DNA from: Candidatus Poseidoniaceae archaeon
Lineage (GTDB): Archaea > Thermoplasmatota > Poseidoniia > Poseidoniales > Poseidoniaceae
Assembly (NCBI GenBank): GCA_028822845.1
Contig: JAPKCS010000004.1
Coordinates: 14,626 to 78,625 of the forward strand
Direction: 5' to 3'
DNA length: 64,000 nt
Shown here: piece by piece, positions 1 to 64,000 of the stretch
How positions within the stretch are numbered: position 1 is the first letter of the stretch
Layout: the number at the start of each line of letters is the position of its first letter
Notes under the pieces: generated by a model
Told to the model about the DNA's origin: nothing
The model's input: only the letters and a program-made list of their open reading frames with translations
The model's database searches: none
Made by a program: the position numbers and the translations under genes

Positions 1-1
1 T

Positions 2-562
2 ACGAATTGGGTTCCTGTCGTCACCGAAAACGGTCTATCGCAGCGGACAAAAGCACCACGACATTTCCGACTCATGCAATGGGGACTGCGCCCCCAGTGG
101 GCAACATCATCAACGCATCAACCAACCAACGCTCGTGCAGAAACTGTCCATGAAAAACCAATGTTCAAGCATGCCTGGACGCATCGAAGGTGCGTTGTCC
201 CGGCGGATGGCTGGTATGAGTGGATGGCTACAGTCCAAGGAAAGGTCCCATGGTACCACCATCGAATGGACGGCGGGACATGTTGGCTCGGAGCGATCTG
301 GGAGTCATGGTCATCGCCAAGTGGGGATCATGTCGAATCCTTTGCTTTGTTAACAGTTGAAGCGAATGAAGATGTTCGTGAAGTCCATCACCGCATGCCC
401 TTGCTTTTGGAACAAGATACGATTGGAGCTTTTCTCAGCGGCGAAGATCTGCGCGAGCCACCTTCCTCCATGCTCATCGACCGTCACGTCGTTGGGCGCG
501 ATGTGAACGCTGTGGTCAATGATGGCAAACATTTGATTGAAGCCGTTCCAACACTGTTGTAA
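2..562 (+). CDS. SRAP-domain protein (SOS-response-associated peptidase / YedK-HMCES-like abasic-site processing protein), 5'-truncated by the window edge
   Basis: Frame 2 is open from nt 2. The translation FRLMQWGLRPQW..NARAETVHEKPMFKHAW..RRCVVPADGWYEW..LLTVEAN..VHHRMPLLL matches the conserved SRAP core blocks. The N-terminal catalytic Cys would lie upstream of the window. Confidence 0.8.
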   Translation, partial: TNWVPVVTENGLSQRTKAPRHFRLMQWGLRPQWATSSTHQPTNARAETVHEKPMFKHAWTHRRCVVPADGWYEWMATVQGKVPWYHHRMDGGTCWLGAIWESWSSPSGDHVESFALLTVEANEDVREVHHRMPLLLEQDTIGAFLSGEDLREPPSSMLIDRHVVGRDVNAVVNDGKHLIEAVPTLL

Positions 563-705
563 GTTCAACCCGGTCAAACCAAGTTCGAAGTTGCACATAG
601 AAGCGAAAGCTGCTGCAATTGAATTGGCCATCGAGTGGGACAATGGAGCCCATTGAACACACATAAAAGCCGTCAGGTTGAAGGGCACCATGATGTCGAC
701 GAATC

Positions 706-3186
706 ATGCGCTGGGGGCTTGTTGTGATGATGCTCTTGCTCCAAGTGGCAGGACCAATGCATTCACTGCCAGTCCAAGCTGAAACCATCGACGCTCGAGA
801 TGGCCAGGCTGTGCTCCTCGGACTTGATGAGACGGTTGTTCATCGCAACGAGTTGATTGAAGTGTCCTTCACGCTCCATAACATGGGCTCTGTTGAAGAA
901 ACATTCCTGATAGATACCGTTGCAGTCCCAGAGGACTTAGCGGTCTCCGGCTTGCCGCTCACACACACACTTGATGCTGGCTATCTGAAGACATTGAAGT
1001 TCAATCTAAGCGCTGATGCGACCGCTGCATACGGGACCCTCACCTTGCCAATCTCACTCGTGATCGATGGCAATGATACCTGGTCGACTCAATCCAACCT
1101 TACCGTTGTCATAGCACCTTATTCACGGTTGGATTTCGGTGTCCAAGGCCTTTCTTCGTTCATCAGCGATGCTGGAACGAGGACATCCGTGGCAATCAAC
1201 ATCACCAACAACGGGTCGTATGAGGATGATGTCACCTTCAATATTTACACCCAGAGCGGGTGGAATTGGGGTTGGACAATGAACGACAGCGATGGCGTGA
1301 ATGCCTTCGAAACACTGCAGCCAGGACAATTGTCTTACGTTTATGTCTGGGTCGATGTGCCTGAAATCGTCGATGGGGCACCGCTTGCTGGAACCGGTCC
1401 AAGGTTCCAGTTAAAAGCCGTCTCGGGTGTTGACAAAGCCATATCACAATGGTCGTTTGATCTGTTGTTAGGAACGTACCAGAACGCTTCAATTGACGCA
1501 AAGGGCCAGGACCTCACACTCGATCCTGGAGCAAATGGGCGAATAGAAATCGATGTTCGGAACGTCGGAAACACCCCCAACCGCATGAGCATCACCCTCC
1601 AAGCCATCGACACCGAGGGACAACCAATCACGGACGTACCTCTCGATGACCGAATCGCAAGAAACGGTTGGACCATGGCCTTATTCAGCGGTCTTGAGGG
1701 CCTCTCGCTGGAACCAAATGAATCCCGAACCATCGAAATTGGCTTTCAAGCCCCTGGGGATTACTTTGGTGAAATCAACGTACGAGTCCGTGTCTTTGCC
1801 GAAGGTGCACCTGTGCGTTTGCGAACCATCGATGTGGGTGCTGTGATCGATTGGCAAAGGAATGCAACGGTCGAACTGCGTACCGATGACTGCCGTTCGC
1901 TGCTTCCAAACGCAACATGCACGGCCTCGGTGTTTTTGGAAAACACGGGGAACGCTCGCGACACCTTTACGTTCAATTTGGTTGATGCCTCAGAGGATGT
2001 GACAGCAACCCTCATGACCACTTCCATCAGCCTAAATCCATTGGAATCAAGTCTAATTGAAGCTGTTTCAATCACTGCATTCGCAGAGGCACTCGCTTTC
2101 AAAACTGGCAATGTATCCATCGAAGTGCAACTCGGTGGAACAAACACGGTGGTTGGAGAATTCAAGATCCCGACGAAAATCGCCCCCGTCATCCTCTGGG
2201 TGTTCGAAGATATTGTCGAAGAAGTCGATGCACGAGGTCGACTTTCAATCACCATGATCGCCCGCAATGAAGGCAACGCTGTCGATGGTCTCTTGGTGCA
2301 ATTACAATCATCCCATTCAACACAAATGTCGTTCGTGCCCCCGTTCGTAGCCACCTATGAAGAGGGGATTGCATACCCTAGGTCGTTTGAAATCACGGAC
2401 ATTCCAATCGGTTATAATTTCACAATCGAAGCATGGGTTGACCTTCCCCAAGATCAACAAAGCAATGGGACCGTGTATGTCAACACAACCGTTCGTTCGC
2501 AATTGGCACCCGATTTGCCGTTCATACAAACCACCAGCGCACCATACCTTGGTTTGGCTTGGCAGCCCGTTGAAGAAAGTGAAGGATGGTTCGATGTTGC
2601 TGCAATCGTTGGTGCGACCGTTGGGATTTTTAGTGCGTGGATCTGGGTGATTCTATCGGTCGTCCTTTCGGTGTTCATCGTTCAGAAATCCCTCAGCGCA
2701 CGTCGAGAACGCAAAGCGGAACAAGCCCTCCTCGCCCACTTACATGCCCCTTCACCAGTGGAAGAACCTCAAGATTGGATGAAGAAATTTAGCGAGAGAA
2801 GCGAGCCTGCACCACAACCCGCCGCCCTAACGGTCTCTGCTGAACACTTCCAACAAGCGTTCACCAATCGTGCAGGCACCCCCACACCCTCTGCCGCCCC
2901 TGTTCAGACAGAAGTTCATACCTCAGCAGCTCAGGCCCTTGATGTTCAAGACAACCAACGAACCATCGCCATCGCCGATGACCTCCTCTTGGACATCGCC
3001 TCTGGAAATGTCGCCCAACCACTGGCTGATACAACAGTGCTTCCTGAAGTGAGCGTTCCTGCCAACATGACCGTTCGGCACGACCCTAAGGGGTTCTTAG
3101 GGACCCAGCCAGAAGGCCTCGATGTGCCATCGGTCCCGTTGCCAAACGTTCCTTCGATGCTCAACCTAGACGATTTGGATGTGTGA
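706..3186 (+). CDS. Surface-anchored protein with repeated CARDB/NEW3-like beta-sandwich modules, a single C-terminal TM and a long cytoplasmic tail
   Basis: Signal peptide MRWGLVVMMLLLQVAGPMHSLPVQAE. Five recurrent h-x-N-x-G-N/S-x-x-D/E signatures (TLHNMGSVEE, INITNNGSYEDD, DVRNVGNTPN, FLENTGNARD, IARNEGNAVD). TM helix VAAIVGATVGIFSAWIWVILSVVLSVFIV followed by a ~170-aa P/A/Q-rich tail. Confidence 0.7.
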   Translation: MRWGLVVMMLLLQVAGPMHSLPVQAETIDARDGQAVLLGLDETVVHRNELIEVSFTLHNMGSVEETFLIDTVAVPEDLAVSGLPLTHTLDAGYLKTLKFNLSADATAAYGTLTLPISLVIDGNDTWSTQSNLTVVIAPYSRLDFGVQGLSSFISDAGTRTSVAINITNNGSYEDDVTFNIYTQSGWNWGWTMNDSDGVNAFETLQPGQLSYVYVWVDVPEIVDGAPLAGTGPRFQLKAVSGVDKAISQWSFDLLLGTYQNASIDAKGQDLTLDPGANGRIEIDVRNVGNTPNRMSITLQAIDTEGQPITDVPLDDRIARNGWTMALFSGLEGLSLEPNESRTIEIGFQAPGDYFGEINVRVRVFAEGAPVRLRTIDVGAVIDWQRNATVELRTDDCRSLLPNATCTASVFLENTGNARDTFTFNLVDASEDVTATLMTTSISLNPLESSLIEAVSITAFAEALAFKTGNVSIEVQLGGTNTVVGEFKIPTKIAPVILWVFEDIVEEVDARGRLSITMIARNEGNAVDGLLVQLQSSHSTQMSFVPPFVATYEEGIAYPRSFEITDIPIGYNFTIEAWVDLPQDQQSNGTVYVNTTVRSQLAPDLPFIQTTSAPYLGLAWQPVEESEGWFDVAAIVGATVGIFSAWIWVILSVVLSVFIVQKSLSARRERKAEQALLAHLHAPSPVEEPQDWMKKFSERSEPAPQPAALTVSAEHFQQAFTNRAGTPTPSAAPVQTEVHTSAAQALDVQDNQRTIAIADDLLLDIASGNVAQPLADTTVLPEVSVPANMTVRHDPKGFLGTQPEGLDVPSVPLPNVPSMLNLDDLDV

Positions 3187-3192
3187 CATCAC

Positions 3193-3921
3193 GTGTGGAG
3201 TGCGGGAGTCGACGAAGCAGGACGTGGCCCCGTAATCGGACCGTTGGTCGTTGGCGCCGTGGCAGTGCCTAAGAGCGATCTGAAGTTGCTCACAGAACAT
3301 GGCATACGGGATTCGAAAGACCTCACACATGCCAAACGCGTTGCTATGGCCACATGGTTCCACGAACAGGCGAGCGAACGAGGTTGGTTGCATCAGGTGA
3401 TTGTCTGCCCACCTGATCGAATCGATGCATCGGTGAAAAACAACGGTTTGAACCTCCTTGAAGTCGATCTGTTTGCAGAGGCACTGAATCCCTTCAAGGA
3501 CCATGTTGAAAGTGGATTGGAAGTGCTCAACGATGCTTGTGATGTCAATGCGCAACGGTTCACCGACAGGATCGCAGCACGCTTGAACGATTGGCCTTGG
3601 CCGAAAAGCACCATGACTTCCGAGCATAAGGCCGACACAAATCATGCCATCGTAGGGATGGCGAGCATCCTAGCCAAAGTGAAACGAGATGAGGCGATTG
3701 CAGAATTGACTGAACGCCTTGGCTTTGGTATCGGATCTGGCTACCCGTCAGACCCCTACACCAAAGCAGCGTTACCCAAGTTGTTGGAAGGTAAAACCCC
3801 TCATGAGGACCTACGATGGTCATGGAAAACCATCCATCGAGCATGGAACGCACTCCATCAAGAAGATCCGCCCACACGTTCGTACTCTGATGTTCATCAA
3901 CGAACATTATTTGAGGATTGA
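3193..3921 (+). CDS. rnhB: Ribonuclease HII
   Basis: GTG start. The N-terminus SAGVDEAGRGPVIGPLVVGAV is the RNase HII IDEAGRGPVIGP catalytic motif. Further blocks DSKDL and KADTNHAIVGMASILAKVKRD are present; size is 242 aa. Confidence 0.9.
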   Translation: MWSAGVDEAGRGPVIGPLVVGAVAVPKSDLKLLTEHGIRDSKDLTHAKRVAMATWFHEQASERGWLHQVIVCPPDRIDASVKNNGLNLLEVDLFAEALNPFKDHVESGLEVLNDACDVNAQRFTDRIAARLNDWPWPKSTMTSEHKADTNHAIVGMASILAKVKRDEAIAELTERLGFGIGSGYPSDPYTKAALPKLLEGKTPHEDLRWSWKTIHRAWNALHQEDPPTRSYSDVHQRTLFED

Positions 3922-3942
3922 ACGTCGTTTGAAGCCACGCAC

Positions 3943-5691
3943 TTGATGAAGGAAAGGCCACAGGAAAGGATGAGTCCCATGCCGTGGTCACCCGATGAAG
4001 CAACCCTCGATGCCTTCCGTCACCTCGCTTTGCAAAACGCGATTGAATACGAAGGAAAGGCAGCACCGGGTTCCGTGATTGGAAGGTTGATGGGTTCTCG
4101 CGCTGATTTGAGACCCCATGGACAAATCATCTCCCCTCTGATCGCCAAGGCTGTCGCAGATGCAAACGCAATGGCTGCAACAGATGGCCTCGATGCTTTG
4201 CGTTCAATTTTGGAAAATGAAGCGCCCCACCTGTTGGAAAAGCGAGAAAAGAAAGAACGAAGAACAGGATTGCCCGAACTCACCAACGCCGAAAAGGGAA
4301 AAGTTGTGTTGCGATTTGCACCCAATCCAAACGGGCCGCTTAGTTTCGGCCACGCCCGTGGAATTGTCATCAACGGTGAGTATGCAAAAGAGTGGGAAGG
4401 CGAACTTATCCTTCGATTTGATGACACTGATACCGTCGTCAAACCTCCACTGCCACAGGCGTATCGCGAAATCCCTGAAGAAGCCGCTTGGTTGCTTGGT
4501 TACACCCCGCACCGTATCGTCATCGCTAGCGACCAAATTCCACATTATTACGAACATGCTGAACAAATGCTCAAGGGTGGATTTGGCTATGTGTGCCGTT
4601 GCACTGGTGAAGAATTTAAGGTCTTCAGAGTCGATAAAACTGAATGCCCGTGCCGACCGAATGACGCAGACATGAACATGGACCTCTGGTCCAAGATGCT
4701 CGATGGGACATTCAAACCTGGCGATGCTGTTGTTCGTGTAAAAACAGATATGACGTTGAAAAACCCAGCACTCCGTGACTGGCCCGCACTTCGCATGCAG
4801 GACACAGAAAATCACCCACACCCCCGGAAAACCATTGGTTCGAAGTATCGAGTGTGGCCGTTGTTGGATTTCCAAAGCGCTGTTGAAGATCAGTTGCAAG
4901 GGGTGACCCACATCATCCGGGGCAAGGACTTGATGGATTCAACTCGGAAGCAAAAACTCCTGTACGAACATTTCGGTTGGACCTATCCCGAAACAATGTA
5001 CTGGGGCCGAGTCAAGGTTCACGAATGGGGCGGCTTTTCGACATCACAGATGCGTCGGGACATCGAAGCTGGCCTGTTCACAGGCTGGGATGATCCACGG
5101 CTGCCTACCCTTTCAGCCCTCAAGCGACGTGGCATCACTGCTGAGGCTCTGCGTGCTTTTTGGATCGAGTTAGGTGTGACACAGAAGGATATTTCTGTGC
5201 CACTTTCTGCTTTATTTTCACACAACACCAAACTCATCGACGATGATGCACCCCGTTTGTCCTTCATCCGATCGCCCCAGAAATTCCAACTTGAAGGCAA
5301 TCATCCTCCATCGATCGAGGTTGATGTTCATCCAAACCATCCGAAGATGGGGCACCGTTTGTTCGAACTGGATCAACCCGGCATTTGGATTGAATCAGAG
5401 GATGTGAGCAAGGGCGACCTCAGGCTCAAAGGCTTCGCTGATGTCTGCTTAACTGGTGAACGAGCGACCGTGCAATCCATCGAACGACTCGACCAACGTC
5501 CCATCGTCCATTGGCTGAGCGAGAAGCAAAGCACACCAGCAACCCTCATCGTGGCAAAGGACGGTGAGATCATCGAATTTGAAGGTCAAATGGAGGCACA
5601 CGCCTACCCCGAAGGAACCATGGTTCAACTCGAGAGGATTGGTTACGGTCGTGTCTTAGATTCAACCACCATTCTCTTCAGCCATTCGTAA
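3943..5691 (+). CDS. gltX: Glutamyl-tRNA synthetase, archaeal/eukaryal type
   Basis: LRFAPNPNGPLSFGHARG (HIGH-region), ILRFDDTD, VRVKTDMTLKNPALRDWPALR, HIIRGKDL, VHWL near the C-terminus; 582 aa. Confidence 0.9.
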   Translation: MMKERPQERMSPMPWSPDEATLDAFRHLALQNAIEYEGKAAPGSVIGRLMGSRADLRPHGQIISPLIAKAVADANAMAATDGLDALRSILENEAPHLLEKREKKERRTGLPELTNAEKGKVVLRFAPNPNGPLSFGHARGIVINGEYAKEWEGELILRFDDTDTVVKPPLPQAYREIPEEAAWLLGYTPHRIVIASDQIPHYYEHAEQMLKGGFGYVCRCTGEEFKVFRVDKTECPCRPNDADMNMDLWSKMLDGTFKPGDAVVRVKTDMTLKNPALRDWPALRMQDTENHPHPRKTIGSKYRVWPLLDFQSAVEDQLQGVTHIIRGKDLMDSTRKQKLLYEHFGWTYPETMYWGRVKVHEWGGFSTSQMRRDIEAGLFTGWDDPRLPTLSALKRRGITAEALRAFWIELGVTQKDISVPLSALFSHNTKLIDDDAPRLSFIRSPQKFQLEGNHPPSIEVDVHPNHPKMGHRLFELDQPGIWIESEDVSKGDLRLKGFADVCLTGERATVQSIERLDQRPIVHWLSEKQSTPATLIVAKDGEIIEFEGQMEAHAYPEGTMVQLERIGYGRVLDSTTILFSHS

Positions 5692-5736
5692 TTGATTGAA
5701 GGAAGGCTGATAGGGCGCATTCCGCCTCGTTGAAGC

Positions 5737-6147
5737 ATGGCCAAGACAGTTGCAGACCTCAATTTGGATGACGAACACATCACGGCCGGTGTTGAAGACA
5801 GCCTCCAAGAAGGTGCTCGGAGGATGCTGAGCATTCCGGGAGGAATTGTTGTCGTTCTTAGTGAAGGCAACCATGTCAAGGGTGTCCTCGGTCACAATCA
5901 ATTTCTCAAGGCCATGTCGCAATCAATCGATGCCACTCAAGCAACATGCGCAGAGTGGATGGAAATGGACTTCCTCCAAGTGCACAAAACGGACACATTG
6001 AAGCACGTCTTGTCTGAGATTCAAAAGCGCTCACCACAAGCAGTGGTGGCGGTTGACGAAAACGATGAGTTCTGTGGTTACTTCTCTCCGAATGATTACC
6101 AAGAGGCTGCGAGCTTGGTCAGCAACATGACCAAACTCGGCATGTGA
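5737..6147 (+). CDS. CBS-domain pair protein
   Basis: 136 aa with two CBS-like halves (GGIVVVLSEGNHVKGVLGHNQFLKAM and QAVVAVDENDEFCGYFSPNDY). Confidence 0.65.
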   Translation: MAKTVADLNLDDEHITAGVEDSLQEGARRMLSIPGGIVVVLSEGNHVKGVLGHNQFLKAMSQSIDATQATCAEWMEMDFLQVHKTDTLKHVLSEIQKRSPQAVVAVDENDEFCGYFSPNDYQEAASLVSNMTKLGM

Positions 6148-6149
6148 GT

Positions 6150-8198
6150 TCAAGCTACGAGTTTGATCACACGTTCGCAACCAGCACAAGCAAACCTGAG
6201 CGGCCGCTCATCGCTGAGCACTGCGTTATTGGTCGAACATGCTGGGCATGGAATGCTTGGTGTATTCAACAAAACCAATGCCTCTGCTGAGGGACCCATT
6301 CGGGGACTGGCTGCTGCCGAGATCCACCACAAAATGAGTGTAAAACTAACGGCACCGCCCAAGAACAAAGGCGGATAGGCGAAGAAGTGAATCAAGGCAA
6401 TAAGTGGAATTAACAGCATTTCAAGCGCCAAGATTCGGCGTGCTCGGTTCTGGGTCATCTTGAGAGCAACATACAGTCCAATGAGGAGTGCGATACCGAC
6501 GCCAACCAAAAGCGGGACCGGTGAATAAAGCGGGGTGTTGGTGGGAACAAAGGTGAATGTGAAATCATCGTCTTGGTCCAAGTCAGTACCACTGAGTTCG
6601 ATTGATTCACCCCATGGGAACCGAGAATGAGAGAGACGAACGTCATCCGACTCCAGCACTTTAGCGTTCATAAAAGCCGAAAAACCTGAGGAAGTACCCT
6701 CAAGTGAGAGGCTTAAATCAGACCACAAAGGTGCTGGTTGAACGGTGATGAAGCTTCGAAGAAGGGTCATCTGTTCGTTGAGAACTACAAATTCAGAGGT
6801 CTTGAAGACAAGCGTTACCGGGTGATTCACCACGTCTTGTTCCCCATTGAGTTCAAGATCGATGGAAATGGTTTCGAAGTTTCTGAAGCTGCCCAGCAGT
6901 TCTTCCCCATCAAGACCAAGTCCGACGCTGAGGAAGTAAGAACAGAGACCAGAAGAAGTCGAGGCTCCGGTGAGCATTTGACGCTCAAATTCGTTGACTT
7001 CGTTCGGTTCAATGGAACGGCTCACGCGTTCATCTTCGGTGACTGAGCCCTCTTGGAAACTCTTCAGAACAGGTGAGAGGTCTGTGACTTCATCGCCCAA
7101 GTGGTCAAGGCCCCAGCGCATCCAAAACGCCATTTCCCCACCAAGTGTGATGCTGGTTTCACGGGTCAGTCGAAGACCTGAATCTTCGCTTTCGATGCTG
7201 AAGGTCCCCACGATGTCAAGCGGACTTCCGTCACCGTTGGTTTGCAGGGGCTCATCGGGAGGATAATATGTCCCCGTCCCACTGTCGGAATCAAAGGTTT
7301 CAATCATGAACGAAGCAGATCCTGAAAGGGTAGCACTCCCCACTTGTAACACCAGTTCCACCTGAGTATCAACCGTCTCTTCACCACCTGCAGCATCAAG
7401 CCACGTCCAGGTGACTCGGACACCATCACCTTGTGAAGTTTCAATTGGGTCTCCGCTGACAAGCGCCCCGTTCACACGCATGTTCAATGAATCAGAGTTT
7501 GACAGTATTTTGGTGCCCCAGTAGGATTCGATGACCACAGAAAAATAGACTTCTGAACCTTCAACTTCCGGATCGAGAAGCGTCAACGACATCAATGGCA
7601 TTTCACCTTCCAAAACGGAGTCACTGTCTTCACTGCCCCATTGGAATTCCAACTTGGCATCACCCGCGGGCAGACTGAAAACAACGGTTCGAGCGGTCAA
7701 AGTAAGCACGACATTGCTCGCTGAAGTGATGGAAGTCGCATCGACTTCGATTTCAAAAGTGAGGGTCCCTGTGCCTTGGGCCAGGAACGAATTACCAGCG
7801 GGTGTCGCAGCAGAAAAGGTCTGGGAGCCAATTTGAAGCGAGGCTGTGGCGTTGACTTGTGCACCTGCGGCATCGGTCACTTCGTAATCCATGTTCAGCG
7901 TCCATGTGGCTGCTGGAACTGTTCCAGGCCAAACTTCGGGAAGGGACCATGTTCCGACCGTTTCTTCTGAGGTGACGGCGTTTGCAATCGTTTTCGCGAT
8001 TGTTGTTTCGCCGAGGTCTTGCATGAATGGCGTCAGTGTACCGCTGCTGTCTGAACCGATCAGATGCAAGTCAAGACCGACTGAATCGCAGCACACAACA
8101 GTATCTTCTGCCTCAGCTAGGCCTACAAAATTGGTATTCATAGGCGAGAGGAGAGCGATCAGAAAAATCGTTACAAAAAACAACGGTCGCCATGACAT
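6150..8198 (-). CDS. Membrane protein: signal peptide, ~560-aa ectodomain, three TM helices, C-terminal cytoplasmic zinc ribbon
   Basis: N-terminus MSWRPLFFVTIFLIALLSPMNTNFVGLAEA. TM block LLVGVGIALLIGLYVAL / LLIPLIALIHFFAYPPLFLGG / AVSFTLILWWISAA. The C-terminus CPACSTNN..x14..CAGCERVIKLVA is a CxxC..CxxC ribbon. Confidence 0.7.
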   Translation of the reverse strand: MSWRPLFFVTIFLIALLSPMNTNFVGLAEAEDTVVCCDSVGLDLHLIGSDSSGTLTPFMQDLGETTIAKTIANAVTSEETVGTWSLPEVWPGTVPAATWTLNMDYEVTDAAGAQVNATASLQIGSQTFSAATPAGNSFLAQGTGTLTFEIEVDATSITSASNVVLTLTARTVVFSLPAGDAKLEFQWGSEDSDSVLEGEMPLMSLTLLDPEVEGSEVYFSVVIESYWGTKILSNSDSLNMRVNGALVSGDPIETSQGDGVRVTWTWLDAAGGEETVDTQVELVLQVGSATLSGSASFMIETFDSDSGTGTYYPPDEPLQTNGDGSPLDIVGTFSIESEDSGLRLTRETSITLGGEMAFWMRWGLDHLGDEVTDLSPVLKSFQEGSVTEDERVSRSIEPNEVNEFERQMLTGASTSSGLCSYFLSVGLGLDGEELLGSFRNFETISIDLELNGEQDVVNHPVTLVFKTSEFVVLNEQMTLLRSFITVQPAPLWSDLSLSLEGTSSGFSAFMNAKVLESDDVRLSHSRFPWGESIELSGTDLDQDDDFTFTFVPTNTPLYSPVPLLVGVGIALLIGLYVALKMTQNRARRILALEMLLIPLIALIHFFAYPPLFLGGAVSFTLILWWISAAASPRMGPSAEALVLLNTPSIPCPACSTNNAVLSDERPLRFACAGCERVIKLVA

Positions 8199-8267
8199 TG
8201 ATATCCCTCAGGCTAACCAAACGCCCATGGCTCATAACATAAACGATGCTTCGAGAACTTAAAACGC

Positions 8268-8624
8268 TCAAAGAGCCTTTTCGAGCAAGGCGCCGAGTTC
8301 CTTTTCAAACAACGAAACAACCGCTTCGCCAACTTCACCTTGAATGTCATCTGGAAGAAGACGGAGTCCAAGGCGTGTGGCTGCTCGAGTTGCTTTCAAT
8401 TCAGCATAGATTGTTCGGGCTTTGGTGTGGAAGTAATAGGACACTGCTTCCTTGATTTCGGCTTTGAGTTCGGGGTCTTCCTCGACCTTGGATCGGATAT
8501 GACTTTTCAGTTCATCCTTGACAAGATCCCTGAATGCTTCGATGACGAGGTCTTCTGTCGACATCAAATCTTGAACTTGGTCGCGAATGCTTCCAGTAAG
8601 GAGTCGTTCTATGGCCATGTCCAT
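8268..8624 (-). CDS. Hypothetical small acidic helical protein
   Basis: 118-aa ORF, 19 nt downstream of the preceding minus-strand gene. No recognisable motif. Confidence 0.5.
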   Translation of the reverse strand: MDMAIERLLTGSIRDQVQDLMSTEDLVIEAFRDLVKDELKSHIRSKVEEDPELKAEIKEAVSYYFHTKARTIYAELKATRAATRLGLRLLPDDIQGEVGEAVVSLFEKELGALLEKAL

Positions 8625-8643
8625 GCGAGGGGGCTATGCTGTT

Positions 8644-9579
8644 TCAATCCGTCGATGAAGGCAATGCACACAGAGCACCATGAACGATGAAGAAATCTGC
8701 TAACTTTGAGGCATGTATTCTGGCTTCATCCTTGCCTTCCGGCCAGCCACTGAGGGCATGGTGAACTTGACTGACAAGGTCGATGGGGTGATCACCTACA
8801 AGCAGACGGTGCCAAATAAGTTCCTCAAGGCGGGGTGTCGACAACTTGGGGTTTGCCAAACATGGAAGGACCAATTCGGAGAGGGCCTGGGTGCGTTGAT
8901 CCACATCCATGGTCGGCCAGGCCTTGGAAAGTCGTCCAAGCATGCGTTGAGAGAGGTTTGGAATCATTTCGTTGGAAGGTGAGGGGACATCAGGAAGCGC
9001 TACAACTCTGACTGAACCTTCCTCGCTCAAGAGGTCACGTATGTGGGTGTGAACAGGATCGAATGTGGTGTCCATGGCCTCTCGAAGCCACAGCCCAGTT
9101 CCAGCAAATGGTCGTAGGCGCCGTACCCTTGCGCCGTTTGGAGCCAGCACCGATGCGATGGCTGCGCATTGTGCAACCACATCCAGAGCCCCATGCCGCT
9201 CACCCTTTCCAGATCCGATTCGAACGGAAACCGCTACGGGCGTGATGTGAACATAGGCTTGCTCTTTGAGATCTTCAAGAGCCCATGTGTCCTCAAATGG
9301 ATCGAGGAAAAGAAGTGAACCTTCAGCGACCTGTTCAGGACGAACCACCTCATCACGAGGCAACGAACCATGGGGGGGCATAAACCGCCTGACATAAGCG
9401 AAACCAGCGTCTAAGCAGGCGGCTTCGATGAAAGAAAGGCTCAGCACGCCAACGGCGTCTGCGGGGGCGTGGATGTGAACAACTGAAGAGCCACGAATGG
9501 TTTCGCATATCGAATTGATGCGGGTTTTGACATCTTCGAACGGGGCTGATGCTAACAGGTCATTCATAGCCGCCACCAC
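8644..9579 (-). CDS. Hypothetical protein, possibly a degenerate DHH (RecJ/Cdc45-like) domain
   Basis: 311 aa. VVHIHAPADAVGVLSLSFIEAA resembles DHH motif I with acidic residues replaced, and LLFLDPFED resembles motif II; there is no intact DHH triad. It lies directly downstream of rps15, the classical recJ-like position in Euryarchaeota. Confidence 0.35.
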   Translation of the reverse strand: MVAAMNDLLASAPFEDVKTRINSICETIRGSSVVHIHAPADAVGVLSLSFIEAACLDAGFAYVRRFMPPHGSLPRDEVVRPEQVAEGSLLFLDPFEDTWALEDLKEQAYVHITPVAVSVRIGSGKGERHGALDVVAQCAAIASVLAPNGARVRRLRPFAGTGLWLREAMDTTFDPVHTHIRDLLSEEGSVRVVALPDVPSPSNEMIPNLSQRMLGRLSKAWPTMDVDQRTQALSELVLPCLANPKLSTPRLEELIWHRLLVGDHPIDLVSQVHHALSGWPEGKDEARIHASKLADFFIVHGALCALPSSTD

Positions 9580-9639
9580 ACATGAGGAGTTGGGCGTTGT
9601 TCATCAGCCTTACGAGGCAAAAGCAACGAAGCGTGGTGC

Positions 9640-10098
9640 TCACTCGACCATCAGTCGGAGCTCTTCTCGCTTGTATCGCCAATCGGATGGCAAGCGACCT
9701 TCGCTCTTGTAATAGTTCGCCAATCGGCGAATCTTGGCTTCAGTGATTTCGAGGGAACGTTGGTTGTGGAGGTCTTTGCGGTTCCCGCTGGAGACGTGGT
9801 TGATGATCCCGACTGCTTGACGCATGAGGTTCATCATGTCTTCTGGGTATGTGCCACCGATGTCGTTCTCAGCAAGAACAGCGCCGATGCGCTTTCCGAG
9901 CACGAGGCGGACGTCAGGGACAGCGTGTTGATCTCGGAGAATGGTACCGATATCGGCAGATGATTTTCCTGCCTTACCGAGGTCGACAATCAACTCAGTG
10001 ACTGCCTTAGCGTCCGTGTTGGACCACTCGGGTGCTTCGCTCACAAATGGCTTACTTGAGCCGCTCTTTCCTTTGCGTGACTTGTACATACGTGCCAT
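9640..10098 (-). CDS. rps15: 30S ribosomal protein uS15 (archaeal S15P/S13e type)
   Basis: MARMYKSRKGKSGSSKP..PEW.., ..DIGTILRDQHAVPDV.., ..NRKDLHNQRSLEITEAKIRRLANYYK..LP.DWRY; 152 aa, the typical archaeal length with the N-terminal S13e extension. Confidence 0.92.
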   Translation of the reverse strand: MARMYKSRKGKSGSSKPFVSEAPEWSNTDAKAVTELIVDLGKAGKSSADIGTILRDQHAVPDVRLVLGKRIGAVLAENDIGGTYPEDMMNLMRQAVGIINHVSSGNRKDLHNQRSLEITEAKIRRLANYYKSEGRLPSDWRYKREELRLMVE

Positions 10099-10209
10099 AA
10101 GGACATCTCCAAGGAAACCAGCGACTTGTCACCCCTTCTTAATCGCTCCGCTAGATATGGACGCTAGGAGGCGGTGCCAATCGAGGCACTGAACCCCCGA
10201 AAACCAAGG

Positions 10210-11985
10210 TCAGAGCCGTTGATGGGACTTTGCCAGCCGACCAGGCGTTGCGGGCCACTCCCAACCAGGTGCATGAGCACGAGCGAGACCGACCACCTTT
10301 CCGTCTTGATAAACCAACAGATCCGAACCGCATCGAATGTTTTTATCAAAGCGTTCGACAATGGTACCGAAGATGTCACCTTTCCAAGGTTTGTCTGGGT
10401 GAAGATGAACTTCGGGAAGGGCGTTCGTTGAAGCTAAATCCTGCACAACGGATTTTGCAAGGGCAAAACCGCCCCTGTCAATCGACCATAGAGCAACTTG
10501 GTTTCCTTCCTTCTCGAGTCGATAGCGTGGAGGTTTTCCTCGAACTTTCAGCGGGGCCACCCATGCATCACTCAGCATTGTTTTGCGAGCGACGCTGGCA
10601 AAGGTATCCAGGAGCATTCGTTCATTTTTACGGCCACGGGCACTGAATTCATCCACTGCTTCGCTTACTGCTTTGCTCAAACGCTCAAGGGCTTCATGGC
10701 TGCCTGCTCCCTCACCTAAACGGGTATCAATAACTGGGATTGTTTCGTGAGCCAATTCCATACCAGAATGGTTGATCACGCGTTTGTAGTCATGACGTTC
10801 GACAAGGCACTTGAACATCCGTTCAATGCGGTTGCGTTCATCACGTGTCCAGTCACCGGTGACTGGGACATCATAGTGAGCAGCGGGCCACACTTCTTCC
10901 AAATCGCGTGGCACAAGACCAAGAGGCGACGTCACCATCACTTCGTGGCAGGCACTGGTACCAATGGCTCGAATAAACCGTCCATGTGATTTTGACAGAC
11001 GGTATGGCTTTCGTGCTGAGCAAGGTAACAAGATAAGGATGGTATCCAAACCATCTGGCGCCTGATATGTTTCACTCATGAACGATTCCCAATCGCTGAT
11101 CAGTGGATCGGTTTGAATCGAAACACTGTGACACGGGAAGGCGTGCATACGAGCAACATGTGAACTTAGCAGACCTGGAACAGTGGCGCAGAGTGCGTCA
11201 TGACGACGAAGGTGTTCGACCGAACGGGCGCTGTTGAGAGATTGACGATCGACAAGGGCTCGCATTTGGTCAGATGCCATGGCTGAACGAACTTCGCCGA
11301 TGGCAATGTTCCAATGTTCCACTTGCTTCTCCATGGTAGCTGATTCTCCCATCGATTCAACACAATGACGTGGACCTTGGCCGGTTAGCAAAACACCTGC
11401 AGCGTTGGCTTGTCGGCTTCGTGAAAGATCAAACAAATCAACACCGAACCATGTCAAGAGAGCGACGTTGTCGGGACCACCTAAACCAGGCGTCCATAAC
11501 AAAGCGCCGGGAAACCTGCGCTTGAGGACAGTGATCGCTTCGACCAAACGGCCGGGCTGGGCTGCAAGTTGCAAGGCATCGACGAGAACCACAACATCTG
11601 GCCGAAGGTCTGGACTCATGAGTCCATCATCATGGTTCAACCGTTGCCACGACACAGGCAAGAGTTGAGCCGTCCCAGCGGGTTCCCCGGCGTCTGCCTC
11701 TTCCAAAGATGGAGGAAGGACGTGACCAACCGAAACCTCCCATTCAGGTGAGTTCTTATCAAAATCAGGTGGAGAAAGAGGTAAACGACTTCGAAGGGTT
11801 AAGGTCGAGGGAATGTCAGTTGTGCTGGAAGATTCAAAGGGAGCCAAACTTGGTTCGACATCAATGTCTCCATCAAGCAACACAAGCGCTGGTGTGAACG
11901 CAATCGGTTGCTTACGATCGCCCAAAGCCCACAGGCGAGCAAACCGATGACGGGCGGAAACGCTTCGACCCAATCCTTCGTCCAT
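10210..11985 (-). CDS. arcS: Archaeosine synthase ArcS (TGT-like N-domain, DUF5591 core, C-terminal PUA)
   Basis: LLPCSARKPY signature of the ArcS/DUF5591 core, and a C-terminal PUA-like segment (GDIFGTIVERFDKNIRCGSDLLVYQDGKVVGLARA); 591 aa. Confidence 0.75.
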   Translation of the reverse strand: MDEGLGRSVSARHRFARLWALGDRKQPIAFTPALVLLDGDIDVEPSLAPFESSSTTDIPSTLTLRSRLPLSPPDFDKNSPEWEVSVGHVLPPSLEEADAGEPAGTAQLLPVSWQRLNHDDGLMSPDLRPDVVVLVDALQLAAQPGRLVEAITVLKRRFPGALLWTPGLGGPDNVALLTWFGVDLFDLSRSRQANAAGVLLTGQGPRHCVESMGESATMEKQVEHWNIAIGEVRSAMASDQMRALVDRQSLNSARSVEHLRRHDALCATVPGLLSSHVARMHAFPCHSVSIQTDPLISDWESFMSETYQAPDGLDTILILLPCSARKPYRLSKSHGRFIRAIGTSACHEVMVTSPLGLVPRDLEEVWPAAHYDVPVTGDWTRDERNRIERMFKCLVERHDYKRVINHSGMELAHETIPVIDTRLGEGAGSHEALERLSKAVSEAVDEFSARGRKNERMLLDTFASVARKTMLSDAWVAPLKVRGKPPRYRLEKEGNQVALWSIDRGGFALAKSVVQDLASTNALPEVHLHPDKPWKGDIFGTIVERFDKNIRCGSDLLVYQDGKVVGLARAHAPGWEWPATPGRLAKSHQRL

Positions 11986-12069
11986 GGTCCGGCCTGTGGC
12001 CTATGCTTCTTGAAAGATTGGAAACAATTCCTGCCCTAAGTTCAAAGCAAGCCCCCACCACCAAGGCTC

Positions 12070-14298
12070 ATGGACGGCGTTCGACCATCGGCTCAAGCCC
12101 TCGGTTTGGCCTTGGTGTTCCTTACATTGGCGATGGCCATTCCAGCCCAAGCCGTTGTTGTGGACGAAGATCCCGCTGACCGTGAGACAGTGCGCGACGG
12201 CCGAGTCATCGGTGTGCTCACAATGCCAGACCAGGCGTATGAACGAACATGGGCCATGCGTCAAGGTGAATGGACGAGCATTGGCGTTGATTGCGACCAA
12301 TGCACCGTCACGATCGAAGTGGACGGGGCAACGCAAGAAGTCACCTCGACCCTCAATGTACAGGCAAGCAATGATGGAACAGCGACAATGTCCATCATCT
12401 CGCCCATCGAAGAATTTGTCGCTTTCTCGCTGATTGAAACAATCGTTGAACAAAATCCCACCGTCCGGCCAAGCCCTGGTGAACCACTGGCGTTTGAACC
12501 TGCATGGGTGTGTGATGCAGAAACCTCTTGCTTGAACTTGATTCAAAGCCTCGATTCAATACCTTCCACTGAATTCATCTCGGATGAATTCATCGTCGGA
12601 GTCTTGGATCAGAACCTGGCGGAACATGTGTCGGTACCGGTGACTGCGGGCACCACCATGGAACTCCAGTTGCTCCATGCCACCTCAGACCTGTTTTTGG
12701 AAGTCTTCCACCAAGGTGATGAAGAACAATTGCTGGACATAACCACCACGCAAGTTAACCAACTCCCAATCAACGACCAACCGGCATCGACGTACTGGCA
12801 TGCCGACAACGATGGAAGGTTCATCCTGAAGATTTCCAGTCAATCTCCAAACACGGCCTACGCATTGAAGAGGGTGCTTCATTCACCTGATGCTGGACCA
12901 CAGGTGATTGAACTTTCAGGCACCACGATCATTGAGGGCCACCATGCCAAGAACATCGTCATCGCAACCAATGACACACAGGCACTGATTGCTGAGGCAC
13001 TTCATCGAAACGTGACTGGCCATTGGGAACAACTGGTCAACGGCGATTGGTTGTCGAGCACGACGGTTCACTTCTCCACAGATGACCCAATGCATCTCTA
13101 CCCATACCCAAACGCCTCTGCTTATCGGCTCCAGCTCGAAGGGCAACGGTTCGCAGTGGAAGTCAGCACGGTGGATTTTGCAGACCTTGGAGGGGACTTT
13201 GATGCACCCTCCCTCCGCCCGTCCAGCCCCCTCATGGAGAACAATTCTTGGCCTGAATTACATGCACCAAGTGACCCAGTGGCAGGAGAATTAACCCTTG
13301 CCATCCACGACACTGCGGACGTGTATAAGATTGAGATTGAAGGGTATGAAGAATCCCTTCATCTCGTCCAAGTGAAGGTGGTAAGTGAGGATTTAGATGT
13401 TCTCCGTCTCGAAATGTGGGACATCGACCAAGTTTCATGGGAAGTGGTCGATTTCCGCGACCTCGAACGCGTCAATGGTAAATTACAGAGTGCATTAGAA
13501 TTGACCCCAGGAACTCATTTTATTCGAGTCTCTCACACCGATGCGGCCAACGCAACCAACCACACATGGGGCCAGCACGTCGACCCAGTCAGCTACATGA
13601 TCTCAACCGGCTACACAATAATTGACGAAGGCGATGAACCTTACTTCCCACCTGATGAAGCCACCGTGATGTGGGGCGGAGTCGCTCGTTGGGTCATGGG
13701 GCTGTTGTTCTTGCTCCCCTGCCTTTACTTTGCAGTTACATTCGTAACGACCCGGAATTTAGCACGTGAGATGTCGACAAAAACAGAGCAGCTCGCTTGG
13801 TTCAAATCACAGATGGATACCGGAGAGACCGCTCCAAAATCACTGCGAAAGTCACTGGATAAATCACTTCAGGCGATCGCACAACTCGATTGGGCAACAG
13901 CATGCTCAACGTGGGGACCAACCGATGGAGAACACCGAACCGATGGCCTTGCCATGGCTGTTTGGTCCCTTGATTCAAGGTTAGCAAAAAACGAAAACAC
14001 CCATCCAATCATGGTCGGCATTCATGTTCTCGAAGGCCAATGGGAGTTAGCAGCACTCAGATTTGACGCACCGGAAGGCCAAGCCTGGCAGGTCGTTGGC
14101 GTCGAGCCTAAATTCCTGCACCGTGGTGAAGAAATTTTTGTCGATACAATGCGTGCTGGGAACCTTACCTTCCTGACACTCGAACTGAGGGGTTCTGCAA
14201 CCAGCGTCGACATCGAACTCAATGGTCGATGTGATGGGGAACCAATGGCTGCACGAATCCCGCACACTCTTCACATTCAGAACCGTGAAGAAGAATGA
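12070..14298 (+). CDS. Bitopic membrane protein: signal peptide, ~500-aa ectodomain, one TM, ~200-aa cytoplasmic domain
   Basis: Signal peptide MDGVRPSAQALGLALVFLTLAMAIPAQA. TM ARWVMGLLFLLPCLYFAVTFV. No recognisable catalytic motif. Confidence 0.65.
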   Translation: MDGVRPSAQALGLALVFLTLAMAIPAQAVVVDEDPADRETVRDGRVIGVLTMPDQAYERTWAMRQGEWTSIGVDCDQCTVTIEVDGATQEVTSTLNVQASNDGTATMSIISPIEEFVAFSLIETIVEQNPTVRPSPGEPLAFEPAWVCDAETSCLNLIQSLDSIPSTEFISDEFIVGVLDQNLAEHVSVPVTAGTTMELQLLHATSDLFLEVFHQGDEEQLLDITTTQVNQLPINDQPASTYWHADNDGRFILKISSQSPNTAYALKRVLHSPDAGPQVIELSGTTIIEGHHAKNIVIATNDTQALIAEALHRNVTGHWEQLVNGDWLSSTTVHFSTDDPMHLYPYPNASAYRLQLEGQRFAVEVSTVDFADLGGDFDAPSLRPSSPLMENNSWPELHAPSDPVAGELTLAIHDTADVYKIEIEGYEESLHLVQVKVVSEDLDVLRLEMWDIDQVSWEVVDFRDLERVNGKLQSALELTPGTHFIRVSHTDAANATNHTWGQHVDPVSYMISTGYTIIDEGDEPYFPPDEATVMWGGVARWVMGLLFLLPCLYFAVTFVTTRNLAREMSTKTEQLAWFKSQMDTGETAPKSLRKSLDKSLQAIAQLDWATACSTWGPTDGEHRTDGLAMAVWSLDSRLAKNENTHPIMVGIHVLEGQWELAALRFDAPEGQAWQVVGVEPKFLHRGEEIFVDTMRAGNLTFLTLELRGSATSVDIELNGRCDGEPMAARIPHTLHIQNREEE

Positions 14299-15432
14299 TC
14301 ACTTTCGTCGCTCATCGGCGTCTCGCTTGATGCGTTCAAGCATGTCCTTTGGCGCCAGTGAAGGTTTGATTTCCAGAAGGGCTTTCTTGGTTTTCTTGTC
14401 CAGTTTTTTCGGCATGTGCAACTTCACCAGAACAATCACGTCGCCTCTGCCACCTGAACGGCGACCAGGCAAGCCACGTTTTCGAATTTCAAGCGTTTCA
14501 CCTGAGTTGGTTCCTGCTGGGATTTTGATGGTCAGATCTTTTCCATCAAGGTGCTCGATGGTGATGGAAGTGCCAAGCACCAAATCGGCATAACCCAAAG
14601 GCAAGGACATGATCAAATCAGGTCCAGAGCGTTCAAACCATGGATGTTCTTCAACTTCAATTTCAATGAAAAGATCACCTTGCTGCCCTTTGCCTTGAGG
14701 AGCTGGTTGACCACGACCTCGCATGCGCAGTCGAGTCCCTTCTTCGGATCCTGCTGGAACGTTAAATCGAAGGGTGGTGGACTTCATCGCTTGCCCTGTC
14801 CCATCACAAGGAGAACATGAGACGGCTGATGTTTGGCCTGCACCATGACATGTGGGGCACTCGCGCACCACGTCTTGAACAAATGGTCCAACACTTTGAC
14901 GCATTCGAACGCGACCCTGCCCGCTGCAATCAGAGCATGTTTTGGTTTTGCCACCTTCCGCACCACTGCCGTCACAATCCTCACAGGAGGTCGGGAGTTC
15001 AAGTTCAGTTTCTTCAGTGCTCCCAGAATAGATGTCAGCCAAACTTACTGTGTGAAGGAGGCGGATGTCGCTGCCACGTCGACGACCAGATCGTCCACCA
15101 CCGCCGCCACCGCCACCGCCAAAGATGTTGGAAAAGAAATCCCCACCCATAATGTCTTCGAAATTGACGTTGAAACCGCCACCACCAAAGCCACTGAACG
15201 GTGAACCTGATGGGCCATCGTGGCCAAAGCGGTCGAATTGAGCACGCTTTTCTGCATCCGAAAGAACAGCATAAGCCTCTTGGATTTCTTTGAATTTATC
15301 TTCAGCATTCTCCTCAGTGCTTCGGTCTGGGTGGTACTTTCGAGCAAGGCTTCGAAAAGCATTTTTCAAGTCGCTTTCCGTAGCGTTCTTTTCAACGCCA
15401 AGAACTTCGTAATAGTCACGCTTACCAGACAT
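14299..15432 (-). CDS. dnaJ: Chaperone DnaJ (type I: J domain, G/F linker, four CxxCxGxG zinc motifs, C-terminal domains)
   Basis: RDYYEVLGVEKNATESDLKNAFRSLARKYHPDR (HPD), a Gly run, and CEDCDGSG/CSDCSGQG/CPTCHGAG/CSPCDGTG. Start chosen at MSGKRDYY (15432), preceded by GGTGATGGTG; the ORF-track start is 15441. Confidence 0.93.
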   Translation of the reverse strand: MSGKRDYYEVLGVEKNATESDLKNAFRSLARKYHPDRSTEENAEDKFKEIQEAYAVLSDAEKRAQFDRFGHDGPSGSPFSGFGGGGFNVNFEDIMGGDFFSNIFGGGGGGGGGRSGRRRGSDIRLLHTVSLADIYSGSTEETELELPTSCEDCDGSGAEGGKTKTCSDCSGQGRVRMRQSVGPFVQDVVRECPTCHGAGQTSAVSCSPCDGTGQAMKSTTLRFNVPAGSEEGTRLRMRGRGQPAPQGKGQQGDLFIEIEVEEHPWFERSGPDLIMSLPLGYADLVLGTSITIEHLDGKDLTIKIPAGTNSGETLEIRKRGLPGRRSGGRGDVIVLVKLHMPKKLDKKTKKALLEIKPSLAPKDMLERIKRDADERRK

Positions 15433-15492
15433 CACCATCACCCAATGCTGGGTCGTGTCGTAGGCCCTCTTTCAACTTCTCGTAGGAGGCAA

Positions 15493-16476
15493 TCACACAT
15501 CGAGGCCGCAATGAGGGCAGAAGCGCTCTCCCTCGGGCACAGGATTTTGACAACCTTTGCAACGAAGGCCTTGAACATGTACGGGTTGGATAATTGGGGC
15601 TGAGGTGGACAGTGGAGTTGAGAGCATGGCCATTGACTCAATGCTGTTTGAGTTGCTGTTGGCCGCAGGGTTGTCCCAAGCGTAAACATTTGCCGCTTCA
15701 GAAGCAGTCCCAGAGCCCATAACCACCTCACCAGTAGCGTTCACTGTTGAATCAATGCCACCCTCGTCGCTCATCGAAGTCAGTTTCAAAGTGTTGTCTT
15801 CTTGGGATTGGGTTGAAGTGCGTAGCGGTGCAACCGGTCGTTGGGCGGTCACAGGATCGGCAGAAGCAGCAGCCTGCAAGCGTGATTGTCGGCGGTTTTC
15901 GCGCCGCTGTGCTGCGTCATGTCGTCCAAAGAGACCACCGAGGAAATCGAGAACCGAATCCATTGGAGACTTTTTGCGAACTGCACCAATTGTTGAATCA
16001 GTCCCTTGCTCCCCAAAAGATTCCTTACCGTTCATGCTGCGGTTGGCCCGTTGAATATGGTTCGCATCCGTGAGCATGGTTACATCGACCCGATCGTCTT
16101 GGTCAACCGTCATTTCAGGTGCTTCACCATCAATGCTTGCAACTTGGCCCTGAAGTTTGAGTTGGGCATCAGCAGACAGTTCGGAACCCAAGGCTGCGTT
16201 GCTTTGCCAAACGCCTGCCTCCTCAGCATCGTAGACCTTCTTCATTCGCTTCATGACTTGAGAACGGTGGAATTCATGGTCGCGTACCATTGAGGATTTC
16301 CTCCACAAGATGACGGCAAGAGTGAGGGCAATCGCATACCAGGCATACATGAGCGTTGACTCAACCTTGAACATTTCACGAAGCGGTGTCACCGTGAGGT
16401 GAACCAATGCCATCAGCAAAAGTGGCAGAGCAGCAATGCCCTTGGAGGTTGCACTACGTTCACTTGCCATTGCCAT
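15493..16476 (-). CDS. Membrane protein with two N-terminal TM helices, a long low-complexity region and a C-terminal zinc ribbon
   Basis: TM IAALPLLLMALVHLTVTPL and LMYAWYAIALTLAVILW. C-terminus CKGCQNPVPEGERFCPHCG (CxxC-x10-CxxC). Confidence 0.6.
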   Translation of the reverse strand: MAMASERSATSKGIAALPLLLMALVHLTVTPLREMFKVESTLMYAWYAIALTLAVILWRKSSMVRDHEFHRSQVMKRMKKVYDAEEAGVWQSNAALGSELSADAQLKLQGQVASIDGEAPEMTVDQDDRVDVTMLTDANHIQRANRSMNGKESFGEQGTDSTIGAVRKKSPMDSVLDFLGGLFGRHDAAQRRENRRQSRLQAAASADPVTAQRPVAPLRTSTQSQEDNTLKLTSMSDEGGIDSTVNATGEVVMGSGTASEAANVYAWDNPAANSNSNSIESMAMLSTPLSTSAPIIQPVHVQGLRCKGCQNPVPEGERFCPHCGLDV

Positions 16477-16535
16477 CCCTTCCGTTGGTCAGAACCTCGC
16501 CTCATGTATGTTCCCGTTGTGTGCTTCGCGACAAT

Positions 16536-17570
16536 TCATCGATCGGATGCTGCGCCGCCTTTACGAAACAATCCATCGACAAGGCCGAGCGAAAAACTCG
16601 CATGCAGAACCATCATGCAAATTGGGACGCCAATCAATAACGAGAACCGCTGAAACCGGAGGGACATGCGCACCCCTTCGATTGACAAAACGAACATGTA
16701 AGCCACCAATGGTAGGGGTGCGAATGGATGTTGGAGGGCAAAAAGCGCCACGGTCAACATCAAGCCAAACCATGGCAGGTATTCTCGAAGGCTCGCCCGT
16801 GCTGGATGTTTAAGAACCGTTTTCGTCCTCCAGAATCCATACCTGTGACCCATTCGCCACCATCGTTGCAAACCGGATCTCTTGGTCATGTGAACCTGCG
16901 TCTTCGGGGTTCGCCACAATGCATATCCTGCTGCTGAGAGCCGCATTGACAAATCACTGTCTTGGCTTGAAATAAAGGCTTCATCCCACCCATTTACGTC
17001 CGCCAGAGCTGAACGCTCGTGCAATACGAAAGCAGGAATGCGACATGGCGTGGCTTCTGTGAAGGTGTCAAATTGTCCACCACCGCTTCCAAAGGGAGAA
17101 CTGAGGGTTGCTTCAATCCAACATTCAACGGTGCGTAATTCACCTTGCCGTGGCACCACTCGACTCCCAAGCGCCCCCAACGGGCGTTGTTCAATCTGGC
17201 TGATGCGTTGCCATTCCATTGAAAGTTGTTCCAAATGAGTTGGAGAAACCGTGCTGTGACCGATGAGTTCGAGAACATGGGTCACATCATCGTGAAGCAA
17301 ACTCATCGCTCGGTTTCGTCCTTGAGCCACAAATTTACCAGGGTTATGGTGCAGTTCGATCTTCGGGCCATCAGCGGCAACAGACCGTTGAATGGCATCT
17401 TCAACCAGCACCTTGGTTCGATCCGATGAGCCGCCATCCATCACAAGCACCGAATGCTTTGCAGAAGGGTATGTTTGTGCAATTAACGCATCAAGGCATG
17501 CCTCGATGTGTTGCTCTTCATTGAGGACGGGAAGAACAGTGACGATGTTCGGTTCAAAGCCCTCCCCCAT
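16536..17570 (-). CDS. Family 2 glycosyltransferase with C-terminal TM segments
   Basis: VTVLPVLNEEQHIEACLDALIAQTYP..VLVMDGGSSDRT.. and SQDSDLSMRL (the DxD/ED region of GT2). Hydrophobic C-terminal third. Confidence 0.8.
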   Translation of the reverse strand: MGEGFEPNIVTVLPVLNEEQHIEACLDALIAQTYPSAKHSVLVMDGGSSDRTKVLVEDAIQRSVAADGPKIELHHNPGKFVAQGRNRAMSLLHDDVTHVLELIGHSTVSPTHLEQLSMEWQRISQIEQRPLGALGSRVVPRQGELRTVECWIEATLSSPFGSGGGQFDTFTEATPCRIPAFVLHERSALADVNGWDEAFISSQDSDLSMRLSAAGYALWRTPKTQVHMTKRSGLQRWWRMGHRYGFWRTKTVLKHPARASLREYLPWFGLMLTVALFALQHPFAPLPLVAYMFVLSIEGVRMSLRFQRFSLLIGVPICMMVLHASFSLGLVDGLFRKGGAASDR

Positions 17571-17627
17571 GATGTTGGGTTTCTCTCGGAGAATTTCACC
17601 TCTTCGCTTTCTTCAATCCCGAAAGGC

Positions 17628-18176
17628 ATGTTCATGTGCAACCTTCGTTCAGCCGAAGACATGGACCATCCTCTTGTCCGATTGAACGGAATCAATGAAG
17701 ACGTGCATGTTCGTATTGAAACGAAACTTGAAGGCGCTGATGATCCGAATAAAGTGGCCGACGCAGTCCATGCGCTGTTCCCTGCATTCCCCCTCCCGGA
17801 GGATGCTGTCCATCCTGAATTTGGTAAGGCAAGCAATACAGTATGGTCTGCTGAACAGGTCCCCATTGACCAATTTCTGATGATGTTGCACACCCAACGC
17901 ATCCTCGACACTGCCCTCGATGCAATCGGGCGCAATCTCAGCGGTGAAAGCACAGTTTTCTTTCTCTCAAGGCAAGCCGCATTGGCTTCCAAAGTGGCGT
18001 TTCCACTCCCAGATGAATCACCCCTCGGTGGTGTGATTCAAGTCACACTCACTTCTTCTGCGCTTCACGATTGGCTTCATGCTGCGACGTGGCACAAAGG
18101 ACGAGACTCGGTACCCAGGTCGGTCAATGATGACCGTGCCATGGAAAAAGACGGCGAAGCAAGCACCTGGGTTTAG
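17628..18176 (+). CDS. UPF0201/COG1931-like predicted RNA-binding protein
   Basis: VHVRIETKLEGADDPNKVADAVHALFP.., ..QRILDTALDAIGRNL.., FFLSRQAALASKVAF, DESPLGGVIQV and DWLHA resemble the archaeal UPF0201 family as I recall it. The ORF-track start 17508 overlaps the GT2 gene by 63 nt, so an internal ATG (17628, 17634 or 17661) is preferred. Confidence 0.5.
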   Translation: MFMCNLRSAEDMDHPLVRLNGINEDVHVRIETKLEGADDPNKVADAVHALFPAFPLPEDAVHPEFGKASNTVWSAEQVPIDQFLMMLHTQRILDTALDAIGRNLSGESTVFFLSRQAALASKVAFPLPDESPLGGVIQVTLTSSALHDWLHAATWHKGRDSVPRSVNDDRAMEKDGEASTWV

Positions 18177-19243
18177 GCAAGCAGGTTCTGTTCCACGAGC
18201 CATTTCACCACGAGGTGATCTGAACCGGTCCACTCGAGCGCTGTGCTTGAACTTGGACTGAACCATTCGACTCGATCGTGTGAAGTCCAATGTTCATTCA
18301 CCTCGAGAAGGGGTGTTTCCCCAGAGAAACGGCACGGCATGATGCTCAGAGCAACACAAAAGGAATCCAACTCATGGTGCCACGTACCAATGGAAGGCTC
18401 CGTTTTGATATCCCATGCCAGTTCTTCTTGAATTTCTCGAATGATGGCTTGCTCGAAGGATTCATTCTGCTCCAATTTCCCACCTGGAAATTCCCATGTC
18501 CCGGGGTGCTGTTCGTGTGGAGCACGACGGGCCAACAAGAATTCACCGTCTTGAATGAACAAAGCCCCAGCAACCTCGATGACGGGCTTGTGAACCAGTC
18601 GTGCAAGAACTTCATTCACCAGAGAGGTACTTTTTGAAAGTTCATAGTGCTCCTCTTTAGGCAAATGGAGAAACAAAACTGGAACACTTGGATGTGGGAG
18701 AGCATCAAGAGTGCGATACAATGTTTCATTGCACAAGTAAGTCCCAGCATCAACGGAAAGTTCAGCTGCAGTCTCCCAGCCTCGCATCCATTGCCGGATT
18801 GGGGCTGTGCTCCAAACGTCGCCTTGCCCAGAGAGTGGTGTGGCCTGGAGTTGTCGGCCACTGTTGTCTGGAATTCGCATGTCGAGGACGTCTTGGGCTC
18901 GCATTTCTAAACGGGGCACAGTGCATGTCCCACACACGCCAAGGTGGAGAATAGCGTCCCAAGAATCACCTGCTTGAAGTCGCTTGGCAACATGTAAGCT
19001 TCCAACCTCATCGACTGAAAGTACGATGCGTTCCAATTCCACTTCAATCGGATCGATCGGTGACGGGCGGAGATGCGCCCAGGGATCTGCGGCAGATACT
19101 TTCGATTGAAGCGCTGAAAGAACATCTTGGGAGACGTTCACATCTGCACCGCCAAAGGGTTCGAATCCGGTCACAAGCAGACGCTTCACGGTCTGTCCTA
19201 ATCGTGGAGGTTTTTCATCATCATGGGCTTTTGGAGGCGTCAT
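18173..19243 (-). CDS. Fusion protein: pyroglutamyl-peptidase I (Pcp, peptidase C15) plus NUDIX hydrolase (MutT-like)
   Basis: N-half: LLVTGFEPFGG, LHLGV..PRLEMRA (Glu), DAGTYLCNETLY (Cys), FLHLP (His). C-half: Nudix box GGKLEQNESFEQAIIREIQEELAW (GX5EX7REUXEEXGU). Confidence 0.8.
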   Translation of the reverse strand: MTPPKAHDDEKPPRLGQTVKRLLVTGFEPFGGADVNVSQDVLSALQSKVSAADPWAHLRPSPIDPIEVELERIVLSVDEVGSLHVAKRLQAGDSWDAILHLGVCGTCTVPRLEMRAQDVLDMRIPDNSGRQLQATPLSGQGDVWSTAPIRQWMRGWETAAELSVDAGTYLCNETLYRTLDALPHPSVPVLFLHLPKEEHYELSKSTSLVNEVLARLVHKPVIEVAGALFIQDGEFLLARRAPHEQHPGTWEFPGGKLEQNESFEQAIIREIQEELAWDIKTEPSIGTWHHELDSFCVALSIMPCRFSGETPLLEVNEHWTSHDRVEWFSPSSSTALEWTGSDHLVVKWLVEQNLLA

Positions 19244-19287
19244 CTTGACAAAGACGAGACGACACCAACGAACAAGGCGAAGGGGGG

Positions 19288-19629
19288 ATGAATCAAGTGG
19301 ATGACATGGTTGTGCAGTTTTCTGCTCCTGAAAAGAGCCAACTAACTGACCGACGGGATGTACGGTTCATTCGAGAAGTTTGGCGCCAAATCACATTTGG
19401 TGTTGGAGCATGGGGAACACTGCGACCCTTGGTAGCGGCCTTGCTTGCAGCAATACCATTCCTGTTTCTCGGACACCACTTCAATCGGCAGCACCGCCGA
19501 GGTTTCGACTGGTTCCTTCTACAAATCCCACTGGCCCTTACGCTGGTCCTTTGGGTTGGACTTTGGTTGTTCTCAATCTATGATGCATGGAGTGCTGCAA
19601 CCAAGGTTGGCACAGATGCTGAAATTTAA
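19288..19629 (+). CDS. Small two-TM membrane protein
   Basis: 113 aa with two hydrophobic helices (LRPLVAALLAAIPFLFLG and IPLALTLVLWVGLWLFSIY). Its stop overlaps the convergent gene's stop. Confidence 0.45.
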   Translation: MNQVDDMVVQFSAPEKSQLTDRRDVRFIREVWRQITFGVGAWGTLRPLVAALLAAIPFLFLGHHFNRQHRRGFDWFLLQIPLALTLVLWVGLWLFSIYDAWSAATKVGTDAEI

Positions 19630-20420
19630 GGACGCCACAACTGGTTCGATGACTCGATGTCGCCACTGAGCAAACCCGTGAGGTCGTCAAGATCATCCTG
19701 ATCAAACTCTGTTGGTAAATCACCCGAGATGAACGAACCAACAGATCGTGATTCGATGGCCCAATACATCACTGAGTTATCGTTGTTGGAGTGGCCTTTG
19801 TTATCGCTGTCTTCATGATCAGCAGGTGAAGTGTAGACGAGGTTCACCAGACCAAGCAGGTGGCCTGCTTCGTGCACGAGAACGCTGTTTTCAACCTCTT
19901 CAGCAGAAGGGCGATTGAAGAAGCCAGCTGCATCATCAACCGAGTCACCAAAGATGGCAATGGTCGAAGCGTCAACTGCCACACCGAGGACATTGTCATC
20001 TTCGTATGTGTTTGCTGGGAAGATGATTTGCCACGTCAGGGTCGAGGACTGACGTGGATCTTGGGCTTTCGAATCCCAACCTTTGTCCCGGACATCTTGT
20101 GCAGTCCATGAGCCCTCATGTCCAAATTCAGTAAGTTCGAACTTTATTTCAACGCCATTTGGCTTGTCACAGACTTGTTCAAGCCGTTCAACCAGCATGT
20201 CTGTGCTGGTTGATTCTGGTTTATATCCGGTCTCATAGTCAATTTCAACCACGAGTTTCGTGTACGTTGTGCCGTCGAGGCATGCCAACGTCAACCCACC
20301 AGGGACTCCTGGTGTTTCGAACAAATCACTGACGGCATCGGAAGCGCCAAAACACCCAGAGAGAGCAGGCATCACCAGCAGTGCAAACAGGGCAAAGCCA
20401 AACGTTTGTTTCCCTCTCAT
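19626..20420 (-). CDS. Secreted lipoprotein-like zinc metalloprotease (metzincin-like)
   Basis: Signal peptide with lipobox-like LSGC (MRGKQTFGFALFALLVMPALSGCFG). HEAGHLLGL zinc motif (about nt 19860-19874), then DHEDSD and a possible Met-turn SVMYW. Confidence 0.6.
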   Translation of the reverse strand: MRGKQTFGFALFALLVMPALSGCFGASDAVSDLFETPGVPGGLTLACLDGTTYTKLVVEIDYETGYKPESTSTDMLVERLEQVCDKPNGVEIKFELTEFGHEGSWTAQDVRDKGWDSKAQDPRQSSTLTWQIIFPANTYEDDNVLGVAVDASTIAIFGDSVDDAAGFFNRPSAEEVENSVLVHEAGHLLGLVNLVYTSPADHEDSDNKGHSNNDNSVMYWAIESRSVGSFISGDLPTEFDQDDLDDLTGLLSGDIESSNQLWRP

Positions 20421-20457
20421 ATCATTGCCTCCAATCCTGACTTTTCAAACCCATGCT

Positions 20458-20910
20458 TTACCAGTCTTCAGGGATGTCAAGTGGGGAGAACAACTGACCG
20501 GGGCCTTGTGCCCGAGCAAGTTGAGACCTCGACAACGCTTCCCATGGTCGCAAAGCCAGCAAGCCTTCTGCAAGCGTGGCTTCAATTTCGACCAATGTCA
20601 CACGAATCAGAGTGGAGAGAATATCCATTCGGTCTTCGTCGATGATTTTGAACACCTTTTCCAAATCAAACGTTGCACTGACATCGCCAGGGGTTCCCTC
20701 TTCGATGGCCCATGGAGCAGTGATACGCTCGCTGAAACTCTGACCAGTCGCCTCAATGTGATCATCGAGCGATCGTGAAAGTCCGGCAATATGACGGCCG
20801 ACTACGAGGCTCACTTCGATGAGGGGCATGCTGAGTTGGTTGATCAAATTGACAACACGCTCTTGCATGGTGACCATGCCTTCGACCGCTTCATCCGAAT
20901 CGCTGCCCAT
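20458..20910 (-). CDS. Hypothetical acidic cytoplasmic protein, 10 nt downstream of the 1807-aa gene
   Basis: 150 aa, no signal peptide or TM, ends in PLDIPEDW. Operon position between the giant surface protein and the metalloprotease. Confidence 0.5.
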   Translation of the reverse strand: MGSDSDEAVEGMVTMQERVVNLINQLSMPLIEVSLVVGRHIAGLSRSLDDHIEATGQSFSERITAPWAIEEGTPGDVSATFDLEKVFKIIDEDRMDILSTLIRVTLVEIEATLAEGLLALRPWEALSRSQLARAQGPGQLFSPLDIPEDW

Positions 20911-20920
20911 GACAAACGCC

Positions 20921-23900
20921 TCACTTCAACATCGATTCAACGAACTGCCAGCCAAAGTGGTTCCATTGGTCTTGAGTCCATCCATCTGGTAAGCCAGTTG
21001 GGGGGAGTGGTGGTGGTGCACGCTGACCGCTTGGTGCAGTTGCTGGTGCCGCTGTTGGTTGAGGTTCGGGTGCTGTTGCAACAGGAGCCGCCGCTTCGAT
21101 GCTTGGAATCGCCTTGCCAGCGTCCATCTCTTCGATCACATCATCGGTGGCATCAACTGCGCCACCTTCGAGCTCCTGGGTACGAATCCGTCGGTTCATC
21201 ACAAGCATCCACATTGCTAAGGAGAGCGAAACGAGAGCCACAAGGTAGAGAACGATGGCAAAGGTGCTTTCCGCAGCTTGCTGAGCAAGTGCATCAGCGT
21301 CACGTACAGTTTCTCCTTTGACGATGAGTGGGTCGACTGTGCGGCGATCCATTTCGACTTCATCAACGAGAACAAGCATTCGGTATTCGACGGTTTCACC
21401 TTCGCTGACATCAGCAGCGGTGGGCAACTGTGCTTCGGTCATTCCGCCTGCAGAAGCAACGACATCAACGCGTGCAACTTCAGCCCAGAAACCACCTTCG
21501 ACTGCACGTTGGAGAACAAACGCAACATCGCCTTTGCCACCTTGGTTACGTACGGATACATCCAAAGTCACCCCTTCACCTTCCACAGGGGACGGGTTGC
21601 TCCAAGAAAGAATCGAGTCTTCATGACCGAGGTCCATGGACGGACCGACCAGCGCCAATGGCCAAGAAGCGATTGGGGCATCGATGGAATTATCCATGGT
21701 ATCGAATGGGTTGCCTGCTTCATCGGAGCCTGAAACCCATATGTCGACAACGTATGATGGCAACAAAACAGTTGCACCTGCATCGGTCAGATCGAGGTTA
21801 CCTGTCCAGAAGAATTGGTCTCCGAAAGGAGTGGTGTCAGGCAGCGGTACGCTACCACGAGAAATCTCTGCTTCACCAGCACGAACTCTGTAGTGGAGCA
21901 CGGCCGGTTCGTCAAGGTCGAAGCCATAGTCGTCAATTGTCTCCAACATCACGAGTAAATCACCGGCTTCTCCGATGGACAAAGGTGAACCTGACGACAC
22001 CTCGTCCAAAGAAATGGCAGCAATCGTTGGTCGAGTGCTGTCCACAGCAAGGCGGACGCGAGGAATAATCGAAGTCTCATCGAGGGCGATACCAGGCAAG
22101 TCATCCAAATCCAAACGAAGGTCAAGGTGGCCGGACCTCACCGATGGAATCAATAAATCAAGGCTGAATTCACCAGCTTCTCTGGTTGATGTTCGCCAAC
22201 GGTGGTCATAGTCACCAAAAATCACATCAAAAGCGCCTGCTGGTGCAGGTGTTTCATCCTCAGAGAAGAGGACACGTCCACTCACTCGCAACGCTTGTCC
22301 AGCACCGATCAACGTTTCCTTGAATTCTGCGTTGTAGTGGTTGGTACCATCCCGGAGTTCCACGGCACGAATGTGCCCATCCATGGTGTCGAATCTGAAG
22401 TCATTATCGAGGCTCCAAGCATCGTTTCCAAGTCCTTCCTTTGCTTCGAAACAAGGGGTTGTCTCACCGACGTTGCATGGCAAGTCAGTGACTAAGATCT
22501 TGGGAATCACCCGTGATTCACCGTTTGTGTCAAATGATTCAGGGAAGGTCCATGTCAGTTGGAACCTTGCTAAAATCTTGATGATGCTGTTGTTGTCCTC
22601 ATCTAGGGAGACCGAAGAATACAGGTTGGAGACGGCGATGTTATCCGAACCAGAGGTCATCAAAGCCATTGGCTCACCCTGCTCGTTGGCCATGAGCGAA
22701 ATGAACACTGATGTGTCCTCATCTTCGTAATCGCCGCCAAGAGCCAACTGAACATACTGAATGTCTTGCCAACCGTTTCGGTCAGAAAGCACAATTTGAG
22801 CGGAGTAAGGGATCCCGGGATGCAACGCACTGTTGTCATCATGGCCGAGAATGGTGGAGTTATCTAAGTCCAATTCAGGTTGAAATTCAACCCGGATTTT
22901 GTAGGTGCCAAGGTCGTTGTCCCAGTCAGGGGTGGTTTCACCAGGTGCATAGCCGCAAGGTTGGTTGGAATCTGGGCAGACTGGTCCACGTCCCATAGCA
23001 ACAGCGTTGTTTTGGGCATCCTTTCCGGTGACATAGTAGGAGACCAGTTGGCCGTGTTGGAGCATCGAGTCATCGACGAGGCCCTGGAAGATGTTCAAAC
23101 CTCCAGCAATTATTTCTGGAGAAGAAAGCGTCTTGATTTCATATTCGTCTTCATTTGGAAGTCCATCAAAGTTGTAATCGCTGCATCCAATAGCGGTGCT
23201 GGCTTTACATCCAATCCAATAATGCAAGGAAATTTGATTTGGAGGTTCAACTGAATCTTGGATGACGACGCTCAATGATTGACCACCTGGAGCAGGTGGA
23301 CCTGCATGACGCTCTTCGCCATCGCCCGGTGTGGAAGACAAAACAAGAGGAGAGTTTCCATCCAAAATCAACCGCAGTGAGTTGTAACCCGGGTTGACAT
23401 ACGTCGACCCAGCGGGCAGATCGGTTGCAATGACGTAGAACACCATGCCCCCGGGCGATGATTCAAGAGGGGCAGTGAACGACATGTTGTATTCACCAAA
23501 AGCCGGGTTTTGTTCTGTAACAAGCACCACTGGCTCACCCATTGGATCGCCATCATTGGTGACGTTTTGGCCGATGATGGTGAGGTTAAATTGTCCTGCA
23601 GGTGGAGAGATTTGGGAGTTTTGGAAGTGGATGCCTCCAGTGAACGTGAGGTTGAATCCACCCCGTACCCAATCGAGGTTGTACAGTTCACGACCGGTTT
23701 CCTCGTAGACACGGACACCATCGAGTTGAATGTCATTTTCCACAATCAAATCGAGCGATGAGGTTTGCCAAGCCGCTACGGCGAGACCAAGATCATCTTC
23801 GACTGAAATCAGAGCCTCTGTGCCTGCTTCATCGTCCCAACTCCAATCGACCTTCATCGGCATACGAATCGAGACAACACCCAAGGCATCGGTGGTTGAG

Positions 23901-26344
23901 GTGCAGTTTGCGGCATCAAACATCACGATTCCATCGCCATCACTGACAACGGTGCAGACATCGCCACGCTCCCAGCTGAATGCAGGGTTTTCACCGTAGG
24001 AGTTGTTCAAAGCCACCAAGACATCTGTGGCATAATCCACGTCGTCGCCAGGAGCGACACGGGTGATGAGGTTTCGATAGACGCCATCGGGTGCAACAAG
24101 ACCACCTTCGAGTGATGCATCCACTGCGCGTGTTTGCATTTTGTATGCAACATCAATGTTAGAAATTTTGACACGTCCGGAACTTGCTGCCTTTACGGCA
24201 ATTGGAACCAGGACATCACCATCGCCGTTTTCGGGAACAGCATCATTGAAGGCTGCAATCAAGGTTGGTGCAAATTTGACATCAACTGAAACAACCGATT
24301 CATCGCTTGCTTCAACGGCTGATTCATTGAGGAATAAGAGCGACTCCCAGTCCCAAACTTGGTCGTTACCGACATCGAGACGGGGGCGGTCAGGATAGCC
24401 TTCTTCATACTCTAAGAGCATCGAATCAATCGTCGGAGTCAGGCCTGGATCGCTGGTTGACATGCTGATGGCGTACCGCACGGTCGAGCCTGCTTCATCA
24501 GCGGTAAAACTCACTTCTTGGCCATTGACGGCTGGTAACCACGTCGAACCGTTGTCGTTGGAAACTTGAATTTGAAGGGAGGTTCCTGTAGGTTCAGTAG
24601 CCACCCATAGTGGTCGCACTTTGCCGACTTTTGTTCCAGCAGTGAAAGGATCAGAGGTCCATGAACCGGACGCCACATACGATGTGGCCATCTCAACATC
24701 CACCCACCACGACACAGCGGTCGAGCCAATCAGTTGCGCCTTCCAAAGCAAATCGGTTCCCGGATATGCGAAGTGTATGGTTTCGTTCGAGACAACAGAT
24801 TCCCAGTGCGTGCCGTTGTCTGCTGAGATCCAGTAATCCACTCGGTCACCCGTTGAGGCTGCTGACCAGTAAGTTTGCATGTTTGCTGCAACGATGTCTT
24901 GATCCGAGGATGTGACTGGTCCGAACCACGTGGTCGTCCCTGGCGCAGGTGTGGTTTTGTATTGCCACCCTGTTCCGTATTCACGGTAGTAAAGCGTTGA
25001 TGAGGACCAGGTCGAGTACCCACAGTCAACAGTAATGAATCGGTTTCCATCGAATTGGAGGCCGTAACCTAGAGCTGATATCAATCGTGTACCAAGTTGT
25101 GGCACGAGGGAAGTCGAGGAACCTGAGATTGACCATGCTTCGAGTTGATCCTTGTCGTTGCCTGTCGATCCTTGTTGGCACCGCATGAAGAAGGTCGATT
25201 CGTTCACTTCAAGCCCGCGAACTTGTTGTCCTGTTTTACCACATTCAAACGAAGTACCAGAAGAGGAGGAGTACGAGTACATATTGGAACCACGGGTGTA
25301 CTGACCATCAGCCGTTTCTGAAAAGGTGTAGGGCACAATACGACGTTGTGTGTTGTGGACAATCCATACTTCCTCTGACGTCCGATCATAAGCGATGGCG
25401 GTGTAGTCTGAATATTGAGGTGAGACGTCATATGAATCAATGCACGTCCACGTGTCGTCGCGAGAAATATCCAATTCCAACACTCGATGGTATTGAGTTG
25501 GAGCAGAGGAAGTGTAGTGGTAGCGGTAGCCAGACAAAATGGCGAACATGCGTTCATCATCAGTGATTGTCCAGTCACGGAATCCATAACTTCCGTAGTA
25601 AGTGCTTGGGTGGAGGGTGGCGATGGTGCAATCCGCTTGATCAAGGTTGATTGTTGATTCTCGTGTGAGGTTGTTTGGGTAAAGCCGTTGAACAATGTTG
25701 TTGAAGTTAGAAGAACTCCAGGTGGACATGAAGAGCCAATCATGGTGTTGTAAAATGGCGCCCTGTGATTGCTTGGTCAAACTTGTCGCGGTCTTTAGGG
25801 TCTGTTGAGAAAAACGGCTTTCGGTGGCATTGGAAGTGTGAGGTTGACGAAGGGCATAGGAGCCATTGTCCAACCATGCATCAGAATTGACGTCGGTCAC
25901 TTCATCGTAGCCGTGGGGGAAAAACACCTCATCTGTATTGTCAAACGCCAGACTCACATCGCCGCTCCGAGCATCTGCTGATGAGGATTGGCCGAGGATC
26001 CAATCCGAGCGATCATCGTCGACAAGTTGTGACCAACCTGTTGCAGAGGCCCCTGATAGCGTCATCGTCACATCGGTGATTTTGGCACCTCGGGGCAAAG
26101 CCATTTGGGCACCAGCATCAGCGCTGCCACCCTGATAGAGTGCTACATATTCGGTTGTGCCATCGGCAAACTCGTACACGTGGCGAGCGACACCGGATGC
26201 TTCTGCAGGTTCCACGACCACATCTGCGAGAGGGGACAGTGGAGAGAGCACCATAATGGCACAAAGCAGGAACATCACGCCGCGGCCGGATGAAATATTG
26301 TTATCCACAACGTGTCCCTCAAAGACCCACATGCGGCTCAGCAT
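20921..26344 (-). CDS. Giant (1807 aa) C-terminally anchored surface protein with Asp-box motifs and a CARDB-like stalk
   Basis: Uninterrupted 5.4-kb ORF. Hydrophobic N-terminal signal (VMFLLCAIMVLSPLSPLA). Asp-boxes SADNGTHW (nt ~24803-24826) and SNDNGSTW (~24539-24562). CARDB-like VTLDVSVRNQGGKGDVAF. TM FAIVLYLVALVSLSLAMWMLVM, then a Pro/Ala-rich tail. Alternative starts at 26332 or 26275. Confidence 0.75.
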   Translation of the reverse strand: MLSRMWVFEGHVVDNNISSGRGVMFLLCAIMVLSPLSPLADVVVEPAEASGVARHVYEFADGTTEYVALYQGGSADAGAQMALPRGAKITDVTMTLSGASATGWSQLVDDDRSDWILGQSSSADARSGDVSLAFDNTDEVFFPHGYDEVTDVNSDAWLDNGSYALRQPHTSNATESRFSQQTLKTATSLTKQSQGAILQHHDWLFMSTWSSSNFNNIVQRLYPNNLTRESTINLDQADCTIATLHPSTYYGSYGFRDWTITDDERMFAILSGYRYHYTSSAPTQYHRVLELDISRDDTWTCIDSYDVSPQYSDYTAIAYDRTSEEVWIVHNTQRRIVPYTFSETADGQYTRGSNMYSYSSSSGTSFECGKTGQQVRGLEVNESTFFMRCQQGSTGNDKDQLEAWSISGSSTSLVPQLGTRLISALGYGLQFDGNRFITVDCGYSTWSSSTLYYREYGTGWQYKTTPAPGTTTWFGPVTSSDQDIVAANMQTYWSAASTGDRVDYWISADNGTHWESVVSNETIHFAYPGTDLLWKAQLIGSTAVSWWVDVEMATSYVASGSWTSDPFTAGTKVGKVRPLWVATEPTGTSLQIQVSNDNGSTWLPAVNGQEVSFTADEAGSTVRYAISMSTSDPGLTPTIDSMLLEYEEGYPDRPRLDVGNDQVWDWESLLFLNESAVEASDESVVSVDVKFAPTLIAAFNDAVPENGDGDVLVPIAVKAASSGRVKISNIDVAYKMQTRAVDASLEGGLVAPDGVYRNLITRVAPGDDVDYATDVLVALNNSYGENPAFSWERGDVCTVVSDGDGIVMFDAANCTSTTDALGVVSIRMPMKVDWSWDDEAGTEALISVEDDLGLAVAAWQTSSLDLIVENDIQLDGVRVYEETGRELYNLDWVRGGFNLTFTGGIHFQNSQISPPAGQFNLTIIGQNVTNDGDPMGEPVVLVTEQNPAFGEYNMSFTAPLESSPGGMVFYVIATDLPAGSTYVNPGYNSLRLILDGNSPLVLSSTPGDGEERHAGPPAPGGQSLSVVIQDSVEPPNQISLHYWIGCKASTAIGCSDYNFDGLPNEDEYEIKTLSSPEIIAGGLNIFQGLVDDSMLQHGQLVSYYVTGKDAQNNAVAMGRGPVCPDSNQPCGYAPGETTPDWDNDLGTYKIRVEFQPELDLDNSTILGHDDNSALHPGIPYSAQIVLSDRNGWQDIQYVQLALGGDYEDEDTSVFISLMANEQGEPMALMTSGSDNIAVSNLYSSVSLDEDNNSIIKILARFQLTWTFPESFDTNGESRVIPKILVTDLPCNVGETTPCFEAKEGLGNDAWSLDNDFRFDTMDGHIRAVELRDGTNHYNAEFKETLIGAGQALRVSGRVLFSEDETPAPAGAFDVIFGDYDHRWRTSTREAGEFSLDLLIPSVRSGHLDLRLDLDDLPGIALDETSIIPRVRLAVDSTRPTIAAISLDEVSSGSPLSIGEAGDLLVMLETIDDYGFDLDEPAVLHYRVRAGEAEISRGSVPLPDTTPFGDQFFWTGNLDLTDAGATVLLPSYVVDIWVSGSDEAGNPFDTMDNSIDAPIASWPLALVGPSMDLGHEDSILSWSNPSPVEGEGVTLDVSVRNQGGKGDVAFVLQRAVEGGFWAEVARVDVVASAGGMTEAQLPTAADVSEGETVEYRMLVLVDEVEMDRRTVDPLIVKGETVRDADALAQQAAESTFAIVLYLVALVSLSLAMWMLVMNRRIRTQELEGGAVDATDDVIEEMDAGKAIPSIEAAAPVATAPEPQPTAAPATAPSGQRAPPPLPPTGLPDGWTQDQWNHFGWQFVESMLK

Positions 26345-26378
26345 TTAGACAATACGCAGTCTTGACACTTTAGCAAGT

Positions 26379-29300
26379 TCAGCCCGTTTGACGAGAATCA
26401 TAGCGAATTGGCGAGGAATCGCCCCTTATGCCGTCTTCCTCATCGTCATGGACTTCAAACCAGTCAACCAACCAATCTCCGTCGGTGTCCCAGTTTGTCG
26501 GGTCCGAACCTTCGGCGATGTGATCGTTGTCATGATCGAGAAGATACCAGCCAAATTCATGCTCACCGACAGCACGAACCGGTGCTGTAAAGGGCGAACC
26601 CGTGTAGTAAATTTCCCAAGAATCCGTCCAGTTTCCTGCCATGTGGACTTCGTCATCCCCTGCATCGAGTGAAAGGAAATTCGTGTCTTTGTCATCGACG
26701 ATGAAGGCAAAGCGGATATCGTTGTTGAACGACTGATCCATCTTGAGGTAATTTTCTGTGCTCGAACCGGTCTCATCCAACGAGAGCATAGCTGCTCTAA
26801 ATTGCCACCATTCCAAGACAACTTCTCCGTCATAGACCAAGCCGCTCAGTCGAACAGCATTTGGTGAGGCAAAATTTGTGTCGGTCACTGCATAGAATTC
26901 TTGGAAGTTGGTGTACGATTCATAGACACAACCTGCGCCGCTGCAATCCCAGTTTCCATCTTGATCGGGATCGAGGTTGGCATCCAGAGGATCTGCGGGG
27001 TTCATAGTGAACCACGTGAAGGTCAAATCCGGACGACCGAGCACACCATCGGCACCTTGTTGCGACAACGGGAGGCAGGAGTTGGTGGCTGTATCACAAG
27101 GACCACCGGTCGATGCGTCAATCCAGACCACCTGGATTTCCAAGTACGAACTGAAATTATCATTTGATTCGTTCCAGGCCTTTGAGTACTCATACCAATC
27201 AGGAATCATATCACCGTCGGTGTCGTTATCGCTCGGATTGATACCGTACTTGAACACTTCACGACCATCTGAAAGATTGTAATCGCGTTCGTGTGAGGTG
27301 ACTGCGCCATTGACGAGCTCGGTTGTGTAGGTGATGCTATCACCGTCTGAATCGTTCAAATCGGGCCGTGTCTGGTTGTCCCATTCCATCCAGTTGGTGA
27401 ACGGTAGATTCCCAATGCCCGGTTGAACAATGGAAGATGAAGGCGTGAAGATTCGGTCGGTCCATGTGCCCTGATCTGCAGGAATATCAAATGCTGTTCG
27501 ACCGTACCAGCCGTCTTGATCACCGTCATAGTTGACATCCCAAGGGTTGACTGGGTTCGATGCCCAATGGTTGATAGTGGAAGCATCTTCCATACCGTAG
27601 AGTGCATAACAGTACTCCCATCCGTCAGAGATACCATCGCCATCAGAATCGGTGCTGGTGGGATCTGCAACGCCAATCAACGTGCGGTTGAAGTTGTCAA
27701 AGTAAAATTCATTGATTTTCAACATACGGTCTGCGCTGTCTTGAGACTTTTCGATGAAGTCGTTGTAAAGGGCATCCATTGCTTGAGGCAACGTCATACC
27801 TGATTCTTCCATGTAAGCATTCATCGCATCTTCGCCGAAATCAATGATTCCAAGGGCGGTGGGGACGGAATTTCGTTGGTCGAACTTGCCCCAAGTTCGA
27901 GATTCCCATTCGCGAAGGTTGGAGAACACTTCTTCTTCAGAGATGGCTCCATCACCATTGCAATCGAAACTATCACCATCGGTATCGAGGTTCACATCGT
28001 TGTCAATCAATGGATTCATGCTCCATCGGTTTTGATCTAAATCCCAAACCGTGAACCAGTATTCGAAGCCGTCGTACATCCCGTCACCGTCTGTATCGGG
28101 GTTTGTTGGGTCGGTCATTCCCAACAGAATGGAAATGATCGCATTGGGTGGTTCACCCTGTTGCCAACCGTTGAAATCTGACAGCAAACGCTTGCCACGG
28201 GTCTCCTTCGTGATCAGGATGTTGAACACGCGCTGAGCCTTTTCTGTGGCTTGCTGTGCATCACCATCAATGTGAAGCAACGGTGCGTCATTCGGGTGCT
28301 CGATCCCGTTTTCGGGATTGGAAGCGGAAAGAGCAAATTCTTGGGCATCGATGAGACCATCGCCATCGCCGTCGAAATCACCATCACCAGCGACCAGAGG
28401 GTTGAGTGTCCACGTCTCGGCGGAAAGATTCCAAGCAGTGAAAAGGTGCTCAATACCGTCAAGCATGCCGTCACCATCGGTGTCGACGTTGTTTGGATCT
28501 GAGGTCCAACCACTGATGTTGATTTGATCCTGCGTCAAGAATGAACCAAAAGAAGAGCTCGTTGTTATGCTCGGCCACTGTTGAAGAGCGAAAGCGGAAC
28601 CAACGGTCGTAACGAACCACTGAGGAGAGGTTCGGTTCGCATCTGTCTCGCTGTATTCAGGAGCAATAGCATTGTACTCTTCCCAATTGGCCATTCCATC
28701 ATCATCAGCGTCTTGCCAGCGGTCTGCAGCGTCCAGTGGGTTGAGTGTCCAAGCATCGGCTAAGACATCCCATCGAGCAAACCAAATTTCCCATCCATCA
28801 GGCATACCGTCGCTGTCGCTGTCGGCATCGAAAGGATCTGCAGCACCAAGGCTGGTGCTGGTTTGAACGGCGGTGATTGCCCCTGATGCACGTGCCCCGA
28901 AGGTGGCTTCTGGTGCACCGTAATCGCTGATGTTACCAAACAAGTCAGTGCTGAAGCCATTCGGAAGTGGTTCACCAGTCATGGTCATGTTGGTGCTGAA
29001 TAAATCCGAACGAACATGGAATTCTAACCAATTCACGAAGGCTTCATTTTCTTCAAGCACACCATCATGGTTGATGTCATAGCCATCGCCATCGGGGTTT
29101 TGGAACAAGTCGGAGCCGTTGAGTGGGTTGACACCAATGCGCGAAGGGTCCCAATCGCAAGCACCGTCGGACTCCCACCCATCTGGAAGCGAGTCACCGT
29201 CGGAATCGATGTTGTTGGGGTCCGACATTGACCAAGACTCGGCTGATGCTGGAGTTTCGCCGTGTGATTCGAGCAAAAGACCCTCGAGGGCAGCGCCACG

Positions 29301-32132
29301 GACCAAGGACCATTGATACTCACATAGGTTCGGCAAACCATCACGGTCGGCGTCCCAGTTCGCATCGTCTGCTCGGTTTGGATCAAGCGACCAGTTGTTT
29401 CCACCGGTGAAGCTGGAGCCAACCCAACGCCGATGAATGATCTCCCAACCGTCTGGCATGCCATCCCCGTCTGAATCGAAATTCGTAGGGTCGGTACCGA
29501 CATCGCTTGAAGACAATCCAAGGTAGGTCGCATTGGCAGATTCGCTGGCTTCATCGTCACACACGTAGACGAGTTGAACAGTGTAATGGCACCAAAGGTT
29601 GGTCGATTCAAGGAAGAATCCGAAGTATTCCTCACCATCACCTAAACCATCGCCGTCGGTGTCACCCTCTCGAGGGTTGGTGGAATTGTAACCCTCTGGG
29701 GTGGTTTCGATGTAGCGGAACTCGTCAAGATTGGTCCAAAGGCGTTCCAAGAATCCATCACTGGCTTGGTCCAAGTCCAATCCATCGCCGTCCATATCCA
29801 ACAAAGCGTCCCAAGGATCGGTTGGATCCAAGCCATTGGCTACTTCCCATCCATCAGGCATTCCATCGTTATCAGAATCATTTGCTCCAGGGTTCATCAA
29901 TTCTAAATTGGCGTATTGACCTGGCGCTGAGCCTGCAAGGATGGTGATGTTGCCATCGAGGTTGACCCAATTGAGGGTGCTCAACTCTCCATAAATTGGT
30001 TCTTGCTTTTGCAAACCATAGACAGCTGTGTAATCACCAGAAATGGCCCAAAGGGATTTTTGAGAGCCAATCAAGAGTTCATCCCCGGTGGGGAAGATGG
30101 AGTAAATGTTGTTCAACTCACGGGTGAATTTGCCATCAAGTCCTGGATGTTCAAGCAAACCGCTGTGCGTGATGCTGTTGTCCAACACATCCATTCGGTG
30201 CAAACCTGAAGGTGTTCCAAACCAAAGGACTTGAGCGTTGGTTGGATTAGGTCCATCCAAAACAAGGGTTCGAACTTCTGCTGGGTTTTCCACCATGCCC
30301 AAAGAAAGGGAGCGCAATTCGTCAATGCTTGTTGGAATGGGAGTGGATTCAGTTGTGTAATGGAACCGCCATTCAGCAGTAAAGTCGTCACGAACTGTTG
30401 CCGTTTCTGCCATCACAAGGCCTCGGTCGGTACCGACGTAGAGCATCTTGTCCCCGCCGCCTGCTGCACCATGCGCCACTGATGTGACGCTGGCATTCGA
30501 TTCACTGAGGATTGAAGAAAGGGATGTTGAGATCGGGTAACTTTGAGCGATGGCTCCTGTCAGAGTGATTTCGACAATCACACCAGCACCTGAATCACCA
30601 AGCGCAAGCAGTTGTTGATTTTGGCCTTCGATGTCGAGCATTGCTAAAGCGTTGAGACCATCGCCCATGCTCCAGGACCATTCATCCAAATCGGCGAATG
30701 AACCATCTGCTTGGAGCGGTGCGACAGCCATACCGACGCTCGTGGCTAAAGCCAAAGCAAAGGCATCGTTTTCACTCTTGAGTAAAATTGCGTCTCGCAG
30801 TTCAACGCCTTGAGGCATCCACTGATCGCTGCTTGTTTCGTCTGCCATGTTCATGAATGTCAAACCGTAACGGGTGGTGACGTACACATTGCTAGCATCG
30901 GTTTCGATGTCACGTACATCGTAATGGAGCACACTCATCGACTCAGCATCAGCGGTGAATGAAAGCGGCATAATGGATGCTGTACCTTCTGAAGGACCGT
31001 AGTCCACCGACTTCAAACCAGCCCTCACCGAGTTTCCGTCGTCTTCATGGACCATGTATTCTTGCAACGTCGACAAAGCCTCACCAAGAGCAAGGGCCGT
31101 CAATGTTCGACTCACATCGGGGGAGATGCCGCCGTCTCGATTTGCATCCCAGCCATCGTTGTCATGATCGATGAGAGCGTTGGTCCGGTTCAAGGGGTCC
31201 AAACCAAAGTGAACTTCCCAGCCATCGGGAATACCATCACCGAAGGAAGGGAACAATCGGCGGATGGAAAATCCATCCCAGTGGTACCGGTCCGAATCAT
31301 CAAGCAGTGGATCAGTTCCAAGCCACAGGTCTTCATCCACGATGTTGGTTGCGTTGGTGGTGCACGCTGCGAGTAAGTTCTCGAAGGTAGCGTTTGAACC
31401 GGTTGGTATGAACGGCCAATTCAACAGAATCGAACCTTCGGGGAGGGACGCTGAGCACCACAAACCATCGAGTTCGTTGGTGTGATTCGAAGGTGCCCCT
31501 TGGCGGTATTCCTCCGGGGAAGTAAACCGCTCTGTAACCGAGAGAATTCCGTCTCTGTTGACGTCAAAACCGTCTTCATCAGGGTCGTCTGTCAAATCGC
31601 TTGCATTCAGGGGGTCAAACGCTGGACAGACATAGCGGAGTGTAAAGATGTCAAAGCCGCCGGTTCGATGGCACATGTAGGCTTCATAGCCGTCTGGCAT
31701 CCCATCACCATCGGTGTCTGAGACACGTGGATCGAGGTAACTTCGCTCGCCATTAGCATCAACGGTGCCGGTCAAACCACGGGGGAAACCTGAAGCAGTG
31801 CAATTTGCAGGATAAGGCCAACAATACTCTTCAGTCGCGTTGAGCCCGTCGAGATCGTTATCGACGAAAGCATCTGACGCATCTTCTTTGTTCATTCCGG
31901 GCATGAAGATATCACGCCCGTCGACTGAAGTCCAGTTCATCCAAGATTCAAACAAATTTTCATGGACGTCCGGGATTTTGTCCCCGTCGGTATCCGTGGA
32001 AGGAGGTTTCTCTCCCTCGGTCACCTTGGGGTGAATGCTTGAAACCGAAGAAACCGCAGGAAATTGCGACATAAAGAGAAGACTCGCAACGACTGCGAGT
32101 GTGGTGAGAAGAGTGGTTAAGCTTCGTCGCAT
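26379..32132 (-). CDS. Giant secreted calcium-binding protein: more than 20 thrombospondin type-3-like DxDxDG repeats flanking a beta-propeller-like core; no membrane anchor
   Basis: Recurrent DTDGDGMPDGYE, DSDNDGMPDGWE, DSDGDGMPDGWE, DSDSDGMPDGWE, DTDGDGMLDGIE, DTDGDGMYDGFE, DSDGDGISDGWE, DTDGDMIPDWYE and others. The middle part has Reg_prop-like blades (VLWFGTPSGLHRMD, MLYVGTDRGLVMAE). Start set at MRRSLTTLLTTLAVVASLL (32132), preceded by GGTGATACA; the ORF-track start is 32246. Confidence 0.8.
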   Translation of the reverse strand: MRRSLTTLLTTLAVVASLLFMSQFPAVSSVSSIHPKVTEGEKPPSTDTDGDKIPDVHENLFESWMNWTSVDGRDIFMPGMNKEDASDAFVDNDLDGLNATEEYCWPYPANCTASGFPRGLTGTVDANGERSYLDPRVSDTDGDGMPDGYEAYMCHRTGGFDIFTLRYVCPAFDPLNASDLTDDPDEDGFDVNRDGILSVTERFTSPEEYRQGAPSNHTNELDGLWCSASLPEGSILLNWPFIPTGSNATFENLLAACTTNATNIVDEDLWLGTDPLLDDSDRYHWDGFSIRRLFPSFGDGIPDGWEVHFGLDPLNRTNALIDHDNDGWDANRDGGISPDVSRTLTALALGEALSTLQEYMVHEDDGNSVRAGLKSVDYGPSEGTASIMPLSFTADAESMSVLHYDVRDIETDASNVYVTTRYGLTFMNMADETSSDQWMPQGVELRDAILLKSENDAFALALATSVGMAVAPLQADGSFADLDEWSWSMGDGLNALAMLDIEGQNQQLLALGDSGAGVIVEITLTGAIAQSYPISTSLSSILSESNASVTSVAHGAAGGGDKMLYVGTDRGLVMAETATVRDDFTAEWRFHYTTESTPIPTSIDELRSLSLGMVENPAEVRTLVLDGPNPTNAQVLWFGTPSGLHRMDVLDNSITHSGLLEHPGLDGKFTRELNNIYSIFPTGDELLIGSQKSLWAISGDYTAVYGLQKQEPIYGELSTLNWVNLDGNITILAGSAPGQYANLELMNPGANDSDNDGMPDGWEVANGLDPTDPWDALLDMDGDGLDLDQASDGFLERLWTNLDEFRYIETTPEGYNSTNPREGDTDGDGLGDGEEYFGFFLESTNLWCHYTVQLVYVCDDEASESANATYLGLSSSDVGTDPTNFDSDGDGMPDGWEIIHRRWVGSSFTGGNNWSLDPNRADDANWDADRDGLPNLCEYQWSLVRGAALEGLLLESHGETPASAESWSMSDPNNIDSDGDSLPDGWESDGACDWDPSRIGVNPLNGSDLFQNPDGDGYDINHDGVLEENEAFVNWLEFHVRSDLFSTNMTMTGEPLPNGFSTDLFGNISDYGAPEATFGARASGAITAVQTSTSLGAADPFDADSDSDGMPDGWEIWFARWDVLADAWTLNPLDAADRWQDADDDGMANWEEYNAIAPEYSETDANRTSPQWFVTTVGSAFALQQWPSITTSSSFGSFLTQDQINISGWTSDPNNVDTDGDGMLDGIEHLFTAWNLSAETWTLNPLVAGDGDFDGDGDGLIDAQEFALSASNPENGIEHPNDAPLLHIDGDAQQATEKAQRVFNILITKETRGKRLLSDFNGWQQGEPPNAIISILLGMTDPTNPDTDGDGMYDGFEYWFTVWDLDQNRWSMNPLIDNDVNLDTDGDSFDCNGDGAISEEEVFSNLREWESRTWGKFDQRNSVPTALGIIDFGEDAMNAYMEESGMTLPQAMDALYNDFIEKSQDSADRMLKINEFYFDNFNRTLIGVADPTSTDSDGDGISDGWEYCYALYGMEDASTINHWASNPVNPWDVNYDGDQDGWYGRTAFDIPADQGTWTDRIFTPSSSIVQPGIGNLPFTNWMEWDNQTRPDLNDSDGDSITYTTELVNGAVTSHERDYNLSDGREVFKYGINPSDNDTDGDMIPDWYEYSKAWNESNDNFSSYLEIQVVWIDASTGGPCDTATNSCLPLSQQGADGVLGRPDLTFTWFTMNPADPLDANLDPDQDGNWDCSGAGCVYESYTNFQEFYAVTDTNFASPNAVRLSGLVYDGEVVLEWWQFRAAMLSLDETGSSTENYLKMDQSFNNDIRFAFIVDDKDTNFLSLDAGDDEVHMAGNWTDSWEIYYTGSPFTAPVRAVGEHEFGWYLLDHDNDHIAEGSDPTNWDTDGDWLVDWFEVHDDEEDGIRGDSSPIRYDSRQTG

Positions 32133-32367
32133 TGTATCACCGGGGGCCAAGCCATAGGCTTCGCTAACCTTCAGCCCTAAATCGACACTTATGAGGATGA
32201 TGGAACGTTGTTCGGACATTTCCGTCTTCAGATGATAGAAATTCAAGCGCTAACCCATCCTTTCCCCTCAATTTGGCCGTGCAGAAAAAGTATCAAAGTA
32301 GGCATTCAACCGGCAGAAGGCAGCGCTTTGTTCAAAGCCCGAACGCGCTCCCGTCGGGTTGAGTCCC

Positions 32368-33195
32368 ATGGCAATGAGCATCACCCATCTTGGAACCGGT
32401 AGCCGCGGCAACGCGACCCTGCTGGAAACCAAAGGTGCGAAGGTGCTGATCGACCAGGGATTCAGCGGAGCACAACTGGAGAAGCGCTTGAAGCGCCTCG
32501 GCATCAGCCCTGAGGAAATCGATTGTATCTTCATTAGCCACCACCATGGTGACCATGGCGGTGGTGCAAAGATCGCTCAGAAACGATGGGGTTTGCAAAT
32601 CCTAGCCAACGAACGAACGGCAGAGGAACTGGGATTGATCCCCGAATTGACCTCCTACTTTTCAGCACTCGACATGGTCCGTGTTGGCGATGATTTAGCC
32701 GTTTTACCCGTCCCAGTCCCACACGCAGGGGCAGATAACGTAGCCTTCGTGGCGAGCCATGGCGGGGAACGAGCAGCCATCATCACAGACCTTGGCTCAT
32801 GGACTGAGGAACTGATCACGCATGTTCGTGGTTGCGAGCATATTGCCATCGAAGCAAATTATGATACGAACCGATTGATGAATGGCCCCTATCCCTACTC
32901 GCTCAAGGACCGAATCAGTGGCCGAGGGGGTCACTTGTCCAACGAGCAAACGGGTCAATTCTTGGCACAGGTGTGCACACCTGCGACCCGAAGCATTAGC
33001 CTGACCCACCTTTCAGAAAAGAACAACCGTCCACACCTCGCCGAATCAACTGTGCTGTACCACATCGACGAGGTGTTCTCTGGCGACATCACCATCTCGT
33101 TGCAAGATGGGCCGGATTACACACACTATGTTGGGGAAGACAAAGCAGATGAGGCGACTGAATCAGAAGCATCCCTCAAGCCTCGAACCCCCTGA
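32368..33195 (+). CDS. MBL-fold metallo-hydrolase, YycJ/WalJ-like
   Basis: ITHLGTGSRGNATLLE..VLIDQGFS, FISHHHGDHGGG (HxHxDH), VPHAGADN, TDLG, GHLSNEQ. The ORF-track start is TTG 32359; ATG 32368 or 32374 is more likely. Confidence 0.8.
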   Translation: MAMSITHLGTGSRGNATLLETKGAKVLIDQGFSGAQLEKRLKRLGISPEEIDCIFISHHHGDHGGGAKIAQKRWGLQILANERTAEELGLIPELTSYFSALDMVRVGDDLAVLPVPVPHAGADNVAFVASHGGERAAIITDLGSWTEELITHVRGCEHIAIEANYDTNRLMNGPYPYSLKDRISGRGGHLSNEQTGQFLAQVCTPATRSISLTHLSEKNNRPHLAESTVLYHIDEVFSGDITISLQDGPDYTHYVGEDKADEATESEASLKPRTP

Positions 33196-33235
33196 TTCTT
33201 GCACCCGGGACACCCTTCGAAAGGTGAAGGGCTAA

Positions 33236-34321
33236 ATGGTACCGAACATTGTGTGGCATGTGAACACCGAAGCCTGCTTCGTCTTGCGCCCGTCCCTGCG
33301 AAGGAATGAGCGTGCCGTGAGCGAAGTTTTGGGCGTCGTCATGCTTTTGGCGATGGTCATCACCATCATGGGTGGTGTCTGGATTTTTCTGACACCCTAC
33401 CTCTCTGATTTCGAAGACAACACCAATTGGAACAGTGCAGTTGGCATATCAGAACGATTCCAAGACCGAATCGATGTCGCTGGAGCATCCCCCGAAGGAA
33501 CAGGAATCCGTCACACTCTCGCCTTACAGGCAACCTACATCCGTCCAATTGACAAGGTGGAGACATGGACGATTGCTGCGGACATCGTTCCAAACGAAGT
33601 CGTAACCTTGCGCCATCACAACCTCACGACATTGGGTCTTGACGCCCAGAATGAGACGGCCCGTTCAGTCACCATTGAAACGCCAATGGGCATAGAATCA
33701 ATCTCGTTTTCAGCATCGCATGATGAGATCATGGTCCAGCACAACTCTTCGAGGGAACACTGGATGGTCATCACCGTGTATGATGAGGCGCAGACGCCAT
33801 TGCATCGGAGTTTGAGTTACGCCCTTTCAGGTATTCAAATCACCACATCGCTTGGCCAAGGAGAACACGAGCTGGCCCTGATGAACAACGCGAGGGTCGA
33901 ACACTTCCCCAACGAACCATGGCGAGTTACATCCTATCCCAACGTTGGCCTCGACCAACTGGTCGATGGAGAATACAGGCTCTCTATGCTCCTTTCGGAC
34001 GTCACCATCAACGGATCGCTTGGCACCGGGAACAACATCGGAATGAACATGCTTTCACTCGGACCAATCACCCTCTTCACCGGACAGGCTTACAACCTGA
34101 AGTTCACGGTCCTCAATGAGTTGAACGATGTGATCACTCCTCAATACCACGAGCATTGGTTGGATGAATACAACCTCAATCGAGCCTCTGGAACGCTGGA
34201 CACATTCGTCGGCTATGGGCCATTCGAACGTGCAAGTGGTGCAGATGGTTTCACAGTGGACACCCATGGTATCCCACTGTACCTCGAAGTGGATGTTCAA
34301 CGCGTGGAGGTCAGCCGATGA
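33236..34321 (+). CDS. Class III signal peptide (archaeal type IV pilin-like, DUF1628-type N-terminus) protein, 361 aa
   Basis: LRRNERAVSEVLGVVMLLAMVITIMGGVWIFL is a charged leader plus hydrophobic helix typical of archaeal prepilins. GGTGA SD lies 8 nt upstream of the ATG. Four N-x-S/T sequons. Confidence 0.7.
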   Translation: MVPNIVWHVNTEACFVLRPSLRRNERAVSEVLGVVMLLAMVITIMGGVWIFLTPYLSDFEDNTNWNSAVGISERFQDRIDVAGASPEGTGIRHTLALQATYIRPIDKVETWTIAADIVPNEVVTLRHHNLTTLGLDAQNETARSVTIETPMGIESISFSASHDEIMVQHNSSREHWMVITVYDEAQTPLHRSLSYALSGIQITTSLGQGEHELALMNNARVEHFPNEPWRVTSYPNVGLDQLVDGEYRLSMLLSDVTINGSLGTGNNIGMNMLSLGPITLFTGQAYNLKFTVLNELNDVITPQYHEHWLDEYNLNRASGTLDTFVGYGPFERASGADGFTVDTHGIPLYLEVDVQRVEVSR

Positions 34322-36549
34322 GATCGTCACTCCAGCGCAATGAAGAGGCAGTCTCCGCGGCTGTTGCGACCGTCCTCATGTTCGGTGGGGTGCTTTCGAT
34401 CATTGGCATGATGATGGTTTCGATGATTCCTGTCATTGAAGAACTTGAAGGATCTGTTGAACGTCATAACATGTCCGCACAAATGTCCTTACTCGCGCAT
34501 CAGACAGCTGCTCTGAGCGAAAAAGGGATGCCAGGTGATTCGACCTCAATTGAACTGATACCCGTCGATGGCAGCCTCGAATGGCAACACATGCAGAGTG
34601 GAATGTGGTATGCAGCAACATGGCATGAAGACATGTCCTTCCGCATGCGGGGCGCCCTGGATTTCGATGACGAACTGGAGGTCCGTCACCCCGAGTCAAT
34701 GAACACCGCCCTGTGCATGGACGATCTCCGACTCGGGCCCTCAAACGCGTTCCATTACAGTGTTCCTGAATGGGCTGACAAAGTGTCGTTCACCGTAGCA
34801 CCTGGACTTGCCATTCCGCTTGGCCCGGTCGATGTCGAGTTGGCCGTGAATGGAAGTGTGCTGCAAAACATCGAACTGATGGTTGATGGCTTGCAAGAAA
34901 TTGATGCACTCAACCTCGGTTTGTTCACATTGTCATCAAGTCATGAGTTGAACCTCTTTGTCGAACGAGGTGGAGGGGGCACCACGTTGGTTGCACCAAA
35001 CGATGCGAGTCCCATTGACGCAACCGGTCGGTCGTGGTCGGTCCCACTGCCTGCAGGCATCAGCAGATTGCACATGATCAGCCCTGGTGCGAATCAAATT
35101 AGCATCACCAATGAATCAACAACGGCTACCTATTACGCAATCCCGAGCGGTCAAAACCGAGTCGGAGCGGCGTTTAGCCATACCATTGAACGAGCCACAG
35201 CTGGTGTCGTCCACCTCACCGCAAGCGATGCATCGAGGCTTTTGCTCCAAACCTCAACCGCCAACGATCACGGGATCACGGCGATACCGAGCACCGATGG
35301 TCACTACCTTGGAAATGCTTTCATCGCACCTTCTTTGGAAGGAGAGATGGTCTTTACAAATCCCGGAATCAATTCCGTGACGGTGACTTGGCGTGGTGGA
35401 GGTGTGTCGGTCGCACCGAATCAGAGCCTCACATTTGACTGGCCGCCCGCCGGCATTAATGGGGCACCTATGATCGAAGCCGAAGGTGATGTGTTCATGA
35501 CCTGGCGAGCTGCAACAACCGGTCAAGGAGCAAACACGTCAGGCCTCTCCATTTATCCTGCTGACGACACGGGTGCAAGTTCAGGCCAACACCATACATT
35601 CCATACTGAAGATTCGACCTTAGCCCAATCCGTTCACTTGATGCGTGCCGGGCAAACGATCGAATGGAACCTCTCAGGGGCAACCGAAAACAATGGTACA
35701 ATGTACGGCGGTAACGGCCAAGAATCAGTGAACTTGACTGAAGGGACCTCAACCCTCATTGTCACCACCGGCCACACATTGCGAGCAACTCGAATCAGCG
35801 GAACCAACGGTCTTCTCCAGTTGCTACACGATGGACAGCAGCGATGCTTGAGCATCGGCGTCGAAGCAAGTGGCTGGATTGCCATGACACTGCCCTGGAC
35901 CTCCATGAGTGGTCGGGGCGAAGTCGACCTCAAGAACGCCTGGCGTGCTGGAACGCACCCATCAAGCTTGCAAATCACCCTCATCGGAGGACAAGGGCAA
36001 TCCACACATGCTACGATTGGAACTGTTTGGGGCTTCCACCTCTCCCGATTGTCATACGGATTTTCATCCTCTATTATGGGAATGGAAGTTGCTTACTCCG
36101 GTGGTGCTGTGGTGACCAACCATCCGGAATTCGAAGCCTTTGTTGTCGTTTCGCCCTCTGACCGTGGCGGCCCAGGACCACGGTTCGCCGCAACGGTCCC
36201 TTCCCTGCATCCAACTGCAACCAGCACCACTGGAGCAGGGGCTATGCACTTGGACATCGAACTTGTCGACCGTTCATCGCTTGCCTCAACCATCGCTTAC
36301 GAAATTCGCCGGGGCTGGTCTGAACCGTACGGTACATCCATTGCAACAGCTTCCGCTGACGGATTGGAATCAAGCGAAGACTGGACGATTTACCCTGGGA
36401 GGATTGACCTGCTGACCGATTATGTTGGTTGGGTACCAGATCCAAGTTATGGCACCAGTGAAGCGGTGTGGCATACCAATGGACAACCCATTCAATTCAC
36501 TTTACAAATGTCTTCATTGAATGTCCACATGACGGAGGCGATTTCGTGA
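34318..36549 (+). CDS. Class III signal peptide (archaeal type IV pilin-like) protein, 743 aa
   Basis: MRSSLQRNEEAVSAAVATVLMFGGVLSIIGMMMV is paralogous to the N-terminus of the preceding gene. ATGA start/stop overlap; GGAGGT SD 6 nt upstream. At least 8 sequons. Confidence 0.7.
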   Translation: MRSSLQRNEEAVSAAVATVLMFGGVLSIIGMMMVSMIPVIEELEGSVERHNMSAQMSLLAHQTAALSEKGMPGDSTSIELIPVDGSLEWQHMQSGMWYAATWHEDMSFRMRGALDFDDELEVRHPESMNTALCMDDLRLGPSNAFHYSVPEWADKVSFTVAPGLAIPLGPVDVELAVNGSVLQNIELMVDGLQEIDALNLGLFTLSSSHELNLFVERGGGGTTLVAPNDASPIDATGRSWSVPLPAGISRLHMISPGANQISITNESTTATYYAIPSGQNRVGAAFSHTIERATAGVVHLTASDASRLLLQTSTANDHGITAIPSTDGHYLGNAFIAPSLEGEMVFTNPGINSVTVTWRGGGVSVAPNQSLTFDWPPAGINGAPMIEAEGDVFMTWRAATTGQGANTSGLSIYPADDTGASSGQHHTFHTEDSTLAQSVHLMRAGQTIEWNLSGATENNGTMYGGNGQESVNLTEGTSTLIVTTGHTLRATRISGTNGLLQLLHDGQQRCLSIGVEASGWIAMTLPWTSMSGRGEVDLKNAWRAGTHPSSLQITLIGGQGQSTHATIGTVWGFHLSRLSYGFSSSIMGMEVAYSGGAVVTNHPEFEAFVVVSPSDRGGPGPRFAATVPSLHPTATSTTGAGAMHLDIELVDRSSLASTIAYEIRRGWSEPYGTSIATASADGLESSEDWTIYPGRIDLLTDYVGWVPDPSYGTSEAVWHTNGQPIQFTLQMSSLNVHMTEAIS

Positions 36550-37016
36550 ACCGTATGGCTCTCCGCAAAGACACCGGGGCTGCAGCCACCGAACTTGGCT
36601 ATATTTTCACGTTCCTGCTCGGTGTGCTTCTGTTAACCATGTTCAGTTTGTGGGCATGGGAGATCGAAAACGCCACCCGAGAACGATGGAATGAAAACGC
36701 AATTCAAGCGAACTTGGATGATTTGGCAGCTGCAGTTGAGCGGGCTGATGAAGCCAGCAGAATGGGGTCAATCGATTATGCGGAGCGTGTTGAATGGCGC
36801 CTGACTGAAGCCGATGAATCACGTATTACATTGGTCCTGACCGACACCAACATCGAACTCATTCATGACACAGGGAACCTTGACACAAACATCTCCATCT
36901 CAGGCACTGGTGCTGGAATACATGAAGGAACGCTCACATTGGCAGGCATCAACAGCATTTGGGTCGTCCACCACAATGGTGTAACCACAATCGAGTACGA
37001 TCGCCCTCAACATTGA
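36546..37016 (+). CDS. Small class III signal peptide-like (pilin-like) protein, ~153-156 aa
   Basis: (V)NRMALRKDTGAAATELGYIFTFLLGVLLLTMFSLW, with possible G|AAATE cleavage placing Glu at +5. The GTG start overlaps the upstream TGA (GTGA) and has GGAGG 7 nt upstream. Alternative ATG at 36555. Confidence 0.6.
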   Translation: MNRMALRKDTGAAATELGYIFTFLLGVLLLTMFSLWAWEIENATRERWNENAIQANLDDLAAAVERADEASRMGSIDYAERVEWRLTEADESRITLVLTDTNIELIHDTGNLDTNISISGTGAGIHEGTLTLAGINSIWVVHHNGVTTIEYDRPQH

Positions 37017-37021
37017 GGAAG

Positions 37022-39547
37022 TCAGCGACCCATCACTGCTGCGTGAACTTGGGCTTGTACTTCACGCATCCGTGATTTCGCACCAAGTTCTCTGAACACA
37101 GCAAGAGCACGTTGCAGGTATTCCATTCGACGAGGTTTATCTGTAGCCACGCCTCCTAGACGGGAGAGAAGTTCTCCAATTTGCATTCGAAGATCGTTGG
37201 CTTCTGCGATCACAAGGGCTTCACGGTAGTGTTCCATTGCCTCTTCGGCCTTTCCTGAGTCCTGGAGGACTTCACCAAGAAGAATGGTGACTTCGACGAG
37301 TGACAATAAGTCACCCGCTTCACTCATTGTTGCTAGCGCAGTCGAGTAGTGGTGTGAAGCAACATCAGCATCTCCAACCTTCGCATAGTATCGCCCAAGC
37401 ACTGCTTGAGCGCGAGCATGAAGCACTGGGTCCTCGCTGTCATCTGTGAGTTCGAAGGCTTCCAAAGCGTGGTCTCTGGCCCGGTCAATTTCACCAAGAT
37501 CTAAGAACGAACGGGCGAGGATCAATTGAGAACCAATCAAATCGGTTCCTTTTGATTCTTTGAGGATCGTTTCGACTTCACCGTAAGCTTCCAAGGCTTT
37601 GATTCGATCGTTCTTCCTTCGCAGAAGGTAACCCATGTTGTTGTATGAACGGGCTGCCCCTTTGGCGTCTTCTAATTCAATGAACTTTTCAAGCGCTTCT
37701 CGGTGCATGGACAAGGCCTTGTCAGCGTTGCCCTGCTTCAGGGAAATGTCGGCAAGGGCTGCAAGAATTTCTGCCTCGACCAGTGTCGCATTGGAAGAAG
37801 CAGCGAGCGACTGTGCTTCACTGAACACTTCTTCGGCTTCAGAAAATCGACCGAGAAGAACGAGAACTTCCCCGCGCAGTTGGCAGACTTTCACGTAGAC
37901 TTCCGCTTGCAGGTCAGAACCATCAACGCTCTCCATAAGTGGGAGTAATTCCATGTGTCCTTGTGAAACAAGCGTTCTGCCTTCAGAGGCGATGAGGTTG
38001 GATGCTGCTTCATGGCCATCGGAGCGAATAAGGTGGTGGATGTGCTCGATCACCGAATCTGGATTCGGGGTTTGTTTTGCATACCAAAGGCAGCATTTGG
38101 CGTGGAATGATTTTCGTGTGGTGCCTTCGAGGCTTCGGAGAAGAAATTCTCGAATGAGATCGTGAACGTCATAGGTTTCAGTATCAGCTTGGCGGGCAAG
38201 TCCTTGTTCAACCAGCGCATCAAGTTCATCGGTGTCAAGACCTTGTTCAGCCAGTGCTGCAAGTTCAACAGGTTCGCGATAGATTGCTAATGCGGACAAC
38301 ACCCGCTTTTGTTCTGCGGTTAATTTCGAGAAAATTTCAACCGTTACGTAATTCTCGAGTGTTTCGTGGAACGCACCAGCAGAAGCGCCCCGATTGATGA
38401 GTTCCAAGACCAATGGGTGGCCACGGGACAAGCCGTGAATGTGAAGCCACTGTTCATCAGCAAGGTCTTCAAAACTGCTGAGAAGTTGGCGGCCTGCATC
38501 AGAATCAAGACCGTCCAAAGGAAGGACTAAACTTGCGATTCTACCTTCTGCGTCCTTGGTTGGGACAACCGGCTTAAACGACCTTGAAAAGATAACAAGA
38601 GCGATTTCCTCTTCGCTGCCAAGGAGGGCGAGGGACATGGCTTGGAAGGTTTGGTGCAACGTTGCGTCAGCAACTTTGTGAAAGTCATCGATGACAATCA
38701 GCGAAGGCGTACCTTCGAGAGCATCCACGAGCAAGCGTGCAGCGTCAGCAGGCTGGGGGACTGGGGTTGCTGCGAGGTAATCGGCAAAGGTCGAGTCACC
38801 AATGTTGGCAAGCCAGTCCGCAACAGACTCAAAGAACGAACGAGAACCTTCCCAATCCTGACAGCGGTGGTAGAGCAAATTACGACGATGCATGAACCGT
38901 TCGATCAGTTTGGAAGCGACTGTCGTTTTTCCGATGCCAGCAATCCCTGGAATGAGAAGCGTGGTGGCACGGGCTTCGATCAGGCTCGCCATGTTGTCGA
39001 GTTCCTTTTCACGGCCGTAAAAGTGACGAAGACGTGGGAGGTCACCAAGGGAGGTCACCAACTGCTTTTCCACATGCTTCGAGAGATCACGTTCGATTAA
39101 GTCTGGTGAAAGTGTTCTTGCATCGAGCACACAGTTGTCATCCATGTAACGAATAATGTCCACAGGTCGCATGGAAAAAGGCAACTTCTCGTTGACGTCC
39201 CCAAGCGTTGAATGTACGGCCAGACCGTCTTCGAGGACCGCTCGAAGTGGGAAGGAGCGGAGGCGGACCCAGGTGTCCTCAGCCAAATTCATTCCCGGGT
39301 CGGTCAAGAAGTAGGCCTTCCTTTTTCGAGAAACCCCTTTGACGTGAGCTTGACGTTCAATGAGCAAGCCCTGATCCTTGAGCCCTGCAATCGCTCGCGG
39401 AACATTGGATCGAGCAATGGCAACAGCGTTAGCAATGCCCATTTGCGAGAGAGCGAAAGGCACTTCGACACTGTTTTTGAAATCAGTGTAGTCCAACAGA
39501 TGAAGGAGGATTCTCTCTTGGACTCCGGGCTTCGGTTGTGTTGCCAT
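37022..39547 (-). CDS. wHTH-STAND/AAA NTPase-TPR protein (putative signal-transducing transcription regulator)
   Basis: N-terminal winged-helix (ILLHLLDY..MGIANAVAIARSNVPRAIAGLKDQGLLIER). Walker A PGIAGIGKTT, Walker B LIVIDDFH, and at least 7 TPR-like repeats in the C-terminal ~350 aa. ATG 39547 is preceded by GGTGGTGAG; the ORF-track TTG start is 39577. Confidence 0.75.
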   Translation of the reverse strand: MATQPKPGVQERILLHLLDYTDFKNSVEVPFALSQMGIANAVAIARSNVPRAIAGLKDQGLLIERQAHVKGVSRKRKAYFLTDPGMNLAEDTWVRLRSFPLRAVLEDGLAVHSTLGDVNEKLPFSMRPVDIIRYMDDNCVLDARTLSPDLIERDLSKHVEKQLVTSLGDLPRLRHFYGREKELDNMASLIEARATTLLIPGIAGIGKTTVASKLIERFMHRRNLLYHRCQDWEGSRSFFESVADWLANIGDSTFADYLAATPVPQPADAARLLVDALEGTPSLIVIDDFHKVADATLHQTFQAMSLALLGSEEEIALVIFSRSFKPVVPTKDAEGRIASLVLPLDGLDSDAGRQLLSSFEDLADEQWLHIHGLSRGHPLVLELINRGASAGAFHETLENYVTVEIFSKLTAEQKRVLSALAIYREPVELAALAEQGLDTDELDALVEQGLARQADTETYDVHDLIREFLLRSLEGTTRKSFHAKCCLWYAKQTPNPDSVIEHIHHLIRSDGHEAASNLIASEGRTLVSQGHMELLPLMESVDGSDLQAEVYVKVCQLRGEVLVLLGRFSEAEEVFSEAQSLAASSNATLVEAEILAALADISLKQGNADKALSMHREALEKFIELEDAKGAARSYNNMGYLLRRKNDRIKALEAYGEVETILKESKGTDLIGSQLILARSFLDLGEIDRARDHALEAFELTDDSEDPVLHARAQAVLGRYYAKVGDADVASHHYSTALATMSEAGDLLSLVEVTILLGEVLQDSGKAEEAMEHYREALVIAEANDLRMQIGELLSRLGGVATDKPRRMEYLQRALAVFRELGAKSRMREVQAQVHAAVMGR

Positions 39548-39606
39548 AATCTCACCACCCACGCTTATCCTCTTCAACTCTTGCGGCTCGGTGAGCGTTC
39601 ATTGAG

Positions 39607-42600
39607 TCATTGTTCAGGGGAGAAATTTGGATCTGGCACCCAGCTGTTGCTGGTTTCATCCCAGAGCCAACCCGGGTGGGTTGATGCTGCTGGAGCGGCT
39701 GCTACGGCTGGTGTTAGAGGGGCCGCTACGGGCTCTGGCGTTGCTTTGCCCCATGCGTAGACATCCTCGACAGGTGCGGGCCCTTCAGTATCCATTGCTC
39801 CTTCTTCATCAAAGTCTTCGTATTCAACTTGGAAGAAGAATGCACCGGCACCAATCAGAACGATTAGACCAACAATAGCACCAACGATCAACAAGAGGTT
39901 TCCGCTTCCTGCATCGGCTGAACCGGACTTCAATTGGAATAGAGAATCTGCGGTTGATCCAGGAGCGGAATAGACTTGACCATCCATTTCAAAGATAATA
40001 GCAGCCTTTTCCACACCTGAGAGTTGATTGCTGGCGATGTCCATTGACCAGGTTCCATCGGCAGCAACACGGGTTGAATTGAGGCGGATTCCCTTTGCGT
40101 CATCGAAACGAGCAGCAACGATGCTGTTTGGTAGACCTTGACCAGAGAAGGTTGCAGGGTCATTGGCGGTCACAGAACCTGTGTCAACACGCTCGGCGCT
40201 GAAAGCTACGGAGACCACAATGATGTTGACCTTGTATGAATACGCTACAGAGTCGTAAGAATCTCGTGCTTCAAACATCAGGCCAACAAGGGACCACTCG
40301 GCAATCACTGAAGTTGGTTGAACCCATGGAGGGTTGTACGTTGCGATACCTTGTGCGCTAATGGAGACGTAATCAGCATAGAAATCGTCGTCCAAATTGG
40401 TTGCATCATTGAAGATGTCAAACAAGAGATCGTTTTCTCCATCGCCGGTTCCATCGGGGTCTGAGAAGTATTCAGTCAAGTCAATGACTGCACCTTGACC
40501 GCATCGATCAATGGCGTTTGACTTGGCATCGCAGAAGATGGTGATTGTCCCAGTCCAGCCTTCTTGGTCAAAGATTGGAGCAATGTTGTTTGCATCAGTT
40601 GGATTATCAATGGTGACGCGGATCCTCTCCTCCAGTGAATAATCTTCTCCGTCATAGGCTCGAATGAGCAGTTCATACTGTTGGTCGTGAATCAGTTTTG
40701 AGGTATCCCATGTGGTGGACCAAGCGCCGTTTGATGCGAAGGTTGTCACAGGGTTTGGTCCGTTGTTTAGCATCAAACCACTGGCCAAATCTTGGATTTG
40801 AATTTCGACACGTGTCACTTGTCCGTCATTGTCTCTGGCCACGCCTTGAATGGTCTGGCTTTCAGAGGCACGAATAACGTCGCTGTTGACTGGTTCGCTC
40901 AGTTGAACGAACGGCAATGCATTGTCGTTCATGATGGTAAGTGTTCGAGTTTCAGCGTTGCATGTTCCAACAATATCCCTGCAGAAATCGCTGTCAGCAG
41001 CCCAGATACTGAAGGTGTAGGTGCCGCTTGCAAGTTCTTCAAATTGCCAATCATATGACCAGGCTGTCGATCCTTCGATGGAGAAGTGGGATGTGTAATC
41101 ATTCGGTCCACTGATGTCAAACCAAATGTTTTGGATGTCGCTCCCCCAAGTTCCTGTGTAAGGGTCGCTTGCAGAACCTGTGAAGGTCACTTTGACGTTA
41201 TCATGCGAAGTGCCATCGTTTGGTGTTTCAACGAGGATCGTTGGAGCAACGAGGTTGAGTTTGTACTTGCGCACTTCGACCGGTGAGTAATCCAGACCGT
41301 CGTAGGAGCGAACACGGAATGTGACGTCGCCTTCACCTTCAGGGTGGGCCGAAAGGTCCCAGTCAAAGGACCAGTCTTTGAACGGATGGTTCGCAAGGGT
41401 AATCTCGCCATCAGCACCAGAGGTATCCACTGCGGAGTACCAGTCATTTGATCCTGGTGGTTGGATTTCAACACGCTTAACCAAACCAAATTGCTTCTCA
41501 TAAGCTACGATGTCCAATGGATATGGACCCGAAACTCCGTCCCATGCGGTTCCAGTCAGGCTGACCGTGGTTGCGAAAGAAGCTCCATCACCTTGCGTCA
41601 CATCGACGCTTGGTTTTAGGTTGTCAAGATTGATGACGTCATCGATGGCACCGCTTAGAACAAAGTTGAACGCTTTTGTTCCCTTTCCGAATTTAGAAGC
41701 ACTCACGCTGTAGAATGGAAGCTCGCGGCCACCGGTGCAATCGGTGTCGGCATCGTCAACAAATGTATCGCCATCGTTGTCATACCCGTCAGAACAGGTG
41801 TTCTCATCCATGAATTCTGTAATGCCAGGGGCAATGGTGACTTCGACGTTGGATTCACCAACAAGGTGATTCCAGTTTCGATCGAGGTAGAAGTCACTCG
41901 GGAGAGAAATCTCGGGAGTGAAACCGAAAGCGTCGGTTTGGAGGGTGTAAAGTGGGAGACCAGTTGCATCGCTGATGACCACAGTCGCGTCATAGACGTT
42001 GCTGTTCTTGGCTTTCACCTGGTAGCGAACCAATTCCCCTTCTCGGACTTGAGTACCCCATGCGGAGTTTTGGTTTTGGACATGGACCTTACTGGCGTCG
42101 AAGTTCTGTAAATCTGCGAAAGAGAACACTGTCGAATTGGCCACAACCTCAAGGGCCATAGGCATGAACTTGGGAGGTAAAGCAGCTGTTGATGGGACTT
42201 GCAAGCACTCATCTTGAACGTACGGGCACTCAGCACCGTTCCACTGAAGGGACACGGGGTAGAGTTCGCCTCCGACCGGATCTGGTATGTATTCAGATTG
42301 AACGGTCACTCGAGATTCAGTGATGTTGTACACTTGGGAGGCATTGGTGTAACTGTTGCCTGAGAAGTAAGCAATGGAACCATACTTGTTACCGTAGTTG
42401 TCGTCATACATCGAAATATTGGCTGCAAAGCCACCGACTGCAACACTGTTACGTTGTGCGTTGACGATGCCACCTTTGATTCGGAAACCATCGCCTGCAT
42501 TGTTGGTGATGGTGTTGTCGTAAAGGGTGGCAGAGGACATGAACACGTGAATGGCTGGACAAGGAAAGTCTCCGCCATAGAGTTGAGAGTTGCAGGTTCC

Positions 42601-43941
42601 AGTGACGTTCGAGATCTGGTTGTTAGCGAGGTACAATCGAGCCGCTGTTGGCGTTGGAACGTTCCATCCTTGATCGCCAAAGTGGTATTCTCCGATGAGA
42701 ACTGCTTCCTTGCCAGTGTCTTGAATGGTGTTGTTTTCTGCAGTTACATCCGATGTCCCGTAAATCCACAGTCCATTCCAGCCACCAATCGGGCCAATGA
42801 TGTTGTTGTGGATGGCCACGGTCGAGGAACGAATACCAAACCCGGAGGATTCTGTAGCACCGCTGATGACGTTATCCCGTGCATCAACAATAGCTCCATC
42901 GTAGGCAGTAATTCCAGCACCTTCAGTGGTGGTGATGACGTTGTTCTCAATGTGCAGGGTGTGCTGGATGTCTCCAGTCTCTTTGTGGGAGTTGGTGTCA
43001 ATAGCGTTGCACTTGACGTTGATAGTGGAGTTGGTAAGCCATCCGGAAGTTCCTTTCAGGAAGATACCAAAGGAGTTGTCTTTCACTTCGATGTTTTCCA
43101 TGTTGATGTAGGACTCTTCCATGAAGATGAGGGTTCGGCCGCCACCTTGAGTGGTGCAATCGGGTTCAGTGTTCCCAACGAACTCCGAATTGCGGATGTT
43201 CACTGTTGCGAGGATACCAGCACCAGCACCGTAGGCTCGAACGGCTGCAGCATCGAAGCTGTTGCCGTCAACACCAATGGTGAAGCTTGAATCCTGAATG
43301 GTTGGTGCGGCGAAGTCGATGGCAAGAACGTTCGAGGTGTTGATGTTGGTGAATGTGAGTCCGGTGGCGGTGGTTGAAGAACCATCGAAGACAAGCACAC
43401 CGTACTGGAGTTGTTGGAGGGTTGCAACAAAGATTGGGTAGCCATATGCGTTCTCAAAGTGAGCGTAGTTGATCGCTGTGGCCGTTGCCGATTGATCGAT
43501 GGTTTTACGCAGAAGCAAACCAGATCCACAAGCAGCGTCACTGTTGATGTAGGTGTTGGAACCGTTGACATAGCAACGTCCTTCCTTTTCATAATCACTG
43601 GCTGATGGAACTGACCAAACGAAACGAGCCTGATTTGAGGCAGACCCTGCGCTTGCTCCACACGCAGTCGAACCAATGCAAATAGCGCCCTCGACATCGA
43701 TGAAGGCACCGTATGGAAGGTTGATTGTGGTTCCTGCATTGATGATGAGTTTGGATCCTTCTGCTACGGTGACGTCACCAGCAAGGTTGATTGTACCCGT
43801 CCAAGTTTCAGTGCCTGTGACTGTTCCAACGGTTGTTTCATTGACAGCGGATGCTGCGGGAAGTGAAATCAAACCTGCAACACTCGAGAGCAGGAGAAGC
43901 GCGACTAACGACAGACTTTTTCGGGAGGTATGTTCAGACAT
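39607..43941 (-). CDS. Giant (about 1444-1465 aa) C-terminally anchored surface protein with a right-handed parallel beta-helix (PbH1/NosD-like) region and Ig-like modules
   Basis: Signal peptide MSEHTSRKSLSLVALLLLSSVAGLISLPAASA. PbH1-like turns (NNVITTTEGAGITAYDGAIVDARDNVISGATESSGFGIRSSTVAIHNNII..). Cys/Asp-rich CSDGYDNDGDTFVDDADTDC motif. Big-like modules (GVARDNDGQVTRVEIQIQD). TM LLLIVGAIVGLIVLIGAGAFFF plus tail. The ORF-track start is 44004; 43941 is preceded by GGTG. Confidence 0.75.
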   Translation of the reverse strand: MSEHTSRKSLSLVALLLLSSVAGLISLPAASAVNETTVGTVTGTETWTGTINLAGDVTVAEGSKLIINAGTTINLPYGAFIDVEGAICIGSTACGASAGSASNQARFVWSVPSASDYEKEGRCYVNGSNTYINSDAACGSGLLLRKTIDQSATATAINYAHFENAYGYPIFVATLQQLQYGVLVFDGSSTTATGLTFTNINTSNVLAIDFAAPTIQDSSFTIGVDGNSFDAAAVRAYGAGAGILATVNIRNSEFVGNTEPDCTTQGGGRTLIFMEESYINMENIEVKDNSFGIFLKGTSGWLTNSTINVKCNAIDTNSHKETGDIQHTLHIENNVITTTEGAGITAYDGAIVDARDNVISGATESSGFGIRSSTVAIHNNIIGPIGGWNGLWIYGTSDVTAENNTIQDTGKEAVLIGEYHFGDQGWNVPTPTAARLYLANNQISNVTGTCNSQLYGGDFPCPAIHVFMSSATLYDNTITNNAGDGFRIKGGIVNAQRNSVAVGGFAANISMYDDNYGNKYGSIAYFSGNSYTNASQVYNITESRVTVQSEYIPDPVGGELYPVSLQWNGAECPYVQDECLQVPSTAALPPKFMPMALEVVANSTVFSFADLQNFDASKVHVQNQNSAWGTQVREGELVRYQVKAKNSNVYDATVVISDATGLPLYTLQTDAFGFTPEISLPSDFYLDRNWNHLVGESNVEVTIAPGITEFMDENTCSDGYDNDGDTFVDDADTDCTGGRELPFYSVSASKFGKGTKAFNFVLSGAIDDVINLDNLKPSVDVTQGDGASFATTVSLTGTAWDGVSGPYPLDIVAYEKQFGLVKRVEIQPPGSNDWYSAVDTSGADGEITLANHPFKDWSFDWDLSAHPEGEGDVTFRVRSYDGLDYSPVEVRKYKLNLVAPTILVETPNDGTSHDNVKVTFTGSASDPYTGTWGSDIQNIWFDISGPNDYTSHFSIEGSTAWSYDWQFEELASGTYTFSIWAADSDFCRDIVGTCNAETRTLTIMNDNALPFVQLSEPVNSDVIRASESQTIQGVARDNDGQVTRVEIQIQDLASGLMLNNGPNPVTTFASNGAWSTTWDTSKLIHDQQYELLIRAYDGEDYSLEERIRVTIDNPTDANNIAPIFDQEGWTGTITIFCDAKSNAIDRCGQGAVIDLTEYFSDPDGTGDGENDLLFDIFNDATNLDDDFYADYVSISAQGIATYNPPWVQPTSVIAEWSLVGLMFEARDSYDSVAYSYKVNIIVVSVAFSAERVDTGSVTANDPATFSGQGLPNSIVAARFDDAKGIRLNSTRVAADGTWSMDIASNQLSGVEKAAIIFEMDGQVYSAPGSTADSLFQLKSGSADAGSGNLLLIVGAIVGLIVLIGAGAFFFQVEYEDFDEEGAMDTEGPAPVEDVYAWGKATPEPVAAPLTPAVAAAPAASTHPGWLWDETSNSWVPDPNFSPEQ

Positions 43942-43978
43942 AACGGGCACCACTGTTCTAACCGTATTCTCCAGAGAG

Positions 43979-43984
43979 ATATAA
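43979..43984 (-). promoter_or_regulatory. Putative TATA box (TTATAT on the minus strand) for the beta-helix surface-protein gene
   Basis: Lies ~40 nt upstream of the ATG at 43941. This would give a short leader containing the GGTG SD. Confidence 0.3.
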
Positions 43985-44009
43985 CACTGCGCCTCTGTTG
44001 CCACCTTGA

Positions 44010-44080
44010 TTGTATCAAATAAGCCACATTTGTATCACGCAATTCGCCCTCGAAATATCATCGAAGGATGAAAATATCAT
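44010..44080. promoter_or_regulatory. Phased direct repeats upstream of the beta-helix gene: TTGTATCA x2 and AAATATCAT x2 (four RTATCA cores)
   Basis: TTGTATCA at 44010-44017 and 44030-44037. AAATATCAT at 44053-44061 and 44072-44080. Core spacing is 20, 23 and 19 bp, in an AT-rich 150-bp intergenic region. Confidence 0.4.
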
Positions 44081-44153
44081 TTATGCAACTTGGTTTTGAT
44101 CATAGAATGCCCTGCAATGCCCTTTTTAGAACTCTGGCGCCATCCAAATGAGA

Positions 44154-45383
44154 TCAGCAGACAGGAGCCGTTCGAGCAACTTCATCAATCCAATCCATAG
44201 CCTGTAGGTGACCATAGCCTGACCGATTATCATGGATTCCAGCATCATGCAACGGGGTGACTGAATTCATCAATGCCATCTTAATCGCGTCAATGCACGC
44301 ACCGTTCCCGCCAGATTGAGGTTTGTATTCCGGGTGTGCTTCCAACAGAAGGGCGAGGGCAGCTGTTACGAAGACAGTGGCATCGGAAGTTCCGCTGCTT
44401 GAGTACCATTCATTTCCGCTTCCTGTGCTAATGATTCCAACGCCTGGGGCGACAACTTCTGGCTTTTGGTGTGGATTCTGTCGTTGAGAACCATCCTCAA
44501 GAACTTGGGAACCTAAAGAAGAATTCCTCCAAACCAATGTGCCAAAGTCGGCAGCACCAACAGTGATCACCCGTGGAATGTTTGCTGGAACTGACACTAA
44601 GCCGTCGTCATCTGGCCCACCATCATTGCCTGCTGCTGCAACAACGAAGATACCTGCATCAACGGCACGTCGGGTAGCCGATGCAGTAGCACCTTCCCTT
44701 TCTGCATCGAGGTTCTGTTCACCGCCGAGGGAAAGCGAGATGATATCCGCTTGAAAGGTATCCTGACACCAACGAATGGAATCGGCCACGACGGATTCTT
44801 CGCCGCTGTTTTCACCGTTCGCATCCTCTCCTAAAGCAGCAACAACGCCAAGGCTGATCCCTGGTGCTGCACCAATTTGATGTTCTTGCGCCACGAGGAT
44901 GCCTGCCATGAGTGTACCATGGGCAATGAATCCATAATCGATTGGAGTGCTGGACCCTTTTCGCATATCTTTGAATGTGACTTCAACAGACGACAGCGCA
45001 TCGTGGGTGAGATCAATTCCAGTGTCCACCATGCACACTCGGACCCCCTCACCAGTCAAGCCTCGAGCGGCTGCTTCGTCCAATTGCGCTTGTTCATTGG
45101 CCCATTTCGAATCAGGTAGGCTGAGTTCAATCCACAGGATACCCGAGTTCCAAACCGACAGCAGTACAACCACCAGAATGGAAAAAATCAGACCATTGGT
45201 CAGCAGTCTTTGACGCTGGCGTCTGGCTTGAATCGGAGCAGCTTCCAGTGGAGCCCAGCCCGTCACCTCCGCTCGCCAGGCGCTTTGAAACCCAACCGCA
45301 GCAGGATCAATTGCTGAAACAATACGAGGATCATCCGGTTCTGGTAGAAATTCAACGTAGTCGAGTTCATCCATAGCTTTCAC
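44154..45383 (-). CDS. Membrane-anchored subtilisin-like serine protease (peptidase S8)
   Basis: Catalytic triad contexts VCMVDTGIDLTHDAL (Asp), HGTLMAGIL (His) and SGTSDATVFVTAALALL (Ser). N-terminal TM LIFSILVVVLLSVW (type II anchor). Confidence 0.85.
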   Translation of the reverse strand: MKAMDELDYVEFLPEPDDPRIVSAIDPAAVGFQSAWRAEVTGWAPLEAAPIQARRQRQRLLTNGLIFSILVVVLLSVWNSGILWIELSLPDSKWANEQAQLDEAAARGLTGEGVRVCMVDTGIDLTHDALSSVEVTFKDMRKGSSTPIDYGFIAHGTLMAGILVAQEHQIGAAPGISLGVVAALGEDANGENSGEESVVADSIRWCQDTFQADIISLSLGGEQNLDAEREGATASATRRAVDAGIFVVAAAGNDGGPDDDGLVSVPANIPRVITVGAADFGTLVWRNSSLGSQVLEDGSQRQNPHQKPEVVAPGVGIISTGSGNEWYSSSGTSDATVFVTAALALLLEAHPEYKPQSGGNGACIDAIKMALMNSVTPLHDAGIHDNRSGYGHLQAMDWIDEVARTAPVC

Positions 45384-45442
45384 TCAATGTATCGTCGTAC
45401 ACCCTAAATTAGGGGGTGGACGGTATAATGTGTTGTTCTCAA

Positions 45443-48400
45443 TCAGAACCGCTTGGTGTTGCTTCCACCACGGCTCATCTTAACGCCGCCAAAGATGACA
45501 ACGATGATCAGAATGATAATGCCCACTGTGGTCAACCATGTATCGGAATCTTCTGCGGATTCAATGAAGTACTCCACTGAGAAGTCACCATCGGTGATGT
45601 TATCGGAAACGAAAGCGCTGTCTTCACCAGCAACCTCAACGTGGTATTCGAAACGTTGCGATCCTGATGGCATAGCGCCGACTTCAAACACAGCATTGGT
45701 GGTCGAAAGACCAGCGACTGAAATTGTTTGACTTCCATACGAGACGCCAGTCAGTTGGTTGGTGAGGGAAACAATCACGCTGTCAGCGTCAAGGTAGCCA
45801 AAGTTCTCGATTGGAATGCGCACTTCAGTCGATTCGACGTCAGCCGTCTGATCGCTTGCAAGGGTCACGAGACCATCGTTAATCTGACGCAATGAAATCA
45901 TAGCGGGTTTCAAATCCACATCGAACGTATCGGTGTCTTCACCGTTTTCGCTCGTCACAGTCACACTGACGGTCTTGACTGAACCATCCCAGTCACTTGG
46001 TGCAAAGACGGTGAACAGTTGGGGGCGAACTTCGTCCTTATGCAGTTCCGCATTGGATTGCATTGGTGTCACTTCCCAGCCTTCTGGGATGTTATCAGCC
46101 AAACTGATGCTAAAGGTGTCATCTCCGTTTCCATTGTTGGTCAACTTGAATGAGAATTGGCGAGATGAGCCAGCGGCGAGGCCGAGTTCAGTCACTTCAT
46201 CAGAGATTTCGAGGCCATAGGTCTGTGGGACTTGCACATCGATTGAGATTTCACTTGAAGCACCGGTGATGGTGCTCATGCGAACCTTGATCTTGTGGGC
46301 CTCATCGAAGTTGTAGGCTTCGGATTGGTTTGCAACATTCACTCGGACACGGATGGTTCCAGTGGAATCGACGGTGTCGTCGCTAGCGTTTTGTCCAACA
46401 CCGAGGTCCAAATCATACGAATCAACCCAAGCGGTACCATTGAAGAATTCAACGGACCATAGGTTGCTGTCCTGAACGGCGCCAATTGATCCTTCCACGG
46501 TGAACACATCGTTGACCTCTGTGCCTTCGTAAGCAACATCAAGGTCAAACTCGATGGTTTCGTAAGCCTCTCCGACGGGTGTAGCCATCAAACTGGTTTC
46601 ATCACCCTCAACGAGTGTTGCGTTGGTAACAGTTCCAGCAGACATAACCACCGTACTCTCAGAATTGATGGTACGTGTGAACATCATGTCCACGGGGGAT
46701 CGACCCTCACCAACAGATGTTTTACCGCCTGCAATGTATTCCATGTCAAGCAAGTCATCGTGTTGGATGGTCATGAACGTTGAGTCAAAGTCGACATCGC
46801 CGGTTGGTACAAGGATACTGAGTGTACCCTCTTCCGACAACGGCATGTCCCATGCACTGTCGCCGATTGAAACGGTAATGGTAACGCTGCCGTTCAATTT
46901 CTCAGCGCCATCTGAGCCAGCACCTGCGTGGTGGGAGCCCAAGGCGAAGTCAGTCCATTCAGTGGTGAGGTCAACCCAGCCACCGAGCTTCATTTCGAGA
47001 TCGAGTGCAGCCCCGTTAGCGATGGTTGCATCGAGCAAACCAACAGCGACACCGCCGCCGTTTTCATCTGGATTGGCTTGCGTCACAACGACGATCCATT
47101 CACCTGGAGCGATATCTGAACTCCATGTGAGGACATCGTTTGCGAACACTGCGTTGATGCTGATTGGGTCACGCACGCCATCGAGGGTCGGGTAGAGAAC
47201 GATTGTAGCGTTGACGAGGCGAGATGCATCTTTGATATCTGTCACGTTACCAGAGACTGCAACATTTCCTGCAAGGACTTCGAGGTCGTGGGATTCTGGG
47301 TTGTTTTCCACAGGGTAAGCGCTGGAATTGCTCAAGTTGTATGATTCATTTCCAAAGCCTTCCTTGCCCACTGACACTGTGTAATTGTCGTGGACTGGGA
47401 CAAACAAGGACCAGACACCGGAAGCGTCAGTGGTCACGTTCGTGTCAACATCGGTTAAGGTTCCAAGCACCACAACGAGAACGTCCTCGACACCTTCTGT
47501 CATTCCAGGGGTGTCATCTTCGTTCAAGTCCCAGTAAATCTTTCCACCGATCTCCACTTCCAAATCAGCCGTAACGATGCCCAAGTCAAGGGCTCCATCA
47601 GTAGCGTCAAGGGTGGTGAAGGAGGCATCAGAGGTATCCATGGACCAGTGGCGTTGTGGAGCCGATTCATTGAGGAAAAGGCTCCATGTGCCCGGCATCA
47701 TTGACTCTGTGACCATACCGGTGTCGTTTGACTTGGTAAGGGTCACATTGCCAAAGCCATCGTGACTCACAGCGGTAACACGCACATTTGACATGTTGTT
47801 GTTGCTGTCTGTCTCTTGCAATTGGAAGGTCACTTCGACCGTTTCAATGGTGCTGTAGGTCAATCCGGTCCTGACCGTTGAATTTGTACCAACGGTAAGA
47901 GGAGCACGAAGAACTTCCGTGGCGTTCTCGTTGGCGATGAATGGAGCAACGATGCTCACCCAGTCACCAGCAGAAACGTAGCCATGGAACGAGCCGTTTG
48001 TGTCGCTTTCAATGTTGTACCACAAATCCTGTTCTGCTTCATAGAGAAGGAACTGCTTCTCAATGGCATCACCGGAAGCGTTTGTGAGGGTACCAGTGAC
48101 AAGGTATTCGTTGCGCAATGGCATGTCCATGGTCTCGTCAATGGTGTCCAAACCAATAATGATTGGTTGAAGAGCCGTGACGCCGCCAAGGGCGAAATCG
48201 CTAGCGTTCTCTTGACCTGGTTCAGTGTAGTTGAACTGAACTGCATAGGTACCAGGTTCCAGCGAAATGGTGATGACACCAGGCGACGTATAGTTGTCAG
48301 CTGTGTAATTCATTTGCACGCCGTGGTTGTTGAGTGGTACAGCAGAGAATGAAGGGCTGACAAGTGTGCCGTTCTCGAACGAGGCATCTGCGCCTGCGTC

Positions 48401-51400
48401 CATGAAGAACTGGAGCGTCACATTCTGGTGGGCTGGGTTGGCAAAGAGTTCAATCGGAGAGGGCGGTGAACCGCTTTCTCCATCGATGTTGAAATTCTCA
48501 ACTGGTTCGATGTTCAAATCGCTGTCAATAGCGCTGAAGTCCCATTCACCATCAAGGAGGAAGAAGTTGAACTCGCCACCGGAGGTGATCTCAGTTCGCC
48601 ATTCCAAACCATCTTCATTGGTTGCAACCAAGGTTTGTGCAGACCATCCCGGGACCAGGTTGTCCCAGAGTGAAGTGTTTTCATAGAGGAACACAAAGCC
48701 GTTTGTTGCGGTCGCTGGTGCAAGGTACATGATGCCCATGGCCATTTCATTCTGCCCGTCAAGTGTGATCAATTGACCACCCGTGTAGGTCGAGAAGATA
48801 CTGATGGTGGTCATGTGGAAGTCTTGCCCGTTTGGCAAGCGCATGCTGTAGTTGCCGTCAGCATCTGTCACCGTGCTGAAGGAAAGGTCACCGGATGTGA
48901 AATCAATGGTGAGTGCGGAAGCAGCGTCGCTTTCAGTCAACTTGTTTTCATCAGTTCCTTGAACCCACAATGCATAATTATTTGCATCGATGACGGTGCG
49001 GATGCTCCCATTCACCCATGTAGCGATTGCATAAGTTCCATCGATGTTCAGGTCTTCTTCTTCTAAGAGGAAGTAGTTGAACAAGACATAGTTGTCATCC
49101 AAATCATCAGAAACCGTGTAAGCGCCCATTGGTAATTCAATGTACACCACGCCGTTCTCATCAGAGGTAGCGGTAATTGGAGCCATGAGTGAATCATCGT
49201 TGGTGAAGGTCACGACACGGTCGTTGATTGAAATCATCGAAGTTTGCGTCTCTGGATTGGTTGGAGACACAAGTTGCATGGTCACGTCGTGCATTTCAGG
49301 AACCGCCATCAACATCGAGAAGTTTTCTGAATCATCACGAACGGTGAAACTGTCGTTGACTTCATACCATCCATCGTTGTCAATGTCCACTCGGTAGAAG
49401 TAGTCTCCAGGGGCAAGAGGCCCGTACGAGAAGGTACCGTTTTCGTCGGTGATGATGTCAACTGCGAATTCTTCGCCGAGGCCTTCATCGACCAATTCAA
49501 TGGTTTCGTTTGCAAAGATGATGCTGAAGAAGTCTTCCAGTGTGTCTTCGAAGATGGAACCCGGCATTGACATTTCCAGATCATAGGTTGGAGTGATGCC
49601 AATATCAACTGGGCGAGGAAGGAGCACTTCTTTTCCGTTGTCCAATTGAGCAATCATGTTGTACATGCCCGGGACAAGTCCAGTGAGGTAGAAGGAACCG
49701 GGTTGAACCATGGATCCCGAAAAGTGACCTTGACCGATGAACAAGCCAGTGCCGTTGAGCGTTCCTGTTCCTTCAAAGGAACCAGTTGCTTCCAACGTAG
49801 CGTTGATCACTTCAGTGACCAGGGTCGAAACGCCTTGAGACGTCAAACGACCGTTGGCTGTGATTTCTCCATCGAGCAGGTAAGTCGTGAGTGCGCCAGT
49901 GCTGTCCTTGACACAGATGGATTCGTTGGTCGGCATCGAAGTCGTGTCGTTTTCGACATAACAATCAACGATGCTTTCGTTTGAAATCCAGCTAGCCTCG
50001 AGTGTACCAACACCGTTCCATGTACCATTGCTGGTGTAGGTTCGCTTGTCGGCGATTGAACGAGTAAAGGTTCCAGTGAAGTCCTGAGCAAAGGCGACAC
50101 CTTCGCTTTCGAAGGTTCCGTTTTCGGTGAATGTTACTTCACCGGTTCCTTGGAGGATTCGACTGTCTTCAGAAGTGAAGGACCCGTTGGTTGTTGTGAG
50201 GGTGTAGTTTTCTGTCATCGACCAAATGCTACGGAGCACAAAGGTGGTGTCAACAAGGGGATCACCGTTGAAAGATTCTGCACCTGTCCATGAAACAAGA
50301 CCGGAAACACCACTGCTCTTGACAGCGATGTCCATAGCCTCTGTGGCGGCTGCATCGTCAGCACGGTCTGCTTGTTCAGCAGTTACGTTCAGTTGGGTCT
50401 CGCCCAACCATGTCATGTTCGCAACTTCACCGAGAATAGCTGTGATGTCGTTCACATAACGATCTTCGTTGGTTTCGGTGAGGATGTCAGCAAGACCGTC
50501 CACAAAGGAACCTGTTCGTACGCTGTCGCGAGCGTTCGTTGGATCGTATTCACCAGCAAAGGCTGAGACACGGATTCGGCCTGCAGGAGCATCAAAGCTC
50601 CACTTGCCATCTTCATCAGCATCAACGAAGCCGATTGGAATCCAATAGGTGTCTCCGTCGAGGTCTTCTGTACCTTCACCAGAGAAGGCGTCACGCTCAA
50701 TGAGCAGACGAACACCGGACAAACCTTGTCCGTTGTCGCTCATGGATACCTGACCTGAAACTTCAGCACCAGAGTAGTACTTGAGGATCTTCACGTAGGT
50801 GTTGGTTTGGCCAATACTAGCGTTCGCATCTTCATTGTACCAGTTGCTGATTACAAAGTGATTCGACATGGCGCCAGGAAGTGGAAGAGCTTGGCTCAAT
50901 GCACTACCAGGGCTGCCTTGTTGGCCAAAGTGCTGTGCAGGTTGGGGATTGGAAGAACCGGAATCGATACCGAGCGTTGAAGCGCCGTAACCAACGTAGG
51001 TGTTGGCGAGCATGGTGTTGAAGAACGCAGGGTTATGGTCGACACGAACATCTTGAACTTGCAATGGGTCAATTTCTGCACCAGCTTGCTGATTGAGGAA
51101 ATCCTCGGTGATGGCTGCATCGACTTCTTCTCGAGTCATTTCATCTTGGAATTCGCCACGGGTGGTTTCGTAGACTTCATCCATGAATGTGCTAATGTCT
51201 TGTCCACTGAGGATTGTAGGAGCTCCGAAGATTCCCATTGGCTGGCCACGGTTGTAGCCTGCATCTGCAGTGTACCGTCCAGCCTTGGGGTAGAGTCGGC
51301 TGTCAATAGCAAAGTAACGGATTTCGTGATCACGCTCGACCATCTCACCAGGAGCGCCGTAGTAATCTTGTACGGAATAGTAGTCTTCCATGTTGATCAG

Positions 51401-54400
51401 TTCATCATAGAAGTCGACAATTTGTCCGTCGTCCAGTGTGTTACCAATGAATTGCACAGTCAAGGCCAAACGAGCATTCACCCGGTGGATGTTGGTGGAG
51501 ACTGAGTCGTATTCTTCGACAAGGTCCTCGGTGTACCAGTAATCGTTGATGATGTAATGCGTTGTCTCATCGGATGAGTCTTGAGCGGAACGAATGTTGT
51601 TGGTGAACGTGCGCTCTGCTTCTGAAAGTTCAGTCCAATCGCTGCCTTGGCAAGTCACTGAAAGCACGTCTGTGCATTCAATTTGAACCGAATCCTTGTA
51701 GATCCTGTAAACCATGGTTGAACTGTCAAATGCACCGTCGACCTGATGGTATCCTTCTGCCATGACGACGTCTCGGTTGGTCTTGATGACCTTGAAACTG
51801 CTTTCAACCAAAAGGGTCTTCATATCCTCTTTGTCATCGTCTGTGTTAATGGTGACGAAATCATCAAATTGAGCCTGTGTGAAGTGGTTATCGGCGATAT
51901 TCGAGAATCCATCAGTGAATTCATAGTTACCTGTGTTGGCATTTTGGTAGGCAATGTCGCCTTGACCTAATTGCCAAATGAACATGGAGATGAGGTCTTC
52001 TTGAGATTGTGCTAAGAGCATGTTCCCAGTTGCAGGAATACCGGATTGGAAGTTGTCCGAAACGGATGGATGCTCACCTTGGCTGAGTGCTTGGAAACCG
52101 TAGTCCCACCATGATACAAACGCAGGACGTTCCGAATATTGTTCATCGGTGTCCTGATCGGCGAGCCAAGAATAAGCGGCGTTCCAACTGTTATCGTTGA
52201 AACCAGAGCCCATGGAGCCGAGGTACCAGTTGCCGTCGTAGGCGCTGTCATCAAGCAAAGAGAATCCAGCAATTTCGAAACGAAGTGCGTCAGGGATGAG
52301 GTTGAAGATTGTTTCATCAAGTTCTTCTTCTGCTGACACCGTGGATGGAATTGCTGCATCCAATCCGTAGGTCGCTTGTTGTCCAAAGAGCATGATCATC
52401 ACAAGAATGATCGCTGAGAAGTTAGGTGTGCGCCACAATGCTTTGCGAGCGCCGCGAATGCGGTCTTCTGGAGATCGGATTCCGAACTTTTTCCAGGTAC
52501 GAACCATTCCGCTCCAATTGCCCCACTTCCACAATGAAACGATGCCCCATGCGCCAAGGATAGCGATGGCAGGTGTTGCGTTGAACATGAACCGAGCTGC
52601 TGTCCAAGCCATGTAGGAAGCGACAAGGATCCAAACACCGAAGATGAGGTTTGTGTGCTTGCGTTCTCGGAGGCCGGAAATGAGGCAAAGAAGACCCATA
52701 ACCAACGATAAGAGGAAGGTGATTGGTCCGAACTGTGCGAAGAGTTGTCCTCTGTCGCTTGCATTTGCTTCGGCAACCGTTCCGAAAATCTTCGTCTTGG
52801 TGAAGTAACCGCCGCCAGTGAACAAGACGTCCCAGGCGTTGGAGATGTCAGCGAACTTCAAGGCGTAGAGCAAAGAGAAGAACACGGCACTTCCGACACC
52901 AAGGACACCAAGAACCAGCAACCAAGGTTTGTCTCGGAAGCCAATGGTGACAAAGGCAATGGCCAAAGTGAAGATGGCGATGAACAAGAACGGCTGAAGG
53001 CCAGTTCCGTCAAGCACGAGGTTTAGTTGAGGGTGCCCGTAGAACGGCAATGCCATCAAGAAATTGACCGCAAGCATGGTGATGAAGAGCACGCTCAATG
53101 TTGTCGAATCCCTTCGGCGGAACATGTTCAATGCAACTTGCAATGCATAAGCAAGGAACAAGATCGATGGCCCAACGACGAACCCTTTCCAGCCAAGGGA
53201 AACCACACCGAATGAAACACCGGCGAGCACTGCATACGAAAGAGCGGCAGTGCGTTGGTTGGCAACCGCAGAGAAGGATTGCATGTAGGTCGACAACGAG
53301 GGAGTCGTGGTGCGGAGAAGACGGTCGCTACCGGCATACTTGGCTGCTTTGAGCCAGAACATGAAGCCCATTGTCAAGAAGAGCATGATGAAGGCATCGT
53401 GATCTGCAAGAGCGAAGGTGGTGTGAGATACGTGTGCTGGCATGAAGGCCAGGAGCCAAGCAGCAACGACTGCTGCTTTCTCGTTGACATGCTCACGGGC
53501 GATGGCGGCGACCGGTAGGATGGTCAAAGCGCCATAGACAGAAGGCAACACGAGGATGGACCACCAGACTGCAGAGTCAGCGCCAACGAATGGTTTGAGG
53601 ATCATAGCAAGCAAAGCGATCGACCACGTGAACAATGGTGGACGAGGATTGATGCCACCAACTGGGTAGAATCGGTCGGAGTCAACAATCATGTGAGCGT
53701 TGTTCGCCAAAATGTAGTCGACAACTCGCTTCATGTACCAAGGGTCAGAACCACCGGTCATGTCCCAGGTGTTGGTTCCGAGGGAGTTCATCGAAGGGAG
53801 CACATACCATAGGTTTCGGATAACGAAACCAAAGAAGAAGGCCATACCAATCATGATGCTGGCCCAGTGTGCGTTCCAGAATTGACGAGCACCGGATGGC
53901 TCGAATTCACTGCGGTTGGACCAACCGCCCCATTTCTCACCTGTGGAAATCACGTAAATGATTGCACAGATGAAGAAGGTAAAGGCCAACCAAATTAGTG
54001 CGCCCCAACTGCCTTCAAAGGCTTCGTTTTGGATCATGCCAGCCTCATACCAAGCCGAAACGAGGTAAAGGACCCACATTGAACCGATGAGCATGGAACG
54101 AGTGTACCAGCGTTCTGAAGCCATGCCGGCAACGATCAAAGCAACCATTCCAGTGAAGAATGCGCTCCAGAAACCGAAGTAACCATGGTATGCTGCGAGT
54201 TCAGGATACTGACTGACTGCTTGACCACTGAATGGGCCAAAGACGTTGAACATGAGCTGGTCATCGTTCATGAGGTAATTGAAATGCCACAAGCTTCCGA
54301 TGTGAGCCAGTGCCCAAACACCCAGTCCAATTTGGAGGGGGAGAGTCGAGCGGTTCCATGACCCGTTACCATCGGTAATGTGGCTGAACCAGCCTTTCTC

Positions 54401-55003
54401 AGAGGATGGCGAAAGAACGCCACGGGCGAGAACTGCTCCAAGAAGACCAAGGATGGTGAAGAGCATAGCATAGCTGAAGAATTGGTAACCAACAGCCCCA
54501 CGGTACGCATCCAAGACGCCGATTGAAACACCGGTGGACATGGTCAGTGTGGTGGAGAGGTTTGCAGCCATATTTTCAGCGGCCACGAATCCGAGCTGGA
54601 CACCGATGGCAGCAAAAATCAACACGTTTGCCCATTCGAACGAACGGCGCATGTGAAGGGTGTGAATTCCAAACATGACCACGAAGAACAGCAGAGCGCT
54701 GACCGCTCCGAGTTCTGCCATGTAGACCAATTCGGCACCGACAATAGCAACGCCCAGTGAAACGAGAGAGAGGGTGGAGGCTGCAAGAGTGATGGTGCCG
54801 TTGGCGTGAAGCACGCGAGGTGCGAGACCAAGCGATGCTGCCGCAAGGACGACAAGCATTGGTGTCAGGTTTTCAAAGTTGAGATCGAAGGACAAGCCAA
54901 CAATCTGTGTCGCTGCGAGCGCTAGAAGCACTGCTAGGGGGGCAATAAGCCAACCAAGCATAGGTGCTGGCGCTGGGCGCGGTTCGGGGTTTTTCGTTTC
55001 CAT
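45443..55003 (-). CDS. aglB: Giant (3186 aa) AglB/STT3-family oligosaccharyltransferase with an extra N-terminal polytopic segment, a ~2100-aa C-terminal ectodomain and a terminal TM anchor
   Basis: GGSDPWYMKR (res ~417-426), ALADHDAF (~532-539), TVAE (~742-745) and WWDYG (res 965-969, nt 52097-52111, checked against the DNA). About 375 hydrophobic residues precede the canonical first TM. Downstream there are carboxypeptidase-regulatory-like and CARDB-like modules (FKLTNNGNGDDTFSISL, IPIENFGYLDADSVIVSL). The final TM is TVGIIILIIVVIFGGV. Confidence 0.8.
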   Translation of the reverse strand: METKNPEPRPAPAPMLGWLIAPLAVLLALAATQIVGLSFDLNFENLTPMLVVLAAASLGLAPRVLHANGTITLAASTLSLVSLGVAIVGAELVYMAELGAVSALLFFVVMFGIHTLHMRRSFEWANVLIFAAIGVQLGFVAAENMAANLSTTLTMSTGVSIGVLDAYRGAVGYQFFSYAMLFTILGLLGAVLARGVLSPSSEKGWFSHITDGNGSWNRSTLPLQIGLGVWALAHIGSLWHFNYLMNDDQLMFNVFGPFSGQAVSQYPELAAYHGYFGFWSAFFTGMVALIVAGMASERWYTRSMLIGSMWVLYLVSAWYEAGMIQNEAFEGSWGALIWLAFTFFICAIIYVISTGEKWGGWSNRSEFEPSGARQFWNAHWASIMIGMAFFFGFVIRNLWYVLPSMNSLGTNTWDMTGGSDPWYMKRVVDYILANNAHMIVDSDRFYPVGGINPRPPLFTWSIALLAMILKPFVGADSAVWWSILVLPSVYGALTILPVAAIAREHVNEKAAVVAAWLLAFMPAHVSHTTFALADHDAFIMLFLTMGFMFWLKAAKYAGSDRLLRTTTPSLSTYMQSFSAVANQRTAALSYAVLAGVSFGVVSLGWKGFVVGPSILFLAYALQVALNMFRRRDSTTLSVLFITMLAVNFLMALPFYGHPQLNLVLDGTGLQPFLFIAIFTLAIAFVTIGFRDKPWLLVLGVLGVGSAVFFSLLYALKFADISNAWDVLFTGGGYFTKTKIFGTVAEANASDRGQLFAQFGPITFLLSLVMGLLCLISGLRERKHTNLIFGVWILVASYMAWTAARFMFNATPAIAILGAWGIVSLWKWGNWSGMVRTWKKFGIRSPEDRIRGARKALWRTPNFSAIILVMIMLFGQQATYGLDAAIPSTVSAEEELDETIFNLIPDALRFEIAGFSLLDDSAYDGNWYLGSMGSGFNDNSWNAAYSWLADQDTDEQYSERPAFVSWWDYGFQALSQGEHPSVSDNFQSGIPATGNMLLAQSQEDLISMFIWQLGQGDIAYQNANTGNYEFTDGFSNIADNHFTQAQFDDFVTINTDDDKEDMKTLLVESSFKVIKTNRDVVMAEGYHQVDGAFDSSTMVYRIYKDSVQIECTDVLSVTCQGSDWTELSEAERTFTNNIRSAQDSSDETTHYIINDYWYTEDLVEEYDSVSTNIHRVNARLALTVQFIGNTLDDGQIVDFYDELINMEDYYSVQDYYGAPGEMVERDHEIRYFAIDSRLYPKAGRYTADAGYNRGQPMGIFGAPTILSGQDISTFMDEVYETTRGEFQDEMTREEVDAAITEDFLNQQAGAEIDPLQVQDVRVDHNPAFFNTMLANTYVGYGASTLGIDSGSSNPQPAQHFGQQGSPGSALSQALPLPGAMSNHFVISNWYNEDANASIGQTNTYVKILKYYSGAEVSGQVSMSDNGQGLSGVRLLIERDAFSGEGTEDLDGDTYWIPIGFVDADEDGKWSFDAPAGRIRVSAFAGEYDPTNARDSVRTGSFVDGLADILTETNEDRYVNDITAILGEVANMTWLGETQLNVTAEQADRADDAAATEAMDIAVKSSGVSGLVSWTGAESFNGDPLVDTTFVLRSIWSMTENYTLTTTNGSFTSEDSRILQGTGEVTFTENGTFESEGVAFAQDFTGTFTRSIADKRTYTSNGTWNGVGTLEASWISNESIVDCYVENDTTSMPTNESICVKDSTGALTTYLLDGEITANGRLTSQGVSTLVTEVINATLEATGSFEGTGTLNGTGLFIGQGHFSGSMVQPGSFYLTGLVPGMYNMIAQLDNGKEVLLPRPVDIGITPTYDLEMSMPGSIFEDTLEDFFSIIFANETIELVDEGLGEEFAVDIITDENGTFSYGPLAPGDYFYRVDIDNDGWYEVNDSFTVRDDSENFSMLMAVPEMHDVTMQLVSPTNPETQTSMISINDRVVTFTNDDSLMAPITATSDENGVVYIELPMGAYTVSDDLDDNYVLFNYFLLEEEDLNIDGTYAIATWVNGSIRTVIDANNYALWVQGTDENKLTESDAASALTIDFTSGDLSFSTVTDADGNYSMRLPNGQDFHMTTISIFSTYTGGQLITLDGQNEMAMGIMYLAPATATNGFVFLYENTSLWDNLVPGWSAQTLVATNEDGLEWRTEITSGGEFNFFLLDGEWDFSAIDSDLNIEPVENFNIDGESGSPPSPIELFANPAHQNVTLQFFMDAGADASFENGTLVSPSFSAVPLNNHGVQMNYTADNYTSPGVITISLEPGTYAVQFNYTEPGQENASDFALGGVTALQPIIIGLDTIDETMDMPLRNEYLVTGTLTNASGDAIEKQFLLYEAEQDLWYNIESDTNGSFHGYVSAGDWVSIVAPFIANENATEVLRAPLTVGTNSTVRTGLTYSTIETVEVTFQLQETDSNNNMSNVRVTAVSHDGFGNVTLTKSNDTGMVTESMMPGTWSLFLNESAPQRHWSMDTSDASFTTLDATDGALDLGIVTADLEVEIGGKIYWDLNEDDTPGMTEGVEDVLVVVLGTLTDVDTNVTTDASGVWSLFVPVHDNYTVSVGKEGFGNESYNLSNSSAYPVENNPESHDLEVLAGNVAVSGNVTDIKDASRLVNATIVLYPTLDGVRDPISINAVFANDVLTWSSDIAPGEWIVVVTQANPDENGGGVAVGLLDATIANGAALDLEMKLGGWVDLTTEWTDFALGSHHAGAGSDGAEKLNGSVTITVSIGDSAWDMPLSEEGTLSILVPTGDVDFDSTFMTIQHDDLLDMEYIAGGKTSVGEGRSPVDMMFTRTINSESTVVMSAGTVTNATLVEGDETSLMATPVGEAYETIEFDLDVAYEGTEVNDVFTVEGSIGAVQDSNLWSVEFFNGTAWVDSYDLDLGVGQNASDDTVDSTGTIRVRVNVANQSEAYNFDEAHKIKVRMSTITGASSEISIDVQVPQTYGLEISDEVTELGLAAGSSRQFSFKLTNNGNGDDTFSISLADNIPEGWEVTPMQSNAELHKDEVRPQLFTVFAPSDWDGSVKTVSVTVTSENGEDTDTFDVDLKPAMISLRQINDGLVTLASDQTADVESTEVRIPIENFGYLDADSVIVSLTNQLTGVSYGSQTISVAGLSTTNAVFEVGAMPSGSQRFEYHVEVAGEDSAFVSDNITDGDFSVEYFIESAEDSDTWLTTVGIIILIIVVIFGGVKMSRGGSNTKRF

Positions 55004-55187
55004 TTTGTTCCCTCAGGGTATTTGCACGACAGCAGCAAGGCTGTCAAGCACCTTCCGCCACTTTGGGTCCTCTTTTAATGATAACCCCGTGAGGATGACT
55101 TACGATGGCAACGGAGCACCCCGTTCGACGAGAAGTTCTCGTGTGCTTTTTCAAGCGGATGAAATGAGCCGCATATCAGCCGTTCTG

Positions 55188-56447
55188 TCAAAGAGCTCGG
55201 TGGCCAATGTCAGTCCTGTGGTGCGCCCCTTCAAGTTCGATCGATTCAAGCAAAGCATAGGCTCGAACAGCCGCTTCGGCCAAAGATGAACCAAGACCGG
55301 TGCAAGTCAGAACTCGCCCACCGGTTGAGATGAGAGCACCGCCTTCATCGTAGCCCGTACCGGCATGGTTGACCCACGCCATCCCAGTCGGCGCCGGCAC
55401 TCCAGAAATCAAACGGCCTTTGACCGGTGAGGCAGGGTAACCTTCCGCTGCGATAACCACTGTGAGTGCATGCAGATCGTGGAACATTACGTCCAATTCA
55501 GCAAGCCTGTCGGTCGCCGAGGCGTGCAGGACTTCGTACACATCCGTTGCCATTAATGGCAGGGTAATTTGACATTCCGGATCGCCAAAACGGACGTTAA
55601 ATTCGACAACACTTGGGTTGCCTTCATCCGTGATCATAAGCCCGACGTACAGCACCCCGCGGTAGGGCGTGGGTTGCGATGAAAGGTAGGTGTGCATGGG
55701 TTTGACAACATCGCGTACGACCTTCTCCAAAACCTCTGGTGTAGCCACTGGCGCAGGGCAGTAAGCGCCCATGCCACCTGTGTTTGGGCCCTCATCCCCA
55801 TCGTAGGCCCGCTTGTGATCTTGACTTGGCGGGAGGCAGACAAAACCTGAGCCGTCCATGACAACCAACATGCTCGCCTCCTCCCCTTCGAGAAACGCTT
55901 CGAGCAGAACCTTGCCATCGGACTTGATCGAGGCTTCAATGAATGCTTTTGCCTCTGCCCGATTGGAGGTGACAACAACGCCTTTGCCTCCTGCAAGCAC
56001 ATCTCTTTTGACAACCCATGGATGGCCTGAAAAATCATCCAACGCTGAATCAAGATCAGAATGTGGCCCTAGGACATGGAAATCTGCAGTTGGTACGCCT
56101 GCAATTCCCATCACTTCCTTGGCATGAAGTTTCGAGCCTTCCAATTCCGCCAAGGCTTTCACCGGGCCGAAGCAGGGGATTCCTGCGGTATGAAGATCAT
56201 CTGCAAGTGCATCGCACAAGGGCGCTTCAGGCCCGACCACAACCAGATCGACAGCAAGCGTCTGAGCCAAAGCCACCAAACCGTCCACATTCGAAGCAGA
56301 CACAGGATGATTTGTTGCCATCGCCGAGGTGCCAGCATTTCCCGGAGCGCAGTGAACGCCTCCGACATGTTCGGATCTTGACATGGCCATGCACAAGGCG
56401 TGTTCTCGCCCGCCGCCGCCAACAATCAAAACCGTCCGTTGCGCCAT
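55188..56447 (-). CDS. purD: Phosphoribosylamine-glycine ligase
   Basis: VLIVGGGGREHALCMAM, PGNAGT, ATP-grasp blocks VVKRDVLAGGKGVVV and EEFLEGEE-like LEAFLEGEEAS, DHKRAYDGDEGPNTGGMGAY, EFNVRFGDPE. Confidence 0.93.
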   Translation of the reverse strand: MAQRTVLIVGGGGREHALCMAMSRSEHVGGVHCAPGNAGTSAMATNHPVSASNVDGLVALAQTLAVDLVVVGPEAPLCDALADDLHTAGIPCFGPVKALAELEGSKLHAKEVMGIAGVPTADFHVLGPHSDLDSALDDFSGHPWVVKRDVLAGGKGVVVTSNRAEAKAFIEASIKSDGKVLLEAFLEGEEASMLVVMDGSGFVCLPPSQDHKRAYDGDEGPNTGGMGAYCPAPVATPEVLEKVVRDVVKPMHTYLSSQPTPYRGVLYVGLMITDEGNPSVVEFNVRFGDPECQITLPLMATDVYEVLHASATDRLAELDVMFHDLHALTVVIAAEGYPASPVKGRLISGVPAPTGMAWVNHAGTGYDEGGALISTGGRVLTCTGLGSSLAEAAVRAYALLESIELEGAHHRTDIGHRAL

Positions 56448-56511
56448 GGTACATATCGGGCGTGGCCATCACATAATCCCATCGTGAGAATGGCCTCAAA
56501 CAAACGATGCC

Positions 56512-57246
56512 ATGACCAAGGGACGGGGTAGGATTCAAGGGCCCTCGTGGGCACACCCGCTTCATGACCTGTTGCCCAAGGGAGACCTCGCAATGAATTT
56601 CCTGATGCTGTGCCTCATGTGTTTGTGGCTCTATCTGCCAGGATTTCTGGCCAACACCTTTGCAATGATGTGGGGCAAATGGCTCCCAAAGACAGGGTAT
56701 GGACCATGGCCAATCGATGGTGGTCGAACCCTCAAAGATGGCAACAGAGTCCTTGGGGATGGCAAAACATGGAATGGACTGATCGGTGGTTCTCTGACCT
56801 CTGGTCTCCTCTGCATGTTGATGGTTGCAGTGACCACCGATGGCTCAAACGCTGGTGCAATCAGTGCCAACAGCACCTTGTTCGCCTCACCCCTTGCAGG
56901 TTCGTCTGGTGCTTGGTTTGCAATCGGCGGACCCATGACCGCTGCGTTTGTTCTTGGAACCTTCCTTGGCTTCATGTGCTTGGTTGGCGACAGCACGGGT
57001 TCGTTCTTCAAGCGGCGACGTGGTCTCAAGCGTGAAGGTGATGTGTCATCAAAAGCGCCGTTGCTCGACACCCTTCCGTTCGCAATCTCCGTGTTCTTGG
57101 CTGGACAACTCTTGCTCGGGTCATCATGGCTTGCTGCTGAAGAACTGAGGCTTCCGATGATTGGTTTGGTCGTGATCACTCCGCTTCTTCACCGCAGTTT
57201 CAATCTCATTGGTTACAAGATAGGTTGGAAGGATGTACCGTATTAA
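56512..57246 (+). CDS. carS: CDP-archaeol synthase
   Basis: LYLPGFLANTFAMMWGKW..PIDGGRTLKDGNRVLGDGKTWNGLIGG..GDSTGSFFKRRRG matches the CarS/DUF46 family and is polytopic. A more likely start is ATG 56593 (MNFLMLCLMCLW). Confidence 0.8.
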   Translation: MTKGRGRIQGPSWAHPLHDLLPKGDLAMNFLMLCLMCLWLYLPGFLANTFAMMWGKWLPKTGYGPWPIDGGRTLKDGNRVLGDGKTWNGLIGGSLTSGLLCMLMVAVTTDGSNAGAISANSTLFASPLAGSSGAWFAIGGPMTAAFVLGTFLGFMCLVGDSTGSFFKRRRGLKREGDVSSKAPLLDTLPFAISVFLAGQLLLGSSWLAAEELRLPMIGLVVITPLLHRSFNLIGYKIGWKDVPY

Positions 57247-57286
57247 CGGAGCGAAGTCTATAACGCCCTTTCCGCTACATGAGACC

Positions 57287-59002
57287 ATGCGAACCGCCGT
57301 TTCCCTGATCTTCCTCTTGCTGATTGCCTCGAGCATGAGCGCATTGACCACATCTGCTGAAGTGACAAACGACGGCTCAACCATCACCGTCACCGGCACG
57401 GAAACTTGGAATGCATCAAATCCAATCGACCTCGACCTGATGGTTACGGACGGTGCCTCACTTTTCGTTGATGAGTCAACAACGGTGAACGCAGGCGTGA
57501 CCATTACCGTGGCCACCGGTGCCTCACTCACCCTCAACGGTGACCTGATGGGTTCGAACCTCGATGCTGGCCTCTTGGTCTACAATGCGACTGAACTCCA
57601 CCTTGATTTTGGCGACCTGTCTGAAACTGGCCAGGTAAGAATCAACCTCGACCACGTCATTCCAGAAACAGCCATGTTCAACATCACCATCGGAGACGAA
57701 ACCAAGAACGCAGTTGGTTTCGACCATGTTGACATCCCGGCTCCACTCGATGGCACACCATTGCTGGTTGAATTCCATGTCTACTACTTCTTCGCCACCC
57801 AAATCACCAGCGTTCAAGCCCTCCATTCAGGCTCGGGTGGAACCGTCGTGGTCGATGCAGAAGATCTCAACCACACTGCAGGGAGCTTGAAGTGGAACTC
57901 AGCAGCCTTCACCCTCGACGTCCAAGGCAGCCTTACAATCAACAACGCAATCATTGCGGGTGCTGCGATTACATGCGCACACACCTGTGACTTAAGCAAC
58001 GCTACACTCACCGGCAGTGCACCTGTTCATGTCCTCGACGGTGGCGCATTGACCGTTGATTCTTCACTCATTCAAGGGTCACGAACCGATGAGGACATCA
58101 TCGTCAATGATGCTGCCCAAATCAGTTACACCAACAGCAACGGAACCGGTGGCCAAACCGACGCATGGATTCGCCTCCTTTCACAGCGCTCATTGCAAAC
58201 CAATGCTGGCAACGTCACCGTTCATGCCACTGGACTTGGCTATTGGGGAAGCACCGTCGACAACCTCACAGACAGCAATGGCCATGTCAACTTCGCTCTG
58301 AGTAACCACGCCCGAATCGTCGAATGGGTCGACGGTAACGGGGACTACCACCAAGAAAGTGCAGAGGTCCTGCTGACCCTCAGTTCCAACTGGGGCAATT
58401 TCAACACCACCATCGTTGCACCACGAACACCAACGGCAACAGCAGAGGTCCCCCTCCCCTTCATCAGCGTGAAGTCCATTGATCTGAAGGCCAACACTGG
58501 GTCAATCGGATCGAAAGTAAGCGGCGATGTGGTCGTTGAGAACAGTGGTACAGTCGCAGTCACAGGCGTTAATTTCTGGTGTTATGTCGGCGATGAGTTG
58601 CAAGACACGACCCAGATGACCGTCTCACTCCAGCCTGGCGAAAGCAAAACCGTCTATGTCTCATGGTACGCCAACAGTGTTGGTACCCAAGCGTTAGAAT
58701 GCCGAGCGCTTGTTCCAAATGTGTTGAAGTCAATCACAGGCGATGTGACGGATATCGACGGTGCTACGTCCCAGGACATCACTTGGAAGGTAGCAGATGA
58801 ACCAGAAGATCAACCTCTAACCATTTACGCCATCCTCGTCGTCATCATCTTGATTGGAACATACGTTGTTTCGAACCAAGCATCAAAGAAAATTGCTGCT
58901 CAACGACGAGAAGAGACAGCAGAGGTCGAAGAAGTGAGCGAAGAGAAAGAATACCTCGAAGATGATGCTGTCGAACCTGCATCAAGCGAAGAGGCCGTTT
59001 GA
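57287..59002 (+). CDS. C-terminally anchored surface protein (beta-helix-like N-module, CARDB-like stalk, TM, acidic tail)
   Basis: Signal peptide MRTAVSLIFLLLIASSMSALTTSAE (the ORF-track start 57233 overlaps carS). VTGTETW module shared with the 1465-aa protein. VVVENSGTVAVTGVNFW. TM LTIYAILVVIILIGTYVV, then an E-rich tail. Confidence 0.7.
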   Translation: MRTAVSLIFLLLIASSMSALTTSAEVTNDGSTITVTGTETWNASNPIDLDLMVTDGASLFVDESTTVNAGVTITVATGASLTLNGDLMGSNLDAGLLVYNATELHLDFGDLSETGQVRINLDHVIPETAMFNITIGDETKNAVGFDHVDIPAPLDGTPLLVEFHVYYFFATQITSVQALHSGSGGTVVVDAEDLNHTAGSLKWNSAAFTLDVQGSLTINNAIIAGAAITCAHTCDLSNATLTGSAPVHVLDGGALTVDSSLIQGSRTDEDIIVNDAAQISYTNSNGTGGQTDAWIRLLSQRSLQTNAGNVTVHATGLGYWGSTVDNLTDSNGHVNFALSNHARIVEWVDGNGDYHQESAEVLLTLSSNWGNFNTTIVAPRTPTATAEVPLPFISVKSIDLKANTGSIGSKVSGDVVVENSGTVAVTGVNFWCYVGDELQDTTQMTVSLQPGESKTVYVSWYANSVGTQALECRALVPNVLKSITGDVTDIDGATSQDITWKVADEPEDQPLTIYAILVVIILIGTYVVSNQASKKIAAQRREETAEVEEVSEEKEYLEDDAVEPASSEEAV

Positions 59003-59011
59003 GACAACCCA

Positions 59012-59800
59012 TCACACTGGGGCAGTCATTGACCATTCGGTGCTTGGCTTGTGCCAGTCACGCACCTGATCGGTCTCAAGTCGCAACTGAAGACCGTCGC
59101 CTACTTCCACTTCGACATCGAGGAACTCGAAAGGTACCTCGAGTTCATTTGACCGAAAGGTACCGTCAAAGAGAACTTCCTGACCAACCACTGAGCCATC
59201 GATGGTCCGCTCGAGGAAAACCCGAACATGGCATTCTTGCAGAGGGTTGCGCAGCGAACATGATTCGCTGCTTCCATCATGAACAACTGTGACAACACCT
59301 TGGTAAGACACAGTTCCAGCCAATGGTATGAGGTCGATCACGGTTGCTTTTGCTGTAGGGGTGCACACGCATTCCATGTTGTCTGATTCGACCGTTGCTT
59401 TTCGTTCAACGGTAAGATCCACCGATACGACTTGAATCAAATCAACAGAAGTCGAGGTGGAGGTCACCGTATAGTGGCCTGGTAGGGCGAATGAATGAGA
59501 AACTTCGAGCCCAGTCCCAGCGTTTCCGTCACCGAAGTCCCATGATACGACGTCTCCCGCAGAAAAGGCCGTGAAGGTAAATTCGTGGAGTCGTTCAGTG
59601 ATGACATCTTCTTCATCGTTGTCGCCTTCATCAATCTCGACCAAAGTGAACTCGTTAATTCCGTATGTCGTGGAGGCCTCGATGGCAAACGGATCTCCCG
59701 AGGAGGATTTAGAGGAATTTAGCGAAGTAAGAACAGAGCTGGAAGCCGCACTGAGGACCAACAGGAAGACAAGGGTTGCAGCACTTAAGGTGAACTTCAT
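59012..59800 (-). CDS. Secreted PKD-domain protein
   Basis: Signal peptide MKFTLSAATLVFLLVLSAASS. VVSWDFGDGNAGTGLEVSHSFALPGHYTVTSTS matches the PKD consensus WDFGDG..HtY..pGtYtVt. Confidence 0.75.
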   Translation of the reverse strand: MKFTLSAATLVFLLVLSAASSSVLTSLNSSKSSSGDPFAIEASTTYGINEFTLVEIDEGDNDEEDVITERLHEFTFTAFSAGDVVSWDFGDGNAGTGLEVSHSFALPGHYTVTSTSTSVDLIQVVSVDLTVERKATVESDNMECVCTPTAKATVIDLIPLAGTVSYQGVVTVVHDGSSESCSLRNPLQECHVRVFLERTIDGSVVGQEVLFDGTFRSNELEVPFEFLDVEVEVGDGLQLRLETDQVRDWHKPSTEWSMTAPV

Positions 59801-59926
59801 AGGCTCAAATTGAGGAGTCTGCTTTTTAACATCTGTTTGTGAAATTTGTTTTCAAACGTTGGAAAATCATCGAACACGGCAGGATTTGCGGCCAAAAATC
59901 CTACAAAAACGAGGGGTTATCGAAAC

Positions 59927-59938
59927 GATATACTAAAA
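59927..59938 (+). promoter_or_regulatory. Putative TATA box (GATATACTAAAA) for the DUF4281 gene, consistent with a leaderless or near-leaderless mRNA
   Basis: AT-rich element centred ~28 nt upstream of the ATG at 59961, in a 160-bp AT-rich intergenic region. Confidence 0.3.
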
Positions 59939-59960
59939 GTCAAACCTCAAATTAAGCGGC

Positions 59961-60401
59961 ATGGACGCATATGATTACTCGTTTTTCCTATCCACTATGT
60001 GGGTCGGCCCCTTTTGGTTTGCAATGCTGGTGTTCCCAGATCACGAAATGACAAAGAAAGTCATGCAGGGCCCATGGTTCTTCCTTGGCCCAATCTTGAT
60101 TTGGTGGGCAGTGACCATCGCATCCCCTCAAGGATTGATAGACCTAGGGAAGGACTTCGCCAATCCCGCAGGCATTCTTGACGGCCTAGCAGCGATCATG
60201 GGTTCGAAACCTGGCGCATCTGCCGCTTGGGCACACATGGTTGCAGGCGACATCTTCGTCACCCACTGGATGTGGAAAAAGTGCCTCGAGCAAAAAAGCC
60301 CACGTTGGGTTGCTGCATCGACCGTGTTCTTTGGCGTCATGCTGATGCCAGTCGGAATCGCCATGCACATGGCACTGGTTCGAAATCCTAAGGAAAACTG
60401 A
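59961..60401 (+). CDS. DUF4281 / ABA4-like membrane protein
   Basis: 146 aa with four hydrophobic helices. WVGPFWFAMLVFP..., ...AAWAHMVAGDIFVTHWMW resembles the ABA4-like family signature as I recall it. Confidence 0.55.
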   Translation: MDAYDYSFFLSTMWVGPFWFAMLVFPDHEMTKKVMQGPWFFLGPILIWWAVTIASPQGLIDLGKDFANPAGILDGLAAIMGSKPGASAAWAHMVAGDIFVTHWMWKKCLEQKSPRWVAASTVFFGVMLMPVGIAMHMALVRNPKEN

Positions 60402-60463
60402 TGTCAAACGAAGTCCAGTTGGGCCGATACAACGGTACATCAAGGGCCTTCGTTACATCCGGT

Positions 60464-62860
60464 TCAGTTTTCACGGATGTACCGCTCTGTCCACTTCTCT
60501 TCCTGTTGAGTTGGCAGGCCTGAGAGGTTGCTTGGAGCATGGTTTTTCTTCCGTCCAAGGAAGGACACAACGAGTAAGAGTCCCAAGAGAGAGGACAGAC
60601 CAACCAACATCATGTTGATGTCTTGCCCACTTTCGGTGGAGTCAGAAACTTTGGTCGTGTCCACTGGGGCAACCTCGTCAGCTTCATCGGCAGGCGCCTC
60701 AACTTCGAGTTCAGTGTTCTCGATGAGGCAGGACGTACAGAAGTGTGAGGTAAAGGTGATCGTGTTCCCGTTGAGGTCGAGCGCTGTGAAAGCATACGTC
60801 ACATTTGCAATGGTTTCAGAGAGAGTCAAACTTGCTTGCCCTTGGTTCATCGACATGATCATGTTTGTTCCAATTCCGTTTTTGATGTAGTCCAGGGACT
60901 CCAGTGGTTCTGATGAAGTCAAATGCAGGGCATAGGTGCCAGGTTGCAAATGCGAGAAGGTCGATACTTCCCCTCCAGTGTACCAACGGCTGGAGGCAAT
61001 GTTTTCATTTTCGTCCACGAGTTGAAGGTGCATGCGTGGAGTTTCTCGATCTTCATCAACTGACGAACTTAGCGTCCAATTGCTGAACGTGATCTCATTT
61101 CCAGATGCATCGACGCCGCCGAGTGCATACACAGTGTGCACACGGTCGCCTATGCTTGAAGCTGATTCGAGATGAATGGTATGCACCATGCTCCCCATGT
61201 TGTCAACCTCCTCCATCAAGACCCATCCGGTTTGATCTTCAGTGGCGTCAATTCCTGTTCGGTACACGTGCCAAAAGGTTTGATTGGCGTCAGCGGTACC
61301 AGTCCATGTGATGGAAACCGTACCGTTGTTGAGGTACATTGCGGTGACAACGCTTGGAGCGGTTGGTGCAATATTATCTTCCAGAACCGGCGCAGCCATC
61401 GAATTGTGTCCTGCTGAGAGGTTGGTTTGTTGGACGATGAGACCAGGCGTTCCAAAGGAAGCGCTTGCTGTTACTGCGTACCATGCCTCTTCGGAAGTTG
61501 CATCAGAAACGCTGTGTTCAAACATTTCAATTGTAGCGTTGACCACACCAAGCAGGAGAGCATCACCTGCATTGAGGGAGGAAGAGGTGATCGGTCCAAC
61601 CGAAGAGCGCCACACAGAATATTTTGCTTCAGAGTGTTCTGATAGATCACTCCATGAAACCATGGTCACTGAATCAGAATAGGCGACTTGCAAATTTGTA
61701 ACGATGTTCTCCCCTTGGGAAAGAGTGGTTTCTGTGACCGAGCCGGATGGTGCAACATCAAGTTGTGTTTGATCATTCATCAAGTGATCTCTAAGGGTCA
61801 CTGCATAGTAGAATTGGCCGCTAACGCCTGCTTCGACCGAGTGATTATAGTGCGTTGCAGAGGCAGGAAGTGTGGCAAGCATTTCGACGTGTTCGCCGCT
61901 GAGGTTGTTGATTGCGACGGAACTTCTCCAGACATGGAGGGTGTGATTGACATCTTCAACAACAGACCCGCTCCAATTGAGGCTCGTGATGTTGAGTGAA
62001 GCGTTGAATTGAAGATCCAGAGTGCCGTTGAGAACAGATCCAATGTTATCTTCATCAATGGCCTCTGTAAGGGTGTTGCCAGACAGTAAGCGAGCATCGG
62101 TTTGGTTGTTTTGAGTATGGAGGACCGTGTAATATCGGTCTTGGTCGGTTCCTGCTGGATGGTGAATGGTAAACGTTTCTTGACCAGATGAGAGGTTTTC
62201 ACCCACTGCAACCTTGGACAGGTTGTCCCAGTTGTCACGGTGAGCCGGCAGTGCATGACTCCAAACAGAAGTGGTGTGATTCACGGTGTAGGAATCATCG
62301 ACCCTTGAAAGATCAATCCATTCAAGTTCTGTGGTTGAAGTGCTGGCGTTGTAGGTTGCTTGCAAGTCATAAGGAGCGCTTGTAGGCGTACCGTATTCAG
62401 TGGTCGGCTCTGCGAGGGTGGCGTTACCAATGGAGAGGTTTGTTCCTGTTGTTCCGTTGGCCATCAGACTGATGATTCCGTAGTAATACCGCCCATCGGT
62501 ACCGGGTGGGATGGTGAACACATAGGAATGGGCCTTTGCTCGACAATCTCCACCCTGGTCGGTGTCCAAACATGCCCGAATGTGTTCTGCAATCGTTTCT
62601 GCCGACATATAGCTGGCTGAAGTGATTGGCTCATCAGATCGAAGAACGGTGTAATTGGTTGTTTTCAAGGCATCGAGTAACTGGTAATTGACCGTGTCAA
62701 TGTTCCGCCATGACAACGCCACGGTTTCATTTTCTGAATCAACCGTAGCGGTGAGGTTCATTGCTCCGAGGTAAGGATCGTCCTCAGCGGTCGCTGGCAT
62801 GGAGAGGGCCGGAAGCAGCAAAAGGCAGACTAAAGCATAGCAAACAGTTCGATTTCTCAT
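60464..62860 (-). CDS. C-terminally anchored surface protein with repeated fibronectin-III-like modules
   Basis: Signal peptide MRNRTVCYALVCLLLLPALSMPATAE (the ORF-track start 62956 would overlap the divergent gene). Four or more modules ending in Y-x-V-h-R-S/T signatures (YTVLRSDEPI, LHVWRSSVAI, YSVWRSSVGPI, WHVYRTGID). TM MMLVGLSSLLGLLLVVSFLG. Confidence 0.7.
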   Translation of the reverse strand: MRNRTVCYALVCLLLLPALSMPATAEDDPYLGAMNLTATVDSENETVALSWRNIDTVNYQLLDALKTTNYTVLRSDEPITSASYMSAETIAEHIRACLDTDQGGDCRAKAHSYVFTIPPGTDGRYYYGIISLMANGTTGTNLSIGNATLAEPTTEYGTPTSAPYDLQATYNASTSTTELEWIDLSRVDDSYTVNHTTSVWSHALPAHRDNWDNLSKVAVGENLSSGQETFTIHHPAGTDQDRYYTVLHTQNNQTDARLLSGNTLTEAIDEDNIGSVLNGTLDLQFNASLNITSLNWSGSVVEDVNHTLHVWRSSVAINNLSGEHVEMLATLPASATHYNHSVEAGVSGQFYYAVTLRDHLMNDQTQLDVAPSGSVTETTLSQGENIVTNLQVAYSDSVTMVSWSDLSEHSEAKYSVWRSSVGPITSSSLNAGDALLLGVVNATIEMFEHSVSDATSEEAWYAVTASASFGTPGLIVQQTNLSAGHNSMAAPVLEDNIAPTAPSVVTAMYLNNGTVSITWTGTADANQTFWHVYRTGIDATEDQTGWVLMEEVDNMGSMVHTIHLESASSIGDRVHTVYALGGVDASGNEITFSNWTLSSSVDEDRETPRMHLQLVDENENIASSRWYTGGEVSTFSHLQPGTYALHLTSSEPLESLDYIKNGIGTNMIMSMNQGQASLTLSETIANVTYAFTALDLNGNTITFTSHFCTSCLIENTELEVEAPADEADEVAPVDTTKVSDSTESGQDINMMLVGLSSLLGLLLVVSFLGRKKNHAPSNLSGLPTQQEEKWTERYIREN

Positions 62861-62954
62861 GGTCCCGCCAGTTTGGGGTAAAGCCCCGAGTATTTGTTGA
62901 TTCCCACATTTCACTGACCCAAACGCTCTTGAACACTGCTGTGAACGCCGCATC

Positions 62955-63377
62955 ATGCTTCACGACATCCTCCACGACATTGCTCCCGAAGAGCGGTTTC
63001 GATACGCTCAACTTTTGGCTTGTTTGACACAAATTGATGCATCAGTCACACGAGCTGAATTGTCGTTTTTCGAACAACGTCTCGGTGCATCACTGCTTTC
63101 TCCTGAACGCCGACAGCAACTTCGTGAATGCTTGTCCGAACCACAAGATTTGAACAAGTTATTGTCAGAAATGCAACCAAAAACAATCAAACTAGGTCTT
63201 CGGGATGCTTGCCTAATGACCCTTGCTGACCGAGAGATCGATGACAAAGAGCGAATCGTTTTAGAAAAAGTAGCCAAGGCCGCTGGTCTCACATCTGCTC
63301 ATGTTGACCGACTGTTAGGATGGGTCATACAAGGCTACCATTGGATGCAAAAAGGCTACACCGAACTCGAGATTTAA
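62955..63377 (+). CDS. TerB-like (tellurite-resistance TerB / DjlA N-domain-like) protein
   Basis: 140 aa, helical. Two halves carry the TerB-like pattern (AQLLACLTQIDASVTRAELSFFEQRLG and LRDACLMTLADREIDDKERIVLEKVAKAAGL). Confidence 0.5.
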   Translation: MLHDILHDIAPEERFRYAQLLACLTQIDASVTRAELSFFEQRLGASLLSPERRQQLRECLSEPQDLNKLLSEMQPKTIKLGLRDACLMTLADREIDDKERIVLEKVAKAAGLTSAHVDRLLGWVIQGYHWMQKGYTELEI

Positions 63378-63411
63378 GTTCCTAGCCAAGCCACCAAGGT
63401 TGAAGCTTGCA

Positions 63412-64000
63412 TCAGCAGGCCGACATTTCGCCGTCTTCATTGCTGAAATCAAGGTCCCAAGCGCTTGAACTGGATTGCACCGAGCTATCGCCCGTGTAGT
63501 ATTCATTGGTGACGATCACTTGGAATGTATAACATCCCGCATTATCATAGAAATCCTCCTTCTTGAGGATTTCAATCATACCAGTGTCAGCATCGTAACC
63601 AGTGCCTGAAATACCCATCCAGCGGTCTGTGCTGCCAGACTTTGAACCTGACACTGCACTGACCCAGGTTGCTGCGGTGCCGTCGACTGTGATTATTGGA
63701 GATTGCCACTTCTGACTGCTCCCCTTCATGACCTTGATTTGGATGGTGTAGTCAGAAAAGACAGGGAGGTAATTATTCACGGTGCTCATGCTGTGATCTC
63801 CACCATCTTCAGCTTCTTCAGAGGGGCCAAAGAGTCCTACAATCGATTCAACGAGCAAGCCGTCGACTTCCGTGTCCGTGCTGGAGCTCGATGTTTCAGT
63901 TTTGGTGATCATGGTGATTTTCGCGCCAGATTCGAGCACTTCACGGTTCATGAAAGCCGGAGGAATCTCCCGAGTTTCTGTTTGCCCATCATCGGATTCG
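63412..64000 (-). CDS. Hypothetical protein, probably 5'-truncated by the window edge
   Basis: The ORF-track Met is at 63951, but the same frame stays open to nt 64000 (..ESDDGQTETREIPPAFMNREV..). Ser/Thr-rich with no recognisable motif. Confidence 0.45.
   Translation of the reverse strand, partial: ESDDGQTETREIPPAFMNREVLESGAKITMITKTETSSSSTDTEVDGLLVESIVGLFGPSEEAEDGGDHSMSTVNNYLPVFSDYTIQIKVMKGSSQKWQSPIITVDGTAATWVSAVSGSKSGSTDRWMGISGTGYDADTGMIEILKKEDFYDNAGCYTFQVIVTNEYYTGDSSVQSSSSAWDLDFSNEDGEMSAC

Follow-up and report, generated by a model that had tools for sequence, protein, structure and literature searches.

An Envelope-Rich, Collinear Stretch of the Poseidoniales Core Genome

A 35-kb run of genes encoding surface and envelope proteins in a Poseidoniaceae (MGIIa) archaeon, a near relative of which is represented by the Iverson MG-II genome, is best explained, and we hold this with moderate confidence, as an envelope-rich stretch of vertically inherited, unusually collinear Poseidoniales core genome that comprises several separate modules rather than a discrete island or a demonstrated machine. 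The coherent envelope theme across the stretch is supported by the gene content described below.

Layout and Conservation of the Locus

All of the genes, strands, and gaps listed for this region (here called the island) in a first-pass annotation were found where it had placed them. The island contains 12 genes and 11 junctions in 35 kb of the window, by which we mean the whole 64,000-nucleotide stretch analyzed (Table 1). On the minus strand, the TSP3 giant is followed after 34 nt by a 1,807-amino-acid protein (G1807), after a further 10 nt by a 150-aa acidic protein, and after 37 nt by a 264-aa HExxH lipoprotein. A divergent gap of 235 nt separates the TSP3 giant from the MBL hydrolase, which is followed on the plus strand, after 40 nt, by three genes with class III signal peptides. 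A second minus-strand series runs from AglB across 59 nt to the S8 protease, across 149 nt to the beta-helix giant, and across 29-59 nt to an HTH-AAA_16-TPR gene; this regulator-like gene lies at the junction, as had been reported, with 5 nt between its end and that of the pilin-like operon.

Tight packing had been regarded as a hallmark of the island, but its gaps are barely tighter than those of the flanks (median of 34 nt versus 51 nt outside the island, within the window). The unrelated neighbors S15/o311 and DnaJ/o327/GT2 are spaced 51-60 nt apart, 96% of the window is coding, and tight spacing is the norm for this genome. GC content is flat at ~0.51 across the window, no tRNA gene was found in it, and the core locus is single in each genome. 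Envelope genes are unusually dense (~16 of the 35 genes in the window), and proteins with signal peptides or anchors are encoded outside the island as well (o826, o682, o742, CARDB589, PKD262, and o830).

The order G1807–TSP3 / MBL–three pilin-like genes / STAND–beta-helix–S8–AglB is kept in all of the ~90 loci long enough to display it, MGIIb included, at GC contents of 0.34–0.67. Identical order was found in Poseidoniaceae (80 GTDB species loci) and also in divergent lineages, including Thalassarchaeaceae. The orthologues are thus not scattered among relatives, a check that the first-pass annotation had proposed; as evidence for a single system, however, this conservation is non-discriminating, because the housekeeping flanks stay collinear across an equal evolutionary distance. 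To the left, an MGIIb-like locus (L172) preserves the gene order all the way from G1807 to DnaJ, and distant MGIIa loci retain orf113 and the peptidase-NUDIX gene. To the right, the order CARDB589-CarS-PurD-AglB is present, for both families, in each of the 37 loci that span 11 kb or more, and at least three further genes beyond these are also collinear. The split between the families has been dated to ~1.1 Ga (PMC10877094), and retention of a block of ~30 genes since then could itself reflect selection.

One possible reading is pure phylogenetic inertia: functionally unrelated modules would be adjacent only because the region seldom rearranges, its few, very long genes offering few breakpoints. 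Collinearity that reaches DnaJ, GT2, the peptidase-NUDIX gene, PurD, CarS, and beyond in both families is consistent with this reading, as is the small number of junctions in 35 kb. Insertions or deletions and one single-gene inversion, that of CarS between the two families, are the sole changes observed; collinearity was assessed around this locus only. We nevertheless consider inertia by itself somewhat unlikely, since giant surface proteins, two extracytoplasmic proteases, an oligosaccharyltransferase, and pilin-like proteins are concentrated here even for an envelope-rich window, and there is clear coupling inside the modules.

Gene Modules and Their Products

Table 1. Features of the locus, in window coordinates
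Feature	Position	Strand	Basis or remark
DnaJ, o327, GT2, o222, pyroglutamyl-peptidase/NUDIX fusion, orf113 (left neighbors)	14299..19629		collinear in MGIIb-like genome too
Zincin HExxH lipoprotein, 264 aa	19626..20420	-	lipobox and HE.GH motif
Acidic cytoplasmic protein, 150 aa	20458..20910	-	position just downstream of giants
G1807, type-I membrane giant, 1,807 aa	20921..26344	-	signal peptide, C-terminal TM, Pro/Trp-rich cytoplasmic tail
Secreted calcium-binding TSP3-repeat giant, 1,917 aa	26379..32132	-	PF18884 at threshold
Conserved non-coding element ending in TATA-like CTCATAAG	32184..32219	-	84-88 nt upstream of TSP3 ATG (78 nt in MGIIb-like loci)
Promoter-like block TTCAAAG	32323..32347	+	~30-40 nt upstream of MBL start; aligned divergent intergenic region, 17 lineages
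Cytoplasmic MBL-fold hydrolase, first gene of pilin-like operon	32368..33195	+	Lactamase_B, Lactamase_B_2 at E=2e-14
First pilin-like protein, 361 aa	33236..34321	+	class III signal peptide ...RNERA|VSEVLGVV...
Second pilin-like protein, 743 aa, large beta body	34318..36549	+	AF2 model
Third pilin-like protein, 156 aa	36546..37016	+	GTG start 36546, GTGA overlap with 743-aa gene
HTH-AAA_16-TPR (MalT-like STAND) regulator candidate	37022..39577	-	AAA_16 E=1.2e-9, TPR_12 E=3e-23, TPR_MalT E=1e-11, HTH_Crp_2 E=4e-4 (weak)
Beta-helix/Big_7 type-I membrane giant, 1,465 aa	39607..44004	-	Beta_helix E=2.7e-12, Big_7 E=2.5e-10
Membrane-anchored S8 subtilase, 409 aa	44154..45383	-	Peptidase_S8 E=9e-38 over full domain
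TATA-like CATTATAC/CATTAAAT	45423..45430	-	just past AglB stop, ~40-47 nt upstream of S8 start
Giant AglB, 3,186 aa	45443..55003	-	STT3 E=3.4e-13, CarboxypepD_reg E=3.6e-11, TIGR04154 E=8.5e-49
AglB leader: TATA-like CATTAAAAGAGG (55069-55080) and inverted repeat (55028-55045)	55028..55080	-	just beyond the island's end
PurD (-), CarS (+), CARDB surface protein (+) (right neighbors)	55188..59002		as collinear as island

The TSP3 giant carries 25 DxDxDG calcium motifs, has an N-terminal signal as its only topological feature, and is represented by orthologues of 1,900-1,917 aa in every lineage. G1807 (TM segments at residues 26-44 and 1697-1715) matched no Pfam or NCBIfam family; it is found in most lineages, with an MGIIb orthologue at 42%, and is missing from one MGIIa clade (L075, L077-79, L082, and L083). 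The acidic protein, in which neither a TM segment nor a family match was detected, is 47-52% identical in distant MGIIa and 38-53% in L172, and always lies directly downstream of the giants; its single-sequence AF2 model was unusable (pLDDT 55). Coupling of these three genes is well supported. The lipoprotein's lipobox LSGC and HE.GH do not vary among six orthologues. Its earlier designation as a metzincin is weak, the HExxH motif being all that stands behind it: the Pfam M10 match is below threshold (E=0.0085), neither NCBIfam nor a PDB search with a six-sequence profile gave a match, and an invariant Asn occupies the position of the third zinc histidine. The lipoprotein is missing from L172, and both it and G1807 are dispensable, having been lost in some lineages while the rest stays.

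The MBL hydrolase bears an HHHGDH motif and is encoded in all lineages, the gene caller having overlooked it in L090. Downstream, the 361-aa protein has a TM segment at residues 34-52 and its matches to DUF7289 (E=5e-5) and Pilin_N (E=0.0015) do not reach threshold; its gene is preceded, at a distance of 9-14 nt, by a conserved SD-like AGGTGA, as is typical for an operon-internal gene. An ATGA overlap joins it to the 743-aa gene, whose product is modeled (pLDDT 88.7, pTM 0.86) as a single N-terminal helix (residues 9-69) leading into an all-beta body, with no similar structure in the PDB (TM<=0.13). Its family comprises just 135 clusters (50% identity) in a set of 1.84 billion representatives, and all members with an organism name are labeled Poseidoniales or a broader archaeal taxon; contig L045 is filed under a bacterial bin. 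A pilin-like protein of the operon is 31% identical in MGIIb loci. Orthologues of the third protein (TM at residues 17-35) are 155-158 aa long and are called with the same GTGA overlap. The coupling of this operon is well supported.

Archaeal type IV pilus loci (census in PMC4858521) likewise encode several co-transcribed class III signal peptide proteins with a long N-terminal helix and then a beta domain, and large adhesin-like proteins and a regulator are also nearby here. In contrast to those loci, neither the window nor any of the loci retrieved contains a secretion ATPase or TadC/FlaJ platform gene; matches to Pfam pilin models all stay below threshold, and the 743-aa subunit, lacking a PDB relative, belongs to a Poseidoniales-restricted family. 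No prepilin peptidase was seen. The presumed co-transcription of an MBL-fold hydrolase with three pilin-like genes in every lineage might also suggest a DNA-uptake or other pseudopilus device unrelated to the giants. By analogy with bacterial ComG/ComEC, such a device would combine an MBL-fold nuclease with a short pilus. It is very improbable here: membrane channel, ATPase, and DNA-binding domain are absent, the MBL protein matches generic MBL families only, and one subunit, at 743 aa, greatly exceeds pseudopilins in size.

The STAND gene shows the highest conservation in the stretch (68-92% in MGIIa, 51-58% in MGIIb-like loci). It adjoins the gene for the beta-helix giant, which it overlaps by 4 nt in MGIIb, and coupling of the two is well supported. 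In the giant (TM at residues 1370-1388), the cytoplasmic tail motifs EDPYAWAK and HPGW[LIR]WD-x5-WVPDP are kept in both MGIIa and MGIIb. As in MalT-type STAND regulators, MalT-like TPR repeats come after an AAA_16 NTPase (Walker A GIAGIGKTT), and a DNA-binding domain accompanies them; unlike in those regulators, the HTH is N-terminal and weakly matched, and the candidate scores 45.6 bits against a MalT equivalog cutoff of 537. A STAND NTPase together with proteases and an MBL nuclease could evoke a defense island, and weak PADLOC matches were obtained (generic TPR and subtilase models, and PDC-S27/S73 at E~4e-4). We give this reading almost no credence: the matches reflect generic domain similarity, the putative STAND effector is an HTH and neither a nuclease nor a protease, and the locus belongs to the core, does not vary, and has flat GC.

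The S8 subtilase has an N-terminal TM segment at residues 65-83, and its best NCBIfam match, mycosin, is far under cutoff. AglB consists of an extra N-terminal TM region of ~400 aa, an STT3 core, an extracellular beta-sandwich array of ~2,150 aa, and a C-terminal TM anchor; Archaeoglobus fulgidus AglB (3WAJ) aligns to residues 401-815, and WWDYG is at residue 965. The original name holds insofar as the protein is an oligosaccharyltransferase and N-glycosylation enzyme (STT3, TIGR04154, WWDYG), but this is no ordinary AglB, being fused to a sequon-rich array and anchor (46 of its 56 sequons lie between residues 1001 and 3150, z=+6.3). The giant form is kept order-wide, with orthologues of 3,146-3,246 aa in all lineages. 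Sequon enrichment is strongest in this extension and in proteins outside the island, and because sequon-rich proteins also occur there, AglB looks like a general oligosaccharyltransferase. Its best NCBIfam model, the archaeosortase-A-associated OST, scores 166 bits, below the family cutoff of 450. Transcripts of the oligosaccharyltransferase gene are more abundant when an MGIIb genus is active (PMC9723583). The aglB-anchored N-glycosylation (agl) neighborhoods of Haloferax and Methanococcus similarly lie beside surface glycoprotein genes (reviewed in PMC2952790 and PMC6098224), and here STT3/AglB with WWDYG stands among genes for sequon-bearing, membrane-anchored surface proteins. In contrast to those neighborhoods, neither glycosyltransferase nor flippase genes adjoin AglB here, the sole GT2 lying outside the island at 16.5 kb, and AglB has its extra N-terminal region, fused array, and anchor.

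Promoter-Like Elements and Transcription Units

The element upstream of TSP3 is conserved at the nucleotide level in ~75 distinct loci with GC contents of 0.34 to 0.67. It is single copy in the window and yielded no consistent second site in 2.7 Mb of loci, no RNA consensus structure, and no Rfam match. An N-terminal extension of the TSP3 protein was considered and rejected, as its first codon is not constant and the reading frame is then broken by stops or frameshifts. Archaeal activators usually bind upstream of the TATA-like box. Across the divergent gap, the position of the TTCAAAG block would fit a leaderless or short-leader MBL transcript. Alignment of AglB-S8 junctions in eight MGIIa lineages revealed the TATA-like element ahead of S8, which suggests that S8 has its own promoter. 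The AglB leader is shared by 25 distinct loci, with both families represented; its inverted repeat is 87% paired, with no covariation beyond controls. No cis motif shared among the units was found. The few long transcription units first proposed are therefore upheld in part: coupling inside three small modules stands, whereas the unit from AglB to STAND is probably at least three transcripts, because AglB and S8 carry conserved TATA-like elements of their own.

One Apparatus or Several Modules

The first-pass annotation saw one dedicated surface-structure or attachment apparatus. Spelled out, this reading would make the giants cargo, S8 and the zincin processing proteases, AglB the glycosylation enzyme, the pilin-like triad a stalk, and STAND a regulator common to all, whose TPR domain might sense the conserved tails that the anchored giants extend into the cytoplasm. 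The proposed envelope theme and the coupling inside three small modules are borne out. All parts are envelope-related and always adjacent, the well-conserved STAND gene abuts the beta-helix giant, whose tail motifs persist across families, a unique conserved element occupies the usual activator position upstream of the TSP3 TATA-like box, and the pilin-like family is confined to Poseidoniales. The wider claim fares less well, and we judge a single apparatus unlikely: functionally unrelated flanks are equally collinear, the units have no common cis motif, AglB and S8 are each preceded by a separate promoter-like element, G1807 and the zincin lipoprotein have been lost where the rest is retained, the sequons argue for a general AglB, and the window has no assembly ATPase or platform gene.

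Bacterial giant calcium-binding adhesins of the LapA/LapG/LapD type combine a dedicated protease with inside-out signaling. The present locus resembles them in workings only, with a surface giant of calcium-binding repeats, a neighboring extracytoplasmic protease, and a cytoplasmic signaling protein; it differs in its archaeal envelope and other protease families, and it lacks LapG/LapD homology and type I secretion genes. Surveys of MGII genomes already score thrombospondin-type-3-repeat genes as an "adhesion" trait (PMC6461757), and the TSP3 giant is presumably one of these; they record gene presence only, and the fixed neighborhood, giant AglB, and pilin-like operon are absent from their descriptions. 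The first-pass annotation had not recognized the arrangement from any description, and none was found in the searchable literature.

In the modular reading that we favor, AglB, probably transcribed from its own promoter, is a general N-glycosylation enzyme, and its heavily sequon-bearing fusion may itself be part of the glycoprotein coat. The anchored S8 protease, probably also with its own promoter, would trim or shed surface proteins. The membrane-anchored beta-helix giant, with its conserved cytoplasmic tail, is encoded beside the MalT-like HTH-NTPase-TPR protein, which may have a regulatory role; in MGIIb, translation of the two is coupled. A prepilin peptidase encoded elsewhere would cleave the three pilin-like proteins, which might then stay anchored by their N-terminal helices or assemble into a short fiber or stalk. 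The secreted TSP3 giant would be driven by the promoter with the uniquely conserved upstream element; behind it come the second anchored giant, the acidic cytoplasmic protein, and, in some lineages, the zincin lipoprotein. The adjacency of these genes reflects the low rearrangement rate of the region as much as any joint function; most likely, they jointly build and maintain a glycoprotein surface layer with adhesive potential.

Gene order inside and beyond the island

The best reading of the cell-envelope genes at 19626-55003 (the island) is that they form an envelope-rich portion of a highly stable core genome and comprise several modules. The first-pass annotation had proposed one dedicated surface-structure or attachment system; the conserved envelope gene set is real, but a single attachment system is not demonstrated, the flanking genes being equally collinear. 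The gene map on which that proposal rested was reproduced exactly by a six-frame ORF listing with Pfam and NCBIfam scans, and all of its intergenic gaps were correct, with 235 nt between the divergent genes for TSP3 (a giant calcium-binding protein) and the MBL hydrolase.

Neither spacing nor composition sets the arrangement above background. The window is 96% coding, with a median gap of 34 nt inside the island versus 51 nt outside; plainly unrelated neighbours lie as close together as island genes, proteins with signal peptides or anchors are frequent outside the island too, and GC content is 0.49-0.55 throughout. Horizontal acquisition of the island was rejected on the flat GC, the absence of any tRNA gene from the window, the presence of relatives in 250 species genomes, and the same location in 80/80 loci. 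A defence-system reading was likewise discarded, PADLOC matches being generic only.

The 250 genomes with relatives come from a scan in which each GTDB species was represented by a single genome. Gene order was read in the best 80 of the 250 loci, all from MGIIa (Poseidoniaceae), and every sufficiently long one shows, in the same place, the order G1807 (an anchored giant)-TSP3, MBL and three pilin-like genes, then STAND (an HTH-AAA_16-TPR protein)-beta-helix giant-S8 protease-AglB. In the window, AglB, S8, the beta-helix giant and STAND converge on the pilin-like genes. The order holds even where identity in the 743-aa pilin-like protein drops to 30-37%; the orthologues have stayed together rather than scattered. 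It was found in divergent loci comprising Thalassarchaeaceae (L085/L086), low-GC (L087/L088) and high-GC (L090) examples, L172, L173 and L174, and a long-read contig (L091). The neighbourhood comparison suggested in the first-pass annotation, once run, thus agreed with its expectation in both MGIIa and MGIIb-like loci; published dating places the split of the two MGII families near 1.1 Ga (PMC10877094). Homologue searches with MGIIb AglB and G1807 fragments returned short fragments only, one fragment each yielding useful loci. Two island genes are dispensable: G1807 is cleanly missing from one MGIIa clade (L075, L077-L079, L082, L083), where the gene for a 150-aa acidic protein adjoins TSP3, and the zincin-motif lipoprotein is missing from MGIIb-like L172, where an unrelated 184-aa ORF lies beside orf113.

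The flanks are conserved in the same manner. On the right, a PurD-centred metagenome scan recovered CARDB589-CarS-PurD-AglB in 37/37 loci of at least 11 kb from both families. CarS (CDP-archaeol synthase) is inverted between the families (L091, L094-L130): in MGIIa it points away from PurD, and in MGIIb-like loci it runs the same way as PurD and AglB. An apparent synteny break right of CARDB589 proved at the ORF level to be an insertion in the window's lineage, carrying PKD262, an ABA4-like gene, o830 (an anchored protein of 830 aa, rich in sequons) and o140; past CARDB589, MGIIa and MGIIb have a further three genes in common order, and other MGIIa genera have o179 immediately after CARDB589. 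On the left, the order in L172 matches that of the window throughout: acidic protein-orf113-peptidase/NUDIX-o222-GT2-o327-DnaJ. A fusion of pyroglutamyl peptidase (C15) and NUDIX hydrolase adjoins the island in both families. Between them lies orf113, a small two-TM protein whose gene has a 4-nt overlap with the end of the lipoprotein gene; its conservation of 52-65% in the two families exceeds that of the lipoprotein. Flank genes encode CDP-archaeol synthase, an S13/S15 protein of archaeal type and an archaeosine-type domain, which mark the organism as an archaeon, and the housekeeping flanks on both sides are as collinear as the island itself. With some 30 genes, many of them housekeeping, equally conserved in order, the test therefore cannot, within Poseidoniales, tell functional linkage apart from infrequent rearrangement.

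Features of the island and its flanks, in window coordinates
Feature	Position	Strand	Remarks
C15-NUDIX fusion	18173-19243	-	356 aa
orf113	19288-19629	+	
Lipoprotein with HExxH-type motif		-	264 aa
G1807		-	1,807 aa
TSP3 giant	26379-32132	-	1,917 aa from the ATG used by orthologues
TSP3 upstream element	32184-32219	-	36 nt
Beta-helix/Big_7 giant, cytoplasmic tail	39607-39900	-	
Beta-helix giant, shared N-terminal stretch	43800-43940	-	
AglB/STT3 fusion	45443-55003	-	3,186 aa; Pfam, NCBIfam and PDB matches
AglB leader	55028-55080	-	
CarS	56512-57246	+	
CARDB589, shared N-terminal stretch	57233-57500	+	
Lineage-specific insertion	59012-63377		

Promoter-like elements and predicted transcription units

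Phylogenetic footprinting gives a predicted transcription picture finer than the three long units proposed at first. Of these, the MBL-pilin-like operon is supported by its gene overlaps and Shine-Dalgarno (SD) signal; the unit joining S8 to AglB is probably split, each gene being preceded by its own TATA-like element. For S8 this is a conserved TATA-like CATTATAC/CATTAAAT directly past the AglB stop; in the AglB leader, a separate TATA-like box is conserved together with an inverted repeat and an SD. The repeat (18 nt, GACAGC..GCTGTC) is kept in most lineages, but a hairpin was rejected, as compensatory changes were absent and covariation did not exceed controls. In the MBL unit, a TTCAAAG block is conserved about 30-40 nt upstream of the MBL start, the first gene after MBL has a conserved internal SD, and MBL and the three class III signal peptide genes that follow are linked via ATGA and GTGA overlaps; together these features support a four-gene operon. 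The beta-helix and STAND genes overlap by 4 nt in MGIIb.

Upstream of TSP3, a 36-nt element is retained with hardly a base changed in some 75 distinct loci whose GC content runs from 0.34 to 0.67. Its terminal TATA-like CTCATAAG keeps a constant distance from the ATG, 84-88 nt (78 nt in MGIIb-like loci), and an SD-like GGTGA comes after the element. Varying start codons, with stops or frameshifts further down, led to the rejection of an N-terminal extension or small ORF, and zero pairs from RNAalifold with nothing in Rfam to the rejection of a structured leader RNA. Because it lacks RNA structure and no second copy was found, the element is probably a promoter with a factor-binding site.

No cis motif common to the island units was found. 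TT[GC]AA[AG]-like boxes can be discerned by eye about 25-40 nt before many starts (MBL, ArcTGT, o742, DnaJ and others) and, at about 30 nt, upstream of the genes for G1807, the lipoprotein and STAND; their recurrence hints at a TATA variant typical of the lineage and at transcripts that lack leaders. A sigma-70 promoter and terminator scan, a model not applicable to archaea, stayed at chance level.

The encoded surface proteins

The AglB label holds for a homologous multi-span STT3 domain (PF02516, E=3.4e-13; TIGR04154, E=8.5e-49, under the family cut-off) and for the WWDYG catalytic motif of the external domain at residue 965, but it does not denote an ordinary enzyme, since the protein is a fusion with a beta-sandwich array and an anchor. 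Residues 401-815 are the sole part aligned by the solved Archaeoglobus fulgidus AglB (PDB 3WAJ, E=8.8e-10), which has 875 aa and no further domains, whereas the 3,186-aa window protein has neither the usual size nor the usual architecture: about 400 extra N-terminal residues forming a TM region precede the STT3 core, and the motif is followed by an array of about 2,150 aa and a C-terminal TM anchor. Orthologues measure 3,146-3,246 aa in every lineage seen. Of the 56 N-x-S/T sequons in the protein, 46 lie in the array, double the composition expectation (z=+6.3), and the beta-helix giant shows no sequon enrichment. Because enrichment is highest in the enzyme's own array and in o830 and o826, both encoded outside the island, AglB looks from its sequence like the cell's general oligosaccharyltransferase. 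An oligosaccharyltransferase and a subtilase are among the active genes of a transcript study (PMC9723583); no paper in the searchable literature mentions AglB together with MGII.

All three pilin-like proteins carry a class III signal peptide motif and a TM segment at the N-terminus. The AlphaFold2 model of the 743-aa member (pLDDT 88.7) has a 60-residue helix (residues 9-69) and then a large all-beta body, a predicted fold of pilin architecture; against the PDB it returned only generic beta-sandwich noise and no resembling structure. Matches to curated families fell short (DUF7289, 23.4 and 21.9 bits, cut-off 27; Pilin_N, 19.8 bits, cut-off 25.2), and the third pilin-like protein had none. 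No assembly ATPase or TadC/FlaJ platform occurs among all window genes scanned or in the gene tables of related loci. The 743-aa family is small: an exhaustive comparison of its profile with 1.84 billion representatives gave 135 clusters, roughly 13 being full length. Its homologues assign the organism to Poseidoniaceae, the one in the Iverson MG-II chromosome CM001443.1 being 79% identical. A census of archaeal type IV pili (PMC4858521) does not cover the present arrangement. One contig with the archaeal locus (NZEQ01000036.1) is deposited under a 'Verrucomicrobiales bacterium' MAG; the bacterial label is probably a binning error.

The S8 protease has a full-length domain (PF00082, E=9e-38, profile positions 1-288 of 288) with the triad motifs DTG, HGT and GTS legible in translation. 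Its identification as a mycosin, associated with T7SS, was rejected at 101 bits against an equivalog cut-off of 278.75, T7SS genes being absent. The lipoprotein had been called a metzincin, a label that looks weak: the motif reads HE.GHLLGLVN, with HE.GH invariant in six orthologues, and the third zinc-His position of HExxHxxGxxH is an invariant Asn in all six; the Pfam M10 score is 16.4 bits (cut-off 24), and the six-sequence profile found no relative in the PDB. Past the second His of the motif, after 29 residues, comes an invariant SVMYW, a candidate Met-turn.

The TSP3 giant has 25 DxDxDG calcium loops (PF18884, 25.3 bits, cut-off 25). Among the adhesion traits counted in MGII surveys are "thrombospondin" genes and those of the archaellum (PMC6461757). 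G1807 has a signal peptide and a C-terminal anchor. The profile of the 150-aa acidic protein, likewise encoded on the minus strand, had no match in the PDB, and its single-sequence AlphaFold2 model was unusable.

The regulator combines an AAA_16 domain (39.4 bits, cut-off 32.6) with TPR repeats (TPR_12, E=3e-23; TPR_MalT, 45.1 bits, cut-off 45), the P-loop NTPase and repeat sensor that characterize STAND proteins, and its HTH_Crp_2 match (E=4.2e-4) reaches 20.7 bits versus a cut-off of 27. In the adjacent giant, the tail motifs EDPYAWAK and HPGW.WD-x5-WVPDP are kept in both families (L005-L086), and their position next to a regulator with a TPR sensor is suggestive of a possible link. The G1807 tail contains LPDGWTQDQW, loosely like these motifs. 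CARDB589 and the beta-helix giant have in common an N-terminal stretch (..VTGTETW..) after the signal peptide, at 32-43% identity in several loci.

Reading of the stretch

No description of this locus was found in the searchable literature, in keeping with the initial impression that the arrangement is not a described system; it appears to be an undescribed gene set conserved throughout the order Poseidoniales. A more ambitious proposal is a surface apparatus specific to Poseidoniales and controlled from the outside in. The TSP3 giant, which lacks an anchor, would be held on a membrane-anchored stalk built by the pilin-like triad; the neighbouring STAND regulator would read the state of the anchored giants from their conserved cytoplasmic tail motifs through its TPR sensor and would act on the uniquely conserved element upstream of TSP3; and the giant AglB array would be a structural, self-glycosylating component of the coat. 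That all of these parts hold jointly we consider improbable, and we prefer to read the stretch as separate modules.

In the surface ocean Poseidoniales outnumber all other archaea, and they are still uncultured; to our knowledge, what is understood of their envelope and particle attachment comes from gene counts only. Since the surrounding genome is equally collinear, neighbourhood conservation alone is insufficient for inferring functional systems in this order. The items of greatest interest are the AglB fusion rich in its own sequons, the order-restricted pilin-like operon, the beta-helix/STAND pair and the TSP3 upstream element. Across the sampled lineages there is a fixed envelope set of three giant proteins (G1807 absent in one clade), an oligosaccharyltransferase fusion of about 3,200 aa, an order-specific pilin-like operon, a membrane subtilase and a STAND regulator, and this set, together with its conserved promoter elements, provides concrete targets for metatranscriptomic, metaproteomic and structural work.

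Follow-up and report, generated by a model that had tools for sequence, protein, structure and literature searches.

The window analysed here, a 64,000-nucleotide stretch assigned to Poseidoniaceae (MGIIa, within Marine Group II), carries three consecutive plus-strand ORFs. They encode two large pilin-like proteins, P1 (33236-34321, 361 aa) and P2 (34318-36549, 743 aa), and a pilin-sized one, P3 (36546-37016), which starts at the GTG at 36546. P3 thus comprises 156 aa, rather than the roughly 155 given in the earlier, sequence-only reading, and is 100% identical to its cluster representative P0241. As that reading had proposed, the genes appear translationally coupled: direct reading of the plus strand confirmed start/stop overlaps at ATGA (34318-34321, P1/P2) and GTGA (36546-36549, P2/P3). 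The SD-like motifs also stood, with GGTGA (33223-33227) lying 8 nt 5' of the P1 ATG, GGAGGT (34306-34311) 5' of P2 within the P1 coding region, and GGAGG (36534-36538) 5' of P3 within that of P2. Across the family, in-frame NTGA overlaps occur at 106 of 127 P1/P2 junctions and 104 of 140 P2/P3 junctions, which is consistent with a stoichiometric complex of the three proteins.

Upstream of P1, at a distance of 40 nt and on the same strand, lies a gene for a cytoplasmic MBL-fold metallo-hydrolase (32359-33195, likely start ATG at 32369; Pfam Lactamase_B/Lactamase_B_2, E 2e-14). It occupies this position in every locus reaching that far and may head the P1-P3 transcription unit. Divergent from it, two minus-strand genes (20921-32246) encode giant Sec-signal surface proteins, one of 1807 aa with a C-terminal anchor and one of 1955 aa with TSP3 repeats. 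On the other side, the P3 stop codon (37014-37016) is 5 nt away from that of a convergent gene for a STAND-type, MalT/AfsR-like regulator (37022-39577, minus strand), in which Pfam and NCBIfam recognise an N-terminal wHTH, an AAA_16 NTPase and a TPR array. This gene adjoins P3 in all loci, with stops that overlap or lie at most 2 nt apart in 104 of 136; its product had no match among defence systems. Further along the minus strand, hits in the same two databases mark three more genes: 39607-44004 for a giant, C-terminally anchored surface protein of beta-helix/Big_7 type, 44154-45383 for an S8 subtilase and 45443-55003 for an STT3/AglB fusion protein of 3186 aa. The operon setting is therefore as first described. 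Pfam scans of ~29 ORFs, together with a hydropathy scan of the unannotated ones, also bore out that the 64 kb hold no PilB/FlaI, PilC/FlaJ or A24 peptidase, and the locus contains no small pilin or other major-pilin candidate.

In P1, a variable basic leader of 27 residues (33236-33316, plus strand) and a long N-terminal helix precede the ectodomain, which is rich in beta structure and holds four N-glycosylation sequons. The leader is a putative class III signal peptide with predicted processing between A27 and V28, the junction reading NERA/VSEVLGVVMLLAMV. In the AF2 model (pLDDT 85.8), the leader is disordered, a 63-residue helix spans residues 22-84 and beta structure extends over residues 90-360. 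The predicted shape, a helix carrying a beta-rich head, is pilin-like. The best PDB sequence matches of P1 are the solved archaeal pilins 8gi2 and 9myg, and its junction aligns residue by residue with ERAVSPVIGV of the Natrinema pilin PilA2.

P2 has an 11-residue leader and the junction NEEA/VSAAVATVLMFGGV, with Ala instead of Glu at position +3, and carries eight sequons. AF2 predicts its ectodomain confidently as multi-domain and all-beta over residues ~105-575, and these beta-sandwiches weakly resemble carbohydrate- and collagen-binding modules. Model confidence is low for the N-terminal helix and for the highly conserved C-terminal 170 residues (~575-743). In P3, a leader of ~12 residues precedes [A/G]-A-A-T-E-L-G-Y-I-F-T-F-L-L-G-V-L-L-L; AATELGY is invariant across the family, and the predicted cleavage position is ambiguous within the AAAT run. 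A charged leader is therefore present in each protein, as had been noted, but at 27 residues that of P1 is not short. The proposed paralogy of the P1 and P2 leaders holds for ~44 N-terminal residues (hhalign E 2e-4) and does not extend to the ectodomains, which are unrelated.

Each protein has hundreds of homologues (257 for P1 and 501 for P2), and P2, with ~13 full-length clusters at 50% identity, was found in Poseidoniales only. Alignments of these families revealed a sharply conserved leader/helix junction. Position -1 is A or G in 120/120 P1 and 125/125 P2 sequences, and positions +1 to +3 are invariantly VSE in P1, VSA in P2 and ATE in P3, while the leaders vary. In P1, +6 G and +7 V are also invariant, with -2 and the residues upstream variable. 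Judged by this pattern, the junction is under strong selection. The ectodomains are unusually conserved, with a mean column identity of 63-78%.

Matches of the N-termini to models of archaeal type IV pilins are weak but specific and fall on just this junction region, below the curated cut-offs of Pfam and NCBIfam in every case: Pilin_N (PF07790/DUF1628) at E 2e-4 to 1.5e-3, including P1; haloarchaeal DUF7289 (PF23960) at E 8e-6 to 1.5e-4 for P1 and P2; and TIGR02537 at E 0.011. For P1 and P2 the matches span only the N-terminal 30-85 residues, and the DUF7289 alignments reach no further than the first 50-85 of its 238 profile positions. P3 touches a different haloarchaeal family, DUF7266 (PF23928), again below threshold and in 38 of 116 members; in one of them, P0315, the alignment covers profile positions 3-123 of 145 and runs through the globular part. 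Together with the solved-pilin matches and the conserved junction, these results support the original suggestion of archaeal prepilin-type N-termini. The large globular parts, described at the outset as free of recognisable motifs, remained so in our searches. No known relatives of the ectodomains were recognised, and Foldseek with the ectodomain folds returned generic beta-sandwiches with no pilin match.

We found the triad intact in 139 species-level genomes and three metagenome contigs, with P1, P2 and P3 co-occurring in every locus that covers them. The conserved neighbourhood anticipated from the single sequence is real: each of the 139 species genomes examined shows the same gene order, MBL-P1-P2-P3-STAND with giant glycoproteins, S8 protease and giant AglB on its flanks. 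About 60 of the genomes with the triad are MGIIb species, including Thalassarchaeum, and there too the junction is intact. As a control, we noted that collinearity in MGIIa also reaches the unrelated housekeeping genes purD and carS. The proposed tie between the triad and the giant glycoproteins and AglB rests on collinearity, which is not specific to this block.

Assembly machinery is reported elsewhere in these genomes. In published KEGG-based tables, which count genes in MAGs and are not searches of the triad-bearing genomes, all four MGIIa populations have one FlaK, two FlaI and two FlaJ, encoded outside this locus, but only one FlaH; three of four MGIIb populations score 0 for each of FlaI, FlaJ and FlaK. 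The same kind of tables list flaK in 83/92 MGIIa genomes versus 26/158 (16%) MGIIb genomes. A genome devoid of prepilin peptidase, named earlier as evidence against a pilin-like nature, is thus not the situation reported for MGIIa. Nor is the "orphan" status of the operon unusual. Pilin sets encoded away from their machinery are the norm in archaea (Makarova et al. 2016); Thermoplasmatales pilins lie ~500 kb from theirs, and Haloferax volcanii has 42 predicted pilins.

Taken together, we tentatively favour, at slightly less than an even chance, a reading in which P1-P3 are the three subunits of a minor-pilin-like complex at the cell surface, with a core role that needs no archaellum. The three type IV pilin-like proteins would be made in fixed ratio from one coupled operon and would each insert in the membrane with the charged leader in the cytoplasm. 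In MGIIa, a FlaK/PibD-type peptidase encoded elsewhere would cut the leader at the invariant A/G. The three N-terminal helices may then bundle into a small hetero-oligomer of the minor-pilin or "cap" type. Large size, single copy, unusually conserved ectodomains and the lack of a small pilin nearby argue for minor pilins rather than for a major filament subunit.

For the arrangement of the subunits we turned to bacteria. The GspI-GspJ-GspK minor pseudopilin complex of type II secretion and the T4P minor-pilin complexes reportedly comprise three co-encoded subunits of graded size. In such a tip or priming complex, the largest subunit lacks the conserved N-terminal Glu, and the complex self-assembles in the membrane. 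Of the three proteins here, P2 is likewise the largest, and it alone is without the +3 Glu, which P1 and P3 keep, and by analogy P2 would be distal with P1 and P3 beneath. The likeness concerns how the complex might work: the triad is archaeal, shares no sequence or fold homology with the bacterial complexes and has no machinery adjacent, its Glu is at +3 and not +5, and its ectodomains are far larger. The complex would present ectodomains totalling ~1,100 residues, beta-rich and probably N-glycosylated, on the outside of the cell; one of the two FlaI/FlaJ pairs may serve to lift or extend it in MGIIa. Its core role may lie in surface adhesion or in organising the glycoprotein envelope. Neither the archaellum nor, possibly, any filament would be needed for this role, since the triad persists with an intact junction throughout MGIIb, where FlaK, FlaI and FlaJ are mostly unannotated.

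Alternatively, P1-P3 could be true minor pilins that prime or cap a type IV pilus-like fibre, its major pilin encoded elsewhere and its assembly driven by the second, non-archaellar FlaI/FlaJ pair in MGIIa and by divergent, unannotated machinery in MGIIb. We regard this as unlikely but a serious contender, as it shares with the favoured complex the N-terminal conservation, the P1 model and the solved-pilin matches. Two FlaI/FlaJ but one FlaH would leave one ATPase/platform pair in MGIIa without assigned pilins, the invariant -1 A/G in MGIIb argues for a peptidase still acting there, and the conserved multi-pilin sets of euryarchaeal T4P have among their members the 250-550 aa all-beta minor pilin arCOG02911. 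However, the triad is intact where machinery is scored 0 and flaK is rare, the locus offers no major-pilin candidate, and the ectodomains vary much less than those of exposed pilins usually do. It is rather improbable that the three are plain ectoproteins held by an uncleaved N-terminal signal anchor (type II), pilin-like only by convergence from transmembrane-helix composition. That every family match is sub-threshold and mostly within the hydrophobic segment, that most MGIIb reportedly lack FlaK, and that the ectodomains are generic beta-sandwiches would all fit. Yet this leaves unexplained why a small residue should be invariant right where leader and helix meet in three unrelated proteins, and why VSE/VSA/ATE should be invariant order-wide behind variable leaders, and it is at odds with the residue-for-residue Natrinema match of P1 and the P3-DUF7266 alignment through the globular part.

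A slimmer chance still is given to a stator or tether like ArlF/ArlG (FlaF/FlaG), in which short pseudo-periplasmic structures would tie the membrane, or a machine within it, to the glycoprotein coat of the neighbouring genes. In ArlF/ArlG a beta-sandwich ectodomain follows a pilin-like N-terminal helix, and binding to the S-layer or, in Thermoplasmatales, to a disordered glycoprotein layer has been proposed for them; some P1 homologues bear the label "FlaG/FlaF family" or "flagellin-like" in JGI annotation, and the order-wide surroundings are surface glycoproteins, S8 protease and AglB. Against this, P1-P3 had no match to Pfam Arch_flagellin/FlaF/FlaG even at E<=1, lie outside an archaellum operon and occur in non-archaellated MGIIb; the collinearity is unspecific, and 361 and 743 aa are far above ArlF/G sizes. 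Finally, a bindosome-like device capturing substrates at the surface, as in the class III signal peptide sugar-binding proteins of Sulfolobus, seems highly improbable. A 2026 preprint reports SPIII-bearing binding proteins to be widespread in archaea, and the binding-module resemblance of P2 points the same way, but we found no substrate-binding-protein fold or Pfam SBP domain in P1-P3, no ABC transporter in the locus and no Bas-like ATPase or membrane protein nearby.

Among archaeal systems, the three-subunit complex we favour has several partial counterparts. Like Pilin_N pilins (H. volcanii PilA1-6, Natrinema PilA2, PDB 8gi2), the proteins show a charged leader, a small -1 residue, V-S-x-V-[IL]-G-V and a hydrophobic helix, with a predicted helix-plus-beta-head in P1 and genes away from pilB/pilC. 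Unlike them, they carry Glu in place of Pro at +3, are two to five times larger than PilA-type pilins, with unrelated and unusually conserved ectodomains, and occur not as tandem paralogues but as three distinct proteins of one fixed operon. The minor-pilin sets of euryarchaea (arCOG02911 and partners) are also made up of several different class III proteins, among them large, all-beta, Ig-like members of 250-550 aa; their evolution is independent of that of the ATPase/TadC module, and an association with S-layer-like proteins is seen in some cases (Makarova et al. 2016). P2, however, exceeds the described sizes, and the triad persists without annotated ATPase or TadC. In Methanococcus maripaludis, and in stand-alone pilin loci, several distinct class III proteins likewise occur together; the Epd minor pilins (EpdA/B/C) are needed together, and the genes for some lie apart from those for ATPase and platform. 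Their families are nonetheless unrelated to the triad, and Epd comes with a peptidase of its own and a locus of 11 genes, none such being known for Poseidoniales.

Pilin genes distant from machinery are thus already known in archaea. If MGIIb truly have no class III peptidase, the invariant A/G at -1 would need another explanation. The surprise is that the triad is conserved across the order, including MGIIb lineages reported to have no assembly machinery.

The three pilin-like genes P1, P2 and P3, together the triad, follow one another on the plus strand and encode proteins of 361 aa (P1, 33236-34321), 743 aa (P2, 34318-36549) and 156 aa (P3, 36546-37016). The true start of P3 is the GTG codon at 36546; its cluster representative P0241 is 100% identical and has the N-terminus MNRMALRKD. 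The start and stop codons overlap as ATGA between P1 and P2 (34318-34321) and as GTGA between P2 and P3 (36546-36549), and SD-like motifs precede each ORF: GGTGA at 33223-33227 for P1, GGAGGT at 34306-34311 for P2 and GGAGG at 36534-36538 for P3. P1 begins 40 nt downstream of the end of an MBL-fold hydrolase gene, and a STAND gene (37022-39577, minus strand) of the wHTH-NTPase-TPR, MalT/AfsR-like type converges on P3. The sequence-only reading had described this layout, from the upstream MBL gene through three consecutive, overlapping, SD-preceded ORFs to the convergent STAND regulator, and it holds; the overlaps and SD-like motifs are readable in the sequence. In-frame NTGA overlaps recur at 106/127 P1/P2 and 104/140 P2/P3 junctions across loci. 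The stops of P3 and STAND are 5 nt apart in the window (37014-37024); among 136 loci they overlap by 4 nt in 61, and in another 43 a gap of 0-2 nt separates them (104/136 in total). This spacing leaves no space for terminators, and transcriptional interference or antisense coupling is therefore possible.

In homologues of all three proteins, a charged leader that varies gives way sharply to a hydrophobic segment that hardly varies at all, and hydropathy likewise places this segment at each N-terminus. We scored this junction, the predicted class III processing site at the leader/helix boundary, over 142 loci (120 P1 and 125 P2 sequences), counting -1 before and +1 after it. P1 has A (91) or G (29) at position -1, thus A/G in 120/120, and +1 to +3 read VSE in 120/120. 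P2 has A (124) or G (1) at -1, A/G in 125/125, followed by V-S-A-A at +1 to +4, while P3 carries [A/G]-A-A-T-E-L-G-Y, invariant from the second Ala on. Position -2 and everything upstream vary freely, in leaders rich in R/K/D/E. P1, P2 and P3 each have a charged, short-to-moderate leader with a small residue at -1 ahead of the hydrophobic segment. A conserved small residue at this place is the class III (prepilin) arrangement, not that of Sec signals, and the conservation of the junction bears out the class III-type N-termini proposed earlier for all three proteins. At +3, an invariant Glu is found in P1 (residue 30, window about 33323) and P3 (residue 16, about 36591), and Ala in P2 (residue 14, about 34357).

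Matches to Pilin_N, DUF7289 and TIGR02537 fall exactly on the junction region, all under curated thresholds. For Pilin_N (PF07790), P1 scored 19.8 bits (E 1.5e-3) and the homologue P0128 22.4 bits (E 2.3e-4), below the gathering threshold of 25.2 bits, and P2 and P3 gave no match. For DUF7289 (PF23960), the scores of P1 (23.4 bits), P2 (21.9 bits) and homologues (24.7-25.9 bits), with E values of 8e-6 to 1.5e-4, stay under the cut-off of 27 bits and cover only positions 1 to 50-84 of the 238-position profile; precomputed PF23960 flags on many P1/P2 homologues are the same weak kind of match. DUF7266 (PF23928) matched 38/116 members of the P3 family, with a best E of 0.0047; P0315, a P3-family member, aligned with profile positions 3-123 of 145 at 16.4 bits, against a cut-off of 27.6 bits. 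TIGR02537 (arch_flag_Nterm) gave an E of 0.011 over 19 residues. The best PDB sequence matches of the P1 profile were archaeal pilins, Natrinema PilA2 (8gi2) and 9myg, and ..ERAVSeVLGV.. of P1 aligned with ..ERAVSPVIGV.. of solved archaeal pilins. We found no mention of DUF7289 in the literature, and a tblastn search of a plasmid collection with P1, meant to give a haloarchaeal context for DUF7289 and DUF7266, returned only noise. Since the matches are sub-threshold and ectodomain relatives are lacking, we do not file the triad in Pilin_N, DUF7289 or DUF7266.

The AlphaFold2 model of P1, computed from the family alignment, is confident, with a mean pLDDT of 85.8: a disordered leader (1-21) precedes a single helix (22-84), and the head (90-360) is beta-rich and includes two short helices, which is, as modelled, the 'lollipop' plan of a pilin. 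A helix followed by a beta head is seen in the P1 model, and hydropathy shows a hydrophobic N-terminal segment in all three proteins; in P2 (mean pLDDT 65.5), an all-beta ectodomain (105-575) is confident, and the N-terminal helices at 9-68 and the C-terminal 170 residues are of low confidence. Residues about 575-743 (window 36040-36549) are the most conserved stretch of P2, with motifs GTNHPE, RRGWxGPYG and DYxGWV invariant down to 30% overall identity, yet their pLDDT is <35; this region may fold only against a partner. No ectodomain function could be assigned from Pfam, NCBIfam or PADLOC (P1-P3), from PDB profiles, or from Foldseek searches of the PDB (P1, P2), the last revealing only generic beta-sandwich, jelly-roll, Ig/FN3 and CBM-like likeness (TM about 0.1-0.2). 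The P1 model also matched PDB 9u4r chain AC, an 'initial complex in filament assembly' released in 2026 (E 9e-3, probability 0.2), a match too weak for any interpretation. Paralogy of P1 and P2 past the N-terminus was rejected, as hhalign spans 44 N-terminal columns only, and P3 did not align significantly with either.

P2 belongs to a narrow family. When we searched 1.84 billion representatives with its profile for distant relatives outside Poseidoniales, 133 matches came back: about 13 full-length 50%-identity clusters of 715-768 aa, the others being fragments. Two scans of species-representative genomes gave 63 + 76 loci, all from Poseidoniales apart from a few evidently mis-binned 'bacterial' MAGs; the second scan needed an alignment of divergent members, as P0372 used as a single query gave no match in the species genomes. 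The closed MG-II chromosome CM001443 is among the sources of these loci, as are many Thalassarchaeaceae (MGIIb). Four loci (L044, L055, L129 and L135) that carry the Poseidoniales block come from genome records filed under Salipiger bermudensis, Rhodobiaceae, Deltaproteobacteria (a SAG) and Yoonia; their contigs appear to be mis-binned or contaminating.

Searching species genomes and metagenome contigs with the window proteins (tblastn), we found a single gene order in every sufficiently long locus: giant protein, giant TSP3 protein, MBL, P1, P2, P3, convergent STAND, giant beta-helix protein, S8 protease and giant STT3/AglB fusion. Conservation of the triad with its MBL and STAND neighbours, which remained to be checked after the sequence-only reading, is borne out by collinearity in 139/139 genomes, at identities down to 27% (P1) and 29% (P2). 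A Thalassarchaeum locus (L098) has intact, overlapping triad genes of 344, 767 and 157 aa. In three pilon-polished ENA long-read contigs of up to 1.87 Mb (L001-L003), gene calling breaks P2, STAND and the giant genes into 2-4 pieces each; these splits look like frameshift errors rather than pseudogenes, because order and register of the fragments match those of intact genes elsewhere. As a control, we followed collinearity beyond the block, where in MGIIa it runs on through AglB-purD-carS, although purD and carS are housekeeping genes unrelated to the block; scanning with purD gave no loci from MGIIb, which limits this control to MGIIa. Collinearity as proof of functional linkage is weakened accordingly: since housekeeping genes are also collinear, block synteny alone is weak evidence for a link between the triad and the giant proteins.

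The window is archaeal, containing CDP-archaeol synthase, DUF5591/ArcTGT and an S13/S15-type ribosomal protein, and homologue names place it in Poseidoniaceae, i.e. Marine Group II a (MGIIa). Many large Sec-signal proteins with a C-terminal transmembrane anchor are encoded at 20921-32246, 39607-44004, 57233-59002 and 60464-62956; they carry TSP3 repeats, beta-helix, Big_7, CARDB and PKD domains, none has a class III-type N-terminus, and they probably form the glycoprotein coat of the cell. At 45443-55003 (minus strand), adjoining an S8 subtilase in all Poseidoniales loci, lies a gene for a 3186-aa protein that starts with a polytopic STT3/AglB oligosaccharyltransferase (Pfam STT3, residues 419-812; NCBIfam archaeo_STT3, 166 bits) and continues for >2000 residues with extracellular domains (CarboxypepD_reg, choice-of-anchor T). 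Reading STAND and MBL as an Avs-like defence system with an MBL effector was rejected, PADLOC reporting only generic TPR, NTPase and MBL fragments; a core block collinear in 139/139 genomes also contradicts the variable distribution of a defence island.

Pfam scans of ~29 ORFs and a hydropathy scan of unannotated ORFs revealed no PilB/FlaI, PilC/FlaJ or A24 peptidase in the window, sustaining the earlier claim that assembly machinery is missing from these 64 kb. Machinery hidden among the unannotated ORFs was rejected, these being Sec-signal, C-terminally anchored rather than polytopic proteins. The 20-kb flanks of the 142 loci likewise contain no PilB/FlaI ATPase or PilC/FlaJ platform, and the window has no other pilin-like N-terminus, including that of an additional small major pilin. 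The triad was earlier called an orphan; this is true locally and does not hold as an oddity. Pilin genes outside T4P operons occur in most archaea, and in Euryarchaeota the ATPase/TadC modules work with pilin sets encoded in trans, which include an all-beta minor pilin of 250-550 aa, arCOG02911 (Makarova et al. 2016); Thermoplasmatales pilin genes lie ~500 kb from their own machinery, and H. volcanii has 42 predicted pilins.

For FlaI, FlaJ and FlaK in Poseidoniales, we relied on published MAG-based gene tables. All MGIIa have an archaellum operon, without chemotaxis genes (Rinke et al. 2019, Tully 2019). Each of 4 MGIIa populations has FlaI x2, FlaJ x2, FlaK x1 and FlaH x1 (Orellana et al. 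2019 Table S4), and flaK occurs in 83/92 MGIIa genomes (Tully 2019 Supplementary Data 10). A prepilin peptidase, whose absence from the genome was to count against the sequence-only reading, is therefore on record for the family Poseidoniaceae. Two FlaI and two FlaJ for one FlaH and one FlaK imply that one ATPase/platform pair in MGIIa serves a type IV filament other than the archaellum; no pilins are assigned to this second pair. In MGIIb, FlaI, FlaJ, FlaK and FlaH are all zero in 3/4 populations (Orellana et al. 2019 Table S4), and flaK is found in 26/158 genomes (Tully 2019 Supplementary Data 10); peptidase, ATPase and platform are thus mostly not annotated there. The triad with an intact junction motif is nevertheless universal in the MGIIb loci examined as well. 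One of three explanations must hold: the machinery is divergent and unrecognised, the core function of the triad is independent of filament assembly, with something else keeping the junction conserved, or the tables are badly incomplete. The last is unlikely, because flaK absence amounts to 84%.

Our leading proposal, held tentatively, is that P1, P2 and P3 join in fixed stoichiometry into a hetero-oligomer resembling minor-pilin or 'cap' complexes, in which the three class III-type helices would hold the subunits together. In MGIIa, FlaK is predicted to remove the leaders. The complex would expose about 1,100 residues of beta-rich ectodomain, probably N-glycosylated given the 14 sequons across the triad and the adjacent AglB. 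P2 may sit distally, by analogy with GspK, as no other subunit is as large or has Ala rather than Glu at +3; GspK, a bacterial tip pseudopilin, lacks Glu5, and the P2 Ala recalls tip pseudopilins without the conserved N-terminal Glu. The likeness to GspI/J/K, the T2SS minor pseudopilins, is organisational only, neither PDB sequence searches nor Foldseek giving a match to them. The complex would work like archaeal minor-pilin sets, from which it differs in its unusually large subunits, unusually conserved ectodomains, order-wide single-copy occurrence and apparent retention without canonical machinery. Its core role would be adhesion or envelope organisation rather than motility, because the triad persists in non-archaellated lineages.

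Rather unlikely, in our estimation, is a role of the three as true minor pilins in a filament, as yet unseen, that the second FlaI/FlaJ pair would drive; the spare pair in MGIIa speaks for it, and the universal triad of MGIIb stands beside tables mostly devoid of such machinery. Plain uncleaved signal anchors, compatible with a hydrophobic N-terminal segment, are improbable beside an A/G at -1 in every P1 and P2 sequence scored. We give even less credence to an ArlF/G-like tether: the Pfam Arch_flagellin domain (archaellin/FlaF/FlaG) had no match at E<=1, and fla genes are absent from the triad locus. A bindosome-like binder would suit the CBM-like resemblance among the generic Foldseek hits, none of which assigned a function, and seems very improbable.

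Poseidoniales are the most abundant archaea of the surface ocean, uncultured and with about half of their genes lacking an assigned function. Three of these unknowns now become a universally conserved pilin-like surface module, within a cell-surface gene block of giant glycoproteins, S8 protease, AglB and STAND regulator. Orphan pilin genes as such will not surprise specialists; what stands out is their retention in MGIIb and their embedding in the giant-glycoprotein/AglB block. If processed and assembled, the module is a candidate substrate for the second MGIIa FlaI/FlaJ pair, bearing on the debated adhesion-versus-motility role of the MGIIa 'flagellar' genes. If it works without machinery, as its MGIIb persistence suggests, it would be a case of pilin-type N-termini put to new use, anchoring proteins in the envelope where no filament system is involved. 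A bolder and, in our view, unlikely extension is a pilin-derived envelope scaffold freed from type IV filament machinery: a class III-type heterotrimer, universal in Poseidoniales and next to the giant AglB and S8 protease, that would anchor or organise a coat of the giant N-glycosylated proteins encoded around it. In MGIIb, a peptidase that has escaped recognition would process its junction, or another factor would recognise it. If true, the type IV filament superfamily would have a derivative with a new class of function, and this in the archaea that are most abundant at the ocean surface.

Follow-up and report, generated by a model that had tools for sequence, protein, structure and literature searches.

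A predicted 3,186-residue AglB of a Marine Group II archaeon, with an oligosaccharyltransferase core between an extra polytopic N-terminal segment and a doubly anchored ectodomain

Introduction

Within a 64-kb stretch of archaeal DNA (the whole stretch analysed, 64,000 nucleotides, is hereafter called the window), one gene appears to encode an AglB of a Marine Group II (MGII) archaeon (Candidatus Poseidoniales, nearest to Poseidoniaceae) whose oligosaccharyltransferase (OST) core lies between an extra polytopic N-terminal segment and a doubly anchored ectodomain of approximately 2,100 aa. AglB/STT3 is the universally conserved N-glycosylation enzyme of archaea and eukaryotes, and all characterised catalytic subunits are, to our knowledge, stand-alone proteins of roughly 500-1,100 aa. 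In the surface ocean, few archaeal groups are as abundant as MGII; these archaea and much of their phylum have kept an OST fused to a sequon-rich rod of ~2,000 aa across a deep divergence (39% identity between the two MGII families). The giant AglB represents a concrete, conserved and probably highly exposed envelope component for metaproteomes, cryo-ET and phage-receptor studies, and may be regarded as a natural single-chain counterpart of the multi-subunit eukaryotic OST.

We found no published description of this protein. Literature searches returned no paper pairing AglB with Poseidoniales and none on large or fused AglB, and the two main comparative genomics studies of MGII (Rinke 2018; Tully 2019) mention neither STT3, 'oligosaccharyl transferase', S-layer nor glycosylation and contain nothing on the Poseidoniales cell envelope. 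In the 2012 reference genome a scaffold gap interrupts the gene, which may be one reason why the giant AglB has gone unremarked.

Results

The gene occupies 45443..55003 on the minus strand, on which all features described below also lie, and forms one ORF of 3,186 codons with an ATG start, no internal stop and the stop codon at 45443-45445; the first-pass annotation had described a single 9.56-kb ORF of 3,186 aa, and this description is borne out. The chain is computed from its sequence to have an unglycosylated mass of 347 kDa and a pI of 4.1, and 24 TM helices in total are predicted for the one polypeptide. Its domains run from a 10-helix N-module through the STT3 core, a periplasmic module, ~11 transthyretin-like beta-sandwiches and two CARDB/DUF11-like domains to a C-terminal TM helix and a basic tail. 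Profiles, AF2 and hydropathy support the earlier proposal that the core is preceded by additional membrane-spanning helices and followed by an ectodomain of ~2,100 aa that is anchored in the membrane a second time. No second STT3 gene was detected in the 64-kb window.

Catalytic core

The transmembrane catalytic core (52349..53893; aa 371-885, ~13 TM helices) contains the EL1 acidic motif GGSDPWY (53735-53755; aa 417-423), the second cation-binding motif ADHD of the DxD/DxH type (53396-53407; aa 533-536) and the TIXE-type motif TVAE in external loop 5 (52769-52780; aa 742-745), and the invariant WWDYG (52097..52111; aa 965-969) lies in the external domain. Pfam STT3 (PF02516) matches aa 419-812 with E 3.4e-13 and 50.3 bits against a cut-off of 24.5 bits. 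The best NCBIfam model is TIGR04154 (archaeo_STT3, the archaeosortase A system-associated AglB subfamily), with E 8.5e-49 over aa 384-1002, but the score of 166.6 bits is far under the curated cut-off of 450 and places the giant AglB outside that subfamily. In a PDB sequence search, A. fulgidus AglB-L (3waj) aligned to aa 401-815 (E 6e-10), motif against motif. A Foldseek search returned only AglB/STT3/PglB at E<=0.05, the top 16 matches all being OSTs (7e9s, E 3.5e-8).

GGSDPWY aligns with GGNDPWY of AfAglB-L, ADHD with NDHH, and WWDYG with SWWDYG of AfAglB-L and with the C-terminal domains of AglB-S (3vu0, 3vgp). D420, D534, H535, D536, T742, A744 and E745 are invariant, the invariance of D420, D534/H535/D536 and E745 being judged in 20-27 homologues. 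An AF2 model of aa 1-1200, for which alignments were built from full-length homologue rows, is of low confidence (pLDDT 60.8) and, likewise with low confidence, places ~13 helices in aa 371-884. As regards the DK or MI motif, which shapes the pocket for the +2 Ser/Thr, the conserved stretch D1003-L-x-S-M1007-F-I-W1010 suits neither DxxKxxx(M/I) nor MxxIxxx(I/V/W) cleanly, and the model is of low confidence there. Taken as a whole, aa ~371-1005 constitute a complete, genuine STT3/AglB catalytic core in which all four metal-/substrate-binding motifs are invariant. The first-pass annotation had confined the STT3/AglB hallmarks to aa ~380-1000 and had made this claim dependent on a profile search of that stretch; Pfam, TIGR04154, 3waj and Foldseek all detect the core there, and each of the four motifs was located, WWDYG at exactly the nucleotides that had been given.

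Periplasmic module and ectodomain

The periplasmic domain (50804..52348; aa 886-1400) consists of the WWDYG-bearing AglB core unit, with a weak AglB_core-like Pfam match at aa 957-1002, followed by a conserved alpha/beta module that carries the signatures IRYFAIDxRLYP, GIFGAP and FFxTMLARTYVGY as well as the invariant pair C1110/C1118. The latter module (aa ~1006-1400) is mixed alpha/beta and is present in 96/97 giant representatives; BLASTP found the periplasmic module collinear with homologue P0138 and others. Directly after WWDYG, aa 1006-1500 have a column identity of 0.82-0.84 and are as conserved as the catalytic core, and aa 1201-1500 rank among the best-conserved parts of the protein. 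The conserved AglB-linked region reaches ~aa 1400, not 1000. The earlier description of the ~2,100 aa after the periplasmic domain as beta-sandwich-like holds further downstream, where CarboxypepD_reg-like and CARDB-like domains lie, but not for the alpha/beta module of aa ~1006-1400. No PDB relative of aa 1006-1500 or of the ectodomain was detected by profile search.

The ectodomain begins with a highly conserved CarboxypepD_reg-like beta-sandwich (50519..50803; aa 1401-1495; Pfam E 0.0017 on the segment), followed by a conserved Gly/Thr-rich region to which no fold was assigned (49604..50518; aa 1496-1800), containing six of the conserved sequons and a second invariant Cys pair, C1681/C1697. 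Approximately 10 divergent transthyretin/prealbumin-like beta-sandwich units, recognised by hhalign and Pfam, occupy 46679..49603 (aa 1801-2775). The repeat network became visible only in pairwise unit-against-unit hhalign comparisons (probabilities 54-92%), single-unit HMMs and hhalign -alt having given nothing useful; CarboxypepD_reg, SpaA, SdrD_B and NOMO-like Pfam matches fall in this array, and a prealbumin-like domain was matched within the C-terminal extension. A segment of the ectodomain unrelated to the other units and matching no family (46229..46678; aa 2776-2925) precedes two DUF11/CARDB-like (choice-of-anchor-T-like) Ig-fold domains (45554..46228; aa 2926-3150), for which NCBIfam choice_anch_T gave E 5.8e-12 (under its cut-off), DUF11 9e-5 and CARDB 0.004; the CarboxypepD-regulatory-like and CARDB-like signatures noticed earlier were thus recovered in the Pfam and NCBIfam scans. 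Across the ~2,150 aa, the searches gave no sign of a domain for handling substrate, be it a lectin, a thioredoxin, a peptidyl-prolyl isomerase or another.

At the C-terminus (45446..45538), a TM helix (aa 3156-3174) is followed by the basic cytoplasmic tail KMSRGGSNTKRF, as had been proposed from the first reading. Both helix and tail are conserved in 20/20 aligned homologues, the helix is found in 96/97 giant representatives, and the tail ends in RF or KF in all 53 complete intact loci. The C-terminus (...DSDTWLTTVGIIILIIVVIFGGVKMSRGGSNTKRF) lacks a PGF motif, which sets this protein apart from PGF-CTERM/archaeosortase A substrates; PGF-like (PGF-CTERM-like) sorting signals, of a kind typical of surface glycoproteins in archaea, end three groups of distant homologues (L081/L082, L100 and L157). 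The ectodomain is very acidic (pI 4.05, net charge about -220) and contains 45 N-X-S/T sequons against 20.0 +/- 3.8 expected, an enrichment of ~2.3-fold that was seen in 20/20 homologues and is lacking in the first 1,400 aa; the observed count was reached in 0/300 shuffles, and 13 sequon columns are conserved. Distal units show 33-46% identity, compared with 69-72% in the core. An acidic, sequon-enriched Ig-like ectodomain with a C-terminal anchor is what would be expected of an archaeal surface/S-layer-type glycoprotein.

N-terminal module

The N-terminal extension (53894..55003; aa 1-370) has 10 predicted TM helices and occurs only in Poseidoniales. The ~375 hydrophobic residues with TM-like segments that had been noted ahead of the canonical first helix resolve in AF2 into 10 helices, from 14-35 to 333-354, before STT3 TM1 at aa 371-401, and hydropathy peaks extend over aa 19-352; the positive-inside rule predicts the N-terminus to be inside. 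Modelled alone, the module reaches pLDDT 79 and pTM 0.80, and it is thus a confidently predicted membrane fold for which no sequence or structural relative was found: Pfam gave no match at E<1 and Foldseek no PDB fold relative (best E 0.085, TM<=0.23). The same searches speak against a known transporter, flippase or phosphatase, the best Foldseek matches (TM ~0.1-0.2) being GPCRs and miscellaneous helical bundles, and hhalign probabilities of 0.1-0.3% speak against an STT3 duplicate or an internal 5+5 repeat.

The module is absent from giant AglBs outside Poseidoniales; a marine class of 2,340-2,367 aa has merely a basic N-terminal tail of ~50 aa ahead of the core. When a shorter precursor was sought with an N-module-profile hmmsearch of the pre-WWDYG regions of 80 loci and ~130 representatives, only marginal matches on core TM helices were obtained. 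The 10-TM module was gained only in Poseidoniales.

Conservation and neighbourhood

A relative is encoded by 381 GTDB species genomes. More than 115 full-length homologues of 3,109-3,227 aa were found, down to 49% identity and to 39% in Thalassarchaeaceae, and the ORF is intact (3,162-3,225 aa) in 53 of 56 complete Poseidoniales loci, including two assemblies that are long-read by record name (LRMED-012 and a pilon-polished contig). In the three interrupted copies, among them CM001443.1 (the 2012 MG-II reference genome), the break is either a scaffold gap, seen as an N-run, or an isolated in-frame stop. The architecture is order-wide and not peculiar to one genome. Every segment is under strong purifying selection: dN/dS is lowest in the core (0.06), followed by the N-module (0.076) and the ectodomain (0.10-0.14).

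In other Thermoplasmatota, a collinear shorter form of 2,050-2,800 aa without the N-module is widespread. Among the 149 representatives listed, 97 are at least 2,000 aa, and MAGs of Thermoplasmata and Methanomassiliicoccales contain giant AglBs; a relative is encoded at 419 metagenome loci, and complete ORFs among 80 of these 419 are 2,070-2,495 aa, nearly all ending in a TM helix and an R/K-rich tail. From the core through the periplasmic module, the beta-sandwich array and the CARDB-like domains to the C-terminal TM and its basic tail, these AglBs follow the order of the Poseidoniales protein, often with purD nearby. Unlike it, they lack the 10-TM N-module (the match begins at query aa ~375-415 and at aa ~5-100 of the protein) and the Poseidoniales insertions at ~1021-1207 and ~1495-1800, no S8/beta-helix/STAND block adjoins them, and core identity is only 28-36%. 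The extension was fused to the core at each related locus examined and was never a separate gene (53 Poseidoniales ORFs and ~60 complete ORFs of 2,070-2,495 aa from other lineages). The C-terminal ~2,150 aa derive from a fusion that is older than Poseidoniales and common to other Thermoplasmatota; the extension is phylum-wide. Database names for these proteins are 'carboxypeptidase regulatory-like domain-containing protein', 'STT3 domain-containing protein' or 'glycosyltransferase family 39 protein'; some giants are deposited under the uninformative names 'hypothetical protein' or 'GT39 family'.

Downstream of the gene, on the same strand, lie a membrane-anchored S8 subtilase of 409 aa (44154..45383; 59 nt after the AglB stop and syntenic throughout Poseidoniales), a secreted beta-helix/Big_7 protein of 1,465 aa with a signal peptide (39607..44004; syntenic) and an HTH-STAND NTPase-TPR protein of 851 aa (37022..39577), the last and best-conserved gene of the syntenic block. 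The three genes follow AglB in conserved order, and the subtilase comes directly after AglB, on the same strand, in 65/79 Poseidoniales loci, most of the others reaching a contig edge first; its N-terminal signal-anchor predicts an outward catalytic domain. Upstream, purD (GAR synthetase; 55188..56447, minus strand) lies 184 nt before the AglB start, is syntenic, and in 18 loci outside Poseidoniales likewise lies close to giant AglB. The S8, beta-helix and STAND genes, considered as possible companions of every giant AglB, were sought outside Poseidoniales (80 loci, tblastn E<=1e-5) and not found. The earlier picture of an array headed by AglB and containing a subtilase and a giant sequon-rich adhesin stands as far as the order of the subtilase and beta-helix genes is concerned, but the 1,465-aa protein carries no excess of sequons (12, where 15.8 would be expected). 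No agl gene cluster surrounds AglB, whose neighbours are purD, carS and surface proteins; the nearest GT2 gene is ~28 kb away. One Methanomassiliicoccales locus has, after AglB, genes for a CARDB protein and for a thioredoxin with a weak OST3/OST6 match.

Discussion

By a modest balance of probability, we favour the view that the giant AglB combines, in permanent fusion, an active oligosaccharyltransferase with a doubly anchored stalk of the envelope that is self-glycosylated and whose role is our inference. The N-terminus would be inside, the catalytic loops and the whole ectodomain outside and the C-terminal tail inside. Like any AglB, the enzyme would take a dolichol-linked glycan and attach it to N-X-S/T sites on the outer face of the membrane, and its own ectodomain, with its strong negative charge and its excess of partly conserved sequons, would be a major substrate. 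The glycosylated Ig-like chain, pinned to the membrane at both ends, may form an arch or stalk in the cell envelope that could serve as a structural glycocalyx or spacer element, much as NOMO sets ER membrane spacing, and that would keep the enzyme fixed within the surface layer that it helps to build. The N-module may be a lineage-specific membrane partner of the core (scaffolding) or, just as well, may handle the lipid-linked substrate. Composition and architecture are what suggest the envelope or spacer role. Of the three roles put forward in the first-pass annotation, the sequon enrichment agrees best with the third, in which an envelope protein and the enzyme that glycosylates it are fused; none of the three is proven.

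A different function for the ectodomain, and perhaps for the N-module, would be that of a built-in accessory subunit comparable to the non-catalytic subunits of eukaryotic OST, one that captures, holds or chaperones unfolded acceptors from the Sec translocon or provides a lectin/quality-control platform, and not a structural envelope element. The 24 TM helices and the large external beta-sandwich mass recall the multi-subunit eukaryotic OST, which we take to be represented by structures of the 6ezn and 6s7o class, both retrieved as Foldseek fold matches. The core-level conservation of aa 1006-1500, together with its presence in 96/97 giants, suggests that this region works with the active site, and the CARDB protein and thioredoxin of the Methanomassiliicoccales locus also speak for an accessory function. 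We nevertheless consider this function unlikely, as no substrate-handling domain was found in the extension, ~13 tandem Ig-like domains and a second anchor far exceed the needs of a docking platform, the distal units diverge rapidly, in the manner of exposed structural repeats, and the ectodomain is marked out as a substrate by its strong and conserved excess of sequons.

Somewhat more doubtful still is a polyprotein, in which a single chain would ensure 1:1 synthesis and co-insertion and would then be cut, perhaps by the S8 subtilase whose gene lies 59 nt downstream, into a conventional AglB of ~1,400 aa and a separate C-terminally anchored surface glycoprotein. The adjacency and the outward catalytic domain of the subtilase are in keeping with such processing, and the ectodomain alone has the typical anatomy of an archaeal surface glycoprotein, being acidic and sequon-rich with a C-terminal TM or, in some lineages, PGF-CTERM. 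Yet the subtilase is adjacent in 0/80 non-Poseidoniales loci with the same fusion, nor is it found in the Methanomassiliicoccales locus; the core/extension junction shows no low-complexity linker or poorly conserved hinge, aa 1201-1500 being among the best-conserved parts; and the halves are always fused in the loci examined, although gene fission would be easy.

We reject, as having a negligible chance of being correct, an artefact in which mis-assembly, read-through annotation or pseudogene decay joined AglB to the gene of an adjacent surface protein: interruptions do occur in three of 56 complete loci, but the break in CM001443.1 falls on an N-run, 53 independent species-level assemblies are intact at near-constant length, dN/dS is low throughout, the homologues are full-length, and the GC content along the gene (0.49-0.55) differs little from that of the window overall (0.49-0.55). 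The first-pass annotation had named a frameshift, stop or mis-join, and orthologues split into separate genes, as findings that would count against it; our comparison of loci, with the long-read-named assemblies included, revealed a fused gene, intact in 53 of 56 complete Poseidoniales loci.

Returning to the self-glycosylated envelope stalk, we speculate, with considerable reserve, that in Poseidoniales and in the many Thermoplasmatota with the 2,000-2,800-aa form the OST and a principal cell-coat glycoprotein could be one polypeptide. The ectodomain would receive its glycans from the active site of its own chain or from one nearby, doubly anchored arches would make up a glycocalyx replacing or supporting an S-layer, and the 10-TM module would be a new fold handling the lipid-linked glycan or its carrier. 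A point against the envelope stalk is that a catalytic enzyme would not be expected in as many copies as a coat protein.

Among known systems, archaeal AglB as represented by AfAglB-L (PDB 3waj/7e9s; GT66/STT3) shares the 13-TM GT-C core and the motifs GGxDPWY, DHD, TVAE and WWDYG. It differs in length (~870 residues compared with 3,186 aa), and the giant AglB adds 10 N-terminal TM helices, ~13 domains of Ig-like type and another membrane anchor; between its periplasmic module (aa 1006-1400) and the solved AglB C-terminal domains, moreover, no similarity was detected.

In eukaryotes, NOMO is part of the BOS complex of the ER translocon. It is a type I membrane protein and forms a 'beads on a string' rod of Ig-like domains, ~27 nm long, whose length sets the ER intermembrane distance (PMC8327139). 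Both proteins have a non-cytoplasmic transthyretin/Ig-like chain, a C-terminal TM and a short cytoplasmic tail. NOMO_5th matches 9/12 distant giants in a Pfam scan (best E 4e-12), whereas the MGII protein reaches only 17.9-18.5 bits with NOMO1-like_9th and 16.2 bits with NOMO_3rd, below the 27-bit cut-offs (E ~0.002-0.01). NOMO lacks an enzyme domain and starts with a signal peptide that is cleaved off; the rod of the giant AglB, by contrast, starts at an OST, and a single membrane holds both of its ends. We regard the likeness as an analogy only, since the fold is ubiquitous in prokaryotic surface proteins and orthology is not indicated.

The archaeal S-layer-type glycoproteins (for example the Haloferax volcanii S-layer glycoprotein and PGF-CTERM/ArtA substrates) resemble the giant AglB in their acidic, sequon-rich Ig-like ectodomain and in the TM helix with a basic tail, and three groups of distant giant AglBs even carry the PGF motif. 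Unlike these glycoproteins, the giant AglB described here has no PGF motif and is covalently continuous with the very enzyme that would glycosylate it.

A single reading frame with a conserved AglB core

The giant AglB is encoded by a single ORF of 3,186 codons with an ATG start (window 45443-55003, minus strand, on which all its segments lie). Motif location on the translated ORF found every STT3/AglB motif where the first-pass annotation had placed it: GGSDPWY at aa 417-423, ADHD at aa 533-536, TVAE at aa 742-745 and WWDYG at aa 965-969 (nt 52097-52111). The proposed oligosaccharyltransferase core, residues ~380-1005, was borne out by Pfam, NCBIfam, phmmer against the PDB and Foldseek. Pfam placed STT3 at aa 419-812 (E 3.4e-13) and, weakly, an AglB_core-like match at aa 957-1002, and the archaeal STT3 model of NCBIfam, TIGR04154, matched aa 384-1002 (E 8.5e-49); its score of 166.6 bits lies far under the subfamily cut-off of 450 bits, and membership of that subfamily was rejected. 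In the phmmer search, Archaeoglobus fulgidus AglB-L (3waj, 5gmy) was matched at E 6e-10, its GGNDPWY, NDHH and WWDYG motifs pairing with GGSDPWY, ADHD and WWDYG. An AlphaFold2 model covering aa 1-1200 was of modest quality (pLDDT 60.8); searched with Foldseek, it matched nothing but AglB, STT3 and PglB at E<=0.05. Of six sequence and fold hallmarks of AglB/STT3, the core shows five; for the sixth, the DK/MI motif, the conserved stretch D1003-L-x-S-M1007-F-I-W1010 agrees only imperfectly with DxxKxxx(M/I) and with MxxIxxx(I/V/W). On these matches the protein is an AglB with predicted catalytic activity, and its putative catalytic core is intact and strongly constrained. Two other identities, a PGF-CTERM protein and a NOMO orthologue, were rejected.

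The extra polytopic segment proposed ahead of the core was also recovered: hydropathy and AF2 models place 10 helices in aa 14-354, within an N-terminal module of 10 TM helices (aa 1-370), before STT3 TM1 (aa 371-401) and the remainder of the STT3 TM core (aa 371-885). An AF2 model of this module by itself, built from a more diverse alignment, was confident (pLDDT 79, pTM 0.80). By the positive-inside rule its N-terminus would be cytoplasmic, which agrees with an inside-to-outside course of STT3 TM1. Neither Pfam (E<1) nor the PDB fold search (best E 0.085) gave a match to the module, and no internal duplication or kinship to the STT3 helices was detected. It is present in both MGII families, the Thalassarchaeaceae homologue P0133 being 21-35% identical there, and was absent from all lineages outside Poseidoniales among the relatives searched. 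It may either act as a scaffold for the core or handle the dolichol-linked donor or its carrier.

An acidic, sequon-rich ectodomain with a second anchor

The periplasmic domain (aa 886-1400) comprises the WWDYG unit and a mixed alpha/beta module, which is as conserved as the core and had no detectable relative among solved structures. There follow a CarboxypepD_reg domain (aa 1401-1495, Pfam on the segment), a conserved Gly/Thr-rich region with no fold assigned (aa 1496-1800) and about ten divergent units of ~95 aa each (aa 1801-2775), which hhalign links among themselves with probabilities of 54-92% and which match CarboxypepD_reg, SpaA, SdrD_B and NOMO-like models in Pfam. Beyond a segment of aa 2776-2925 that carries no family assignment, NCBIfam and Pfam scans identified two DUF11/CARDB/choice-of-anchor-T-like domains (aa 2926-3150). 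The second TM helix and short basic tail that had been noted at the C-terminus were confirmed by hydropathy (aa 3156-3174, then KMSRGGSNTKRF). The terminal residue is Phe in all 53 loci (window 45446-45448 and orthologous positions), preceded by Arg in 40 and by Lys in 13; a last residue so strictly kept, in a short cytoplasmic tail, may serve as a recognition signal. The protein has six Cys in total, including two invariant pairs in the external part, C1110/C1118 and C1681/C1697. The CARDB-like end (window 45554-46603, aa ~2801-3150) diverges much faster among close relatives than the remainder: against the homologue P0002 it shows 63% identity versus 78-90% elsewhere and 81% overall, and a dN of 0.27 versus 0.07-0.17, and despite this fast divergence its dN/dS is at most 0.19.

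Between aa 1401 and 3150 there are 45 N-X-S/T sequons, compared with 20.0 +/- 3.8 expected from composition, a count reached in none of 300 shuffles. A roughly two-fold excess recurs in 20/20 aligned homologues, in which the first 1,400 aa show no sequon enrichment, and 13 ectodomain sequon columns are kept in at least 16 of the 20 sequences (aa 1529, 1539, 1628, 1659, 1693, 1750, 1832, 2051, 2109, 2266, 2419, 2794 and 2855). Acidic residues outnumber basic ones in the ectodomain segment by 279 to 59 (pI 4.05). The predicted ectodomain is acidic, sequon-rich and rich in Ig-like domains, and looks like a glycosylation substrate. The window also encodes further large secreted proteins (20921-32246 and 60464-62956, both minus strand) of 1,807, 1,955 (TSP3 repeat) and 830 aa. 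Since the 1,955-aa and 830-aa proteins are significantly enriched in sequons (28 versus 17.4 and 26 versus 11.3 expected, respectively), they are probable AglB substrates.

Conservation and spread of the fusion

Scanning GTDB with a single genome for each species turned up a relative in 381 genomes, the closest 92% identical; all named matches were Ca. Poseidoniales/Poseidoniaceae (Marine Group II) save two 'bacterial' MAG records. These two contigs, CAXQWT010000055.1 ('Salipiger bermudensis', L042) and CAXRAI010000019.1 ('Salinimicrobium sp.', L067), carry the archaeal purD-AglB-S8-beta-helix-STAND block and are almost certainly mis-binned Poseidoniales contigs. A protein search gave more than 115 full-length homologues (3,109-3,227 aa, identity down to 49%). 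When 79 retrieved loci were checked for a mis-join or frameshift, the single ORF stood: 53 contain an uninterrupted ORF of 3,162-3,225 aa, 23 are cut at contig ends and three are interrupted. In the 2012 MG-II reference genome (CM001443.1), the frame changes at an N-run (locus ~12638-12656), and its AglB cannot be called as one gene because this scaffold gap splits it into two reading frames; the matches of L018 and L042 are full-length but for one in-frame stop each. Full-length matches also came from LRMED-012 (JBJLBB010000001.1) and a pilon-polished contig, two assemblies that are long-read by record name. Against the closest relative (dS 0.3-0.47), dN/dS is 0.076 in the N-module, 0.060 in the core and 0.10-0.14 in the ectodomain segments. 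Given the intact homologues, the intact ORFs in 53 loci and the low dN/dS, the fusion is real, with every part kept by selection.

When aa 1-1200 were searched exhaustively with HMMER against 1.84 billion representatives, two size classes emerged: nine of 3,100-3,300 aa matching from the N-terminus, and 88 of 2,000-2,900 aa matching from query aa ~375-415. Among the 97 representatives that reach 2,000 aa, 96 have the module of aa 1006-1500, and 96 have a C-terminal TM. By BLASTP, the shorter class is collinear with our protein through core, periplasmic module, beta-sandwich array and C-terminus, and its Pfam content leaves no doubt, with CarboxypepD_reg in 12/12 (best E 7e-51), SdrD_B in 10/12 and NOMO_5th in 9/12. 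It derives from 'Thermoplasmata', 'Thermoplasmatota' and 'Methanomassiliicoccales' MAGs, with sludge, sediment, soil, hot-spring, mine-drainage and marine metagenomes as sources. Relatives are encoded at 419 metagenome loci; those ORFs that are complete in the 80 retrieved measure 2,070-2,495 aa, nearly all finishing in a TM helix and an R/K-rich tail. The C-extension, second anchor included, is thus an ancestral, phylum-level trait; Poseidoniales added the N-module of 10 TM helices and two insertions, at ~1021-1207 and ~1495-1800. Smaller forms also exist, one of 1,442 aa with an anchor and others of ~1,150 aa with a partial module and no anchor.

Three groups of non-Poseidoniales giants carry a PGF-CTERM-like motif ahead of the C-terminal helix (loci L081/L082, ...VPGFEALMML...RRRWAR; L100, ...TPGFEGAAAL...RRRRL; L157, ...IPGFEALAL...RRRDKR). 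These would be archaeosortase-type signals on an oligosaccharyltransferase, implying that the far end is lipid-anchored in those lineages. In the 2,747-aa Thermoplasmatota AglB P0181, an extra polytopic insertion of ~250 aa (roughly aa 480-730) separates the STT3 TM region from the periplasmic domain, apparently a second, independent route of adding membrane helices to a giant AglB.

Genomic neighbourhood

The array reported around AglB proved conserved across Poseidoniales loci, with the S8 subtilase and beta-helix protein downstream of it: purD, AglB, S8 subtilase, a 1,465-aa beta-helix/Big_7 protein and an HTH-STAND-TPR protein lie in this order on one strand, separated by 184, 59, 149 and 29 nt. 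The beta-helix protein carries a signal peptide and shows no sequon enrichment; its earlier description as sequon-rich does not hold. The block closes with an 851-aa protein (window 37022-39577, minus strand) that combines a Crp-like HTH at its N-terminus with a STAND/AAA_16 NTPase and TPR repeats; no other member is as well conserved, and its identity between loci, 66-98%, exceeds that of the subtilase and the beta-helix protein. Among the flanking genes are those for CDP-archaeol synthase and for archaeal proteins like pilins. A pair of genes (33236-36549, plus strand; 361 and 743 aa) encodes N-termini like those of archaeal type IV pilins (DUF7289/Pilin_N). The giant AglB gene has no agl glycosyltransferase cluster at its flanks.

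purD is nearby in 18 further, non-Poseidoniales loci. In a Methanomassiliicoccales MAG (JACIVX010000001.1, L160 16519-17771), a 2,172-aa AglB is directly followed by a CARDB protein of 256 aa that starts in overlap with the AglB stop, and then by a thioredoxin of 107 aa that matches Pfam OST3/OST6 weakly; within 5 kb there are also purD and a Beta_helix/NosD protein exceeding 2,086 aa, an echo of the Poseidoniales neighbourhood.

Discussion

The giant AglB fusion is real, ancient and widespread, and apparently undescribed. Our literature searches yielded no paper joining AglB with Poseidoniales and none on AglBs of large size or fused form; STT3, 'oligosaccharyl transferase', S-layer and glycosylation all go unmentioned in the two main MGII comparative-genomics papers, and public sequences of giant AglBs carry uninformative names. 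A metatranscriptome study lists an 'oligosaccharyltransferase', so named there, among genes enriched with an active MGIIb genus (PMC9723583).

The alignments point to one conserved polypeptide with a conserved second membrane anchor. Its N-terminus would lie inside, the ectodomain outside and the C-terminal tail inside, and the ectodomain could be glycosylated by its own active site or by neighbouring copies. We lean towards the ectodomain being a structural arch or stalk in the cell envelope. It could instead be a built-in accessory or substrate-handling platform, which we consider unlikely: the segment next to the core, as conserved as the core, speaks for it, and the conserved sequon excess of the ectodomain against it. 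That the adjacent subtilase cleaves a polyprotein seems rather improbable. In favour of it, the subtilase has an N-terminal signal-anchor and is AglB's immediate neighbour in Poseidoniales; against it, outside that order no S8, beta-helix or STAND partner adjoins AglB in the loci examined. That the single-chain gene is an artefact, for which one might cite the three interrupted loci, can be dismissed in view of the intact ones.

In composition and anchoring, the ectodomain is like archaeal surface glycoproteins. In geometry, it is like NOMO, whose Ig-like domains form a rod anchored at the C-terminal end; the length of that rod determines how far apart ER membranes lie (PMC8327139).
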